This document shows positions 1-64,000 of a stretch of DNA of 64,000 nt, piece after piece. How positions within the stretch are numbered: the stretch's first letter is position 1; each line of letters begins with the position of its first letter. Location: NCBI GenBank assembly GCA_001724265.1, contig MEDY01000010.1, positions 62,001-126,000 of the forward strand, written 5' to 3'. The notes beneath the pieces are model-generated. The model was given only the letters and a program-made list of their open reading frames with translations. It did not search any database and was not told the DNA's origin. This stretch comes from Rhizaria sp. SCN 62-66 (lineage: Eukaryota). Both the position numbers and the translations under genes were made by a program.

Positions 1-953
1 GGGCTGCTGGCGGCGCTGCCATCGCGGCTGCCGCTGCTGCTGCCGGGAGCCGCAACCGCGCTGGACGAGGCCGCGTGCGGCGTGGCGCTCTACCTCAGCA
101 AGCGCGGCGACCTCTCGCGGCAAGCGCGGCACCGCGTTGTGGCGGCGCTGCTCAGCACCGTCACCACGGGCTACGGCGCCGCGGACCTGCCCCCGCTCAC
201 GGTTACCGCGGCGGACATGGAGCACGCTGCGCAGTCGGCCGAGGCGACCGTGGTCAACGTGCTGCGGGCCACGCCGGGCAACGCCACGGCTGCGCTGCCC
301 GCCAGCGACGCCGCCGCGCTGCTGCCGGTCGCCCTGTGGGCCGCGGTGCCCACGGACGCCGTCGCCGCACTGCTGCAGCGCGGCGAGCGTGCGCTCTCTG
401 AAAGCGCGGACCACAGCGCTTACCACGACGACAGCGGGGACGCCGTCGCTGCGGCTGTGCCTGGGGGTGGGCTGGCTTTGGAAGCGACGCGCGTACTCGT
501 CGCCTCGATCCGCTCGACGACATCCACCGCCAACAACCACAGCCATGGCCACGGCCACAATAACAACAACAACAGCAACAACGCTGCTGGCGCTGCGCAT
601 GACAGCGCTGCCCACAGCAACCCGATTGCCAACGCGTCTCTGGTGTCCAACTCCGCGCTGGTCTCGCTGACGGCGCTGGAGAAGGCCCTCGCGCGCGGCG
701 CCGACGCGCTCAAGACGCAGGTCGGCTTGCTGATGCCAGTCGCGGTCATGCGCGTGGGCGCGCCGTCCCTCGGCGCGCTGCTTGCGCCTGACGCCACGAC
801 CGGAGGCGGCGGCACGCCTGCTGCGACGCATGGGGCTGGCGAAGGAGAGAGTCTGGGCGATAAGGCCAAGGCGCTGTTCTCGAAGTTCAAACACCGGAAT
901 CAGCCGCAGCAGCACAACGAAGCTCGCGCTCATGAACAACAACAACAGCAATC

Positions 954-1003
<50 letters not shown>

Positions 1004-1089
1004 AACAAGCTCAGACAGAGACGCAGAGTGACGCCGGCAAGGTTGTGAATGCGGCCAAGGAGAAGTTGAAGAACTGGTTCAAGTGGTAA
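1..1089 (+). CDS. 3' part of a hypothetical Ala-rich protein with polyQ and His/Asn tracts (5'-truncated by window)
   Basis: Frame 1 is open from base 1 to TAA at 1087-1089 with GC-rich coding-type codons, then an abrupt switch to AT-rich spacer; ends ...AKEKLKNWFKW. No family recognised. Confidence 0.8.
937..1008 (+). repeat. CAA/CAG trinucleotide repeat encoding polyQ
   Basis: Directly visible CAA/CAG run interrupted once by TCC. Confidence 0.95.
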
Positions 1090-1527
1090 ATGAAACGTAC
1101 TCGAGCTTGCAGTGTAACACTTCATGTTTTTTACAAATTAAGATTGATTCGGGTAATTCCATTGAAATGATAGACTTTCATATGTACTTCTATGTTAACA
1201 CTTTTCACATTTAAATAATACATTTTTATTTTCATATCTCTTCATTTTGAACCACGGCTCATTTTTGCTATTTTTGTCGTAAGCATCAGGCCACAGGTCG
1301 TCAATAGGAAGCTAGAAGAGAGAGAGCCTTTCTGAAAGTGAGATTGCATCTAAAGTTTTGATTCTTGATTTACGACTCACAACATCCGTGACGTACAGTG
1401 TTGTTACGATACCCAGTGCATATTTAATCTACAATTTACAGATATATTATATACACTCGTAAATAACTCAATCATAACCGTGTACACCTTGATTACAATC
1501 CGACCCACGCAGATTTCCGTTCCGGTC

Positions 1528-3243
1528 ATGTCTTCTTCCTCCGCCGCCCCCGCGGCGGCTGCCACCACCCCCGCCCTCGCTGCCGCTTCCGCCGTGCCGC
1601 AGGAGACCCCTCTCCCCATTCTTGCGCCGAAGCCCCCTGCGAAGATCGACTCGATGGGCCCGCACAACAACATGGTGGATGCACTGCTCACAGATCTCTA
1701 CCAGATCACGATGGCCTACGCCTACTGGAAGTCTGGCCGCCACAACGACGACTCCGTGTTCGAGCTCTTCTTCCGCAAGAACCCATTCGAGGGCGAATTC
1801 ACCGTTTTTGCCGGGCTCGACGACGTGCTGCGCTTCGTCAACACCTTCGGCTTCTCGGCCGAGGACTGCGCCAACCTGGCTGAGCGTTTCCCCACCTGGG
1901 ACAAGGCCTTCTGGGGTTATCTCCAGTCGCTCTCAGCCAAGGACATCAAGCTCTACGCCATCAAAGAGGGCTCTATCGTGTTCCCGCGCATCCCGCTGCT
2001 GCGCGTCGAGGGCCCGATCGCGATCTGCCAGCTCATGGAGACGACGCTGCTCGTGTTGTGCAACTACGCGTCGCTGCTCACCACCAACGCCGCGCGCCAC
2101 CGCCTCGCCGTGGGGCCCAGCAAGACGCTGCTCGAGTTCGGCATGCGCCGCGCACAGGGCCCCGACGGCGCGATGTCCGCGAGCCGCTACTCGTACATGG
2201 GCGGCTTCGATGGTACGTCCAACGTCAAGGCCGCCATCATGTTCTCGCTCGCTATGTCGGGCACGCACGCGCATTCGTTCGTCGCCGCCTTCTCCTCGCT
2301 CTCCGAGGTGTCCGTGAGCACGCTTGAGCACGCGCAGACGGGCGAGAAGGTCGAGTTCCTGGCCAAGGTGCTCGATTACCGCGCCAAGCTCAACCGCCCC
2401 AACACAAACTCTGGCGAGCTCGCCGCCTTCGTCTCCTACGCGCAGGCCTTCCCCACGGCCTTCCTCGCGCTCATCGACACCTACGACACGCTGCAGTCCG
2501 GACTGTGGAACTTCCTCGCCGTCTCCCTGGCGCTCAACGACCTCGGCTACAAGCCGCGCGGGCTGCGCCTCGACTCGGGCGACTTAGCGTACCTTTCCCG
2601 CCGCTGCCGCGCTGCCTTCGTTGACGTGTCGGCGCAGTTCGGCGTCGCGTTCGAGAAGCTGACGATTGTGGCGAGCAACGACCTGAGCGAGAAGATCCTG
2701 TGGGCGCTCAAGGAGCAGGGCCACGAGATCGACTCGTTCGGTATCGGCACCAACCTCGTTACGTGCTCGATCCAGCCAGCGCTGGGCGGCGTGTACAAGC
2801 TCGTCGAGGTCAACGGCAACGCGCGCATGAAGATTTCGCAGGACCACGCCAAGGTGACGATCCCGGGCCGCAAGGCGGCCTTCCGCCTCTTCTGCCAGAT
2901 GGGCCAGCCCATCCTGGACTACATGCAGCACGCCTCAGCCGCGCCGCCGCAGGCCGGTGACCGCGTGCTGTGCCGCCACCCGTTCGACGCCAACAAGCGC
3001 GTTTACGTGACGCCCTCGCGTGTGGAGCCGCTGCACGATCTGGTGTGGGACGGCGCGCTTACGGCGCCGCTCGAGGACCTCGACGTGCGCCGTGCGCGCG
3101 TGACGCAGCAGCTGACCGACATCCGCGAGGACTACCTGCGCCGGATCAACCCCACGCCGTACAAGATCTCGCTCTCGCCGGAGCTCTTCACCTACATGCA
3201 CGACCTCTGGCTCCACGAGTCCCCCATCGTCGAGATTAACTAA
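1528..3243 (+). CDS. NAPRT: Nicotinate phosphoribosyltransferase, intronless, 571 aa
   Basis: Motifs LLTDLYQITMAYAYW, FELFFRKNPF, EFGMRRAQG, GTHAHSFV, LIDTYDTL, RLDSGDL, FGIGTNLVTC, ALGGVYKLVE, KVTIPGRK. ATG at 1528 chosen because the upstream part of the ORF is AT-rich and non-coding-like; TAA stop. Confidence 0.97.
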   Translation: MSSSSAAPAAAATTPALAAASAVPQETPLPILAPKPPAKIDSMGPHNNMVDALLTDLYQITMAYAYWKSGRHNDDSVFELFFRKNPFEGEFTVFAGLDDVLRFVNTFGFSAEDCANLAERFPTWDKAFWGYLQSLSAKDIKLYAIKEGSIVFPRIPLLRVEGPIAICQLMETTLLVLCNYASLLTTNAARHRLAVGPSKTLLEFGMRRAQGPDGAMSASRYSYMGGFDGTSNVKAAIMFSLAMSGTHAHSFVAAFSSLSEVSVSTLEHAQTGEKVEFLAKVLDYRAKLNRPNTNSGELAAFVSYAQAFPTAFLALIDTYDTLQSGLWNFLAVSLALNDLGYKPRGLRLDSGDLAYLSRRCRAAFVDVSAQFGVAFEKLTIVASNDLSEKILWALKEQGHEIDSFGIGTNLVTCSIQPALGGVYKLVEVNGNARMKISQDHAKVTIPGRKAAFRLFCQMGQPILDYMQHASAAPPQAGDRVLCRHPFDANKRVYVTPSRVEPLHDLVWDGALTAPLEDLDVRRARVTQQLTDIREDYLRRINPTPYKISLSPELFTYMHDLWLHESPIVEIN

Positions 3244-3861
3244 GCGCGAGCGCGAGCGAGATTTGCTCAACAATAGTCAGACGGTGGGATGTTAATGTCG
3301 TTCCGGCTCAAGAACGTTGTACATGCGAGGTGTTGTTGAACACGCGCGTGTACAGTTTTTGCTGATGTCTATTTTTTTTAAAGTAGTTTTTGTACTTTTG
3401 TGATTGATTGTTGTTCTAGACACTAACGCAATGTGCGACTTGGGTTGGAGAGTGTTTGCAGTCGTTTGTCATGTCGTTTTCTTCGTGTCTCCCTTTTTTG
3501 TTTGCTTCATGGTAACCAGACGAAGCTATTTTCGTTCCTTGTTTTTCGCTGTACTTGCTGATCCCACCCATTTCTCTGTCCATTGATCTGTGCTCATTTC
3601 TAAACTTCCATATACACATGTTTTTTTTTTGACGAATTTGAAGAATTGAATATGTAAAATTATCGGTATAAAAAGAAGACTATGTATAGAAAGAAAACGC
3701 CTATGATCATCACAACACATATCAATGGCTATTGGAGTGACTCAAACAAGGCTCAACAGACCTAGACTGGCCCCTCTGCAAGGCTTTTGCACTTCGCACT
3801 CACTCCATCCAACCCATTCTGACTGTAACTCTGGCAGTGGCCATTGCTGTTCACAGCTCGC

Positions 3862-6256
3862 TCACTGCATGTACACGACGTACTGCGGCAACTCCCCCGC
3901 GATGGCGCTCATGAAGATGCGGTCGTTGCCAGTCATGTGCGTGGCGTACTGGACCCAGATGTTGTTGCGGTCACCCATCTTATGCGATTCGAGCAGCTTG
4001 AACAGCATTTCGCGACGCAGGTTCATCGCAGCCTGCTGGTTGAAGATGAACGCTTGCGTGCCCTAAATAAAGCAATAACGAAATGATGAATTGAATCAGA
4101 ACGTGAGAAAGACGGTATACAATGAAGGAGACAAGAAACTACACCATTCAAAATTAAAAACACGTTGAATCATCACAATTTCAGTGTCGACAAGTTCGAG
4201 TTATATCGCATTTGCGTCTCTGTCACCACGTACCTGCTGCGGCCGGTAGCTAGACCCGGGGACCCAGAAGCCCTGCGACTTGAAGGCCGTTGTGTCGGTC
4301 CTATTGGCCCACAGCAGGGGCTTCTCGGCCGCGGGACCCTTGTCGCGCAGCTTCTTCATGCGCTTGATGTCGGCCATCTCCTGCTGCTTCGCCGTCGGCT
4401 TCGACGCCTCCGCGGACACCTCCGCCAAACTCTCACTGTTGCTGCCGCTCTCGCTCTCAGTCTGGCTGCCAGCTTCACGGTCGCTTTCGCTGTCACTGTC
4501 GTGGCTGTGGCGCAGCGCGGACTCGGCCGCGATCTCGGCCTCGATCGCGGCCAGCGCAGCGGCCTCGGCCTCCGCCTGCGCCTCCGCGGCCGCGTCGGCC
4601 CCGGACTGGGTCTCGGCCAGAGACGCCTCAGCAGCGTTGGCGTTAGAGCTGGAACCGATGGTGAATTCGTCCGCGTGGGCGCCGTAGACGTCACCACCGC
4701 TGCCCCAGCCAAGCCCACCGGTCATTGCACTGGCCCCTTCGCTCGCCCCAGCCTCAGCAGTGGCCTCAGCAGTGGCGGTGACGATGGCCTCGGTCTCGAG
4801 GAACGCGTTGGGCTTGCTAACGCCGCCCATGCCCTTGGCGGAGGCGGCGTTCTGCGCCTTCTGCGTCTCAAGCCGCTCCTTCTGCGCGGCCACACGCTTG
4901 TCCAGCGCCTCCTGATCGCCGCGGTGGCGCGGCGGCTGCGGGCGCGGTGCGCGGATGGCCTTCTGGAAGGCCTCGTCGTCGAGCATCTCGGCGACGGTGA
5001 GGACCGAGTGCACGTTCTCCTTGACGCAGCTAGCGCTGTTGCGTACGTCGAGGAAGGCCACCTCCTGGTGGTAGCCCTCGGAGACAATGACGCGGAGCCG
5101 GTGCGAGATGGGCCCGTCGACGCCGTGCACGTCGTCGCGCCAGAGCAGCTTGAAGAAAGCCTCGTGCGCCATGTGCACCACGGGCAGTGGCGTCACGAAG
5201 CGCTCGGGGAACTCCATCATCAGGCGGATGGGGAGGGACCCTGAGTGCGCGGGCTGCTTCAGTCCCTCGAGCACGGCGGCCTGGAGGAAGTCGGGGACGG
5301 CTGTTAGGTCGAGCGACTGCGTGCCGACGATGCCGTACTCGTGCCGCATCCACTGCGTGAGCTTGTACAGCGCGTGCACGTCCGTGGTGTAGTAGAAGGA
5401 CTCGTGCCCGCCGCGGCCGCGCGCGATGTCGAGCCACGCGAGCAGAAACTGGTCCGCGTCAACCTGCGTGAACGGCTTGCGCGCGCGCGCGGAGAGGAAA
5501 GCCATCACCTGGACGAACTCACCGAAGTCGCCGCCCCACGTGCGCGGCGAGCCCAGGTGCGACTGGCGGCCGTCGACGCAGGCGAAGGATGCCTGGTACG
5601 ACGACACGAGGCGGACGTCGTTGATGCTGCCGATGAGCCGCTTGAGGTACGGGATGGCCAGCTCGCGCGACGCCGCCACCGTGGTGTCGCGGTGTGTGCC
5701 GGGCTTGTAGAGCGTGATGCGGTGCGGCACTAGGCACTGCGAGTGTTCAAGCTGGCGTACGCGCTCGGGGACGTGGCAGAAGCAGGCCGCCTGCGCCTCG
5801 AGGCCCTTGAGGTCCAGGCGGATCACGCCACCCGCAATCGGTTCGATGTCGACTATAACGAAAATAAGATAAGCAAACAACATGACACAAATTGGTGAGA
5901 TGGAGCGGTGACCGAATGGACAGGTTTGGGATACGAAGGCTGCGATGGGATGGGGGAAGGGACGTACTGTGGGCGCTCTTGAAGAGGTTGTTGGAGGTAT
6001 CGGGGCGCGTGGGGTCGATGGCGTCGTAGTTGACCTCGGGGTCGTTGCCGCCCTCAAGGTCAGCGCCTGTGAAAGCGTCCGTGTCCGCGAAGGTGGCGGC
6101 GTCGGCGTCGGCCTCGGTCCCAGCCGCGGAGGCGAGGGCCGCGTCGGCGGCGGCGGCCACGTCGGCGGAGAACGCTGGCGACGCGCAGAACGCAACCAGC
6201 GCGAGAACAAGCGCCAGCCACGCCGCGCGAAAAGCGTGGCGAGGACGCTCGGTCAT
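3862..6256 (-). CDS. Signal-peptide protein with zeta/cadmium carbonic anhydrase-like domain, 3 exons, 702 aa
   Basis: Exons 6256-5968, 5852-4234, 4062-3862; introns GTACGT..TAG (115 and 171 nt) keep frame, total 2109 nt, TGA stop. N-terminal hydrophobic stretch AAWLALVLALVAFCASPAFSA; motifs CVDGR, GGDFGEF, FYYTTD, HSGSLPIRLM, AFFKLLW, EGYHQEVAFLDV, TQAFIFN. Gene model is firm, family assignment tentative. Confidence 0.65.
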
Positions 6257-6918
6257 CACACTGCTTGTTAGAATGGTGGCGGAGAGGGCAGAGAGGGTGA
6301 GCAAAGGCAAGGAGCACAAACATGGGTCAAACGAGTGCCTATCACGGTCAATAGTCCGTCAGCAGGCTTTTTGAAGAAAGAGTACAGTTAATAATAGCGG
6401 GGGTATACTATGCGTTATTTAAATTTCAAGAGGACTTCACAATGGTCCGTCTTCGTACGTAGAAGAAGGGGCTAGGTGGTAAGCTCTGCTGGAGTGTTGG
6501 CTGACTGGACCGAGAAATTGTGGTCGTCAAATTTTGTGTTCGCTCTCGAACGATGACAGTCAAATCGAGCTGTTGAAGGGCTCGATCTTGGCAACCCCAT
6601 TGTGAGTGTATTTCTGTCTAGAATAGCGGTTTGGATTATAAATCGAGTATAAACCTGGCTGTATTATGTTCTACGCCAAATGGATTATCGGACCGAGAGG
6701 GATATCAATGCCATATCTTGTTGTCCAAAGCAGCCTTTGGATGCACGAGGCGATTGCTCCATCTGCATGAGAATGACCGCTTCTGGGCATTAATAATCGA
6801 TGTTTCTACGATTCTAGTTTTTTCTTGAGTTGATTCTACTATAGTTACATCTTGATATTGTGCTTGTCTCTCACAACTCTTGCTTTATACCTGGATATTC
6901 GCCCCACAGGTTTCCACC

Positions 6919-8636
6919 ATGAGTGAGGACAAGAAGCAAATCGAGAACGTTTACGACGTCATTGAGAAGTCTGTGCCCGCTGAGACCCTCGGTGCGGTTC
7001 ATCAGCTCCTCTACGGCGGTGCCCCTGTCTATGGTGACATCCCTGCCGCGGCTAAGGAGCTTGCCGAGAAGGAGGACTTCGAGATCCGCTCTTACGTCAT
7101 CCCTTGCAAGGAGGAGCAGCGCCGCGCGCCCCGCCGCGTCAAGATCGCCGCGATCCAGAACCACATCTACGCCCCCACCACGGCCCCTGTCCACGAGCAG
7201 TACAAGGCCATCGAGGCTAAGGTACGTTTTTATCATCTTTTACCCACTTTATTCTGAAGCTGACTCAGTTGTGTTGCCGCCCTCATCCACCTCCTTCTGT
7301 CACCCACTCCCCCGATCTCCGACTCTCACCCTCTCCCCGCCGTAGATCGAGGTGATGCTCGACGCCGCCGCGGCCGCGGGCGCCAACATTGCCGTCCTGC
7401 AGGAGGCGTGGACGTGCCCCTTCTTCTTCTGCACGCGCGAGAAGTACCCCTGGCTGGAGCTGGCCGAGAACGCCGCCACGGGCGAGTCGGTCCAGTTCAT
7501 CCAGCGCAAGGCCAAGGAGCTCAACATGGTCATCGTCACCTCGATCCTCGAGATCGACGAGAACCACGCCGACACCATCTGGAACACCTGCGTCGTCATC
7601 TCCAACAAGTACGTCCCTGCCACTATCTATCACATCCCATCACATACATTCATGGGTCTGCTTCGCAACACAAGTCATGTTTTTGTGGACACGAACCTTT
7701 CACGATCAATATTTCACCACGAGCTCTAAATATGTCATCAAACTACACCCGGGCCAACGGGAAGTTTTATAATGCTCGACATTTTTACTTATCATCATCC
7801 TGATATTCTTTCCCGCTGTTCTTCCCTGCGACCTCTTCAGCGGCGGCATCATCGGCAAGACCCGCAAGTACCACATCCCGCGCGTCGGCGACTTCAACGA
7901 GTCGACCTACTACTTTGAGTCGCAGGACCCGGTCCAGCCTGTCTTCGAGACGGCGTTCGGCCGCATCGGTGTGTCGATCTGCTACTCTCGCCACTTTCCC
8001 CAGGCCTGGCAGTGTCTCGCGCTCAACGGCGCCGAGATCATCCTCAATCCCTCGGCCACCACCGACGGGCTCTCGGAGCCGCTGTGGTCGATCGAGGCGC
8101 GCAACGCCGCCATTGCCAACTCGGTCTTCACCGTCGGCATCAACCGCGTCGGATCCGAGACCTTCCCCAACGAGTACACATCCGGCGACGGCAAGCCCGC
8201 GCACAAGACCTTCGGCCACTTCTACGGCTCGTCCTACGTCGCCGGCCCCACCGGCATGCGCACGCCCGCGCTCTCTCGCACGCGCTCCGGCGTCCTGATC
8301 TCTGACGTCGACCTCAACCAGTGCCGCCAGGTCCGCAACACCTGGGGCTTTCACATGTGCGCGCGCTGGAAGGACTACGCCGAGTACGTCAAATTACACA
8401 ATGTTGTTATGCTAGAACGACATATTATCACGATATCTTTTTTTAGTTCTATTTCTATGCTTTAGAGCTGTAATGCTGTCAACATCAAACTCAATTCACA
8501 TCACAAAACTCATGATCACCTTTCCAATATCTTGTTGCTTAATCATTCCAGGTTCTACAACGCTCAGCTCAAGCCTGACTACAAGCTCCCCATCATCCGC
8601 GACCCCAGCCTCCCCGCCGTCAAGAAGGACGAGTAA
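6919..8636 (+). CDS. UPB1: Beta-ureidopropionase (beta-alanine synthase, nitrilase superfamily), 4 exons, 397 aa
   Basis: Exons 6919-7221, 7346-7608, 7841-8383, 8552-8636; three GTACGT..YAG introns. Spliced product has [41 protein letters not shown] (Glu-Lys-Cys triad), [45 protein letters not shown]. Confidence 0.97.
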
Positions 8637-9122
8637 GTGACAGAACAGACAGGTGCTGCCTTGTTTAACACATACTTCTCACTCTCTGACCGTCTCGTTG
8701 CTTCTTTTGCGCTTCCACATGCTTGAAAGCGCGTTTACATTTCTTGTCCCTGTCTGAACATCATTTGTCTGATTTGATTCGAGTTGGTCGTGTTTGAGTG
8801 ATGACGCGCTCTCTTGCCTGCACTGTACAGCTCAACCGAATGCTGTAGGCGAGTGACGAGTCGTCACTATTGTGGTTCGATTACGTGTTTTGTTTCAACT
8901 ACTGTAATTATTATTCTTTCTTTTCCTGTTTGTAACACACGTCGCTTGATTGTAAAGACAGCACATCAGCAATACATGGTATAACCTTTTGTTTACTTTC
9001 AACATCTGTTCGCATTTGCTCATGAAATGACATGACATAGAGGAAAATTCAATCAATGTATTTCGTATTTATATAACCTTATTTTAATTCAAAGTATCAT
9101 TTCTGCGCGTAATACAAGAATT

Positions 9123-12100
9123 TTAGATGTTGTACTCGACGAGACTGGCCTGCGCGAGCTGCGAGGCAATCGTGAGCACCTGCAGCCGCAGCGGCGCCTG
9201 CCGCAGCGCGCCCTTAAGCGTCTTGGGTACGACGATCCCCGCGGTGCTGATGTGGCTTTCGCGCGCCAGCGTCGCCGCGATCGCGCGCTTGCGCTCGGCG
9301 CGCGCGGCGGCCTCGGCGGCCTCGCGGCGCCCGCCCTCGCTCGCGCCGAAGTCATCGTCGTCATCGTCGTCGCCGTCGCGGCCGGTGTCCGAGGGCGTGC
9401 GCAGGCGGCGCCGCGTGACGAGCCGCTTCTGCAGCGGCCCGCGCCACAGCTCCGCCTCCTCGGCCGTCACGGACACATCACCGCGGCGGCGGCGCGCCTG
9501 CTGGCGCGTGTGGCCCTCGAGCACGGTGTGCGCGCGGGCGGCCGCGGCGCGCGCGTCGAAGGGGGCCAGCGTGAAGCTGCGGCCAGTCTCTTCGTCCGTG
9601 ATGCGGAACGTCAGCACTACGAACACGCGCTGCGCGGCCTCAGGCGCGTCCAGGCTGGCCAGCAGGCGCAGCTGCGCGTCGACCTCGGCGGCCGTGACGG
9701 GCGCTGTGTGAGAAAGCGAGAGTTTGTCGCCAGCGCCGGCGCCGGCACGAGAGCGGGCCTCGAGGGCGCGCGCGCGTGCGAGCGTGAGCAAGTCCGCCTC
9801 GTCTTCGTCGAGCACGTCCTCGCTCATGTCGAGCTCGTCGGCGGCCTCGGCCTCGGCGTCCAAGTCAGCGTCGACGTCGCCCAGAAGCTTGTGCTGCGCA
9901 GTAGCAGGCGCGGAGACAGCGGCACGAGAGCTACTGTCCGTGGGAGCGGCAGGCGGGGGAACAGAAGCAACCTCCGTGTTGACGGGCTCAGAGACAGCAG
10001 CAGGAGCGTTGGCGTCGTCCGCGTTGCTGCCCGTGACAGCGCTTGCAGACGCATCTGCGGAGTTAGCGTTCGGATCAACAACTCCGTCAGCGACAGGAGC
10101 CGCCTGATCAGCAGGGGCACTGGCGGCGTCAGACGCGGCGGCACTAGAGTCAGCGGCGGAAGGAACAGCGGCGTCAGTGTTGGCAGCAGCGGCATCAGCC
10201 TCGGGAGCCTTGGTCTGGTCACCACTCTCAACAGCAGCAGCAGCAGGCTCAGTAGACGCAGCGCCTGCGGCAGCATCGGCGGGAACAGCGGCGTCACCCT
10301 CAGGCCGCGCCTCAGCATCAGCCTTGGGAGCAGCCTCCGCACCGGCGTCGGCGGGCTTGGCCTCCGCGTCAGGGTTACCAGTTCCTGTAGGAACGGCGTC
10401 GGCCGGGGCAGCGGTAGCACTCTCAGCATCAGCGGGCACAGCGTCGGTCGCAAGGGCAGCATCAGCGGCCGTCCCGGCATCAGCAGAAACAGGTTCAGCA
10501 ACCATCATCTCAACAGTTGCTGGGGCCGGGGCAACGTCAGTCTTTTGCTCATCGCGGTCAGCAGTAACGCTCTCAGTCTTCGCAGCCTCTGCTGCAGCAG
10601 CGGGGGCCGCTTCAGCGTCCGCTTCGGCCTTGGCCTTGGCAGCAGCCCTGGCCGCGGCCGCGGCGGCCGCCCGGGCCTCAGCGCGCGCAGCCTTGCCAGC
10701 CGCGGCGGCGCGGCGCTTCCGGAGGATCGAGGCTGCGATTTGGCTATGGTGCGCGGCGGCCACGGCCTCGAGCGACAGCGCAGAGAAGGCGTGCAGCAGG
10801 AACGACGGCACCGCGACGGGCGCCGCGCTCTGCTGCTGCTGCTGCTGTTGCTGCTGTTGCGGGGGCTGTGGCAGGGCAGTGGTGGTGGAGTTGGGCGACG
10901 AAGAGGGCGGCGCGGGGCGGCGGCTGCGGTCGGTGGACTTGCGCGACAGCGTCCCCTGCTGCTGCTGCGGCTGCGCGGTGGTGGAGTGCGTGGCGGTGAC
11001 CGAGGGCGCGGTCGAGTACTGCGAGATGAGCGACGAGTCCAGCGCGCCGAGCCCGCGGCGCGTTGCCGCGCGCAGCAGCTTCGAGCCCGTGGGCGCAGCG
11101 TTATGGGCGCTGTGCGTGCTGCTGGGCTCGGCGTGGTGATGCGCCAAGTCGGCGTCGGTGAGAGACGACGAAACGAAGTCCACGAGCGAGTCGTCGCAGC
11201 CACCAGCAGCCGCAGCAGCAGCGTCGGTGGAGACGTTGACCGCTGCGTCCGAGTCGGCGTGCGCGTCGGTCGCGATCGCCTGCGTCGTCTGCGAGAACGA
11301 CGCGGCGAACCGCTGCGCGCGCGGGCCGGCCGCCGGGGCCGCAGCGGCGGTGGCGGCGCTGGCGGGCGGCGCGACAAACACGGGCAAGTCCTCCGTGGCC
11401 TCCTTGAGTAGCGCCATCGTAGTCGCGAACCCGGCCCCGGCGCCGCCGCGGACGCCGCCGCCGGTCACCGCGCCGCCCAGCGAGCTCGTGCCAGTCAGCC
11501 CGCCGGTGAGGTCGCCGGCGGCGGTGTCGTCGGGCGCGGTGGAGAGCGCGATGATGTGGAAGTCAACCGCGACTGACGCCGCGGCGGCGCGCTTGTTAAG
11601 CGCGCCGATGACCTGCGTGGCGTCATTGGGCCGACGCAGCAGCGCGAGCTCCAGCGGCGACGCGCCCAGCGCCGAAGACAGCACCGCGGCGTGCAGCGCC
11701 GAGGCCGAGGGCTGCGGCACGCGCATCGCGGCGGCCGCGGCGGCGTCGGCGGCGGCTAGCGCGGCCGTCGGCGACTGCCGCTGTCCGCCTCTGGACGACA
11801 GACCGCGGTTCGCGGCCGCCGCGCCGGTCGAGCCCGCGCCGCCGCCGGCCGCCGCGCCAGAGCCAGAGCTCGAGCCGGAGCCGGAGCCGGTGAGCAGACG
11901 GGGTGGGGTGAAGCCGCGCGGGGAGCTGCTGCCGGCGGCGTTGCCGGAGCGCGAGATCGACCGGGGGGACGACCGGGCCGCGGGCACGGCGCCGCTGCTG
12001 TTGCCGGCGATGGAGACGGTCCGGCCGCCGGGCAGGGGCGGGACAGGGCTATGCGAGCGACCGCTGCCGTTGCCGCTGGCGCCGGCGTTGCTGTTGCTGC

Positions 12101-15100
12101 TGTTGCCGTTGGCGGTGGCCCCGGGGAGGCGGAGGCGCAACACCGAGACGGGGCGCGCAAGCGACGCGGGCGAGCCTGCGGCCGCGGCGGCGTCGGAGGA
12201 CGACGAGGAAAACGTGGTGTTGCGGAAGCCGGAGGGCGAGAGAGCGCGCTGGTAGGGCATCGGGGAGCCGGCGGCCGAAGCAGACGCGGACGACGACGCC
12301 GACGACGATGCGGAGGACAAAGACGCGGACACTTTCTGAGTCGCACCCGCACTCGCAGTGCCACTCGAGGCCGTCGCCGCTGAGGTGACGCTCGACGTGA
12401 CGCGTGGGCCCGCAGCACGGTTGCCGCCGTAGTGCGACGCCGCCGTCGTAGCGTGCTTACTGAGGACCACGGGGCCGAGCGCGCCACCGCCGATGATAAC
12501 GAGGTCGCTGGCACCCAGCGCCGCACCTTCGCTGAGCGACAGCACGGGCGCCGCGGTGTAGATATACTCTTCGTGGACGCCGATCACAGGCTCGGGCACT
12601 GAGGCCGAGACCGCAGCGGCGTCGGAAGCGGCCTCAAAAGGCACCACGGGCGCGGCCTCTGACTGCGCGGGAGCGGTCTCCGGCCTTGCCTCAACCTGCG
12701 CAGCGTCGGCCTTGGCCTCGGCAGCGGCGGGCTCAGCAACAACACTGGCATCGGTCTTAGCGTCTCCAGTAGGCGCAGCCTCAGTCGGAGCTTCGGCCTC
12801 AGCTTTACCCTCAGGCTCAGCCCCAGACTTGGCCTTGCCAGCCGCTGCAGACTCAGATTCCGGCTTGGCCTCACTGTCAGGCTTGGCCTCGGCAGATGCA
12901 GGAGCGGCGTCACTGGCGGCCGTCGCAGTATCAGTCGAGGCGGCATCTGACTTGGCATCAGCCCTAGCAGCAGCTGCATCAGCAGGAACAGCAATTGGCG
13001 ACGACACAGGCTCAGCCGCAGCCACCGGTTCAGTCGACGCAGCAGCATCAGTGGTAGCCACAGGAGCCGCCACGGCAGTAGACTGGCGCGTCGGCTGGCG
13101 AGAGGGCTGGTGCGCAATGACCGGCGCGTGCTGCTGCGGCAGCGTGACCGTGGGCAGGGGGTTGAAGTAGAGCGGCCGCCTGTTAACGGCGGCGGGGAGG
13201 ATGAACGCGTCGGCTGGCAGCACGCCACCAGTGCCGTTGTCCGCGCCGTCGTCGTCGCCGCCGTCATCGTCGTTGTAGGCACCGTCGTCCTCGAGCTTGG
13301 CGTCACCACTCTCGCCGTTGGTTCTGTCGGCGAAGGCCGACCGGCTGCGAGCGAAGCTGCGGTGCTTGCCTCCGCCCACAGTCATGATAACCGAGGAGTC
13401 GGCGCCCTCGTCGTCGGAGAGCTCGCCGGCCGCGGCGGACGCAGCAGCGGCGTTGCCGCCCTTGGAAATGGCTTCGAGCACAATGCCCGCCCTATACACA
13501 GAGTGAGACGGAAACAAATAAGGAGAAACATGAGTAAAATCGAGAGGTCGTTTGATGATAACCAAGACAAACAAGAGATGTCAATTTACAACAATTTGTC
13601 TTGCATTCCAATGCACGTACCTGGCCCTAGCAACGCTTAGCGCGACCGCAGCGTGCTCGGTGGTGAAGGGCTCCTCGCTGTCGCCCGTGCCGACGATGGG
13701 CGCGCTCTCGGCCTCGGCCAGTACAGTCTGCGCCGACGCCGCCGTGGACGCGTGCGCGCTGCGGTGCGCGGCCGCGGCGACGGACCCCGAGCCCGCGCCG
13801 CCGTTGGCGTCGCTCTGGAGTGTGCCGTTGACGTCGGCGTGCTCCTTGGCGAGCGCGAGCAGTCCCGCGGGATTGAGCCCCGCCTGCGAGCGCCGCCGCA
13901 TGTGCGCCTGGCGGGCGACCTCGACCTGCGCCTGCGACGGGCTCGCCAACCCGGCCACAGTCGGGCTCTGCGCGGGCTGGCTCAGTGCGCTCGCCTCACT
14001 CGCGGCGCTCTCGACCTCGGCGGACTCGGCCGTGCTCACGGTCAGTGCGATGCTCGGACCGGGCTGCGCTGCACCAGGCTGCGCTGCTCCAGGCTGCGCA
14101 GCGGCGTCGGGGCTAGCGGCCGCCGCGGCGTCAGTCTGTTGCTGTGCAGCGGGCTCAGACGACTCGGACTGAGCCTGGGGCTGAGGCTGAGGGTGAGACT
14201 CAGCGGTATCACCCTTGACGACGACAGTAATGTCGCCCTCGTTGTCAGCGGATGCCAAAGAAGCAGGCTGAACGGTGTTCTCGCCAGACTCAGTCGCAGC
14301 GGAGGCAGCAGGGGCAGCAGCGTCAGTGCTGGGAGCAGCGGGCTGAGCGCTGGCATCGGTGGGCGCATTCTCACCCGTGGCAGCGGGAGCAGGAGCAGCT
14401 GCAGCAGCGTCCACAGGAGCAGCGTCAGCTTCACTAGACTTGGCCTCAGCAGACGACGCCTCAGCAACAGTGTCCGCAAACTCCTTCCGGGGCTTTCTCT
14501 CCGGCTTTGTGGCCGCGTCCTCAGCCGCCTGCGTCACCACCGCAAGGTTGGCAGTGATGTCGAGCAGCAGCGCAGCCGACGCCGCGTGCGTGTCACCCTT
14601 GTCTCCAGTCGTAGCAGTAGCAGCAGAAGCAGCATCAGTGTCGCCGCTGCCGCTGCCGCTGCCGACGACGGTGACCATGGGCGCCGTCGCCGTCGCCCGC
14701 TTGCTCGACGCCAAACTGCCGCCGCCCGCGCCGTTGTGGTGACTGGCGGCCGCCTGGTAGGGCAGGTTGGTCCTGCAGCGCTCCTCGGCGCCCAGGTCCG
14801 CGGCCGCGCGGTCCGCGATGAGCGCGATCTGCATCAGCTGCTCGCGACGGCGCTCTTGCGCCTCGCGGCCGCGGCGCTGGCGCCGGTGCGCGGGCGCGCA
14901 CACGACGCGCACGCCGCCGCCGGGCGCCGCCAGCACCACGCCGTCGTCGGTTGCCAGCACAGCGGCGTCGCCCCAGTCCTCGTCGTCGCCGTCGCGCTCG
15001 CCGGTGCCGTCGTCATTGACGCCAGCGTCGCCGTCGTCGTCGTCGTCGTTGTCGCCGTGCTCAAAGCTGTGGCCGAGGTGGGCGGCGTCGAGGGCGTCGT

Positions 15101-15795
15101 CGTCGTCCCCGGGTTGGCCGTCGCTGCCGCTGGTGCGCGACACGTGTCCGTCGCCGTCACCGAAGCTGGCGCGGAAGCCGTCGCCGCGGCTGTTGCGGGG
15201 GCTGCCGCCCGCACCCGTGGGCGACCGCGGCTGCACCAGAGCCCGTAGCACCGGGCCCGCGCGCGCGTCGAGCTGCGCCTGCAGCAGCAGCGCGTGGCGG
15301 CGGTGGCGCGCCAGCGAGCGCGGGCTCGGGGGCGCGCCGCCGCTGCCGCCACCGCCGCTCTCGGCAGCGCCGTCGCCACTTCTGTTGCCGAGGGGCGCGG
15401 CGCTGGCGCTGCTGGTGACGGTGACGACGGGCATGGGTGCCTGCTGCGTGACAGAGCCCTTGCGCGCTACTCCGGGGGCCGTAAAGCCGCTGGAGCTGGT
15501 GCCGCTGCCGCCGGTGACGGAGCCGCGGCTGCCGAGGCGCATCACGCCCTGCTGTTGTTGTTGCTGCTGTTGCTGCTGCTGGGCCGCGAGCGCCGCGGCG
15601 GACTGCGCGGCCGCGTGCGCGGCGGCGGCGTTAAGCAGCGACGGCGGCAGCGCGAGCGTTTTGAGCCCGCTGCCGCCTACGGACACGCTGCCGACCGCGG
15701 GGCTGACCCCGCTGGCGCTGGCGCTGCCGCTGCTGACAGCGGAGTTGGCAGGATAAAACGGGATCCCGCCGGCCTGCGCCGTGGCATTGCTAGCA

Positions 15796-15849
<54 letters not shown>

Positions 15850-17243
15850 GCAGACGCACTGGCGCCGCTGGCGGCCGCGGCGGGGACGGCGAAGGGCTGC
15901 GAGAGCGCCGAGGCGGCTGCGACGGCCGCGAGAGGCGCGTTGCGGACCACCGTGGCCGCGGCCGCCGCGGCCTGGAACGAGGCGGCCGTCGCCGTGAAGT
16001 CATACGCGCTCACCACACTACCACCGCCGCTGCCGCTGCTACTGCTGCTGCTGCTGCTGTTGCTGGCGGCGGCGGGGACGTAGGGCGCGCGGACGTTGCC
16101 GGTGTGTGCGTGCGCGAAGACGCTCGGGTACGGCGCAGCCGACTGCGCGACGCTGGCGCCCGCCGTCCCGGACGACACGGCCGCGCTTGCAGTCGCGGCC
16201 GAGGCGGGGGCGGCGGCGCCGGTTCCGACGCGCGCGAGGCCAGTGTTGGCGGGCGCCGCCAGGGCGCCGGGCGCTGCGCTGCCCCCGAGCGTCGGGTGCG
16301 ACAGCAGCGCAGGGGCGGCGCCACCGCCGCTCACGGCCCCGCTGTTGGCGCTCGAGTTTGCGTTCGCGGCCGCGGGGCGAGCGCGGTTGGGCGCGGGGGA
16401 CGCGATGGCGATCGACGAGGGGATGACGGAGGGATGCAGTGGGTCGTAGCCCATCGCGCGCAGCGCGTACGGCAGCGGCGCGTGCGGGGAGAACGACGAG
16501 GACGCAGTGGTCGTGCTCTCGGTCACGCCACGGCTGCCGCCGTTGCTGCCGCTGTTGCTGTTGAGACTGTGGCCCGCAGCAGCCGCCGCGGAGGAGCTCG
16601 AGGAGGACGAGGAGGTCGAGACCGTGAGCGAGTAGTCCGCCCCGATCGCCGCCGGCGTGGGATCGTACGGGTTGGCCCTGTGCGCCGAGTGGACCGTGAT
16701 CGGCGCTGTGGCGAGGTCGCCGTAGCCGTTGCCAGCCCCGTTGCCCGTGAAGAGAGCCGACGAAGACGATGCGGATGACGGGTAGCCGCCGCTCGCGCCG
16801 GCGCTAACGCCGTAGACAGCGGCCGGAGAGGGGTACACGGACACAGGAGGGTAATACGGCGCTGCGCCGCTGTCACCCGCGCCCGAGCCGGACACGGAGG
16901 AGCCGTGGTAGCTGGAGCCAGCGCCAGAGCCAGCAGAGCCGGCGGCTGAGGAAATGGGCACTAGAGCCCCGCCGGGACCGACGCGGGTGCGGCCAGTCTT
17001 AATGCCTGCGGCGGACGAGTAGTCGCCGTAGAAACCCGACGCGCCGTGGCCGTCAGGGGAGCCGTACCCGGAGCTAGAGGGGTTGATATCGGAGGCGCCA
17101 GCGCCAGTGCGGCGGCTGGGGAGCGAGGCCACACCCCTGGCGCTCACAGTGGCAGAATAAGATGAGCGCGGCTGACTTAGTGTCGCGGCACCGGAAGCGG
17201 CCAGCGGGCGCGTTGAGCCGGCCTCACGGCGCTGGTAGCTCAT
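9123..17243 (-). CDS. Very large Ala/Ser/Gly-rich low-complexity hypothetical protein, 2 exons, 2663 aa
   Basis: ORFs 13581..17399 and 9123..13574 are joined in frame by an AT-rich GTACGT..TAG intron 13620-13492; exons 17243-13621 and 13491-9123; TAA stop. No family recognised. Confidence 0.85.
15798..15848 (-). repeat. (AGC)17 microsatellite encoding poly-Ser
   Basis: Perfect (GCT)17 on the + strand inside the 9123-17243 gene. Confidence 0.95.
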
Positions 17244-17920
17244 ACTGGGCCGGTGAAACGGACGGATATGAGGTTCTGCGATTGCGTTTGTCTCGAGTTG
17301 TGAAGGGGAAACAAGGCTGGATGTGTCCATGGGGAAGAATATATATTTTGTCAGAAAAAGTTTGTAGTTGTATAAATAAAGTGTTAATTGTTTCAACAAT
17401 ACGAATTCAGTCTAATTGATGATCTTATCACGGAGAATTTCACATTTGCGTTTCGGCCGTTTTTCTTCCCCTGTCGGTCGCAGTCCTAGCCTTGCTGCCA
17501 CTCGCTGCGGACGTATTCAGGCCAGCAGCGTCATATTTCCACATTACAACACAGAGTGAACCTTAACTACGAGGTTTGAGGCTGAGACATTGATATTTGA
17601 TGCAAAAAGGCACACGTTAAATCTTCCTGCGGTTATTTCAAGTGTAGACTGTTATAAGCAATCATTGTATTTGTACAGTGTCACTCAGTCACCCCATCAA
17701 TAAGCAGATCTGGACCAGGTCATACCCAGCCAGAGACGTTTAGTTGATAAGAAAGCAAATAAGACACCGTATATAAAAGGACAACAACACATCGATCAAC
17801 ACTACGCCGCGCCGTGAGTCATCAAACCATACATCGTAACAGACTCCAGTTGGTCGGTTCAATGCTATGCGGAACACAGCGCTCTGCGGAACACTACACT
17901 TCTCCCCACTTGCTACTTGC

Positions 17921-18954
17921 TCACTCGTCCTCCTGCTTCTTCTGGTTCATCGGGTTCTCGGGCGCGTCCTGCCACATCTCGAAGATCTTTTGCTTGAGCT
18001 GCGAGAACTTAAACGTGGGGTACTCCTCGCGGAGCTCCTTCATCATCTTCTCCTCGTATGCCTTGTAGGCCGCCTTGCGCCGCTTCTCGGGATGCCGGTC
18101 CGCCGTCGGCAGCGTCGCCGTCCGGATGTCAAGCGCCCTGATCGCCGACGAGAGCCCGCTGGCCTCGATGACGTTCTCGGCGCCGCCCAGGCGCTGCGCG
18201 TCGGCCACGAAAGCCGCCTTGCGCGCGTGGTTGGGGTTCTCCTCCAGTTCCGTCACCACCGAGCCGCTCGTGCTGGCCGTCAGCAGCCTGCTTGCCTTGG
18301 CCGCAAGCTCGGCGTCGCGTGCAACGCGGCGGGCGGCCTCCTCGCGCTCGCGCTGGGCCGTGATCTCGAAGTGGGAGACGCGGATGTTGCGGTGCTGCGC
18401 GGGTGACAACAAGACAAATTGACAAGGGAAGGGAGAACATGATGTGTTAGAGAACAGTTGAAGCATCTAGCGAGATATTTTAGTTGGAAATAGATATGAC
18501 ATAGTTATTATAGCGAAAAAACCGTAGAATATGCATTCAAAAATGATTATACAAGTCGTACCTTGCCCTTGAGGTTGGCCTCCTCGTTGTTGTCGGCGGC
18601 GTCGGCGGCGTCAAGAAGGGCCTTCTTGCGGGCCTGTGCCTCAGCCTTCTCGCGCGCCTGCGCTGCCTGAGCAGCAGCACGCTGTTCCTTGCGCGTGGAA
18701 CCTTCGTCGGTCCACTTGGCGTCTTCAGTCTGTGATTGAGGGAAGGAAACATGGGATTTGTGGTGCAAGGGGGAACGGAGGTGAAGTCAGCGCATGCACG
18801 GAAGAGGACGTCGACTTGACGATGTATATCAACACAAGCGCGCAAAAGAACGTACTGCACGGCGGTCGCTTTCCTGCTTAGCACGGAGAACGTCCATTTG
18901 GCGCTCCAGGGCGGCCACAGCCTTCGGGTTGGGCTTCTCTTTACGGGGCGGCAT
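17921..18954 (-). CDS. CCDC124: CCDC124/Lso2-family ribosome-associated coiled-coil protein, 3 exons, 246 aa
   Basis: Exons 18954-18856, 18729-18562, 18394-17921 (donors GTACGT, GTACGA). N-terminal NPKAVAALER..EDAKWTD and C-terminal DRHPEKRRKAAYKAYEE..LREEYPTFKFSQLKQKIFEMWQDAPENPMNQ match the family pattern; TGA stop. Confidence 0.92.
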
Positions 18955-19417
18955 TACTCCTGCAGAAACGGGGTGGGAGGGAGGAGGGGTAGGATATACG
19001 TGAAATGCGATGATGACGAGGGAGGTGACAAAAGGAATATTGAGTAAATGCCGCAAATAAACTGATTTCAGAACCATGCGCTATTCCACTGTTGTGATGC
19101 GGCGTATTGCTTGCGTTTCACATCGCAATCGTCTCGTTTTCGTTTGTGGTGGCTTCCGCCCATTGTGCCCACAGTCGTACCGTTTAAAGTGACCAACTAC
19201 TTAGATGAGGCTTCTCTAACATCATGGTCTTATCGTCAAGCAGACTGTCGACACGTGTATACGATGCCTATGGATTTGTTTTATATACTCCCGCTACGAC
19301 TGTCCTTACATCGCTGATCTAACCTTCCAACACGACCACTCTCTTTCACTGCTCAGCACACCACACACTTCGCTCGTGTCAGTCTTTGCATCCTGCACGA
19401 GAGTCAAACTCCTCACG

Positions 19418-21374
19418 ATGGCAACCAACGTCGTCACCAAGGCGCTTGCTTTTCCTGACAATAGCTCCTACCGCGGCCAGGTCCTCGATGGCCGCACGTC
19501 TTACCCCCATGGTACGTCACTCCTTGCATTTCGCCTCTTATAGCCGTTAGCCTTTCTTCCATCATATCATATCTTTCTCACCCTAGCACCTCTAACTTTC
19601 GCGAACAACTCCAGGCTATGGCGTTTTGACTACCAAGGAGGGTTTTCAGATGGCGGGCTACTTCCATGAAGGCAAGACCCGCGGTCCCGGCTGCTTCACG
19701 GCGCCCAACGGCGACCGCTTCTACGGGAGCTGGAACGAGAACCACAAGCGCGATGGCTCCTTCCTCGCCCTGCGCGACGTCGACAACACCGAGGGCGCCA
19801 AACAGCTCATCGAGGTCTACGACGACGGCCAGCTCTCGAAGCGCCTCAAGCCCGCCAAGCGCACGCACGCGACGGTGCAGTGGATGCCAGTGGCCCCGCC
19901 CGAGTTCGGCGACGAGTCCCCGCCCGGCGAGGACGGCAACACCGCCACGGCGCCCTGCGACCGCTCAGCGCACGCCACGGCCATGCTGGGCGCGCGCGGG
20001 GAGTACCTTGCGCTCTACGGCGGCTGCACCTGCGGCGAAACCGGCAACGTGATCGAACTCAACGACTTCTGGCTGCTCAATATCGCAACTATGACCTGGC
20101 AGCGTGGCAGCCGCCGTGGCACGCCGCCACCCGCGCTGCACGGCCACACGCTGACCGCGATCAGCGCGACCGAGCTCCTGCTCATTGGTGGCCAGAACGG
20201 CATGGGCGTGAGCTCATCCGTGTATGTGTACGACTTGACTACAGATTCGTGGTCGCAGCCGGTGGTGCACGGCATCAACTTCATGGGCCACACGGCGACG
20301 CTCGTGGGCGACTTCGTCTTCGTCATCGTCAGCAACACCGTCTTCACGCTCGACCTCAACAATTTTGCCTGGGAGGAGCAGAAGCCCACGATGAGCACTG
20401 CGCGCGTCGCCCGCGCCTTCATGCACCACACCGCCGCGGCGATCGGCCCGCTCATCTACGTGCACGGCGGGCAGATCATGGGGCGCAACCTCGCGGACCG
20501 CGGCGATGACGGCAAGGAGTACATCCGCTGCTCCGCCGACCTCCGCGTGCTCGACACGCGCTCCATGCGCTGGGAAGTCCTCGACACGGTCCCACCGAAG
20601 TACTTGAACAACCACGTCGGCAAGACCACCGGCAAGGGCGGCGTGGACCGCGGGACCTACAGCGGCGTGGAGCTGGGGTCGGCGCTGCTGCCGCGCAGTC
20701 AGCACACGCTCACTGTTGTCGACGATCGGTTTCTTTATATCATCGGCGGCTGGACCGCGAGCCACCCGAAGATGAACGTGATCGACACTAACCATCTCGC
20801 TGACGTACACATTTACGACACGGCTACGGGCGAGTGGAGCTCTCCGCTGCTCAAGTACCCCATCTGCCCGCCGCGCGCCGAGCACACGGCCACGCTGGTC
20901 AGGCAGGACGAGATCTGGGTCCTGGGCGGCGTGAACGACGGCTGCAGCGACAAGGGCATGTGGGAGCTGTGTGTGCTCCAGACCGGCGTCGACGCCCGCA
21001 CCATCACTGCGGCACCCAAGCCCGCGACCGCCACCGCGCGCGCTGCCGGTGACGCGGGCACCAGCGCTGCGGATGAGCCGACCGCGCGCGTCAACGCCGC
21101 GGTCAGCGCTGCCTTTGCTGCGAACATGAATAACAGCGCTGCCGAGAGCAGCTTTGACCGTGCGAGCGCGAGTGCTGGCGCTGCGAGTGCGCCGACTGCG
21201 CGGTCCCGGTGGGGCGCTGAGTCCGCGGCGGCTGTGGGCAGCGGCGTTACGCCGGTCAAGATGCCGCAGCACGGACAGCACGGCTTCCAGGACGGCATTG
21301 ACGACGACGACGAGCCGTTCGAGGTCGGAAGCGGCAACATCCTCGAGGCGTTCAAGAAAAACTTGAACATTTGA
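19418..21374 (+). CDS. MORN-repeat plus Kelch beta-propeller protein, 2 exons, 617 aa
   Basis: Exons 19418-19511, 19615-21374 (intron GTACGT..CTAAC..CAG, 103 nt). MORN-like SYRGQVLDG..HGYGVLT, GPGCFTAPNGDRFYGSW; Kelch repeats RSAHATA..LYGG, HGHTLT..LIGG, HHTAAAIG..YVHGG, RSQHTLT..YIIGG, RAEHTAT..WVLGG; TGA stop. Confidence 0.88.
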
Positions 21375-21764
21375 AATGTCGATGAGTCATCGTTATGAGT
21401 CGTCTCAGTTAAAACAGAGTGTCTATTCATTCATGGTATTAAAACGTGGATATGATGGCCACAAGTTAGTGAAATACAAAAGTAGAACTTGTTTGAGCAT
21501 TTTTGATTGTATTGGATGGTCGTCATCTAAAGCAGAGGCGACCTTGTTTGTAAACTTACTTAAAATAGAGAATAAAATAGAAGAGACTTTTGTGATATCA
21601 TCATCCATACGTACTTGTGTTGCGCATGTTTCAAAAACAAAAAAAGGGACACCAACACGTGTGCAACTATTACAAAGAGCGAGAATTGGCCCGACTTCTC
21701 TCATCACCTTACATCAATCAACTTAACCGAGTGACAGCAGCAACACAGTTCAGAGTTGTCCGAT

Positions 21765-24700
21765 TCAACCGCGGGCCTCGAGGTACGTGACGTAGAGCTT
21801 GGCCTTCTCCTGGACAGCGGAAGTGAACTTGCCACCGTCGAACTCCTCCTCGAAGTCGACGAACTTCTTGAAGAGGAACTTCATCTGGCGCGGCGTCCAC
21901 ACGCTCCACTTGGCCTCGGCGGTCAGGTTCGACAGCAGCGTACGCACGCGCGTCTTGGCCTTCTTGACCTCGCCGGCCTTGATGTCGGGGCGCGCCGTGA
22001 TGCGGCGCAGCAGCTTCATCTCCTGATCCGCATACTGCGACCACACGTCCAGCCGCTTCGGGTTCTCGGCCAGGAACTTCTCGAACATCATGCGGCCGCG
22101 GTCGGGCGCGCCCGTGGGCTCGGAGAACTCGAGCTGCGCGAAACGCGTGATGGCGGACATGTGCAGCTTGGGCGGCAGCTTGATGAGCGCCTGCGCCAGC
22201 ACCTCGCGCGCCTTGTCCACGAGCTCGTACTTGAACATGAGCGTGAACCAGGCGTACCAGATGGGCAGCGCGTCGTCACCGCCGGCTTCGCCGCCGTAGC
22301 GCTTGGCCGTCGCTGCGAGCACCTCCTGCGCCTTCTCCACCTTGGTCGAGTTGTCGTAGATGCGCACCAGCTCGAGCGCGACCTTGACGGGCGCGTTCAT
22401 CTTCTGCGCGCGCTTCACCACGGCGTCAAGCGACTCGACCGTGCCGTACATGTTCTCGAGCGTCATGAGCGCGACCCAGACGTTCCAACGCTCCTGCACC
22501 TCGGTGACGGGGATGGCCGTGAGCGCGCGCTCGGCCAGCGCACGCGCCTTGGCGACGTTGCTGAGCTCGAGCTCGTGCGCCATGTACTGCACCCAGTTGA
22601 GCGAGTTGTTGGGCGTGCGCAGGCACACGCGCTCGAAGTCGTCGGCGTTGGTCGGCACCGCATCCTCCATGAGCGCGCGCTCGGCCAGCTCGATCTCGCG
22701 CTCGCGGCGCTCGCGGGCCGCGCGCTTCGCCTCGCGGGACCGCTTGGCGCCGGCGCCAGCGTCGTCCTCGTCATCGGACATGGGCACCAGCTCCTCTTCC
22801 TCCTCGTCGTTGCCAGAGATGCCGGCGAGCGATGCCGTGGCGGCGGAGCGGGCGGGCGCGATGAGGGCCTTGAAGAGGCTCTCGGTGACGGCCTCGCCGG
22901 CCGCGATCGCCGCGGGCTTGGCCTTGGCGGCGGCAGCGGCCTGGCTCTTGGCGGCGGCCGCGGCGGCCTCGCGCTGAGCGGCGGCCGTGGCGGCCTTGGC
23001 CTTGGGGTCCGCAGCGACGGCGAACTCGTCGTCGGAGCTCACGTCGCCGCCGTCGGCGTCGGCGTCACCGTCGATCATGGCGATCGCTGCGGCCTCGGTC
23101 TCGGCCGTGAGCTTCTTGGCCGCCGTGGCCTTCTTCTTGCCCTCAGCGGCCGCGGCCTGGCCAGCCTTGTGCTTGGCGGCCTGCTCAAACAGCGACGCGC
23201 GCAGGCCAAGCATGACGCGCGAGGTCAGCGGGCTGGTCGAGATCACCACGGCCTTGACCTTGTCGCCGGGCTCGTAGTGGCCGGAGAGGTCGGGCGCAGT
23301 CTCGCCCTTGGGCGTGTCGGTGCACTCGCTCGTGCGCGCCAGCGCGTTGACCGTCGTGTGCTTGAGGCGGATCACCACGCCCGAAGGGATGACGCGCATC
23401 ACGACGCCCTTGACCACGTCGAAGGGCTTCAGTTGCTGCAGCGCGCGGACGTTGGCGCCCGACACGTGCGAGCGGCGCGCCGTCACGTCGACGGGGCCCG
23501 ACGTCGAGTCGGGCTGCGGCGGCGCCAGTACACGGAGCTCGACGAGCTTGCCCGAGGGGAAGCGCTTAGGTGCGTCAGTGATGAAGGCGTCGCTCAGCTC
23601 CTTGATCTCGGCGCGGCCCGTGGCGAAGGCCGAGAGCTGGATGAAGCAGCCCGCCTTAAGCGCCGTGTGCTCGACGTAGCCGCGCACGAGCTGGCCCGCT
23701 ACTAGGTCGCCGCGCGCGAGCACGTCGGCAAACACAAACGGGTCGAAGTCGGCGGCCGCGGCCGTGGCGGTCGCAGCGAAGGGGTTCGCAAGGCCCAGCG
23801 CGGCAAGCTTCTCGGCGGCCGCGGCGGGACTCTTAGCGGCGGCGACGCTGCGCAGGGCGGCAATGCGCGACGCGCGGAGCGACGCGATGTACGTGACGCG
23901 CGAGTCCTGCGCCGCGGGGTCGACGGCGAGCAGCGCCAGCTCGGTGATGACGGTGCCGACGTCGAACTTGGCCAGCGGGTCCGCGGGGAACGCGTCTGAG
24001 ATCTCGACCGCGCGGATCACGGCCACGGCTTCGGAGCTAAGCGCGACGCGCAGGTACTGGCGGTTGAGGTCGCGGCGGAACACGCGGAACTTGCCCTTGA
24101 CGACTGTGTTGGGCGCCAGGACGACGTTGTCGTTGGCGGAGTCGCCGCTGCCGCTGCCGTCCTTGCCCTCCTTCTTGAAGGCAGCGAACGAGGTCACGAG
24201 CTTGCCGTGAGGCACTGGGCCCGCGGGCACAGTGAACGTCGACTCGCCGGCCGTGGCCGAGGGGTTCAGCGTCGCGTGCACCAGCGCGGCACGCACGAAA
24301 AAGCGGTTGTGGCGGCGCGAGCGGCTGGCCGAGGCCGATACGGCGGCCTTCTTGCTGACCTTGGCGTCCTTGGCCTCGGCAGTCTCGTCGTCGCTGTCGT
24401 CATTGTCGGCGTCGTCGCTGTCGTCGCCGTCGAGAGCGACCGTGGCGTGCGCATTGGCGACGACCTTGACCTTGACGACGTCGCCGACCGCGAGCGCGGC
24501 AGCCGCGGCGCGCACTGCGGCGACCGCAGCGGCCGGGTTCGCGGCCTCGTCCACGCCAGCCAGCTCGGCGGCGCCCAGGCGGGCGGACACGGAGGGCATG
24601 AGCTCGACCTCGATGCCCTCGGCGACCGCGGTCTGGTCCGAGGCGGCCTCGGCGGGCACGCGCGTGACTACGGCGGTCAACACGGAGCCCACCGTGAGCG

Positions 24701-27700
24701 TCTCGAGGCTGGGGCGCACGACGATCGCCACGGGGCGGTCGCCGACGGTGCCCGTCGCGGGCAGCGCGAGGTCGGCGGGACGCAGCGACAGATACGCCAC
24801 GCGGCGCGGGACCAGCATCGTGGTGCTGTTGCCCTCATCGCTGGGCGCGGCAGTGGCCTTCTCGCCCGCGGCGATCGCGGCGGCCGCGGCGGCCTCGGCG
24901 GCGGCGGCCGTCTTGTAAACGCGCACGGACTCGCTGGGCGGCAGCGTGAAGGTGGACAGGATGCGCGCGGTGATAAGCCCGTCAGTGGCCACGAGCTCCT
25001 GCGCGCGCGCTAGCGCCGACACAGTCGCGGCGGCGGCGGCAGCCTTCTTGGTGGGCTTCTTGGCGCCCTTCTTGGCGCTCGCGGCGGCGAGGTCGGCGTC
25101 GGAGGGCGGCACGGCGTCGGCGTCGAGGAGATCCGTGAGGTGGATGCGGCCGATGATCGAGCCAGCGGCAGTGCCCTGGGGCCCGAAGGCGACCGTGAGC
25201 GTGTGCGTGGTGGAGTTGACGGCCGTGGGCTTGACCTGGAGCAGCATGCCGGGGCGGATCTTGTTCGACTCGACCGTGGCGTCAAAGAAGGTCGACTTAT
25301 CCGACATGACGCGGCGGCCCAGGCGGGACTCGACCTCGGCGGCCACGGGCAGAGACAGCACCAGCGTGCGCGGCACGTCCTCGGCCAGCGGCTCGCAGGC
25401 CTTGGCACCCGTCGCGTTGGCGGGCGCCGTCGCGGCCTCGACCAGCGGGGGCGTGTAGCGCACCGTGGCCTTAAGCGTCGCGCCGACCTGGAAGAGCGAC
25501 TGGGGCGACAGACGCAGGTTCGCCGTGTAGGGCACGGCGGCCGCGATCGACTGGCGGTGCTGCGGCAGGTTCACCACGACGTGCGTGCGCGTCACCAACA
25601 GCACCTCAGCGTGCACCGTCGCGCCGGGCGCCAGCGCCAGCGCAGAGGGCGCAAGCGCGGGAGACAGCATGAGTCCGCGCTTGTTCTTACGCGCCGCGGC
25701 CTCGGCGGCGGCTTTAATCGCGGCGGCCTTGGCCACCTTGCGGTCCTTGGAGGGCATCGTGTGCGTGCCCTCCTGGTCGCCGTCCTTGGTGGGCGCGTTG
25801 GCGGCGTACTCGGCCGCGATCTTCTTCGCGCCGTCGACGAGCACGGGACGGAACGTCACGTCCACGATGCGGCGCTGCATGTCGACGTTAAGCACGCGGC
25901 ACGCGGCCTCGGCGCCGTGCGCGGGGCGGCCTGCAAGCGCGGAGCCCGACGTGTGGTGCGGGGCGAGCGCCACGGCGGTGTAGCCGGGGAAGGCGGGCAG
26001 AGTAAGGAAGAGCGCGGCCGAGGTGGCCTTGCTGACGCGCGCGCGGGCGATAACGGCGCCGACCACGGGCACCGCGGTCGTAGCGGCCTTGGCGGCGGGG
26101 GCGGCGTCGTCGGTCATGGCCTCGCCCTCGCTTTTGTGCTCACTGTCGTCGCCGTCCTCGTCCTCGTCAGACTCGGAGTCGGAACCAGCGGCGCCCTGCG
26201 CGGCCTTAGACTCGGCCTCAGCCTCGGCGACGGCCTCCGCCTCGGCAGCCTCCGCGGCGGCGACGGTGGCGGACTTGTTCCACGCCTCGGGGTGCGCAGC
26301 CAGGAGCGCGCGCTCGGAGAAGTAGCCGATATCGAACACGCGCTCCAGGAAGGGCGTCTCGGTCGAGCGCGCGATGTCGCTGTTGCGGAACGACAGCGAC
26401 ACGCGCGCCGGGGACGCCTCACCCTCGGCGGCCTTGACCGACATGACTACAGCGTTGACCGTCTGCCCCACGTGGAAGGCCTGCTTGGCGTCCGAGATGT
26501 GCGAGTCCGCTAGCGCCATCATCGGCGCGAGTGCCACGGCGCCGTCGCCGAGCTGCGTGTAGACGCCGAACGATGAGACGGAGCGGACCACGCCGACGAT
26601 GTGCGTGTGCACGGCGACCGTCGCCAGGTCGATGATGGTGCGGGGTGACACGGCGCCCACCTTGACGCCCGCGGCGGCGAGCGCGGTGACGAACTGCGAC
26701 GAGACCGACTGGAAGGGCGCGGCGGCGGCGGCAGCGCCGAAGAGGCCCGCGGAGGAGTCTGCCGCGGCGGCGAAGGCGGGGCCCGCAAGCCAGGACAGCA
26801 GCGCGGGCTTGACCGAGAGCGTGGGCACGCCGCCGCGGACCGAGACGACGGTGGCGAGCGGGAACGTGGTCTTCCGCGCCAGGTGCAGCTCGTAGAGCGC
26901 CTGCACGTGGGCCGGCGACGAGGTGTGGTCCGTCAGGTGGTACGCGGGCAGCAGGCCCGTTACCTCGACGGGCGCGATGCTCGCGTCGGCCGAGGTCTTG
27001 CGCACCGTGACTTGAAGCACGGCGTCCGAGGGCACGATGCCCGCGTTGGCGCCCGTGCGCAGCGCCGGGGCCGCGCCGGTCACCGTCGCGGTGACCCACT
27101 CGCCCGCCACCACTGGACAGGGCCCTGCGGCGGCGGTTGAGGCGCGGCCGGAGCGCGCGCGCGCGTGCGCGGCTTCGAGGTGCTGGAGCTCCTCTGCGCT
27201 GGGCGTGGTCTTGAGCGAAATGCGGAGCGTCTGGCGCGCCTCGTCCGTGCGGATGACGCGCGCCTTGACTGCCTGGCCGCGCACGTAGGCCTTGGTGGGG
27301 TTCTGGCCCTCGACCAAGAGGCCGTCGCGGATCATCACGGCCAGCGGGATGTAGCCGTAAAGCCGGTTGTAGAGCTCCACAGACACGCCCTTGGGCGTGA
27401 CGGAGCCGATGAAGCCGTCCACAAGCAGCGGCTTGCCGGCCGTCGCGGCGGCGGCGAGCGCGGTGCGCACCTCGGCCAGCGTGGCAACGACAGGAAGCTT
27501 GGTTTCGAGCATCGAGTGCTTGGCCGTGAGCGAGATGCGCCCGCGCTCGCGGTCAACCGACACCACGCGCAGCTTGTGCTTGGAACCGATCTCGAAGCGC
27601 GCCGCGGCCTTGCCCAGCCCGCCGTCGGCGTTGGGGATGTCGCGCAGATGCATGATGGGCAGCAGGCCCTTGACCGAAGGGTTGAAGCGGACGAAGATGC

Positions 27701-29603
27701 CCATCGACTCGGAGTGGGCCTCGATCGTCACCTCGTACACCTTGCCGGCGACGACGTCGTCCATGGTCATGACGGGACAGTCGAGCACAGAGGGCTTGGC
27801 CGTGACGAGCACGTACCCGTCGAGCGGGTTGCATCCAGACACGCGCACCGTCACGCGCGCGTCAGCCCGGAACGCGCCCGGGATGCCCGCGGGCGCCGTG
27901 TCGGCCATCTCGCGCAGCGGCAGCCACGCGATCACGGGCCGCGCAGCCGCGGCGGCGTCGGAGGCCTTGGCGTCGTCGCCGGTGCCGTTGCTGGCGGCGG
28001 CGTTGGTGAAGCCCGCGGCGGCGGCGGCGGCGGCCTTCTCGGCGGCCACGCGCGCGGCGTAGGGCGTCAGGTCGACGTAGGCGCCGGAGTCGCCGGTGGT
28101 GCGGATCACGCGCGCGTCCGTCACCACGGTGCCGACGCGGAGGCCCTCGGGCAGCGGCGTGCCGGCACAGCGCTTGACGAGCGAGTTGGTGAGTGAGAGT
28201 TCGATGACCTTGGTGGTGGGGTTGACGTAAAGCACGCGCGCGACGACGGCGGCGCCGACGCGGTACTTCTTGTCGAGCGCGAGGTCGCCGTGCGCGAGCA
28301 CGGGCTCGGGCAGGTGCGCCAGCGAGACAGTGCCGACGAAGAAGTCGAGGAAGCGCACGAGCAGGCCGTCGGGGAGGATCTTGTCGATCTCGCCCGAGAC
28401 GAGCGCGCCCGGCTTGACGGCCTCGATCGAGATATTCTCTGCGAGGCGCGCGGTGAGGCCGGCGCGCGCCACGATCGCCGGGTCGCAGGTCGCCGCCACG
28501 ACGCGGTTCTCGGCGCTTGCGGCGGCGAGCGCCACGCACTCGACCGTCTGGCCCTTGATGAGCTTGCGGCTGGCGCTGTTCGGGCCCAGGTTGGTCTTAG
28601 CGACGAAGCCCGACACGTTGGGAATGCCAAAGTCGATAATGTAGCCGCGGTCCTCGACCGAGGTGACGGCGCCGACGAGCCCGGCGCCCTTCTGCACGTT
28701 GGCCGCGGTGATGTGCGTGTTGACCAGCGAGGGGCGCAGCGAGAGCTCGACGCGCGGGAACGAGCGGCCTGAGCCGTTCTCCTGGATGACCGTGAGCTTG
28801 GCGACCACGCAACGCACGATCTGGCCCACCTTGTACATCGCAGACAGCTCGGGGAGACCCTTTTTGGCGGCGCGCGAGCCCGATGAGCCGGTGTCGCTGT
28901 CATCGCCGTCTGTGGCCGTGTCGTCGCCGTCCGCGGCCGCGTCGCCGGCGGCCAGGTAGTCGTCGACGATGGTGGCCATCGTGTCGGATACTTCGCGCAG
29001 CGAGGCGAAACCGATGACGCCGTCGGGCAGCGAGACGACCATGTCAAGTTCGGAGATGGAGCGGATCGCGCCGAGCACCACGGCGCCGACAGAGAGCGAG
29101 TGGAACGACAGCACGTGCACCTTCTTGGTCGCCATGTCCGCCTTGACCTGTGCCTCGACCTCGGCGCGGATGCGGTCGTGCTCCGACAGAGGGCCGCGCT
29201 TGGCGTCCTTGCGCTTCTGTGCGGCCTCGGCGGCGGCCTTGTCTTCGTTGTCGTCGTCGTCGTCATCGACCATGTGCTTGCGGTCCGTCTTGGCGGGCTT
29301 GGCCGAGACGCGGGCTGTGTTAAAGAGGCCGGCGTCCTGCTTGGTGCTCGCGATCGCGGCCTTGACCTCGTCCGACACGGGCGCCACGGCCGCGCGGCCA
29401 CGGGGCAGCATGTCGGCGTCGTCGTCCTCGCCGCGAAGAAACGACGGCAGCGCCGCGACGGCCTCCACGCGTGCGCGCTTCGCGGCGTACACGGCCGTCT
29501 TCTGAGAGCGGTCACCGCGGCCACCCGAGGAGGGCTTGCCGCCGGCCGACGCGGAGGGCTTGCCGCCGCTGGGACGCTTTACCTGCTTCGCGGAGCTGCT
29601 CAT
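21765..29603 (-). CDS. RRP5: rRNA biogenesis protein RRP5 (S1 repeats plus C-terminal HAT/TPR repeats), intronless, 2612 aa
   Basis: Multiple S1-like units (VGAVVLGAIRSISELDMVVSLP, GAVTSVEDRGYIIDFG, GVVRSVSSFGVY, GQLVRGYVEH) and C-terminal PTNADDFER..PNNSLNWVQYMAHELEL..ARALAERAL..ERWNVWVALMTLENMYG, FAQLEF..DRGRMMFE..PKRLDVWSQYADQE, MKFLFKKFVDFEEE; TGA stop. Confidence 0.96.
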   Translation of the reverse strand: MSSSAKQVKRPSGGKPSASAGGKPSSGGRGDRSQKTAVYAAKRARVEAVAALPSFLRGEDDDADMLPRGRAAVAPVSDEVKAAIASTKQDAGLFNTARVSAKPAKTDRKHMVDDDDDDNEDKAAAEAAQKRKDAKRGPLSEHDRIRAEVEAQVKADMATKKVHVLSFHSLSVGAVVLGAIRSISELDMVVSLPDGVIGFASLREVSDTMATIVDDYLAAGDAAADGDDTATDGDDSDTGSSGSRAAKKGLPELSAMYKVGQIVRCVVAKLTVIQENGSGRSFPRVELSLRPSLVNTHITAANVQKGAGLVGAVTSVEDRGYIIDFGIPNVSGFVAKTNLGPNSASRKLIKGQTVECVALAAASAENRVVAATCDPAIVARAGLTARLAENISIEAVKPGALVSGEIDKILPDGLLVRFLDFFVGTVSLAHLPEPVLAHGDLALDKKYRVGAAVVARVLYVNPTTKVIELSLTNSLVKRCAGTPLPEGLRVGTVVTDARVIRTTGDSGAYVDLTPYAARVAAEKAAAAAAAGFTNAAASNGTGDDAKASDAAAAARPVIAWLPLREMADTAPAGIPGAFRADARVTVRVSGCNPLDGYVLVTAKPSVLDCPVMTMDDVVAGKVYEVTIEAHSESMGIFVRFNPSVKGLLPIMHLRDIPNADGGLGKAAARFEIGSKHKLRVVSVDRERGRISLTAKHSMLETKLPVVATLAEVRTALAAAATAGKPLLVDGFIGSVTPKGVSVELYNRLYGYIPLAVMIRDGLLVEGQNPTKAYVRGQAVKARVIRTDEARQTLRISLKTTPSAEELQHLEAAHARARSGRASTAAAGPCPVVAGEWVTATVTGAAPALRTGANAGIVPSDAVLQVTVRKTSADASIAPVEVTGLLPAYHLTDHTSSPAHVQALYELHLARKTTFPLATVVSVRGGVPTLSVKPALLSWLAGPAFAAAADSSAGLFGAAAAAAPFQSVSSQFVTALAAAGVKVGAVSPRTIIDLATVAVHTHIVGVVRSVSSFGVYTQLGDGAVALAPMMALADSHISDAKQAFHVGQTVNAVVMSVKAAEGEASPARVSLSFRNSDIARSTETPFLERVFDIGYFSERALLAAHPEAWNKSATVAAAEAAEAEAVAEAEAESKAAQGAAGSDSESDEDEDGDDSEHKSEGEAMTDDAAPAAKAATTAVPVVGAVIARARVSKATSAALFLTLPAFPGYTAVALAPHHTSGSALAGRPAHGAEAACRVLNVDMQRRIVDVTFRPVLVDGAKKIAAEYAANAPTKDGDQEGTHTMPSKDRKVAKAAAIKAAAEAAARKNKRGLMLSPALAPSALALAPGATVHAEVLLVTRTHVVVNLPQHRQSIAAAVPYTANLRLSPQSLFQVGATLKATVRYTPPLVEAATAPANATGAKACEPLAEDVPRTLVLSLPVAAEVESRLGRRVMSDKSTFFDATVESNKIRPGMLLQVKPTAVNSTTHTLTVAFGPQGTAAGSIIGRIHLTDLLDADAVPPSDADLAAASAKKGAKKPTKKAAAAAATVSALARAQELVATDGLITARILSTFTLPPSESVRVYKTAAAAEAAAAAAIAAGEKATAAPSDEGNSTTMLVPRRVAYLSLRPADLALPATGTVGDRPVAIVVRPSLETLTVGSVLTAVVTRVPAEAASDQTAVAEGIEVELMPSVSARLGAAELAGVDEAANPAAAVAAVRAAAAALAVGDVVKVKVVANAHATVALDGDDSDDADNDDSDDETAEAKDAKVSKKAAVSASASRSRRHNRFFVRAALVHATLNPSATAGESTFTVPAGPVPHGKLVTSFAAFKKEGKDGSGSGDSANDNVVLAPNTVVKGKFRVFRRDLNRQYLRVALSSEAVAVIRAVEISDAFPADPLAKFDVGTVITELALLAVDPAAQDSRVTYIASLRASRIAALRSVAAAKSPAAAAEKLAALGLANPFAATATAAAADFDPFVFADVLARGDLVAGQLVRGYVEHTALKAGCFIQLSAFATGRAEIKELSDAFITDAPKRFPSGKLVELRVLAPPQPDSTSGPVDVTARRSHVSGANVRALQQLKPFDVVKGVVMRVIPSGVVIRLKHTTVNALARTSECTDTPKGETAPDLSGHYEPGDKVKAVVISTSPLTSRVMLGLRASLFEQAAKHKAGQAAAAEGKKKATAAKKLTAETEAAAIAMIDGDADADGGDVSSDDEFAVAADPKAKAATAAAQREAAAAAAKSQAAAAAKAKPAAIAAGEAVTESLFKALIAPARSAATASLAGISGNDEEEEELVPMSDDEDDAGAGAKRSREAKRAARERREREIELAERALMEDAVPTNADDFERVCLRTPNNSLNWVQYMAHELELSNVAKARALAERALTAIPVTEVQERWNVWVALMTLENMYGTVESLDAVVKRAQKMNAPVKVALELVRIYDNSTKVEKAQEVLAATAKRYGGEAGGDDALPIWYAWFTLMFKYELVDKAREVLAQALIKLPPKLHMSAITRFAQLEFSEPTGAPDRGRMMFEKFLAENPKRLDVWSQYADQEMKLLRRITARPDIKAGEVKKAKTRVRTLLSNLTAEAKWSVWTPRQMKFLFKKFVDFEEEFDGGKFTSAVQEKAKLYVTYLEARG

Positions 29604-30412
29604 GGTTGCTGCGTTCGTTGTGTTGACGGAACCGTGCGCAGAGCGGGGCGACTCAGGGAAAGAGCTATGCGTGAAGAATAAACGAGAAAACAACACAGGA
29701 AAAGATGTCGCGATGTAAGAGACTCGTGCAAGAACGATTAGAAAGCATGATGCGCTCTGGGAAAGGCGGTGAAACGAGAGACCTGGCTCCGAGTGGTCTA
29801 GGCATGGCTGGGAAAAGGACTAGAGTTACATGAAGTAGCACTTTACACAGATGGCAAAAACGGATATATATACCCTCGTCTGCTTTTTACCCTGACATGT
29901 TTTGCTTTTCATATTTGCTTAAGACGGGGACGCTCCCGAATCCAACTGCGCGCACGGAGCGACCGCAGTTAGGTCGGTTCGAATCGGTTCGCATTTCGCT
30001 CTGGACTTTTTGCGAACCGCAGCTGATGGTTTTTTTAGTCGGTCGACCGACAAACATTGAAAAGCTGCTCAGATACCGTCATCTTGGAACTCTAAAGAAA
30101 CAATACAGTACATTTTATATTTAAAATACCTTGTATTAATTTGCTAGATAGTCTATATCAGTGTTGTGGTCTTCTTCCCATCTCAGCGGCAATGCCACTT
30201 TGTGACGTGTCATTGAGGTTCCAACTGAGGTCGTTATAAAGATGCACACCCAGATATAAACAATTGGCCAGCACTCTTCGCAACATCGGAACGCGCATGT
30301 GAAAAGGTCAGACAAAGAACAATGAAGATGTGACGCACACGAAGATGAGAGCCTACAGCAGTTTCAACGCTTAGCACACACCATATAGACGATTGCTGCC
30401 ATCATGAAAATA

Positions 30413-33400
30413 TTAGAAGAGTGGCTGATAGAAAGCGTCACTCGAGGTTTCGTCGTCGTTATCTTTCGTCAGAAACTGCACCTCCCTCAAGGTTCCAGAC
30501 ACGCGAGCTAAGGCCTCCCGATGCTCCGCTGTATCCTCCTCTTGTGTCATCGCCACGCCGACAGTGGGAACTGCCGCGGATATCACACCCGAGTCACCGT
30601 AGTTTACAACATAAGTTGTTCCATCAGGGTAAATCATCGAGCAGGCCCCTTTCCAAGTGCCACTAATATTCATGCCTCGGCACACTACACCATCGGGCCG
30701 CGTCATCACTCCCTTCCCGTACGGCCTATTACATTTGTCACGTGCGCCCACCCACGTCGCCTTGCCCGGGGCAAGCCCGCGGCGGTGGCCCCATCGGCGC
30801 TCGTGCGCGCGGTCAGCAAGCGCTTGCTGAGCGGCGTCCTTCCACTGTGGGCCGTAGGAGTATGTGCGGTTGGCAAAGTCAATCACTGTGCCGTCGCCAA
30901 ACGGGACTGGACCTGACCAGTAGCCGATGTAAAGCACGCCACGCTCAGTCGCCAACGCGCCAAGACCGCCTGGAGCGCCTGTAACCCACCAACCGCTGTG
31001 CACGTCGCCGTTGGCGTAGCGCATGCGACCAAAGCAGTGTCGCCGTCCACGCATGAAGAGACCGATGTAGTGATCGCCGTTGAGCTCATCTTGTTCCTCA
31101 CCCAATCCCATCAGTTCACCCTTGCAAGTCGTTCCCCGACGCAGCAGCATGCTTTCATCCTTTGTTGACTGGGTACCACATCCAAACGGATGTTCGTTTG
31201 CAAGCAGGAAACCTTCGTACACCTTGTCTTTCATATAAGCGATCGTGCGTTTGCTATTGGCAGTGATAAGTTTACCGACAATCTCAATATCAGCGGATTT
31301 AACGTTGGTAGATGCCACAGTCACACCAAGGATGCCGTTGCAGATCTTCTTATGACCCCATATATCCGACGCCTTGTCGCTCCGCCACTTCCCTTGGCAA
31401 AGAAGCTCATAGTGCTGAACAGGACCGTTGCGGACTTGCTGTTCTAGACGTCCTTCGCCTGTAAATTCGATATGATTGAAGTCTGTGAAATTGGCAGAGC
31501 CAGTATATAGACGTTCTTGACTGAGCTTAACACTTACAATCGGCAGGGGGATACATTTCTTCAGTAAACGATATTGAGCCTGGCGGTGCGTGATAGAGCC
31601 GATTCCTGTAAACTGTCCTCGGACAAAACAGCCCTCGTAAGTCGCAATTTCACGCGATTGAGCTTGAGCCATTTTCTTTGACGACAACGGACGCGCTCCC
31701 TTGCAAATTGCATCCACGTCCGCAAACACGGTGAGTTTCCCTTGAAAGTTTGGAACACCATCAATCATGCTGCCCTTGTAGATAGAAGCATGAAGTTGCT
31801 CATCAACAAGAACAATCGTTGCATCATCGCTGCCAAACAGTGAGCTTGGCGCTAAGGGGTGAGGCTTGACACGATTGACATTCTTCATAATGTCCGTATA
31901 CACACCTGATACGAACTCACCTGTATTCCAAATCCCAACAAGTGTTGTGCCGTTGACACGTGTCAGCGTAACATTGCCATGAACACGGTCTGCTTGAAAT
32001 TCGCCGGTAAACGTCGCGTCACCAGTAAAGTTCGTGTACGTGCCGTGGCCGCAGCGCACCCCGTGTTCCCACCGGCCCTCGTACACCGCGCCAGTCACGT
32101 ACACGCACTTGCCATGTCCGTGCCGTTCGCCGGCCTCGTTGCGCTCGCCTACATACTGCCCATCGTCAGCTGATAGCAGCTCAGCGCCCGTCGCATCGGT
32201 GCTCACAAACGTGTCACCACGCCAACATCCAAGCATCGGATTCGAGCGACCTGGCACTGTTACAGTGCACCGTACGCCCTCAAACGGCGCTTTCTGATCA
32301 ATATGCACGCTATCGTAGTCCATTGTGACACCATTGGAAAGAGTGAAGCGACCAACAAGCTCAGATGGTGAAGCCCACATCCAATCAGCGGCTTTACGAT
32401 ACGATCCCCGGAATGTGGTGCCGTTCGGTGTTACGGCGTCTACGAGGCTACATGCGTTGTAATCCTTCATATGAGCAGCCGGAGTGCAACGACAGCTTGT
32501 GCTGCGGTACATCAACTCGCGCTTGACTGTCAGACGCCAGCCATGATGTGTCGTCATCACATCCGTGTCGTTGAAAGGCATGATTGTAGTGCAATCCGGG
32601 ACTTCACAGAGAAGCCTGCGTGTCTCGCTGCCGCCATTAGGAAACGTCATCACGCCGATCAGCGGCGCGGTTCCGCGTTTAAACACGTTCTGACCACTTG
32701 GCGCGGCTTGCAGGTCAGCGACAAATACGGGCCCGTGCGCAAGATGTAGCCGGAGCTGCTCAGGATGAGGCATAAACGAAAGTTGTTGATCGGAAGCAAC
32801 ATCAAAGAATACGCCTTTGATCAGGTTTCCGTTGTACATCAGGGTCGTCAAGACCTGGTCAGGGCGTGTGTCCTTGCTAATCACTGTATAGCAATCCACA
32901 ATCGAGATTTCGAGATTTAACTTGTCATTTGCATCGACGTTGCTATTCACAAGATTGCATTTAAATGTCTCAGACTCACGGGAAAGTAGGCTCGGCAAAC
33001 ATGACGATTTTGATGGATGCTTTTCGTACAACAAATGGTTCTTCACCATGCATTTTGTTGAATCGTTATACTGAGCTTTCTTCACCATGAGCTGATTGCT
33101 AGAGCTCCCAGCGCGCATATCCTCCACTTGCTGCTGCCAGTCGTTGGTTATATCGGATGAGCCGAGCGTTACCGATGGAAACTCTTTACGGATAGTCTGT
33201 ACAAGAGTTATACTCCTGACATCTTGAGAAAGACGCATCTTCGCCAGCGAGTCGCCTGAGTCAGACCCAGAACCCGCGCCTTCAATCCCTAGTTTGAGTG
33301 TATGAGTCTTCCTTTCGGATGTAACATGGAAATTGTCTTTGTAATCAGACCATGTCGTTGTACCAGCAGAAACGCGGGCACCAAACGTCCCAGAAGAGAC

Positions 33401-34867
33401 TTGTGACTCTTTGAGAGTTATATCCCTGACAAACACCCCAGTGAAGCTTCCCAGTTTATATGTTAAGTGGTTAAACATGTTATCGCTTAGCTGAAACCCA
33501 ATAAATTCATCCGTGCCAAACGATGATGCCACAGTGATATCACTTTGCATCACACCATTCACCCAAAGAGCACTTACGATGCTCCCGTCGTAAAGCGTCA
33601 TCTTTCCTGGCCCATGAGGTTTCCCGGCCTCGTTCAGTGGCGCAACAATCGACCCCTTTTGCGCAACTGCAAGTTTGAGGCACTTTGACAAGAGCCAATA
33701 GTCTGTAATCGGAGGACCATCATTCCTCACCAGCGTTCCCAGTTTCCAGCGTGCCTCCGCCCAGCTGCCCGTGAATGACGTGCCCACCGATGGATAAACT
33801 GCGCGGCCAGAAGCGATGTCGATGTCGTCCCACCCGTCGCCCCACAGCGTGGCGCCGCAGCGCGACTCGAACACGCCGCGGCCGCGCGGGTACAAGCCGG
33901 CGCGGTCGAGCTGCCCTGTGTACACAGTGCGCAGGAGCCGTTGGCGCAGACACTTTAGGTCAACGCAGGTGCAGACTTCTACCTCGGCAATGTTGGTGCA
34001 AGACCGTGATAGGCTCTCGCGCGTGTACTTGCGGCACACAAACTGCAGGAGCGTCTCAAGAAATGCCACCGTCATCAAACGTGGAAAAAAACGTTTCTTC
34101 GATTTCGAGCGTGCTCGCTGGTAAATAGTAGCAGCCGCTTCTTCCAAGATGCAAGGTAAGACCGCGTCAAGATCTAGTTGCAGCCGGACGCCTTGCATAA
34201 CCTCATTTGGGTCCATTGCCGTCGCTCGAGTTTGCACAAACCGGTCACCTTTGCGCGGCGCCTCTCCGCGTAGCGCAAACGCGTCCGGCATTGCCACAAG
34301 TCCGCACGTCATGACAGATGTAAACCACTGCGTTGTGTCCAGTCTGTTCTGTGTCCAGCTCCCGCGAGTCGCGCGCTGCGCAGTCGTGTGCAGGAAGTCG
34401 CCCTCGCCATGGCGCAGTCCTCGCAGCCACTGGCCCCGGTACACCGAGCCGTCGCGGTAATGTACCTCACCGCGGCCGCGCACGTTGGCTTGCAGGGCGG
34501 GGTTAAGCGACGACGTAAGCATGCCCACTAGCGGTTCACCCGAGTCTATTCCCCAGTCGCCGATGAAGACGGCGCCGCCGGAGGTGTGTAGCTCCCCGCG
34601 CGCTGAGGGCACGTCGTCCTCCCAGAGGCAACTAAACCAGCTGCCGTCGGAGAAATGCGTGCTTCCGCGGCCGTGACGCTTGTCGTTGCGCCAGAAGCCG
34701 TCGTACTGAATGTACCCGGTCATACGCCGCAGTACACCATGACCATGACGGTGTCCAGTAGTCTCTTCGACTTCACCGGTGTACTGTAGACCAACTCCGA
34801 ACACGCGCTCATTGATAGGGATGTCCGTCACTTTGATGACTTGAATTTTAGCTTGATCTGTTGACAT
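30413..34867 (-). CDS. MORN-repeat protein with three repeat clusters, intronless, 1484 aa
   Basis: Single 4.4 kb ORF; repeats such as YDGFWRNDKRHGRG, YRGQWLRGLRHGEG, YEGRWEHGVRCGHG, YIGLFMRGRRHCFGRMRYANGD; TAA stop. Confidence 0.88.
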   Translation of the reverse strand: MSTDQAKIQVIKVTDIPINERVFGVGLQYTGEVEETTGHRHGHGVLRRMTGYIQYDGFWRNDKRHGRGSTHFSDGSWFSCLWEDDVPSARGELHTSGGAVFIGDWGIDSGEPLVGMLTSSLNPALQANVRGRGEVHYRDGSVYRGQWLRGLRHGEGDFLHTTAQRATRGSWTQNRLDTTQWFTSVMTCGLVAMPDAFALRGEAPRKGDRFVQTRATAMDPNEVMQGVRLQLDLDAVLPCILEEAAATIYQRARSKSKKRFFPRLMTVAFLETLLQFVCRKYTRESLSRSCTNIAEVEVCTCVDLKCLRQRLLRTVYTGQLDRAGLYPRGRGVFESRCGATLWGDGWDDIDIASGRAVYPSVGTSFTGSWAEARWKLGTLVRNDGPPITDYWLLSKCLKLAVAQKGSIVAPLNEAGKPHGPGKMTLYDGSIVSALWVNGVMQSDITVASSFGTDEFIGFQLSDNMFNHLTYKLGSFTGVFVRDITLKESQVSSGTFGARVSAGTTTWSDYKDNFHVTSERKTHTLKLGIEGAGSGSDSGDSLAKMRLSQDVRSITLVQTIRKEFPSVTLGSSDITNDWQQQVEDMRAGSSSNQLMVKKAQYNDSTKCMVKNHLLYEKHPSKSSCLPSLLSRESETFKCNLVNSNVDANDKLNLEISIVDCYTVISKDTRPDQVLTTLMYNGNLIKGVFFDVASDQQLSFMPHPEQLRLHLAHGPVFVADLQAAPSGQNVFKRGTAPLIGVMTFPNGGSETRRLLCEVPDCTTIMPFNDTDVMTTHHGWRLTVKRELMYRSTSCRCTPAAHMKDYNACSLVDAVTPNGTTFRGSYRKAADWMWASPSELVGRFTLSNGVTMDYDSVHIDQKAPFEGVRCTVTVPGRSNPMLGCWRGDTFVSTDATGAELLSADDGQYVGERNEAGERHGHGKCVYVTGAVYEGRWEHGVRCGHGTYTNFTGDATFTGEFQADRVHGNVTLTRVNGTTLVGIWNTGEFVSGVYTDIMKNVNRVKPHPLAPSSLFGSDDATIVLVDEQLHASIYKGSMIDGVPNFQGKLTVFADVDAICKGARPLSSKKMAQAQSREIATYEGCFVRGQFTGIGSITHRQAQYRLLKKCIPLPIVSVKLSQERLYTGSANFTDFNHIEFTGEGRLEQQVRNGPVQHYELLCQGKWRSDKASDIWGHKKICNGILGVTVASTNVKSADIEIVGKLITANSKRTIAYMKDKVYEGFLLANEHPFGCGTQSTKDESMLLRRGTTCKGELMGLGEEQDELNGDHYIGLFMRGRRHCFGRMRYANGDVHSGWWVTGAPGGLGALATERGVLYIGYWSGPVPFGDGTVIDFANRTYSYGPQWKDAAQQALADRAHERRWGHRRGLAPGKATWVGARDKCNRPYGKGVMTRPDGVVCRGMNISGTWKGACSMIYPDGTTYVVNYGDSGVISAAVPTVGVAMTQEEDTAEHREALARVSGTLREVQFLTKDNDDETSSDAFYQPLF

Positions 34868-35719
34868 GATATCCGAGCCGTTAGAGTGGGTAATTTCAGA
34901 TGGAAAGGCACAACCGGATGCTTTTTTCGCCGCGTCAAGCTGCGACTTGTGTTTTGAGGTTCCTTAGCTGCTCTTGTGTGCTGGCTTTGTCGACGTCAAA
35001 ACTGCTTAAGGAAGCAAACCAATATACAAATATATTATTGAGCATACAACCAATCCGAGATGGAGTGAGCATTGCTGATGGGTGTCATGTACTTCTCATT
35101 TAGGAACACTCGTTTTGTGTTCGTGACCACTGACCTAAGCCATGACCAGTGATCTTGAGACATGCATGTACAATGAATTCATCAAAGAGTCAAATAGATA
35201 ATACATATTTGAGTGAAAGGCATCACCATACGTTTTGGCATCGCCCGACTAATACCAACAATGTGACGCATTTCCTGGCCACAAAGCAGCATCGTTTACT
35301 GGGTGCTGTGTGGAGAAGGATTTGGAGTCAAATTTCTGACAGTGACTTCGCTAAGAAGGTTAATAATACAAACACAATTGTACAAAAAAGAGAAGTCCAT
35401 TGTTACTTTGTTTGACGATCGGATTCTCACACAATAGCCCTCAGTCGAAATCGGCCCCAAGTGGAAGAGGACAAAAACTGCTTCAGATTGGATCGCTGTC
35501 GATTCACCAGTTCAAATATTGAACATCTGTCCTGCCTTGTCTTCAACGCTATTTCAAATGCAGTTGACATATATATGACATTTTTATTACGATTATTTGT
35601 ATGTTTTATGGGAGACAATTCAATGACTTCTTCATTGCGCCTAACATGTTTTCCTTTCATTCTTTTGAACACAACGGTTACCCTGTCCGTTCATTGCGTC
35701 TCTCCACTGACAGCGCCCG

Positions 35720-38700
35720 ATGGACCGGACTACTGCGCGTCCATCGACCGCGCACCCAGCCTTACGTCGGTCTGCGGCAGCTAACGCTGTTGCACGGCCC
35801 CAATCAGCGCTGCCTGCGCATGCATTCGACAACGTAGCCATCCCTCACGGACCCCCGCTCCCTTCCTCTTCTTCTGGCGCTCAGTCAACCCAGCCCCAGC
35901 CAACCACTTCCTCATCGTCGGCAACGTCGCCAGCTGGTTCTGGGGCTGCTAACGACTTGACCACCGCCGCGCGCCCCTCAACTGCGAACGCATACGTTCC
36001 GTTCCGCACCGCGGCGGCGCCGCTGCCGTTTGCCGTGCCAACATCGGCGGCTGCGCGCCCCGTCTCCGCTCGCCCACCCACGGCGTCGCCCGCGTTCTAC
36101 ACCCCGCCGTCCTCCATTGCGCTTGACAAGGGTTCGTCTTTTGCGCACCCTGTAACCACAAACCCCGGCGACGACTACACGCTGGCCCCACGCACCCGCC
36201 TCGCGCGCATCGCTAAGCTCCGCGCCGAGCAGGCGCACGCGTCGCGGCCCAGGGTCTGGGGCGCCGACGCCGCGCCGGGTGCGCAGCCGCCGTTTCCGGT
36301 TCCCAGCATTGCCGTCACTGCCGCGATGACCGGCGGTGGCGGTGTGCAGGCGCAGGGGACGGATCCCGTGGCGGCGGCTTGGTACGGCGTCGTCGAGGCC
36401 CGCAAACGGCGCGAGCGCGACGTGTTGACGCGCGGGAAAGACCTCACGTGGGCCGAGAGGGTTGCGCTGGAGAACGAACGCAGGCAGGCCGAGCAGGACA
36501 GACTGTTCCGAGAGCAGAACTTCGACTTCAGGATCGCTAAGGATGACGCGAAGCCGCAGGGCTCGCCGCGCCGCAACGCGAGAAGCAGCAACAATGCCGC
36601 TGATGACGTGAACATGAGCGCTACGACGGCGAGCAGCAACACTACCGTGGCGCCGCCCGCGACTGGCAGTGCCGCCGCCCTGTCCGCAGCGGCGTCGTCC
36701 GCGCTGAAGCTCGCCGCCTCAGGCCTGCCACTGGAGGCCGAGAGCCTGGCCGTCGACTCGATCCAGCGCGCCTTTTCGGACCCGGACGAGCTGCAGGACT
36801 TTCTGGAGAGGCGCAACGCCAACGAGGCCGCGTACAAGCGGCTGCTCGCGCAGAGGGGCGCTGCGGGCATGGGCGGCGTGTTCGCGCTGACTGGGAGCAA
36901 CAACACCAAGGAGGCATCAAGCGATGATGTACGTGACATCTGGCAGTTTGTCGCAGTGATGGAAGATGTCGATATGCATATATTCACATATTTATTTTGT
37001 TTTTCTTTTTGTATGGTTCATATCACACTCCTGAATTTCATGACTTTGCTTTGATTTGTTTTTTTTCTGCATCACTACTATAGCCGACGTCGCTGCAGGC
37101 GACAGTCGAGACTATTCAGGCACAGCTCACTGTGGTGCATCACGGCTTCGACCACGCTGTTGGCACCATGGATGCCCTGCTGGGCTCGCGCCACGCTTTG
37201 GTGGAGGAACTTGACACCCTAGCACAGCGCCGGGGTGTCGTTGACGGGTACGTTCGCATTGCAAGACACGTTCATTTCTTAATTGATGATAACTACATTT
37301 TTGTGCGTTGGATGCTCATTTCCTGCTGGTATGTGCTTATAGTCTTGTTATATCTCTTCTATGATGTTTTTATTCCTCCATGCCATACGCAGCGGATTCC
37401 TGGACGAAGAGGAGGAGCAGCGCCAGATGGAGGCCGCCCGCGCGCGCGGCGAGACCGTGGACCTTTCGGACGCGCTCGCGCTGGTCCAGCAGTGGTTGCT
37501 GCGCCGCATCCAGACCGGCCGCACCGGCTACGGCACCTCGAAGGGCGGCGATCCTTCCTCCGCAGAGCAGCAGCAGCAGCCTCAGTCTACGGGGGGCTTT
37601 GCGCCGGAGTCCGCGTTCGCAGCCATGGCGGCCGCAGACCGGCGCGGCAGCCTCACGCTGGGCAACAAAAGCAGCGCCGATGCCGCTGTCGTTGCGGCTG
37701 CTGCTGCTGCTGCTGCTGCAGCTGATATTAAGCCTTCCGCTGACGGCACCGATGACGACGCGTTCTTGACGACTCTGAGCTCTGCCGAGTGGGACGCTCT
37801 CTTCGAAGACGCGCCGCTGCCGCTGCACGTGCGCCAGCGGCTGCTCGCGCGCGCCGCCGCGCTGCACGCCGCTGGCGCCGAGCACAAGGCGGCCGAGATT
37901 GTGCGTCTCAAGTCACTGCTGCTGCAGCGCGAGCAGGATCTCCAGCAGGCGCTGCAGAGGCGGCTCGACCTGGTCAAGGACAAGGAGGGCCTGCTTAAGT
38001 CAATGCAGAAGCTCACCTCGCAGCTGCGTGAGGCCAAGAACGAGGTCAAGGCCGCCCAGCAATCCGCGGCCGACAAGCGGTCCGCGCTCGAGTCCACAGT
38101 CTCAGCGGTCTCGGCGACGCTTGTGTCCAAGGAGCAGGAGCTGGCCGCCGCCAAGCGCACCGCCGAGCGCGCGCGGCGCGAGCTGGCGATGCAGACGCGC
38201 GCGCTGGCCGAGTCGGACGAGGCGCTGCGGCGCGCTGTGGCGACTGTGCGCGCGCTCGAGGAGCAAGGCGCGCTTCTGGGTGAGGAGGACCAGCGTGCGC
38301 TCGAGGCCGCGCACGCGCAGGCGCAGCGCCACCAGGCCGGGGCGCGCGCGCGCGCCCATGGCGCCGGCCGCAGGGCGCGCGTCAAGGGCGCGGACGAGCT
38401 CTTCGACGACGGCGCGGTGCGCGCGGGCCGCCGCAGGCGCAGGCGTCGCGTCGGCGCCGGGTCCGGCTCTGACGACAGCGACGACGGCAGCGGCGACGAC
38501 AGCGGCGACTACACCGGCTCTGACGACGAGGGCGACGACGGCGACTACGCGGGCGGCGGCCGCCGCGCCCACCGCGCCGCCGCAGCGACTGCGACCGCGC
38601 TCTGGGCCGAGAAGGAGGCCAGCCGCTTCCTGCTGAACCAGGCCTCGACGCGCGCACAGCTGACCCGCCTTGCGGGCGCGTTTGCGGCGACGCTGGACCC

Positions 38701-41700
38701 GGCCCGCGAGAACTCGGTCTCCGCGTCGCGACTCACCGCCACGGTCGCCGCGGCACTGGGCCCGGGGGCAATCGCGGGCGACGACGCCGCAGCGGTGGCC
38801 ACCTACCTTCGCGCCTCGGCGCCGGCGCGCGCAGACGAGCTGGGCTGGGAGGCCGACAAGGTCGACAGCGAGTACCCGCGCCTGTCGTCAGAGGCGCACG
38901 CTGTGTTGACGCCTCTCGCGGTACCCCCGCCTGACAGCGTTGATGGCAATAATCACGACGCTGAAGAGGGACTGTGCTTCTCGTCTTTCGCGGCGTCAGC
39001 GCTTGTTATCGACGACAACGAGCGCGCCGAGGCCGAGGCGCGCGCGCTGCCTCTGCTCGGGGAGGCCTTCGCGGTCCTCACGGGCAGCAAGGCCACCGAC
39101 GTCGCATCACTTTCGCGCTCCACGGGTTCCAAGAACGGCGCCAACGCTGACTCGGCGGCTGCGGGCGACGACGACGACGCGTCGCCGTCACCGCGGTTCG
39201 CTTCGGCGGCCGGCCTCGGCCTGGGTGCCTCGGACGAGCGCGCCGCCGCGCGCAGGGGCGTCCTCTCGAAGACCGCGCTGGCACGGGCCTACGCGACTTT
39301 GTTCCCCGCGCTGCCGGCCCCCGTGCTGCGCGAGACGATCACGCGGCTGTGGCGCTCGCTGCATCTGTACGCGCACGACTTTGCAGCCAAATTGCAGCAG
39401 GCACCGCAGCAGTCTGGCTCTGCGATGGGGACTGCGGGGGCGCGGCTCGACTTTAACTTCTTCCGCTCTCTCTTCCCCACAAAGCTGCTGCTGCGTCTCG
39501 GCGACGAGGGCCTCGTCCATTTGCTGCGGCAGCACTGCGTGACCGCGACGGCGACGTCGGCTGCTGCCCCGGTCGCCATGTCGGCTGACCCCAGCGGCGC
39601 CGGCGCCATCCAGGCCTCCGCGCCGGTCACAGGCGCCGTGCGGCTACCGGCTGAGTGGCGCCGCTGTCTGGCCTCGCTGGCGGGCACGTGGTGCACCAAG
39701 GATGTCGCCACAGTGCTCTCGGCGGACGACGCCGCGCGCGCCGCCGCCGGGGAGGACGATGCGGCGCACTTGCCCCATAAGATGACTGTGAACGCTGTCG
39801 ATATCGATGGCGGTGAGAACGGGGCTGATGAAGCTGCCGCTGATGCTCCGGCGAGAGGCGACGACGAGGGCGAGAACAGCGGCAACGACACCGGGGTTCG
39901 CAAGACACTCAAGATCGACGAGTACGTCGGCGACGGCGGCAGCGGCCGTGGACTGGTGAACCCCCTCGCTCCCCCGACCCCGCACGGCAACAGAGGCAGC
40001 ACGTCCGGGGGCTTTCCCATCAATGCAGCTGTGTCCGCGTCCGCTGGCCCGCTGAAGGAAGCCGCCGCTGCCGCCGTTGCCGAGACTGCGCGCGCAGTCA
40101 GCGCCTCGCTGTCCCCCGGCAACGCCGCGCTGGCGCTCGCGTGCTCGGACCCCGCGTCGCTGACCGCGGCGCTCGCCTCCGCGATGCGCGCCACCGCGGC
40201 GTCGCCTGTCCAGGCCGCGTTGCGCAGCAGCAGCCGCAGCAACGGCGGCGGCGGCGGCGGCGCCGAGCAGCCGGCCGCCAGCGGCGGCAGAGGCGGGCTC
40301 GGCAGCGCGCTGATCGAGCTGCTGCAGTATCCCATCGGCATGAAGCAGGTGCTTATCCACTTGCTCTGGCTGCCCGTGCACCTCAACCTCGTGCGCGGCC
40401 TCACCTCGAGCAACCACGTTCGCAGCGCGCTCCTCGCCACGGCCGCCGATGTCGGTCTGCGCACACACCTCACCGTGCCCTCGGCCGACGGCGCCGCGCC
40501 CGCGCTCGTGTCAGACCTGCCGCTGACGGCGCTACCGCCCGCGCTTGCGCCCTCCGCGCTGCTCTCGGTCGCCGACGCGCCCGTCCTCGCCGGCCTGCCG
40601 CCGCAGGCGCGCGTCCAGTTCCTCACGGCGCGGCTGCGCGAGCGCGCGCTGGCCCCGCTGGCGGCGGCCGCGGTCGGCGCGATCAAGGCGCTCTCACTCG
40701 GCCTCAACGCCGTCGCCGCCCACAGCCACCACAGCACTGACTCGAGCGGGTCTGCTGTGCACGGCGCCCGCTGCCAGGCGGCCGGGCCCGCGATCGTGGT
40801 GCTCACCGTGCCTGACTCCGGCGCCGCGGCGGCCGCGGTGCCGTCCTACGCGGCGCCCCGCGACGCGGCCACCGCGGCCGGCACCGTCGTGCTGTCCGGA
40901 CGCTACCCGCACGTCCCTGGCGACAGCGCCCACCGCGGCCCCGCCGCCGTGAGCAGCCGGCTGTGGACGCCGTGGCTACGCCGCGTCGCCGCCGCCACGG
41001 GCTCGCTGTGCGCCAGCACGACGGCCCCGCCTTCGCTCACCACCGCCGCCGCCGCGGCCGCGCTGGGCGACCCCGCCGCCGCCGCCGCCGCCGCCGCCGG
41101 GGGCCGCAACGCGCGCGGCAGCGGCTGGGAGCAGCCCCGCGGTCGCCTCGCGCTGCTGCCCGGCGCTGGCACCGGCGCCATCGCCACCGCGGCCGACCGC
41201 GCACGCGCGGAGGCCACCGGCGGGCTGCCCGTCGGCGGCGACGGTGCGCTGCCCGACATGGGGGCCGCCCTCGCGCACCACGCTCACCACGGCCACGGGC
41301 ACGAGGCGGACGACACTGGCGCTGACGGCGGCGACGGCGGCTTCCTCGCACACCCAGCGGGCGCCGCGTACGCGGGCGCTGTGCCCGCGACTGCGCTGGG
41401 CGGTCGACTCGCCGTCACCGCGCCCACGACGCAGTACCTGGTCAAGGAGCTGGCGTACCGCGAAGCCGAGTCAGCGTCATGGCGCGACCTCTACGAGCAG
41501 GAGCGCCGCCGCGCCAGCGAGCTGCAGCAGCAGCTCGAGCTCGCGCGCTCGGCTTGGCGTGTTGGCGTCGCGCCCAGTCACGCCGCCGCGAACGCGCTGC
41601 CGTATGCGCACGCGCTGGCCCACGGGCAGCTGCGCACTGACCGCGGCGGCGGCGACCGCGGCGGCGACTACGGCCCCTCGCACTACGACGACGACGGCGA

Positions 41701-43051
41701 CGACGGGTCGGGGCAGCACATGGGCGGCGGCTGGCGGCCCGCGCTGCGACACGCGTCGCCGCCGCGGAGCGTTCTGGCGCCGCCCATCCCCCTGCCCGTC
41801 GCCTCAATGCCCTCCGCCGTCGCGGTCACTGCTGCCGGCGAGACCACCAACAGCAGTCAGCGTGCGGCCGCCGAGTCTGCGCGGCTGCGGTCGACGTCCG
41901 CGACGCTGCGCCCGCGCTCGCTGGCCGCCATGGCTGCGGCCGGCGACAACGGCAGTTACGCGCCACACCACCTCATGGCCTCGGCGCCGCCGCCGCAGAC
42001 CGTGGCCGCCGACGGGGACAGTCTCAGGACTGCGCAGGCCGTGGTCGCGGCGAAGCTCGCCGCGATGCGCCGCGCCAACGCCAGCGTGAGCGGCGGTGGT
42101 GTGCTGGCGCCTCCCGCCAGCGTTGTGCCCAAGAACGGCTACTCATTCGACATGACAGTAGGCAACAACTCCGGCGCCCCCCGCGTGCCCCACGCGTACC
42201 CCCCGGTGCCTGTAAGTACCCACTTAGACGGGTCCGCGCCGCCTGTGCCGAGCGCGATCCGCGACCTGTACTCACAGTCGCAACTTGGCACGGCGAGCAT
42301 CCGCCCGGGCCCCAGCAACACGTTCGGACTCAAGGTCACGGGCCGCGGCCGGCCAGCGACTGCGAACCCGGCGTCGAGCCGGTTCGGCAGCAATGCGAAC
42401 CGTGCGAGCGATAATGCAGGTTTCGACGACAAGGCTGACGCAGCTGACGGGGAGCCGGTGCAGCGCGCTGCTGGTGGCAGCGCACAGCAGAGGGACAGTG
42501 CTGCAGCCGGCGGGATGTCGCCGCGCGAGTATTACGACATCCAGCGCCAGCAGCAGCAGCAGCGGCCACGCACTGCCGCAGTCGCCGGCCAGCAGCAGCA
42601 GCAGCAGCAGCAGCATGCAGTCAGCTTGGAGCTCCAGGGCCAGGCCGGGGTCACCAAGTTCGTCCCCGCTGGCGCCGGCAGCCACGGGCGCAACGGCTCT
42701 GGCCCTTCAGCAGGCGCTGGGCACCAGCAGCCGAGCGGCGGCGCAGGCTCTGGTGGCGCCGGCTCTGGTGTCGGCACTGGAGTCAAGAGGCCCGTTACTG
42801 CCGGCGCCCGCCCTTCAGCCACTCAGCCCGTCCGCCTGCGTGCTGCGACGAGCGCCGGCGGTGCTGGCGGTGACTGCGACGGCGAGGACGACCAGGGCGG
42901 TGTGGGGCGCGTGGGCGCGGTGTACCGGGGGCCGGAGCCGGAGACGCTGTACGACTTCCTTGTCGTGAAGCCTAATGATGCTGAGAGTAGCGAGGAGGAA
43001 GATAAGGAGGATAAGCCTTCGGTTGACTCGAAGGACGAAGTATATGATTAA
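35720..43051 (+). CDS. Large coiled-coil / low-complexity hypothetical protein, 3 exons, 2343 aa
   Basis: Exons 35720-36928, 37084-37247, 37393-43051; both introns GTACGT..YAG and frame-preserving; heptad-like region about 37880-38330; repeated RPx[ST]A motifs; TAA stop. Confidence 0.85.
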
Positions 43052-43411
43052 AATAGCTTAGTGAACAGCTGTGATTTTGTTTAAATAGATTTAACGTACT
43101 TGTATTATCTATCTATGCTACCATATCTCATGTAAGTTGATTTTACCACAAACGACTTCTGACTCCTATTTGCAGCGCGGTTCTTTCCCGCCCGACGTGA
43201 CCATACGCGAATCTCTCTGATCTAGGCCAATACGATCGTCAAAGTCGTAGTTTGAATATAATCCAAATTCACTACTAAGTGGCGTACTGATATACAAATC
43301 TGTCTTGCTGATTTCGTCGATTTACATTCTGGAAAGTACTATGCTATTTTGCATCTCAGACCCCAGCATAATCCTGATCCATTTCTTTGCGCGCATATTT
43401 GTTCACAGCAG

Positions 43412-43643
43412 ATGAGTGACTCTGAGGAGGCCCGTTTGGCTCGTAAGGCCCGCATGCGCGCTCTTGCGTCTGGCAAGTCCGCCAAGTCTGACAAGTCGGA
43501 TAAGAAGGACAAGAAGTCCGCGAGCAAGTCCGACAAGAAGGACAAGAAGGACAAGAAGGAGAAGAAGGAGAAGAAGGACAAGAAGCCTGTCAAGCCCGCC
43601 AAGAAGGTTGTCACTGAGGAAAGCGACGACGACGACGAGGCCT

Positions 43644-43682
<39 letters not shown>

Positions 43683-43978
43683 ACAGCGGCAGCGGCAGCG
43701 ACAGCGGCAGCGAGAGCGACCGCCCCGTGGCCAAGAAGTCTCGTCCGGCCCCCGCGGCCGCCGCTAAGAAGGCCGCCGCGCCCGCGAAGAAGAAGTCTCG
43801 CAAGGGCTCCGACAGTGACGAGAGCGATTCGGGCTCGGGCTCCGGGTCGGACAGCGAGGCCGTGGACGACGGCATCGACCGCAGCAACATCGTCTCGGGC
43901 CGCCGCCAGCGCGCTGTCGTTAAGTACAACTACGACGAGAGCAGTGAGGATGACGACGACGACGAGGAGAGCGATTAA
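43412..43978 (+). CDS. Lys/Asp/Ser-rich small nuclear-type protein with C-terminal CHZ-like histone chaperone motif, 188 aa
   Basis: KKDKKD repeats, SGSDS tracts, and DGIDRSNIVSGRRQRAVVKY resembling the Chz1/HIRIP3 CHZ motif (ID.SNII.GRR.R), then an acidic tail; TAA stop. An upstream coding exon cannot be excluded. Confidence 0.6.
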
Positions 43979-44255
43979 GCGACTCGTTGTCTGTTAGCAC
44001 GACTCGGTGTTTGCTCAAAGCTGGGCTATATAAGGGACAGTGCTGTATTATACTTGCGCCGTGAGGCGTCTATGGGCACTGCCGGAGAGACTGTAAGTAA
44101 ACTGTAAACAAAACAAAATTATGTGAACGTAGTACACGAATGCGTACTCGATACAAAAATAACAAAACCTTAAATCAAAATCAATCAACTACGGACGCTG
44201 CTGCTAGGCTGCGATACCGAGTGCGCCGATCGCCGGAAATGCATGACTGCTTGCT

Positions 44256-44926
44256 TTACTTGCGCTCGGAGTAGCCCCAGAAGCGTGGGGGCTTGAACTT
44301 CTCGTAGCGCGGCGCGTTCTCGGCGACGTACTGCTCCGTGGGTGCGAAGGAGCCGCTGGAGTACTTGCCGTCGACGGCCTCGCCTCCAGCGGTGGTGGTG
44401 AAGTGACGGGAGGACGCCATGGCCTGTGATGGGGGGGAACACGTGAGCACAAAGCAATAGATATCAGTAGAAATACCGCGTGAGACAATGTTCGCCTCAA
44501 AAACACATATAAATCTAGGTAATGTAATTGACATGTAGTCCTCTCTGAATAGCTCGTTTTAGCACTCCTAGATGAGTGAAATGTGTCCTGTTGTCATATG
44601 TAACGGACCTCCTGAGTCATGGTGCGCGCGAACTCAGCGCGGCGAACGGGGTTCGTGTTGATGTGGTACTCGTCGGGGGCGGGAAACGAAGCCGAAGAGA
44701 AGTTCTTGGTGGTGACGTAGGGAGCGTCTGTAGATAACGTTGATAGAGTAAGCGAGAGAGGATGTGACAATGGGGGGTGAGACTGGGTGCAGGTTGTTGT
44801 CACTGGGGATTGTTGGGATAGCGCGCATCCATCAGTTTTATCACTTAACCGGAATTCTTATAACGTACCATTGTTGTCAGTGTCACCATACTTCTGCTGC
44901 CACCAGTACTCGCCTGCAGTCTGCAT
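44256..44926 (-). CDS. Small 3-exon hypothetical protein, 114 aa
   Basis: Exons 44926-44869, 44727-44609, 44423-44256; donors GTACGT and GTCCGT, CAG acceptors; total 345 nt in frame with coding-type codons; TAA stop. Confidence 0.78.
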
Positions 44927-45466
44927 GCTTGAGAGCTGTACGTGTGTGAAAAGGTAACGATCCGTTTCATCGTCAACAGGGTGAGAAAAAAGCAAGGACG
45001 GTTATACACGGTGTACACAGGTTTCGAAAGATAAAATCAGTACATCATATAAAACTAACACGAATATCATCTAACAAACGGACAACATTTTCATTGACGG
45101 ATGTATGAACGAGAACAGCTTGAACTCCTTGGTGCGATTCACGATCGTGACCGTGAACGGGCTCCGACTCTCGCCCAACCACCACATCTATTCCTCCTTT
45201 TTCGCAGATGTATACCTTGTCACGTAGACCATCAGTTAGAATGTAATTGCGTGCATACGAATTCATGTTTTCTCGCCTACCTATTTCTATTTTGTTTATG
45301 TCGTCACTCATCGTATTAACTGCTCTGGACCTATTTTTTTCCCACCCCCTTCGATCGGTAGAACTCTCTCTAACCTCCCCCCGAATACCTAGCTCCAGCT
45401 TCCACCAACTTGGTCAAAGCTCTCACCCAAGACCTTCTCAACCTAGCCCACCTTCCTTTTCACATA

Positions 45467-46513
45467 ATGGGTGCAACGTGCGCCAAAGAGCGCCAGAACT
45501 GGGAAGACGTGAAGCGCGGCCCCGACGAGAGCGTGTTCGTGGACCAGATGCCCGACAAGTTCATCTACGACATGCAGCACCTGCCGCGTGCGCCGCGCGA
45601 GCTGCGCGACAACCACATCGACACGAACCGCGGATCGAGTGCGTCGACGCGCAAGCTGGCCGCGGGCGGGAACCTGCCCGGCGACCCCGACGGCGACGGC
45701 GACACGGCCGCCGCCAACAACGGCGGCTGGGGCTCCGACGCCGAGACCGACCTGACCGACAACGAAACCCTCTCAGGGGCTCGCACAGCCGACCCCGACG
45801 GTGCGCCTCTGCCGCAGGTGAACCCTGAAGACGAGGGCGTCGAGGGCACGTCCTCCGGCGCCGCCAAGGTGATCCGGCCCTACCGGAACGAGCGCGCGCC
45901 CGTGGCCTCGCTCAGCGGGTCCCTGTACAAGGAGATGCCAGGCGACACAACGTTCAAGCCGGTCGCGGCCTCGGGCCTGGACGCCGCGGCCGCGGCCGCC
46001 ATGGTTGACGGCGGGACCAACGATCAATACCACATCATCCTGCCCGCGCGCCTGACTGCCGCGCGCGCCGGCGACGGCGGTGAGGGCGAGGAGCTCGCGC
46101 TGCTCATCAACGCCGCTGAGGCCGAGGTGACGGCACTCAACACGGGCGACGACAGCGAGGCGATGCGCAGGAAGGAGGCGAAGCGTAAGGAGGAGGAGAA
46201 GCTGCAACGCGTGAAGCGCATCGAGATGATGGCGCGCAAGTTCCCGCACTTCGTCATGGGGCTCCGCTCCGAGCGCGGCAAGATGTACGTCACCACCTCC
46301 AAGTACTTCACCTACAACCACGGCGTGGCGCGCAAGGGCTTGTCGAAGGACATCCGCATGGAGATTGCGCGCTCGCGGCGCCAGCGCGTCATCGCGAATG
46401 AGACAGAGCGCCAGCTCGTGCTCAAGTTCGAGGAGGACGAGGCCGCAGCTAAGGCGCTGCGCAAGGTCAACAAGGCTGCGGAGAACGCGGACAAGCAGAC
46501 GGCCTTCTTGTGA
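45467..46513 (+). CDS. Hypothetical protein with N-terminal myristoylation/palmitoylation-like motif, 348 aa
   Basis: Starts MGATCAKE where composition turns GC-rich; charged helical C-terminal half; TGA stop. Confidence 0.8.
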   Translation: MGATCAKERQNWEDVKRGPDESVFVDQMPDKFIYDMQHLPRAPRELRDNHIDTNRGSSASTRKLAAGGNLPGDPDGDGDTAAANNGGWGSDAETDLTDNETLSGARTADPDGAPLPQVNPEDEGVEGTSSGAAKVIRPYRNERAPVASLSGSLYKEMPGDTTFKPVAASGLDAAAAAAMVDGGTNDQYHIILPARLTAARAGDGGEGEELALLINAAEAEVTALNTGDDSEAMRRKEAKRKEEEKLQRVKRIEMMARKFPHFVMGLRSERGKMYVTTSKYFTYNHGVARKGLSKDIRMEIARSRRQRVIANETERQLVLKFEEDEAAAKALRKVNKAAENADKQTAFL

Positions 46514-46832
46514 GTGCACCGCATCGCTTCCTGAATTATTGCACCTTGTCGTTGAGATCGCTTGCTGATGTGGGTGCTTTATCCAAAGTTATTGCAGCTT
46601 TTTGTTGCTGACGTGTGTGGGCCAGACGTGTAAACCCTGACTGGACGCTGAGTTTGTGTTCATACAATACAAAACATGTCAACTCGATATCAATGGTTGT
46701 AGTTCTTGTATTGTGTTTGAAAAATAAAACTATGTCAACTTGTGCTAATGTAACGAAAATGAACACAAAATGATCATTTTGTGCTTTGTGCTCTGTAAAG
46801 GTCTAGGTTTTCATGAGATGCGGGTTAGCGTT

Positions 46833-47684
46833 TTAACGAGAAGCATTGTAGTTGTTCCCGTCATAATGCCTATCGCGCTCAGAGCGATCACGGCTCGCCC
46901 CATTGGTATGGCTGTTGCCACTGCCACTGCGGCTGTTGTGATGACGCTGCTGCTGCGTTCCCCAATGAGTCTGAGCCTGACCCTGAGCCTGGCCCTGCGC
47001 CTGTGCCTGCGCCTGCGGTTGAGGTTGCTGTTGCTGTCGCTGCTGCGCTTGTGACTGCTGTTGGCCCCTCACGTTCCCACTGACAGAAACCACATTCACG
47101 CTCGCATTCCCCTCGGAGCGCTCGCCAAACACAATCGCCTCGGCCTGCGGCACGAATCGGCGCACCGGCGGCGCACCTCCCCCGCCCCCGTCTATAGTGA
47201 GTGCACCCGCACCAGCAGCCCCCGCCGCGCCAGTCACCCCGTCGCCCGCAGCGGCCGTCCCCGCGGTAACTGAGCCTGTGCGCGCGGAGGGCGGCGCGCG
47301 CTGGTGGCGCCGGTTCTTGTTCTGCGCGGCCGCGATGGCGCGGAGCTGCGCGTTCACGGCGTCGCCGACGCGGATATTCTTCGGGATGTGGACGTAGCGC
47401 ACGTGCCGGTTGCGCACCGTGTAGAGCGCGTAGTTGCGCGGCGGGGAGATGGCGTCCCAACCGCCCATGCGCGAGACGCGTGCGTTTTTGAGCGTGATGA
47501 CCCAGTCGTTTGTGGCGTTGGCGAGTAGACCGACGACCTCGTAGTCGCTCGTGAGCTCGACGCATATCTGCTTGTCATAAAGCGCGCGAAGAATGAAGCC
47601 CATAAGGTTGTCGCCGGGATGGGGCGGCACGCGGGGGGCAGTTGAGGCCGCGGATGACGCGCTGGGGGAGGACTGTGCGGACAT
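46833..47684 (-). CDS. LSM10: Sm-like protein, LSM10-like (U7 snRNP-specific), with Gln/Gly-rich tail, 283 aa
   Basis: NLMGFILRALYDKQICVEL..VVGLLANA..ITLKNA (Sm1) and YTVRNRHVRYVHIP..V.DAVNAQL (Sm2); VRYVHIP followed by a helix ending QL is the pattern I recall for Lsm10 rather than SmD1/SmD3/Lsm2/Lsm4; TAA stop. Confidence 0.72.
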   Translation of the reverse strand: MSAQSSPSASSAASTAPRVPPHPGDNLMGFILRALYDKQICVELTSDYEVVGLLANATNDWVITLKNARVSRMGGWDAISPPRNYALYTVRNRHVRYVHIPKNIRVGDAVNAQLRAIAAAQNKNRRHQRAPPSARTGSVTAGTAAAGDGVTGAAGAAGAGALTIDGGGGGAPPVRRFVPQAEAIVFGERSEGNASVNVVSVSGNVRGQQQSQAQQRQQQQPQPQAQAQAQGQAQGQAQTHWGTQQQRHHNSRSGSGNSHTNGASRDRSERDRHYDGNNYNASR

Positions 47685-48247
47685 GGGGTGGAGCGAAATC
47701 TGTTGTCACGAAAGCTCAACGAGAAAGTTGATTAGTTCTCCTCAATGGTCTATGCGTTAAGTATAATTAGAGATATACATATTTTATGAGGGTTCTCAAT
47801 TCATATTGCTGCCACACATCTGTTAACGGAAATATGAGAGCACGGCATGATGTTTAAGCTTGGTTCATCCTAATTTGACTAGTGTTTGAGAGCAAGACAG
47901 AGTTCGTAGATATGATGCTTATACTTGCACATATATCATCACACAAAACACGAACACAGTTGAAACACGTTTATACAGCGCATTAACCTAACGTAACGCT
48001 ATTTAATGTTGTTTGTCGCCATCAATTCCAGCTCTCGAACTGAGCACCGGGTTTAGAGTCATTCGCCACAATGGTAAGAAGTGCTATTTAGTACATGTAC
48101 TACAGAAAACCAGTGCAAAGGAGAGTAAAGTGTAATTGTATTATACAAAAAATACATATCAGGGCTATTTAATTCAAGGTTAATCAAAGATGCATTACTT
48201 AAACAGCATTAATAGTGCTGATACACGTTATCGCGATACTCGGAGAG

Positions 48248-51200
48248 TTACATCTTGGGTGCCTGGCTCATCAGAATGCGGCTCGACTTGGCCAGCAGGT
48301 CCCTCCCCACGCACACGGGGCACGCCATCGGCAGTGTCACCCCGCTTGACTGCACCGCCGCGAGCACTTGCGCGAGCAGCGTGGCCTGCACGTGTTCCAG
48401 CCCCGGCACCGCGGCCCTGACCAGCTCCGGCATGGCGGCGACCGGGGTCGCGTGGCCGCACGAGAAGGCGCACAGCACGTGCTCTGGCGTGGCAGCCAGC
48501 TCGGCGCAGATCAGTTCAAACGGGGCGAGGCCGGCGTCGGAGCCCAAGCGGGCAGGGCGGGCGGTCGCGCCCTCACTGGCACCGGCGGCCGCTACGGCGG
48601 TGGGTTGCGCTGCCAGGGCCGAAGCGACGGAAGCAGGGAACTGGGTGAACACGGTCGCCAGCGGGATGACAAGGGGGACCGGAGGCGTCGTGACGTCGTC
48701 ATCGTCGTTCACGCCGTTGCCGATGTTCGAATGTCGGCTGTTCTTGTTGCCGGTCATCGGTGAGCTAGCAGAGTGCGTGTGCGCAAAGAAAGGCTCAAAG
48801 ACTGCAGTGGCTTCTGACGCTGAGTGAGACACGATCGAGAGCACGCGCTGCCACAACTGAGGGTCCATCACAGTGCTCGTCTTGCCGCGACTGCTGGAGC
48901 TCGCCGCCAGTGAGCTCTCCGCCAGACTAGCACTCAACACCGCGTCCGCGTTGCTGGCTGAACTCACGGCAGCAGACTCGGCGCTCACGGAGTCAGCGTG
49001 CACGGCGAGTGCGGCCAGCGCGTTGACAGCAGTATCCGCGCCAGCAGCAGTTTCGCGGCGACGGCTCTGTTGCTGCGGATTGCGGTTGTTGCGACGCCGC
49101 TGGAGCAAGCTAAGAGTCGTAGTCGCGGCAACCGTCGCGTTCTCCGCAGTCGCCTGGCTGCCGTCGCAAGACTGCGGCCGCAGCGCCGCCTGGGCATCAG
49201 CAAGCTGGGTGAGCGTGAGCGCGTGCGCCTCGGGCGTCAGCGCCAGCGCGGCCGCCGCGGCAACGGCGACGCGCGGCGACAGCAGCAGCGGCAGCGCGAG
49301 CGGGTGCGCGGCGGGCGCCGCGCCCGAGCCCGGAGCGGCGGGGTGCGTGAGTGGCGCCTCAGCGAGCACTGCGGCGACGGCGGCCGCGGGGGGCAGGCCC
49401 GCCGTGTAGGGCGAGGACATGAGCAGGGAAGCGAGCGCGGGGCCAGCGGTGTCGACACCGGAGGCGGCAGCGGAGGCATTGCTCGCGTTCACGGTCGGCC
49501 CAGTCGCGGTTGCAAGAGTAGCGGGCGTGAGAAGCACCTGCTGCACGACCGACACTAGGGGCGGCAACGGGACTGCGAGCGTGTTGCGTGCGTGACCACA
49601 AACATGGCTAACGAGGCTCACGTCACGGAGAGAGGCCGTGAGCACACTGGCGTTGTCGGGAGCACACGCAAACATACTTGTTGTATCTGTGCTGGCGTCT
49701 GCAGTACTAGTGTTGACAACGAGAGGGGCGTGCAAGAACACGCCTGCCAGCACTGCGCCAACAGGGGCGACGGCAGCGGTCCAGCGGCTAGTCTTATTGC
49801 CGTTACAACTGGCAGTCATGACGGGCACGGGAAGACCAGGGCAGATACACTCAGTGAGGTACGCCTCGAGAGGCTGCAACGGCCATTGTGACAGGAGTGT
49901 CAGCACAGAAGTCGCAGCTTTAACGCCAGCGTGGCTGTTGATGCTGTTCGGAAGCTGCGACCAGGTTTGCGCCACGATGGGAGCCGCAGTTGCAGCCCAT
50001 GTAGAAGCAGCAGAAGTGACTGTGATTGCAGCTGCAGCAACAGTCGTCAAGCAACGGTTCACGGCAGCAGCCTCGAAAGCACTGAACGTCGAAGCAGACA
50101 GGTTGTGGCAAGAGGAGCTGTTCTGCGTGTGACCCGAGGCAGAAATGCAGACACGACAATCGGCAGGAGACACACACTTACTCGCGTTACAGGTGGCAGT
50201 GAGTCTAAGTAATGTCTCATGCAGCACAGGCAGCGCACGAGACCAGAACGCAGTCAGCATCAGCGCACGCACAGCTCCAATAAAGCCGTCGGAGACGCTC
50301 GACCCATCCGCGGTTGTGCTGAAGACTGTGACAGCACCAGAACCGAGCTGCGACACATGAGTAACGAGCGAACGGCCCGACTGAGAGCAGAGCAGCTGCA
50401 GCAAGCCCTTGCCAGACGACATACTAGACCGCGCAGAGGCTCCAGAGAAGGGCACGGCCAGCGGCGTCCAAGCAGCCATCATTTGCAGGGTCTGAGTTAG
50501 GCTTGAGTGCAAGAAGAGTTCAGCGGTCGGCACAGACAGCTGCAACGGCAGCGAAACGGTCGTCAGACTGGCAGAAGCGGCAGTGCTGCTGCTCGTGGAC
50601 ATTCCCGCGCTGTGGGTGGTGCTCTTCAACACCAAACGGTTGTTGGCGCTGCTGCTCGTAGTTGTGGCTGTAATTGAGTTTGCAGTTGTAACAGATGTGA
50701 AATGTTGGGCAGTTTCTGCGATCAGGGTCGGAGTAATCAGCAACCACTGAACAACCGTCGTCGCACCGGTGTCATTGCACGCACTCGCAAGCGCAGTCGG
50801 CCGGTAGGCTCCGTGGAGCGACAACATCGATGACACGCACAACGGCAAGAGCGAGGAACGGGTCTCGCTCAAGTCGTGCCACATACTAGGCATACTCTCT
50901 GACAGCGCGTAAACGACGTTAGGCTTGCTCACGCCATCACCAGCCTCATCATTGCCGTCATCGTTGTTGTCATCGTTGACGAGAGCAGAGTTCACGCGTG
51001 CAGAGAGAACACTGAAGTACTCGTCAGCCTCCTTGACCCGCTGCATGATTTTCTCGGTCCTGCTCGCCTCGTCCATCGCCGTCAGCCGCACCAACGCGTT
51101 GAGGTACGTCTCGACGACGGCGCGCACTAGCTTGCGCAGAGACGCCGGCACCTGCTGCGGCGGCTGGCCGCGGGCCGCGGCGGCCGAGGCGGCGGCGGCC

Positions 51201-54200
51201 GTCGTGCTGGCGAGCACGGACGCGGGGATGTGCGAGGCCCAGATCGAGCCGGACTTGCGGAAGCGCGCGACCATCACCGGCGTCACCACACCACGGGGCG
51301 CGGTGACACTCGCGCTCGCGTCCTGCTGAGTCGCGTGTGTACTGGGGATTAATGGAGTCGCTGCTTGGGGTGCGTTGCAGTCATACACAGAACAGTCAGT
51401 CGAAAGGAAGAGACTGTGAGCGCGTCCCTTAGCCTCTGCACTCAGCGCAATCGCGCTCACATTCACCACGTCAATCGCCGCAGCAGCAGACTTACCTGCG
51501 TCACGCCCACTGTAGCTCCCCGCGTTATTATTGGCGTTCGTAGCCAGCGGCGACTGCGAAAGCACCAACACGCCGCGCCTAAGCGCGAGGCGTCCGGCCG
51601 CGTTGGCGCCGGGGCCGCCGCCGACCGCGGCACTCGCCGACGGGGGCAGGCCGTCGGCGTGCGCGAGCGCGGCGGCGACCGCGGGGGCCACGGGGTAGCC
51701 CGGATCGAGCAGCTCGCATAGACGTTGCAGCCCGGCGCGCGGCAGCGTCGGTAGCAGTGAGGCGAGCAGGGAAATGTAGCCCGCGATGTTGTAGTGACTA
51801 GAGGCGGCGGCGGCGGCGGCGAGGGCGGCGGCCGGGGCGCACGCGAGAAGGGCCAGCGCGCGCGTGGCTGGAGGCAGCGCGGGCGCAGAGTGGGGCGGCG
51901 GCAGCGCGAGGGCCAGAGCAGCCGCGACACGGGGACTCAGGCGGCGCTTAACAGTGTGCTTACTTGCGGAAAGACGCTGTTTGTCACTGTCGATGTCAAT
52001 CATGATGTTCTTCGCATTACTCATGTGAGCATCAACGTCGCAGATGTTGTTGATCGTGCCGTTCGCATCTTCGTTGTTGTCGTCGTTCTTGGCAACAACC
52101 TCCGAGTCGACGACCGAGACGACGGACGACACAGTGCCCAACCTGGGGGACAATTGCTGCTCGCAGTCGCTCGCATTGGTGTCACGATCACTATCACTAT
52201 CGCCAGCCTGCGACGACAGCGCGGCCAGCGACACGCGTGACGCGCTGTGTCGCATGATCTCGCCGAGGCCCTCGCCCAGCTGGCTCAAATCGAAGTTGGG
52301 CACGGTGCCGACCGAGCCCAGCATCACGGGGCTGCGCACCGCCCTGTTGTACGCGCCCTGGCTGTGGCCGTGGCTCGGCGACGCGGCCGACGCAGAGCCC
52401 GACAGCGCGGGGGATCGGTTGCTCTCGAGCGGCGGCAGCGCGATGCCCGCGGCGGCCAGCGCAGCAGCCACGGCAGCCGCAGCCGGGTGCGGGGCGCGGC
52501 GCAGGAGTTTGTGATTGTACGGAGTGCCACCGGTCTCAGCGGCAGTAATGGAGCCGCTGTTAGCGTTAGCAGCGGCAGCGGCAGTAGCGGAAACGGCGCG
52601 AGGACGAGCGCTCCCGCTGATGCTGTTGATGGTGGTGGCAACGGCGCGCAGCGGTGTTGCGGTATCAATCCCGCTATTCGCAACAAAGTGAGGCGACCGG
52701 CTCGAATACACCGGCGTGAGAGAACTGCGACGACGATGACTGTGGTTGTGGGCGTAGTTGACTGCAATATCGCTGCCATCACCACTGCGGCGAGGCAAGG
52801 GCAAGGGCACGAGAGCGAACCCGTCATCGCCAGTGGCAGGGCTAGCGTTGCCAAGCTTGCTTGGGTCGAAGTCATCGGGAAGCGTCCCGACCACAGGGGC
52901 TCCCGGTGCAATGCCGCTCGCACTACTGAACACGACAGCGCTGCCGTCTCCAGTCGTGTTCAAGTGTTCCTCCGCGTTGCTGTACAGAGAGATGTCGTCA
53001 AAGACTCTCACAGTGACGCCGCTGTTGCTGCTGGCATTGCAAGCAGCAGTGCCGACAGGCGTAGCAACGCTCACAGAGGCAGCGATGGCTGCGATGTCGC
53101 GACTCACCAGCAGTTGCACACGCTTGCTCAGCGCACCAAGGCCAACTCGAGTGTCGCCTTCGTGCCGAGCTCGCGGGCGAACTGCAGCAGCAGCGCGCGC
53201 GACAATGGGCTCAGGCAGCGTCGTCACATGCGCCGAGAGCAGTGCGTACGCATAGCCGAGCCCCGTCACGGCCATGTCTTGCGGCGGCGCGTGCCGCAGC
53301 GCCGCGGTCAGCGCCTCGCGAGCCGCAGGGCCTTCTCCAGGCGGCGCGCGCGGCGGGGGCGGCCCCGCGGACGCGGAGGCAGAGGCGGCGAGAGTGAAGT
53401 ACAGGTCGCAATCGTCGGAGGACAGGGGATCGTTGGAATATGCGTCAAGATCTTCGGGGTGTTGACTGTGGTAGGGATCGTTTAAAGGGAGTGCCAAGCC
53501 GAGAAGAACAGCTAACTCGTTCACATGGGACTTAGACGTGGGCTTTGAGCGAGCGTATTTCGGCAGCGACTTGGTGTAAACTGTGAGGGCATTCGTATCG
53601 CTAACGCTACCGCAGCTCGTGTTTGCCGCAGCCGTCATGGCAGCATCAGAGCTTTCGCTCTCCGAGTCAGACTCAGATCCAGAGTGACTGCCGCTGTCGG
53701 CGTCACAGTCTGAGTCAGAGCTGACGCCGGTGATATGAGTGTGGCGCAGCCAGGGCGCGTTGATGGGGAAATCTTCGCCTGCAATGCGCGCGCTGACATC
53801 CCGGAGTCCGCCCTTCGTCGCCGCGCGGGTGGGGGACTTCGCGGCTGCAAGAGTGTTGTTGTGGAAGTTGCTGTTGTGGCGGGACACGAGCACGTATTCT
53901 CCGTCATTGCCATCCAAGTCCGAGTCACTGCCACCGACATTGTTGCCATCGTCGTCGCCGCCCTCCTCTTCTTCCTCTTCTTCGGCCAGCACAGCGACGG
54001 CGAGAGCTTCGCGTTCGACGCGCGCCAGAGCCATCAGGTTCAGACGCATCATGACGAGCTCAAGCGTGGCAGTGACGCCACCCGCCGCCATCAGGACTGC
54101 GCCAACGTCGGTGCTCAGGAGGTCCTTCTCGCGGCTCTGGGATGCGAGGCCGACACTCGCAGCAGACAGGGCAGCGCTCCACGCGCTATGACTACTATTG

Positions 54201-55929
54201 GCACTAGAAGTTGTCGTTGAGAATGCGGCTGCTGTCAGTGTGAGCAGCAGTGGCGTTGCGCGACGATCGCGCGCGAATGACAGAGCCAAGGACATTCCTG
54301 GGCCAGCAGCAGTGGCAGTGGTCGAGCCCGAGGTGGCGGCAGCCGCCGCAGCGGCGGCCGCGACGGCAATCACACTCCTGGACGCGGACTTGTTCGCATC
54401 GACAGCAGGAATCAGCGACCGCGCGTGCGAGGCCACAGCGCCTGCTGCGGCGTTCACGCTCGCGGGCTGCGACGCGAAGGCCGTAAGCGAGTGCAGCATC
54501 AGCAGCGTATGCGACACAGGGAGGGCGCGGCGGCGAGTCAAGACTGCGGCGGGCAGCATGCGGGCGCAGAGGGAGTCGAGAGCGACGGTCTCGTCCACGC
54601 TCACACCGGCGCCAGCGCCGCTGACTTCATTCACGCTCGCAGTAGCGTTTGCGGCTTTGTCAGTGCCAGAGTGCGAGGTAGCATTCGTATTCTTCGCGTT
54701 CAGAAGCAAGCGCAGCCATTGCCCGACGCCGGAGCCTGCGTCAGCAACGACAACACTTGCGGCCGCCCTGCCGTTGCGCCGACTCGCACTCGCAGCGTTC
54801 GCGGCTGCGGCGGCCTTGACACTGGCGTTGGCGTCGGAGCCAGTGTACAGAGCAGTCGCGGCGCCGCCGGTGCGGGCAAGCCATGCGACCGCCGCGGCAG
54901 TCTCGCTCTCGGCCGACTCCGCGGCGGCGTTGAGCAGCCCGCTCTGCTGCATGGCGAGGCGGCGTGCAGAGTCGGCGGCCTGCAGAGCGTGGCTGTGGGC
55001 GGCGAGCTCAGCCTGAGATGCGAGACCGAGATCGGTGACGAGCGGGGAAGCAGCAACGTCCCAGACCGTCCACTCGTGTACTGCCTCCACGTCGACAGCG
55101 GCGCCACTGTCAGCACTCTTCGTGATTGCAGACACGGACTCAATAACGGCGTTCTTGAGCGACATAAGCGCATCCTCAGCTTCCGTAGCCGCAGCTTCGG
55201 CCGCCGCGGCCACAGCTTCCTGCTCGGCGGCCTCAGCGCTAGCAAGCACCAGCGCACGCAGTTGCGTGAGCGCGTACAGAGTCACAAGCGTCGCCGTCAC
55301 AGTCGCCTCAGAAGAGACGATTGCGGGGACGACGGCGCCTGATGCGACTGCGGCGGCGCCGGCAGCAGTGTCGAGCGTGGCAGCCAGTGCAGCGGCATCA
55401 ACACCGGCAAAGACCGATGACGGCGGGAAGGACAGCGCGCGGGGAGCGACGGACGCGGCCGCGAACGAGCGCAGCGCGTGTGATGGCCGGCGCCACGCAG
55501 CGACAGCGTTAGTGCCCATCGAGCCCGAAGCACTGCGACGAGAACGAGACTGCTGCTGTCGGAGTTGAGCACTGGAAGGTGCATACGAATCCCACAGCGT
55601 TGCCAGAGTCGCCTCGGTCGTGAAGGCAGAGGCAGATGCGGAGTGGCTTGCACGCAGCGCCGCAGCAGCTGCGGCAGCAACAGCAGCGGGACCAGCGGCC
55701 GCAGAAACAGCTAGGGCGTTGGAAGCTGTGGAAGCTGCCGTGGTTGCGTTGGTAGGCAGCGGCGGGTAGCCCAACGTGACCGAGCAAACGAGCGAAGACA
55801 CATCGGGCCAGATCGTCGTCGTGGCAGCAGCAGCACTAGTGTTTGCAGTGACAGAGTCGCTACTCACGACTGGCGTCAAGACAGTTGCTGGCTGTTCGAT
55901 GCTTGCGTGTGCGGTGTCGCTGCGATCAC

Positions 55930-55960
<31 letters not shown>

Positions 55961-58900
55961 GAACGGAAGCACCACAGGCAAGAACGGCGAAGCGGCAATC
56001 ATGCGGTGCGGCACTGTCACCGCTGCGCTAGCGCTAGGAGTGCTTCCGTCCCGCGACGGCGTGCCGCGGCGGCCACGCCTGTTCGCCGGCGTGCTGGCGT
56101 TAAGCCCGAGAGCCGGAGAGGCCAGCCGACTCACCGCGGAGCTGGCGCGGCGCGCACTGATGGCCGCACCGGGGGACGCGGCGCCGCCGTCGGCAGAGAG
56201 CAGGAGCGCGGCAGATGACGCGGCCGGCGCGAGGCCATGCGGGGCGGCCCAGGACAGCGCGGCGACGCGGTCCTCCGCCTCCTCCTCGTCCACGGCGGAC
56301 GCAGAGACATTTGCACTGGCGCCGACGAGAGAGAGAGTGTGGCTGTCAGAGTGCGAGAGAGACGAAGTCGCGTTTGCAGCAATGCGAGCAGGAGAGAGAG
56401 AGAATGGGTCAATGCTTGCAGCCGCACCGTCAAAGACGTCTTCGTCCTCGTCAGCAGCATCGTCTTCCTCCGTGTTCGCGTCGGCATCGTCGCCACTGTT
56501 GTTGGCATCACTAGCGTCGCTTGCTGTGAGTTCGGCGCTGCCTGGCTCACGCGGCGTGGCGGAAGCCGTCATGATATTCGGGTCAGCAAACTGCATTGGC
56601 GACGGGGACGGTGAGGGAGTCGACGACTGCGGCTGCACACCAGCTGATGCAGGGACGGGATCAACAGGCGCACTAGCACCAACAACAGCGACTGCAGTGA
56701 GCGAGTGCAAGTGCGCAGCAGCAGTCTCTTGCAGGTACAGCGTCAGCGCAGCGCAGCCGGAGCCGCCCTGGACTCTGCCGCGCTGCTGCTGCTGCTGATG
56801 CTGCGACTGTGGTAGTCTGCGGCCGTAGGCGGATCTACTGGGCGTCCCGTGAGCGCTGCCGCCCGCACTGGCACCACCGCGACCGCTCGAGTTCGAGCTC
56901 GAGCTGGAGGGCGAAGCGAGACCAGCCGCTGCAGTCAGACTAGGCACAAGGGCGGTGATGAGCGTTGTCACAAGGCCGTGAAGCTCAAAGGCAGCCGCGG
57001 ACAGGGCGGCGGCCGCTGCCGCAGTGACTGGGGAAGACGGCGCTGCCGCGGCAGCCACTGCGGCGGCGGTGTCGGTCGCGGCGGCGGCGGCAGCGATGAC
57101 AGCGAGCATAGGCAGAGGGTCGGAGGCAATGGAACAGCAGTGGGCGAGCGACAGAGCGCGGGCAAACAGGGGGCGCATTGACGGACGCGAGGGCAGCACG
57201 GTCGCTGCGGGCGCCGCCGATGCAGACGAGTTGTTGTGGACGACCGCGACAGTGTCCGCAGTGTACGATGCCACAGCAGCAGCAGCGTGCGCGAGTGCGT
57301 GGAGGCCCTCTGCAGCAAAAGATGCGTCAACGTCCATGTCACTGATGCTTGCCAGCGGTGAGAGTAGGAGACGAGAAGCGGTGTCAGTGGAGACCCCGCT
57401 CTCTGCAATCGCCACAGCCTCATCAAACGGACTGGGCCCCGTTGAGAGCGACGCAGAGTGCGGGAACACGGCCCAGAGAGGAGCGACGGCCGCAATGTAC
57501 CGCGAAAGCGCCTGAGCAGGGCTGGACGGAAGCGCAGAATCGGCACGCTCCGAGGGGGGACTGAGACGCAAGCAGCGGAGTCGAGTGAGTGCCCAGACCG
57601 CAGTGCGGCGCAGGCTGAGCGCGACGGCAGACGTGGGTAAAACTGCGCTCGAGTTCCCGGCACCACTGGTACCCGCAGCAGCGCTGATAGCCGCGGCACT
57701 CTGAGTAACGTTCGGCGGGACCACCGCGGCCACGGACGAGAGGGCAGCCGCGGCGATAAACTGGGTCACGAGCCTGTCCCAGCGCAGGCGCAGCAGCGTG
57801 CGCAGCAGCGGCAGGCGGATCACACTCGGGGTGAGTGGAGACACCGGCTTCACGAACGCCGAAGTTGCATCGTTGTGCACATCAAGGGCGCGAGCGTTAC
57901 TCAAAGCAGACCCACTCGTAGAGGTGGCAGCGACAGCGGCGGCTGCCTCGGCCGAAGCCAGCGGCAGCCAGCGCGAGGCGGTGTCCCACTTGACGTTGTA
58001 GAGTCCGGTCGCCGTCCAGAGCAGCACGCCCGATGCGCCGGCGGCAGCGCTGTCCCAGCCGTCCTGTGCGTTGGCAGCCGACGACGCGTGGCGCACGGCG
58101 GACGACGACGGCGCCAGGAACGCCGCCGCCGAGGCGACCGCAGCGGCCGCCGCGCCGGCGCCAGCGCCGCGGGCGCCGGTGACGTAGGGCGACCGCGCGT
58201 CGCACACGCCCGTGGCGGTGGCGCCGAAAACGCGGCCGGGCACCGTGATCACCTGCAGCGCGGGGGTAGTCAGCGCGGGCGGGCTCAGGGCGGCGCGCGC
58301 TGCGGCGGCGGCGACGGAAGACGGCATGGAGTCGAATGATGCGGCAGCGGTGAGGGCTACGGTGGCCGCAGATCTAGTGGCTGCAGCAGTCGATGTGGCC
58401 GTTGAGTGGTCGTCTAAAGCATTCGCAGCGGCGACCGCGGCGGCTGCAGCTGCCGCAGCGGCAGCGCTATCAGAGGAGCTGGAGCCAAATGCACTGTTGA
58501 TCGTGTTGGCGGCCGAAGTGGCGACGTCCTCGAACGACTCCCCGACCGCGCCGCCCTGCAGCGAGCGCCGCGCGGCCAGCCCGGAAACGACGAAGATGGT
58601 GCTTTCCGTGCGGGACGGGGCAATCACGAGAAGGTACGGGTCCGCTGCGATGACAAACCGGCCGGGCGGCAACAACACCTGTGTGAGCACAGGGGGAAGC
58701 GGGAGCAGTGGGTTTGCGAGGAAAGCGTGCGCGCCCGCGGCGTTGGCGTTGCGGCGGCTACCAGGGGTGCGACGCGTAGATGCGGGCGCAGGTAAGAGAC
58801 CAGCAATGGCAGCGGCGAGTGCGGGGGTGGCATCGGCGGCGGCGGAGGCGGCATGCGAGCGCCGCAGCTGTGCGACGTCGGACGGCAGCGAGAGGAGCCG

Positions 58901-61900
58901 GCCGGAGCGAGGGCAGAAGAGCAGGAGGAAAGACGTTGACCCCATCACGATTGGTAGAGGAATCACGTCGTTCACTGTCACCGGAACAGCGAGCGGAGAA
59001 GAAGATAGCAGAACTGTCGGTTGAGATTGCGCAGCCGCTGCGCTAGAGCTAGGGGCACTGTTATTCTTGACTGGAGTCGAGTAGATAGACGAATGCCTCG
59101 TGTGGCCAGGCGAGCTTAAGCCGCCGCTTTGCGAAGGCACAAGCGGGAAAGTCAGGCCGCCGGGCATCGGCGCAGCAAGCGTAGTCACGGAGGGCGTCCA
59201 TACGTGACTCCCTGGCATGCCAGTAGTGGCCTGACTTTCAACGACAACAAGATTCACGCCTGAAGCAATGATGGTACCTGAGTCGGTCGCGTCGTACACG
59301 TCGTTGTCGCCGTTGTAATAAGCTGGAGGGCAATGAATAACCGGTGCAGGCGCAGAGGTGACAGCGCGCGCAGCTGTCAGCAGCAACGCGGGCTCAAACG
59401 CGCACTGCTCGATGCTCTCAGTCGCAGGCACCAGCGCGACAGAGCTCGAGTTGAAGCTACTGTTGGCCGGGCAAAGCCAGTGCGGCCTGCTAAGCAAGGA
59501 AGAGCGGACGGCGACGGCAGTGGGCTCCGACACTGAGCGCAGCACGTTTGCGGCCAGGGGCCAGTACAGTGGGCCTGCAGCTGTGTTCAAGGCACCAGTG
59601 GTTGCGTTAACCGCGGCATCAGAGCTGCTGCCTGATCCGTTACTCCCGGTGCCCGCAGCCGACGCGGCAGCCACCGCGGCGGCGTCCGCAGCGGTCGCGT
59701 ACGGCGAGAACACGACGGCGGCGTTGCTCGTTTCGGCAGACAGCAGACCGCGCTTGCCGATGCCGACGACGGCGTCGACGACGCCGCCCACGGTCACCTC
59801 CTCCGTGCTTTGGTATTGCGCGCGCGGAGAACGCAGACCGCTCGCACCGCCACTAGAGGCGGCGGCCGCGGCAGCAGCTGCGGCTGAGGCAGCAGCGGAT
59901 GCAGCGGCGGCCACAGCGGCGGCAGCCGCGGCGGTCGGCGACGTGAGTGCGGGGGCAGCAGCAGGTGCAGGTTTCGGCTTCGAGGAGAATACGGAGGCAA
60001 AGAAGCCCTGCTTCACCGGAGCAGCGCTCGCCGCGGTGCTCGCGGTCGGCATGGAGCCCCCCGATGCGGCGGCCGCTGCGGCGGCAGCGACGGCGGCGGC
60101 CGCTGCGACCCGGGTGGACACGCGCGCGACGGCGGCGGGGAACGGGCTCGCCTCGTCGGGCAGCAGGTCGAGCACGTCGGCGTATGCGCACGGCAGCGAC
60201 GCGCGGAGGCCCTGCGCCAGCACGCCGAGCGTGGGCTGGGCCCACAGGTAGTGCTGCAGCGTGAGCAGGAAGGCGGCCGAGACAGCGGCGGACGGCGTGT
60301 CGGGCGGCAGCGCGCGCAGCATCGTCGTGGCGGTGACGGGCACCGTCGCGGGGAGCGCGGGCTGACTGGAGCTGCTGGCGGAGCTGCAAGCACTTGTGGT
60401 CGAGTCAGAACTTGCGCAAGTCCCAGTGCCAGAGCAGCGGGAGCAGGAGGAGATAACAGGCAGGCCGCCGAGGTCAGTGATCGTTTGCACGACAACCCAC
60501 GGCAGTCCGCCGACATTAGCACCAGGGCTCGCAGACGCTGCAGGAGAGAGAATGCAAGCGCAGATGCTGCGGGGTGCAGTGCCCGTCGGAACGGGCAGCA
60601 CAACCGCGGCGTACGCTTGCGCCGGCCACGGGGCGCCGACGGTCGCATTTGCGCTGGCAGTCGAGCTATTCGCGTTGGAGAGAGCAGCGGGGAGAAGAGT
60701 CGCTGTGAGTGCGCCGGCACTCGCTGCGAGCACCAGAGAAAAGGCAGCAGCGGAGGCCGAAAGAGCCTGTGACAGACCGGTTGCGGCCAGAGAGGCGGCA
60801 CGTGTGGAGGCAATGCGGCCAGGGGTGACTGGCAAAGCAACAGCAGCAGCGGCCGAGGAAGATGCGACATCAGCCGAGTTCTCAGTCTTGGTTCCGCTCA
60901 AAACAACAGCACGTCCGCTGGCAGCTGGGCTGGCGTTACGACCGTCAGTGTTGCTCTTGCTTGCGCGCTTCTGGGCCGTCAACTGAGCCTGTGTGTGGGC
61001 ATTCGCGGTCGCCGCAGGGTAGCCAGCGGAGACGATCGCGGCGCGCACCGACGGCAACAGGCCGGAGGCGGGCGGGACGGCGACTCCGAGAGCGGCGGCG
61101 ACGGTGAGCACGGTCTCCGGGTACAGAGCTGCGTGGTAGGCCAGCGGGTGGGACGCGTAGTCACTGGGGAATGCGATCGGCGCAAGAGCGAATGTAGGCA
61201 ATGCGGAGCAATCAAAGGCTGCGTGCTGAGAGCCAAAGGTGTTGGTAGTTGCGTGAACATCGTTGCCGTAAAGCCGCGGCAACATGGGGATGAAGGGAAA
61301 CGAACGAGGAACCGGCAGTGCCAGCGCCGGGGGCGGGTGGCCGGAGCGAGCCTTCATGACCCAGCGCGAGAGTGCCTGTGAAGACTTGAGCAGAGACACC
61401 GAGTCGGACAACACTAAGCTCGTACTGTTCGTTGTTTTGCTGTGCTTGCTCTTGATCATCTTGCCCTTGCGCTTTGCGTTGCTGTTGTTCCAGAAAGTAA
61501 GCCCAGTTGTGGCGAGAGAGAGAGGCGACGGAGCCAGCGCAAGACTGGAGCCAGGCGGACCAACCAAGAGTGCAACGCTCTCGCCGCGACTGTGTACATC
61601 AGTGCGACGACCCGTGGCAGCGCTGGAGTGGCTCTTGCCGCTGAACGCAGCCGCAGCGCGCGTAAGATCGGTGATTGAGGTGGCCGCGGTGATGGTGACG
61701 TGCGTCAGCGGCACAAGCGCGGCCGGCAGCGGCAGCGGCGTGCTCACGCTCGGCGTTTCACCCTTGAGGTTGATGCTCACGCGCGTGTACGTCAGCGACA
61801 CGGACGCCTGCTCGATCACCGACAGCGCGAGCGCGGATGCGTTGCCAGCGACGGCGGCGGCCGCGGCGGCGGCAGCGGCGTCGAGCGCAGAGCCCGAGTC

Positions 61901-63671
61901 AGCGGCCAGCGCCGCGGCGGCGGCAGCGGTGGCGGCGACGCTGGCGGCGGCGGCGGCGGGCGACAGCGCGATGGCGGGCAGCACGGGCTGGGCGCAAGGT
62001 GCGAGGACGACGGTGCTGCCGCTGAGGGAGCCGGTGCCGGGGCCGAACGAGCCGCCGGCGCCGCCAGATGCGGCCGCGGCAGTGGCGGCGGCTGCAGCAG
62101 CGGCGGCGGCAGCGGAAGGATCGGCGCCCGCGGAGACTGCGGTGACAGCGCCGACTGCAACGGCGGCGGCAGCGGCAGCTGCAGCAGCAGGCGTGCTCGT
62201 GGTCAGCGATGATGACGACGGCAAAGACCCAGACGAGGTAGAGGTTGACAGTGTAGAGCCGGACGCCGAAGTTGCAGCGCCAGTGGCAGCTGCCACCGCA
62301 GCAGCGGTGGCGGCAGCAGCGGCAGACTGGCTGTTGGAAGCACCGAGCACGAGGCCGGTGCTCGCAATGGCGGCGACAACTGTGGAGCCAAGCGTCGCTG
62401 AGGACGGCGCAGTGGACGCAGAGCGCTGGAAGTTAAGCCGCACAGCCGCAGAGTCCGTAAGAGTACCGAAGACGCGCGCGAAGCCAGTCGCCGAGGCAGC
62501 GTCGCTCTGTGACTGGGAAGAGCTAGAGCCAGCGGCCGTGGACGGGGGCAGCAGAGAGCGCGCGCGGGCGGCAGCGGCGGCCGGGACAGGCGGCAGCGGC
62601 GACTGCGAGAGCGCGTGCATCGGCAGCGTGAGGTCGCCCGTCCACGGCAGCTGTAAGGGGTACGCGTGGTCTAAGTACCCCGCCGCACCGGCGCTGACGG
62701 AAGAGCCCAGACTCGAGCTCAGGCCCATGGCGGAGATGAGAGTGTGCGTCATGTGCTCGTGGCCAGCCTTGGTCAGCATCGCCAGCGCGCGCGCCCACGT
62801 CTGCTGCCGCACGCTGTTGACGCCCCAGCTCGCCGCCACGGCCGCAGACACCATCTTCTTCTCTAACTGCAGCACCAGCGTGCGGCCGCCGTCCGCGGAT
62901 AGCAGCAACGACTGCGACTGCGCGCGCGCCGCCTGCCGCCGCACGCACAACAGACACGAGAGGTCGGCGGCGGGCGCGCGCCGCGGCGACGCCAGCGCCA
63001 GCAGCTGTGGCGGCGGCGGCGACGGCAGCGCGGGTGCGACGGCGCGCGCAATCGCGGCGGCTGCGAGCGCAGGCACGAGCACGGGCGCTGTGGTGGCGAG
63101 CAAAGCAGGCAGAGTCAGGGGCCAGGCGTCGTCGCCGCCGCTCACGGTCACTACAGCGATGCCGGTGGTCACCGTCTCCGGGGCGCGCTCGTCACGGGGG
63201 TCTTGCTGTGGCGTTTGCTCAGACTCGGCATCGTCATCATCATACTCTGCGACGTAAGTGATCACGGGATGCTGATGCACATCCCTGGACGAGACACCGA
63301 TGTGAGTCGATTGCTGTGTGAGCGCCATTGGCATCGCGCCCGCGCCAGCGGCCCACTTCTCAAGCACGTCGCGGTGCCTGCTGCCGAGCGCGCCCGCGAG
63401 CGTCAGCGCGGCGGCAGCCAGGCCGAGCTCCACAACGCCGGAAACGACCGCGCCGCGCGCCGCGCTAGCAGACGCGGCGCCTGTATTAGCGGTGGCTGCG
63501 CCAGTGGACGACGACTGGTTGCGCGCGTGCGCATGGCACAGCGCCTGCGCCTGCGCCTGCGCCTGCGTGTGCGCGTGCGCCGTCGCCGCCGCGCACTCTG
63601 CGCAGACCGATGGGGCGGTGTCCTCGACCAGCAGAGCGAGGGAGCGCGCGACAAACGCCGACGCCGCGCCC

Positions 63672-63711
<40 letters not shown>

Positions 63712-64000
63712 GGGCCGTGGCGGCGGCGCCGAGTCCCGGCTGCGGCAGCGGAACAGCGGCGGGCGCGGCGGGCAGGTGCAGCCAGCGCGGGATGACCGAG
63801 GGGCCGTGCGCCGCGGTGTGCGAGGATGCCGACGAGAGCGAGGGCGCGGCGCGGACGGCGCGCTGCATGGCCCAGACCGAGGTCGAAAGCCACGCGCCCA
63901 GCTCCGAGAGCGACGCGCGCGGCACGCGGGGGCTCGCGGCGACCGTGCAGCCGGAATCCTCGGCGCTCGTCTCGTTGTCGCTGTCTGCAGCGTGCTCGTC
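48248..64000 (-). CDS. Giant Ala/Ser-rich protein (>5,250 codons, 5'-truncated) with one in-frame TAG at 55951-55949 and a C-terminal CxH..CxxC motif
   Basis: Frame is open from 64000; ORFs 55949..63925 and 48248..55879 are in the same frame, separated only by TAG plus 23 sense codons; no intron or AT-rich spacer at the junction; ends AFSCGH...ACPVC...QAPKM-TAA. Confidence 0.75.
55931..55960 (-). repeat. (CAG)3-TAG-(CAG)6 interrupted trinucleotide repeat
   Basis: + strand reads (CTG)6 CTA (CTG)3. Confidence 0.97.
63674..63709 (-). repeat. (CAG)12 polyQ microsatellite
   Basis: Perfect (CTG)12 on the + strand. Confidence 0.95.

Follow-up and report, generated by a model that had tools for sequence, protein, structure and literature searches.

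Trans-splicing of a spliced leader (SL) shows a patchy distribution across eukaryotes; whether it evolved many times over or goes back to an ancient origin is a matter of debate. In the rhizarian Paulinella, an outron containing a pyrimidine-rich region and an AG precedes the ATG, the transcription start is placed some 140-150 nt upstream, and the leader is T-rich and ends in G (Matsuo et al. 2018; PMC6053224). A 17-nt leader and 20 SL genes with a GT and an Sm site were described in the cryptomonads Guillardia theta and Hanusia phi, and in G. theta the commonest leader-to-ATG distance is 0 nt, 19% of cases falling at 0-1 nt and 36.6% at ≤10 nt (Roy 2017; PMC5619915). In the eustigmatophytes Monodopsis and Vischeria, 36-61% of genes are SL-affected, with 48-82% within 100 bp of an acceptor (PMC8570151). 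A search of CC-licensed PMC articles and bioRxiv returned no report of rhizarian SL trans-splicing beyond Paulinella.

We analyzed a 64-kb stretch of DNA (the window) from an uncultured wastewater protist that a single-gene tree groups with Rhizaria, which probably places it in the same supergroup as Paulinella micropora and P. chromatophora. A sequence-only reading of the window had pointed out a CAG shortly before the ATG of 10 of 13 genes. We fixed 13 gene starts on both strands independently of the CAGs, and all ten sites were present at the distances claimed, 0-15 nt 5' of the ATG (Table 1), against a chance rate of 0.206 for a CAG per 18-nt window of the stretch's own intergenic DNA (14,436 positions, counting both strands; binomial p = 2.1e-5). 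ATG 19650 was rejected as a gene start, as that gene opens at ATG 19418 when the frame is followed by hand through its intron. The sample comprises only 13 genes and the CAG was chosen after inspection; a chance pattern or a Kozak-like CAG context of the start codon is nevertheless scarcely credible, given the p-value against the window's intergenic DNA, the independent signal of AG-free tracts and the coincidence of an RNA boundary with the predicted site at 6908 (both described below). Moreover, the CAG-to-ATG distance ranges over 0-15 nt, and the CAG is therefore not a fixed-position context.

Table 1. Candidate acceptors, remaining gene starts and reference cis introns in the 64-kb window.
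Feature	Positions	Strand	AG-free tract (nt)	CAG	Distance to ATG (nt)	Remarks
Candidate, ATG 1528 (nicotinate phosphoribosyltransferase)	1442..1512	+	69	1510-1512	15	exon side opens ATTTCC
Candidate, ATG 6256	6261..6339	-	73, pyrimidine-rich	6263-6261	4	CTAAC 11 nt upstream; possible cis donor GTACGA at 6458, 198 nt
Candidate, ATG 6919 (beta-ureidopropionase-like)	6845..6909	+	63	6907-6909	9	
Candidates, ATG 17243	17245..17278	-	29	17247-17245	1	two candidate acceptors
Second candidate, ATG 17243		-		17278-17276	32	
Candidate, ATG 18954	18960..19061	-	100, 80% pyrimidine	18962-18960	5	possible cis donor GTACGA at 19180, 221 nt
Candidate, ATG 29603 (RRP5-like)	29609..29651	-	41	29611-29609	5	
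Candidate, ATG 35720	35615..35713	+	97	35711-35713	6	end CTGACAG
Candidate, ATG 43412	43367..43411	+	40	within 43406-43411	3 and 0	end CAGCAG
Candidate, ATG 44926	44936..45054	-	117	44938-44936	9	
Candidate, ATG 47684	47700..47714	-	13	47702-47700	15	exon side opens ATTTCG
Start without nearby CAG	19418	+				CAG at -35
Start without nearby CAG	34867	-				CAG at -72
Start without nearby CAG	45467	+				TAG at -20, CAG at -68
Cis intron	7222-7345	+				GTACGT...TAG; RNA joint
Cis intron	7609-7840	+				RNA joint
Cis intron	8384-8551	+				RNA joint
Cis intron	19512-19614	+				reading frame
Cis intron	36929-37083	+				reading frame
Cis intron	37248-37392	+				reading frame
Cis intron	4063-4233	-				reading frame
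Cis intron	5853-5967	-				reading frame
Cis intron	13492-13620	-				reading frame
Cis intron	18395-18561	-				RNA joint
Cis intron	18730-18855	-				RNA joint
Cis intron	44728-44868	-				reading frame
Cis intron	44424-44608	-				reading frame

Thirteen cis introns of 102-232 nt, five of them backed by RNA joints and eight inferred from reading frames, served as a yardstick for the organism's splice signals. Twelve begin with GTACG, the same count on our own list as claimed earlier, and one with GTCCGT; eight end in CAG and five in TAG. The sites before ATGs 43412 and 6256 are of the NAGNAG type (CAGCAG 43406-43411 and AAGCAG 6266-6261).

Measured against this yardstick, it is well supported that the candidate CAGs resemble the organism's genuine intron 3' ends and that most of them lack a cis donor. 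AG-free runs extend for 13-117 nt before the candidates (median 63, n = 10) and for 25-116 nt before the terminal AG of the introns (median 74, n = 13), and the candidate runs are longer than the intergenic AG-to-AG gap, whose median is 9 nt (Mann-Whitney p = 6e-5). The avoidance of AG upstream of the candidates is AG-specific rather than an effect of base composition: in the 60 nt upstream, AG occurs 10 times where 17.9 are expected and GA 23 times where 17.9 are expected (shuffle P = 0.013), while the same count for introns gives 3 AG (13.3 expected) and 15 GA (13.3 expected), and 209 other intergenic CAGs display no avoidance (761 AG observed, 757 expected). With composition controlled, AG-free runs stand out both at the candidates (Fisher p = 5e-4) and at the introns (p = 1e-4), and runs lacking GA, AC, CA or TG reach significance in neither set. 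The last 40 nt of the cis introns are 70-80% pyrimidine, and the pyrimidine fraction at the candidates is 0.53-0.80, with a background of 0.50 (sd 0.12).

Acceptors of this kind could belong to cis-spliced 5'UTR introns; each gene would then have a very small first exon, roughly a few hundred bases or less upstream, and a donor other than GTACG. Consistent with the earlier reading, sense-strand GTACG occurs upstream of three of the ten candidates only, those before ATGs 6256, 18954 and 6919 (the last at 455 nt), a number at chance level (3.26 expected from the intergenic rate). The first two of these lie at intron-like distances, and looser donors can be added, namely GTCCGT 148 nt from the minus-strand site of ATG 44926 and GTAAGT 277 nt from the plus-strand site of ATG 43412; GTACGA and GTCCGT are each seen in one real intron. 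Against this, no GT[AC][CA]G[TA] lies at a usable distance upstream of sites 1528, 29603 and 47684, and the sole match at sites 17243 and 35720 is a GTCCGT just 19-29 nt from the AG, too close to be usable. At 6919, neither of the possible donors (6455 and 6479) has before it the AG that the two-letter overlap at the cDNA junction (see below) would require. Near-universal 5'UTR introns with relaxed donors, the option that the sequence-only reading had set beside trans-splicing, are thus weakened by upstream donors at chance frequency; we regard this explanation of the CAGs as very unlikely, while the genes at 6256 and 18954, both on the minus strand, may be cis-spliced.

Direct RNA evidence comes from one site, that of the gene at ATG 6919. 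Two cDNA contigs (X1 record 2, 1545 nt, depth 29; X3 record 15, 1550 nt) lack three GT..AG introns through splicing, with exons at 6908-7219/21, 7344/6-7608, 7841-8383 and 8552-8952/57. Both align to the window from 6908 on, starting at contig letter 25, and the 24 preceding letters are absent there. Position 6908 is the A of the CAG predicted as acceptor, and the cDNA leaves the genome exactly at this point; in this one gene the cDNA does not run colinearly across the AG, colinearity being the outcome that had been named as refuting trans-splicing. A DNA-like run (X4) follows the window colinearly across 6269-7122, so at this one locus the DNA itself lacks the extra letters. The two-letter overlap (AG) at the junction also occurs at cis joints, being 2 on both sides at 7219>7344 and 8383>8552. 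Among the joints listed, none places the 24 letters elsewhere in 1-20000, which also argues against a cis 5'UTR intron at this gene, and weaker joints did appear; none of the 15 joints listed of 119 leads into 6908-6910, and those listed included lower-depth joints with sides of 20-24 letters. X1 and X3 come from one sample and thus amount to a single RNA observation. At gene 1528, a contig from polyA RNA (X2) covers 1514, 25 letters from the contig end.

We infer that the 24 letters represent a leader shared among many genes and derived from an SL RNA gene. Neither an SL RNA family (Rfam scan) nor a leader-like sequence (≤3 mismatches) was found in the 64-kb window. The proposal of SL trans-splicing is supported in so far as the CAGs act like 3' splice sites, mostly without a cis donor, with the cDNA departing at the AG; the common leader is putative, non-genomic 5' letters having been observed on gene 6919 only.

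Alternatively, the RNA boundary at 6908 may be an adapter or primer tag on a true 5' end at A6908. The CAG would then act as an initiator of transcription, its C at -1 and its A at +1, yielding 5'UTRs of 2-17 nt, and the 24 letters a library adapter or primer. Giardia, Trichomonas and Entamoeba have initiator-driven genes with near-leaderless mRNAs, and the initiator consensus is Y-A-N-W-Y-Y. The present sites share with these organisms a short conserved motif no further than about 15 nt from the ATG and a cDNA match that opens from the A of a CA, here A6908 after C6907. All 10 candidates are CAG and none is TAG, an outcome with a probability of roughly 0.008 if the CAG/TAG preference of the introns applied, and one that weighs against trans-splicing. 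Furthermore, the initiator-like motif CAGRTTTC(C/G) is common to three of the ten sites (p = 3e-6); an acceptor would not be expected to carry such a sequence on its exon side. A fourth CAGRTTTC copy, at 45018 (+), adjoins the palindrome GTGTACAC, and 80 nt separate it from the CAG of a divergent gene on the minus strand, an arrangement resembling a two-way core promoter; no long AG-free tract precedes it.

However, an initiator leaves unexplained why AG is specifically excluded from 40-117 nt upstream, with GA and other dinucleotides at expected levels and the 13 introns behaving alike. It would also mean 5'UTRs of 2-8 nt for six of the ten genes (2 or 5 nt at 43412, 3 nt at 17243), no common TATA-like element is seen by eye at a fixed distance, and the orthologous cDNA of a close relative extends 24 nt or more 5' of its ATG and has no CAGRTTTC. 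Giardia, Trichomonas and Entamoeba are not known to have intron-like AG-free pyrimidine tracts upstream of the motif, or non-genomic letters at mRNA 5' ends. On balance, an initiator is an unlikely explanation of the CAGs.

The cDNA of the relative is an intron-less, cDNA-like contig (L001) that matches the window at 92% of amino acids in exon 3 and at 85% of nucleotides over the coding region; by eye, GTT TCC ACC in the window aligns with the relative's coding ATG TCC ACC. L001 begins 24 nt 5' of its ATG with GAAATCCTATCTTTTTAAG followed by CTCCT; GAAATCCTATCTTTTTAAG is rich in T, and its terminal AG stands 5 nt from the ATG in this one gene. The L001 5' sequence does not occur in the 64-kb window at ≤3 mismatches; because the non-coding DNA of the two species is unalignable, it could be the relative's own colinear 5'UTR. 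Exact scans yielded chance matches: with GT added, 9 unrelated bacterial records among prokaryote genome contigs, and 69 matches among viral contigs, of which 61 are near-identical just before the match and 56 share the same six bases after it, these common flanks indicating that most are one conserved phage sequence. The L001 5' end bears a weak likeness to the conserved 20 nt of the Paulinella leader (local score 14, p 0.02-0.04). In Paulinella the leader measures 33 nt and ends in ...GGCTTTTCTG, without the terminal AG of the L001 5' end (PMC6053224).

The CAGs near the ATGs are probably acceptors for SL trans-splicing. In the mechanism that we propose, transcription of most genes would start further upstream of the CAG, and the first stretch of the RNA would be an outron ending in a pyrimidine-rich, AG-free tract and the CAG 0-15 nt from the ATG. 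The spliceosome would take this CAG as a 3' splice site with no donor within the same transcript, and a separate small spliced-leader RNA would provide the 5' exon, a leader that bears a cap, measures roughly 26 nt or more and ends in AG. As the leader would be donated in trans, mature mRNAs would open with the same leader and a very short gene-specific 5'UTR.

Such an arrangement resembles that of the cryptomonads in its acceptors directly before the ATG after a pyrimidine tract, its NAGNAG alternatives and its coexisting cis introns; it differs in that cryptomonad acceptors are C/TAG whereas all ten here are CAG, in lineage, and in that the leader and its gene are putative here (PMC5619915). 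In the eustigmatophytes, which are stramenopile algae, an SL and 24-239 SL RNA genes came from reads, whereas the case here, with a share of 10 in 13 genes, is built on sequence signals and the cDNA of one gene (PMC8570151). We judge the evidence evenly balanced on the larger claim, of a previously undescribed SL system that serves about three quarters of genes with a leader of about 26 nt ending in AG, unlike that of Paulinella, at strict CAG acceptors 0-15 nt from the ATG, in a rhizarian that is probably a cercozoan.

AG-specific exclusion zones offer a diagnostic for trans-acceptors from DNA alone, and knowledge of the leader would matter for the annotation of metagenomic protists, where the real 5' ends, the start codons and the rates of mapping hinge on it. 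If SL trans-splicing operates here, the question of SL origins would be informed by another rhizarian lineage, distant from Paulinella and with a leader of its own, and the weak likeness of the L001 5' end to the Paulinella leader would point to SL trans-splicing being old and common in Cercozoa and no peculiarity of Paulinella.

The recurrence of CAG immediately upstream of start codons is real. With 13 gene starts set independently of CAGs, ten have a CAG ending 0–15 nt before the ATG (1528, 6919, 35720 and 43412 on the plus strand; 6256, 17243, 18954, 29603, 44926 and 47684 on the minus strand), compared to a chance rate of 0.206 in the window's intergenic DNA on both strands (p = 2.1e-5). 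All ten CAGs listed in the sequence-only reading were found at the distances it reported, and the starts at 19418, 34867 and 45467 lack one. The start it had placed at ATG 19650 (plus) proved to be internal: the Kelch/MORN gene begins at ATG 19418, its first exon (19418–19511, plus) encodes a MORN-like repeat, the intron at 19512–19614 ends in CCAG, and the "TTTTCAG ATG" at 19650 is coding sequence. The AG-to-ATG spacers are multiples of three at six of the ten sites (15, 9, 6, 0 or 3, 9 and 15 nt), which alone is not significant (about 0.08), and two sites carry tandem acceptors three bases apart in a NAGNAG arrangement (see table).

As a reference we used 13 cis introns, five confirmed by RNA joints and eight implied by reading frames. 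Their donors are nearly invariant GTACGT; 12 of the 13 start with GTACG, as had been read from the sequence, and the remaining one with GTCCGT. These introns are 102–232 nt long, end in CAG (8) or TAG (5), are 70–80% pyrimidine in their last 40 nt, and are AG-free over their last 25–116 nt (median 74; for example, 36929–37083 and, on the minus strand, 13492–13620). Such sequences suggest that the branch point lies well away from the acceptor and that the choice of the first AG is strict. A purine at position −4 (RYAG) was counted by eye at nine of 13 intron acceptors and nine of ten pre-ATG sites.

The pre-ATG sites are preceded by AG-free runs of 69, 73, 63, 29, 100, 41, 97, 40, 117 and 13 nt, longer than the AG-to-AG gaps of intergenic DNA (median 9 nt; p = 6e-5). 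Since a pyrimidine-rich promoter would also be AG-poor, we controlled for composition. The candidates' upstream 60 nt contain 10 AG where base content predicts 17.9, while the mirror dinucleotide GA occurs 23 times (17.9 expected); cis introns behave similarly (AG, 3 versus 13.3 expected; GA, 15 versus 13.3), and 209 other intergenic CAGs show 761 AG versus 757 expected. Shuffle tests of the AG-free run gave combined p values of 5e-4 for the candidates and 1e-4 for the introns, and runs free of GA, AC, CA or TG were unremarkable in both. An AG-specific exclusion of this kind is the known outcome when splicing takes the first AG that follows a branch point. The pre-ATG sites very probably work as 3' splice sites, mostly without a cis partner.

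That few of these acceptors have an upstream GTACG, as noted earlier, holds: a sense-strand GTACG lies between the neighboring gene and the acceptor at only three of ten sites, with 3.26 expected by chance. It falls at an intron-like distance at the minus-strand genes 6256 (198 nt) and 18954 (221 nt), whose sequences may mark genuine cis 5'UTR introns; at the remaining sites donors are at best weak or misplaced. A donor position weight matrix built from the 13 sites over-fitted the flanks and missed GTACGA at 6458, and plain pattern counts were used instead. In a spacer at 48071–48079 (plus), opposite in strand to the neighboring genes, an ATG runs straight into GTAAGA; this may be coincidence or a small first exon missing from the annotation.

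RNA evidence comes from four sequencing runs matched to window positions 1–20000, whose contigs give one depth figure each. One run resembles DNA from a slightly different strain, being colinear through introns and spacers. A cDNA contig of gene 6919, from two runs of one sample, lacks three GT..AG introns and matches the window with no mismatches, except that its first 24 letters lie off the window; the match begins at 6908, the A of CAG 6907–6909. A leader exon ending in AG would be expected to produce a two-letter overlap at the junction, and the cis joints of this gene show the same overlap. Of 119 joints, 15 were listed, and none of these assigned the 24 letters to another place in positions 1–20000, although joints built on fewer letters and less depth were among them; the absence of a placement within that span is strong but not absolute. 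In a polyA RNA run from another study, a contig covers 1514, the second base past CAG 1510–1512, and its end is 25 letters away, which fits a leader of similar length and proves nothing.

A boundary at A6908 is also expected if the CAG is a CA(+1) transcription initiator and the extra cDNA letters are an adapter remnant. This reading gains from the pre-ATG sites being CAG in ten of ten cases, whereas introns use TAG in five of 13, and from an initiator-like motif, CAGRTTTC(C/G), at three of the ten sites, far above chance (p = 3e-6). Counting both strands, the roughly 14.9 kb of intergenic DNA contains four copies of CAGRTTTC, all sense-oriented upstream of a gene: three lie 9–15 nt before an ATG and the fourth 449 nt before ATG 45467, whose gene has no CAG near its start. 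The fourth adjoins a palindrome, GTGTACAC; it is 80 nt away from the CAG of the divergent gene and lacks a long AG-free tract upstream. Neither the acceptor reading nor chance accounts for the recurrence of CAGRTTTC, which may act as an initiator or be an element of the 5'UTR. Transcription initiation at the CAG would, however, leave six of the ten genes with 5'UTRs of 2–8 nt, and it gives no cause for the AG avoidance upstream; we consider it unlikely. Two of the palindrome's three copies lie in spacers on the promoter side, one of them 23 nt upstream of CAG 1510 and the other directly abutting CAGGTTTC at 45018, and words containing GTAC seem common in spacers generally.

Coordinates of sequence elements (window positions)
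Element	Position	Strand
CAGRTTTC	1510–1517	+
CAGRTTTC	6907–6914	+
CAGRTTTC	47702–47695	−
CAGRTTTC	45018–45025	+
Palindrome GTGTACAC	1480–1487	
Palindrome GTGTACAC	33918–33925	
Palindrome GTGTACAC	45011–45018	
Tandem acceptor CAGCAG	43406–43411	+
Tandem acceptor AAGCAG	6266–6261	−

A metagenome scan (370 confirmed stretches, 80 kept) yielded L001, a 1740-nt cDNA-like contig from a close relative carrying the ortholog of gene 6919 (92% protein identity in exon 3, 85% DNA identity in the coding region). None of the three introns is present, and the contig begins 24 nt upstream of its ATG with GAAATCCTATCTTTTTAAG, followed by CTCCT and the ATG; this stretch is T-rich, and its sole AG lies 5 nt before the ATG. 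The leader-like sequence ends in CCTATCTTTTTAAG, and its third-last base, A rather than C, fits the match boundary at A6908. By sequence it resembles a 5'-truncated leader ending in AG and is just as compatible with a native 5'UTR of that species, since the non-coding DNA of the two species is unalignable. Gene order is conserved between the two species, because L001 runs on into the same convergent neighbor: L001 1216–1740, compared with window 8634–9251, comprises about 385 nt of unalignable 3'UTR and then the neighbor's coding end (73% identity to 9123–9251). Probably the two transcripts overlap, or the assembly merged them.

The L001 5' sequence was found neither in the window nor in the other 79 metagenome loci, had no relevant match in the searched literature, and, followed by GT, gave only nine unrelated bacterial matches among prokaryote genome contigs. 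Its 69 matches in viral contigs were dismissed as coincidence, being mostly one conserved phage sequence, as judged from shared flanks (preceding sequence near-identical in 61 of 69, the same six bases following in 56 of 69). In the frame of the spacers that are multiples of three, it contains neither a stop nor an ATG. Searches for longer proteins with leader read-through returned two matches for gene 6919 exon 1, both about 40% identical; for exon 3, best relatives of 80% and 75% identity, with no read-through in six N-termini inspected; and for the phosphoribosyltransferase, nothing beyond the window's own protein and one relative at 87%. The 201-kb contig of the 75% relative differs in base composition and is uninformative. 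An Rfam scan of the window gave only two sub-threshold chance matches.

The window is nuclear eukaryote DNA with GC-rich coding regions (as much as 78% per 2 kb) and AT-rich introns and intergenic DNA, and near-identical sequence is present in wastewater and activated-sludge runs of two studies. Genes recognized by Pfam include a nicotinate phosphoribosyltransferase (1528–3243), the Kelch/MORN protein, an RRP5-like protein and a MORN protein. Three very long, low-complexity, GC-rich frames of 1,400–2,600 codons each (9123–17243 and 48248–63868, minus; 35720–43051, plus) had no Pfam match, and many partial matches of unrelated GC-rich contigs from RNA and DNA runs fall on them. A search of a protein atlas for taxonomy gave no usable match. 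In a maximum-likelihood phosphoribosyltransferase tree (33 of the 120 rows listed, comprising every row with a usable taxon name plus the closest others), the window's protein groups with Cercozoa sp. M6MM, Plasmodiophora, two chlorarachniophytes and transcriptome sequences (SH-aLRT 98), apart from oomycetes, animals, a plant and bacteria. This single-gene lead places the organism probably within Rhizaria.

Trans-splicing of a spliced leader (SL) is, in our judgment, somewhat favored as the best explanation of the pre-ATG sites; a separate SL RNA gene would encode one leader common to many mRNAs, its defining feature. In a Guillardia theta study, the leader-to-ATG distance peaks at 0 nt, a pyrimidine tract precedes C/TAG acceptors, and NAGNAG is the commonest alternative trans-splice pattern (PMC5619915). 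Our sites are alike in the acceptor close before the ATG, the pyrimidine tract and the NAGNAG pairs, the leader here being putative; the high share of genes with an acceptor recalls eustigmatophytes (PMC8570151). The Paulinella leader is 33 nt long and ends in CTG, with transcription beginning about 140–150 nt upstream (PMC6053224); the L001 5' end weakly resembles its conserved 20 nt (p 0.02–0.04). The literature searched contained no report of rhizarian SL trans-splicing beyond Paulinella. If confirmed, the present case would be a further instance of SL trans-splicing in a lineage with little record of it so far.

Follow-up and report, generated by a model that had tools for sequence, protein, structure and literature searches.

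UAG as a probable rare sense codon, with glutamate as its most likely reading, in the nuclear genome of a probable rhizarian

The codons UAG and UAA are nearly always reassigned as a pair, and only a handful of nuclear exceptions are described in the reports cited here. The rhizarian exLh (UAG = Leu) and Iotanema spirale (UAG = Gln) are UAG-only nuclear reassignments (PMC5304391). Phyllopharyngean ciliates read UAG as leucine or glutamine, Protocruzia as glutamine and Scotinosphaera as serine, and in the UAG = Leu ciliates the suppressor tRNA(CUA) is derived from the tRNA of the encoded residue (PMC11687900). With UAA kept as stop, the described meanings are thus Leu, Gln and Ser, while Glu is described only where UAA has also been reassigned. 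The ciliate PL0344 combines UAG = Glu with UAA = Lys (PMC10553269), and in peritrichs and Blastocrithidia both UAR codons encode Glu (PMC11687900, PMC12153298). Glu-like CUA tRNAs accompany UAG = Glu in PL0344 and Blastocrithidia (PMC10553269, PMC12153298), and those of PL0344 are 69-93% identical to tRNA-Glu (PMC10553269). A search of the open literature returned no nuclear code that reads UAG as Glu and keeps UAA as a stop.

Here, an independent UAG-only case is described, in a genome that shows the gene for the suppressor tRNA together with the parent tRNA and eRF1. The window, i.e. the whole stretch of 64,000 nucleotides that was analysed, contains the tract (CAG)3 TAG (CAG)6 on the minus strand at 55960-55931, flanked by TTC and CGT GAT, with the TAG at 55951-55949. 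A sequence-only reading had pointed to this lone in-frame TAG in a polyQ tract, which joins two huge open reading frames, and the site was seen as described. The giant frame around it counts 6,375 codons in total (172 Gln and 164 Glu codons among them), and the TAG, codon 3809, is its sole TAG. Upstream, 2,683 open codons lie inside the window and the gene starts outside it, at G000:C10:129375. Downstream, the frame had been estimated to stay open for about 2,560 codons to the TAA at 48248; 2,566 were counted, ending at TAA 48250-48248. The first Met of this part had been placed about 120 residues in, but actually follows 144 codons after the TAG, at 55519. The features of the window are as follows.

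55949..55951, minus strand: in-frame TAG, codon 3809, probable sense codon (Glu most likely, Gln next); from frame analysis, with the base taken from the contig-end test
55931..55960, minus strand: (CAG)3 TAG (CAG)6 low-complexity tract; from reading of the sequence
55952..64000, minus strand: upstream part of the gene, continuing past the window to the ATG at G000:C10:129375; beta-propellers as weak leads, no match in Pfam
48248..55948, minus strand: remainder of this gene downstream of the TAG, 2,566 codons as far as the TAA; first Met at 55519, no Pfam match
48310..48480, minus strand: C-terminal Cys/His cluster, no more than a RING-like lead (Atlas RING families, 0.80-0.81)
1369-3243: NAPRTase, ordinary window gene
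19596-21374: kelch protein, ordinary window gene
21765-29819: RRP5, ordinary window gene
30413-34963: MORN-repeat protein, ordinary window gene
46833-47705: LSM-domain protein, ordinary window gene

The five ordinary genes all end in TAA or TGA. An AT-rich intron at the TAG junction can be dismissed, since every 60-nt window of the giant gene within the window has at least 43% GC and no GTACG or GTATG was found between 55600 and 57000. This agrees with the earlier observation that the junction lacks an AT-rich spacer and a GTACG donor, and the TAG was rejected as splice-site letters. Elsewhere in the window, the long minus-strand frames 17411-13581 and 13580-9123 abut at a same-frame TGA. That TGA lies inside an AT-rich 129-nt stretch (13620-13492) that runs from GTACGT to AG, which identifies it as part of an in-frame intron and not as readthrough. 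The 30-mer of the window tract occurs at 14 places in the genome and is in the Gln frame in 5 of these 14, with locus L050 counted among the polyQ-frame TAGs by its upstream frame, as its downstream frame runs across an N gap. The window TAG would most simply have been born by a C-to-T change of CAG.

Whether the TAG is a real base had been raised as a serious question, with a base-call error or a C-to-T nonsense allele as alternatives. In the read comparison the repeat at 55921-55966 was masked, and base support there comes from contig ends instead of read letters. Other loci share parts of the repeat, so that a k=31 graph must break at places set by the middle codon. The contig breaks were simulated in such a graph with TAG, CAG or CAA as middle codon, on the assumption that run contigs break like plain unitigs. 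With TAG as middle codon the predicted overhangs were 36 and 38 letters long, with CAG they were 32 and 34, and CAA produced no break. The observed overhangs were 36 in both run X1 and run X3, and 38 in X1. X1 is a possible source of the assembly; X3 belongs to a different study and is identical to the assembly across the listed pieces. The contig ends at 55951 in two studies thus match TAG and not CAG: the window TAG is a real base. A sequencing error or nonsense allele is contradicted both by these ends and by the genome-wide TAG pattern described below. Strain run X4 carries five differences in the downstream part (three synonymous, two not), too few for a selection test, and among the contigs listed for RNA run X6 none covers the window TAG. 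On four public contigs the downstream half of the giant gene has been called as a separate protein.

For the genome-wide stop-context test, about 0.76 Mb was used, consisting of stretches that had not been chosen for a TAG, with overlaps de-duplicated and the window included, and all stop-type codons at the close of a confident coding frame were taken. Coding continues after 12 of the 14 TAG codons (11 of 13 when the window site is left out) compared to 1 of the 121 TAA and TGA codons (Fisher p 2.5e-14). Split by codon, it continues after 0/70 TAA and 1/51 TGA. The sequence-only reading had allowed for a change of UAG alone with UAA kept, and this holds up in the difference between TAG and TAA and in the finding of a cognate tRNA. 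At gene ends TAG is strongly depleted: among the 122 ends after which coding does not continue, only two are TAG (in L076 near 9613, plus strand, and in L123, minus strand), and these are candidate UAG terminators or intron positions. An earlier count (open frames after 46/51 TAG, 33/83 TGA and 24/81 TAA) was set aside for its inclusion of antisense frames. Overall, UAG is very probably a rare sense codon across this genome, with UAA and UGA as the stops.

The same codon stands out inside conserved domains. A scan for protein kinases gave 142 matches, in which a lone TAG was seen nine times, a lone TAA once, a lone TGA never and a mixture four times; five of the nine lone TAGs are exonic and four are intron acceptors. 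The exonic TAG sites in conserved domains come to eight, a small number: eRF1, the five kinases, a ubiquitin domain and MLH1, where the in-frame TAG lies near the gene start. Other TAGs, in kinesin, DEAD-box, myosin and EF-hand genes, in the four kinase matches and in three dynein genes, were dropped as intron acceptors. Fragments of the ubiquitin-domain and kinase genes on other public contigs stop at the same TAG. The ubiquitin domain belongs to a repeat-built protein fused to it (L103, G000:C681), which has two in-frame TAGs and is found in a second assembly as a 1,150-residue form that stops at the same TAG. The ubiquitin loci examined (L101-L108, L205, L206) are unusually divergent, start with MSMQIF and include no head-to-tail polyubiquitin.

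Could the standard code still apply? The TAGs would then be nonsense alleles, lesions of pseudogenes or errors of assembly, and the tRNA with the CUA anticodon would itself be a pseudogene. The window site was masked in the read comparison, and many TAGs do lie in low-complexity regions or in lineage-specific paralogue families. A lineage-specific expanded kinase family (L086-L088, L209-L228) carries far more in-frame TAGs than conserved genes do. (Some members of this family appear, by eye, to have Sel1-like C-termini.) However, lesions would not be confined to TAG, and the kinase matches show five exonic TAGs against no lone TGA and one lone TAA. TAG is almost absent at gene ends, the TAGs recur in separate assemblies and the contig ends match TAG exactly. 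Moreover, the sole eRF1 that was found would be truncated in its first domain. The standard code is therefore held to be very improbable. Programmed readthrough specific to the giant gene, yielding isoforms of 3,808 and 6,375 residues, is just as improbable. The base directly after the window TAG is C, as such a reading would have it. On the other side, TAG does not serve as a regular stop in this genome and has a cognate tRNA; the repeat around the site is mutable, and a search for homologues that could show conservation of the site found none. Since gene ends in TAG are so rare in this genome, there is no need to invoke the short and long isoforms that had been proposed, while some residual termination is possible.

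As a sense codon UAG is very rare. It accounts for 33 of 144,484 codons (about 0.02%, with some wrong frames possible), compared to 112 for ATA. Family scans for TAG gave 0/20 ABC, 0/22 AAA, 0/149 WD40, 0/13 DHC_N2 and 0/10 cyclase matches. Five dynein frames are full-length (4,554-5,164 codons) and free of stops, and three interrupted dyneins contain no exonic TAG. The low usage and the avoidance in most conserved genes suggest that UAG is decoded slowly or with some competition from eRF1.

A tRNA with a CUA anticodon was looked for, and a single gene was found at G000:C84:76008-76080 (ARAGORN call). It scores 58 bits with the Rfam tRNA model (cut-off 29), is followed by a T-run and is present in a single copy on a contig that holds GC-rich genes like the rest of the genome. 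When compared to 25 tRNA types, it is most similar to Glu(CTC), with 47/73 positions identical (64%), whereas the Gln tRNAs reach 36 and 32. In the acceptor and T stems it matches Glu(CTC) at 21/24 and Glu(TTC) at 18/24 positions, Lys at 15-16/24 and Gln at 7-8/24. It also has the U1-A72 pair and the purine 73 of the organism's Glu tRNAs. Judged by these stems, the tRNA(CUA) evidently descends from the organism's own tRNA-Glu. Further features are U11-A24, U13-G22, A37 and the lack of base 47, which are among the E. coli Glu determinants; C36, a strong Glu determinant, is missing (PMC9976931). Several of the D-stem and variable-loop features are also present in the organism's Gln(CTG) tRNA and hence do not discriminate between Glu and Gln. 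ARAGORN labels the gene as Pyl, and a pyrrolysine tRNA was rejected on the basis of U1-A72 (not G1-C72) and the Glu-type stems (PMC9976931). No tRNA with a UUA anticodon was seen among those examined. At L015 2709-2793, ARAGORN left a tRNA as Thr or Tyr, which is probably an intron-bearing tRNA-Tyr.

Under the proposed mechanism, the nuclear code would be a variant one, with UAA and UGA for termination and UAG as a rare sense codon. UAG would be read by the single-copy tRNA(CUA), which, being derived from tRNA-Glu and having kept a Glu-type acceptor stem, would most likely insert glutamate. At the window site, the ribosome would then read QQQ-E-QQQQQQ and produce one protein of 6,375 residues. 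Both the charging with Glu and the translation through the window site are predicted from sequence. As an overall explanation, UAG = Glu through a tRNA-Glu-derived tRNA(CUA) with UAA and UGA as stops is given about an even chance.

The eRF1 gene itself carries an in-frame TAG in domain 1 (L057 1594-1596, i.e. G000:C63:103463-103465) and ends in TAA. The TAG is identical in a separate assembly (L229), and the fragment after it has been called on four public contigs. The second PF03463 locus looks like a gene of the pelota type, which leaves the TAG-bearing gene as the sole eRF1 found. In 237 homologues the TAG column holds E 220 times, D 16 times and V once, and Q in none. The sole V belongs to the closest relative, which is 84% identical; sequence searches found no closer eRF1. 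The host eRF1 keeps E55, L69, S70 and the YxCxxxF motif, and it shows the substitutions T32S (0/204 homologues), G57S (0/237) and T58K (1/237, again the closest relative). The 84% relative thus shares T58K and keeps T32 and G57. These substitutions suggest that the host eRF1 may recognize UAG more weakly. Together with an 87% NAPRTase, the 84% eRF1 comes from one or more relatives (P0004 and P0122) that may be a sister lineage able to date the code change.

Which residue UAG encodes was approached through the eight domain sites, all of which tolerate polar residues and which give a mixed picture. Summed over profile HMMs, E is ahead of Q by 2.6 bits, of K by 4.4, of S by 10.2, of Y by 17.0 and of L by 19.8. 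Leu, Tyr and Ser were rejected by these margins of 10-20 bits, and Lys, at 4.4 bits behind Glu, was set aside mainly on its tRNA stems (15-16/24). With the tRNA weighed most, Glu is taken as the residue at about even confidence.

The sequence-only reading had favoured glutamine. Its claim that UAG is decoded stands, while the Gln identity is opposed by the sole CUA tRNA being Glu-type and by the Glu column in eRF1; glutamine (NCBI table 15) stays a live rival, possible though somewhat less probable than glutamate. It would follow if the Glu-derived tRNA(CUA) had been switched to GlnRS, or if a Gln-type suppressor were missing from the assembly. None of the eight sites is a strictly conserved Gln site, and Q is found at variable ones. 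It is present at the aligned site in NEK1, the solved kinase closest to L082, in MutL at the MLH1 site (L126, where human MLH1 has R) and in the organism's own ubiquitin at the L103 site. Among the best-matching paralogues, Q occupies the TAG site in four pairs, T in two, and E, A, K and S in one each. At the kinase hinge TAG of L222, S is the residue in the closest solved kinases (KSR), and the column is therefore not strictly Glu; in RAF kinases the site holds Gln. Further in favour of Gln, 19% of the neighbours of the 26 high-confidence exonic TAGs are Gln (a set that includes three polyQ sites from a pattern search), and five of the 14 repeat loci have the TAG in a polyQ frame. The E-over-Q margin of 2.6 bits is small and the closest eRF1 relative has V at the TAG site. 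Amber suppressors in E. coli are often charged with Gln (PMC9976931), and UAR reassignment most often ends in Gln (PMC11687900). The tRNA(CUA), at 64% identity to tRNA-Glu, also falls below the 69-93% of PL0344 (PMC10553269) and is without C36.

Against glutamine, searches for a CUA tRNA of Gln type came back empty: tRNA-Gln(CUG) as a DNA query returned 5/5 identical CUG copies, and among 20 matches to an intron-less CUA tRNA pattern, which intron-bearing or unassembled genes would escape, the one CUA tRNA was the Glu-type one. The eRF1 site has Q in 0/237 homologues. In CAG runs, TAG is as rare an interruption (1) as those that change the residue (GAG 7, CCG 9) and far rarer than the synonymous CAA (36). 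The Gln contexts themselves are expected at unconstrained sites under either residue, because CAG-to-TAG is a transition. A test on acidic runs (14 matches: 12 CAG and 2 TAG) was given little weight, since one of its TAGs proved to be a poly-Ser frame on the other strand; the other TAG lies within an acidic run at L319. In that test CAG frames were taken unchecked, and CAG and TAG are both one step from GAG.

A mixed decoding may also be considered, in which the Glu-type suppressor, a near-cognate tRNA-Gln(CUG) and a partly active eRF1 would compete, giving a mixture of Glu and Gln with some termination. TAG would then persist only where either residue and some truncation are tolerated. The acceptance of polar residues at all eight domain sites would fit such an ambiguous intermediate, as would the low TAG usage (rarer than ATA), the dyneins without exonic TAG and the two of 14 TAGs after which coding does not continue. 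T32S alone should not abolish UAG recognition: it leaves human eRF1 largely unaffected in vitro (PMC3632111). A C follows the TAG at 13 of the 26 high-confidence exonic sites, against a background of 25%, but this excess is also predicted by CAG contexts, where C follows in 45%. In addition, eRF1 and MLH1 carry their TAG early, so that decoding must be efficient enough for essential proteins. Competing readings of this kind are considered quite unlikely, and glutamate is kept as the preferred residue.

The position of a UAG inside eRF1, a codon that other conserved genes avoid, suggests a feedback. With more eRF1, its own synthesis would be cut short, and release activity would be held at a level where UAG reads as sense. 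That the UAG acts as such a sensor could be, as judged from one gene, and chance is possible. The combined picture of UAG alone = Glu in a rhizarian, with one suppressor, at a low-usage stage of reassignment and with this feedback holding release activity low enough, is considered rather unlikely. Release-factor autoregulation is known in bacterial RF2, where a frameshift takes place at an internal UGA. Plant eRF1 is reported to be controlled by a readthrough/NMD loop (PMC5397192). Like in these loops, translation of the release-factor mRNA would hinge on competition at a stop-type codon. In contrast, the candidate here is an in-frame UAG in domain 1 of eRF1 that would be read by a suppressor tRNA, and the 84% relative has Val at this site.

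The 6,375-residue protein has no Pfam match and no PDB match and found only itself among 1.84 billion representatives. Upstream of the TAG, weak Atlas leads point to beta-propellers of the Nup133/ELYS/HPS3 type (scores 0.78-0.82). The RING families at 48310..48480 (minus strand) score 0.80-0.81, below the reliable range, and gave no PDB sequence match. Such a layout, with a beta-propeller upstream and a C-terminal RING, would, if right, resemble that of membrane-tethering scaffolds and fit one protein spanning the TAG.

The assembly of the host, an uncultured protist, counts 34.9 Mb and is eukaryotic with AT-rich introns, and the runs that hold the host are mostly wastewater and bioreactor metagenomes. 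The best named matches of the window NAPRTase include several rhizarians. In a quick NAPRTase tree, for which 58 of the 120 matches were used, a branch with support 99 separates the host and all five named rhizarians from animals, oomycetes, Balamuthia and bacteria. By this one-gene tree, the host is probably a rhizarian, and its dynein heavy chains, with at least 11 loci, hint at a flagellate. The 18S rRNA gene at L080 1501-5945 (G000:C706) is very divergent and has four matches to group I introns. Inside it, at 2062-2637, lies a 191-codon frame with a Cys/His pattern reminiscent of a His-Cys box homing endonuclease.

Annotation with the standard code splits genes in this lineage, eRF1 included, and the split products are already present in public protein collections. 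With a rare codon and an eRF1 that possibly still sees UAG, the organism is a candidate natural intermediate for tests of codon capture versus the ambiguous intermediate. If the residue is Glu, the code would require a new table.

Compared to exLh and Iotanema, the same organization is found: UAG appears to be sense, UAA and UGA are stops, a CUA tRNA is predicted there as well, and the host here is probably a rhizarian too. Thr32 of eRF1 is changed in Iotanema (T32G; PMC5304391) as it is here (T32S). The present eRF1 differs, however, in combining T32S, G57S and T58K with a retained L69, the codon is very rare, and it is located inside eRF1 itself. Unlike in exLh, Leu can be discarded as the residue (by 19.8 bits), and the tRNA is of Glu type. 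The phyllopharyngeans, Protocruzia and Scotinosphaera share the UAG-only reassignment with UAA as stop, but none of these listed cases is Glu, and the contigs here are long and GC-rich. The Gln-derived tRNA(CUA) of the UAG = Gln code (table 15; Iotanema, Hartmannula, Trochilia) was not found here, as the one CUA tRNA detected matches the Gln stems at only 7-8/24 positions. In its tRNA the case resembles PL0344, the peritrichs and Blastocrithidia, where the tRNA(CUA) is likewise most similar to tRNA-Glu. The avoidance of TAG in conserved genes also recalls Blastocrithidia, in which the reassigned codons are avoided in highly expressed genes. In all three of these systems, however, UAA has been reassigned as well, whereas here coding continues after none of the 70 TAA codons.
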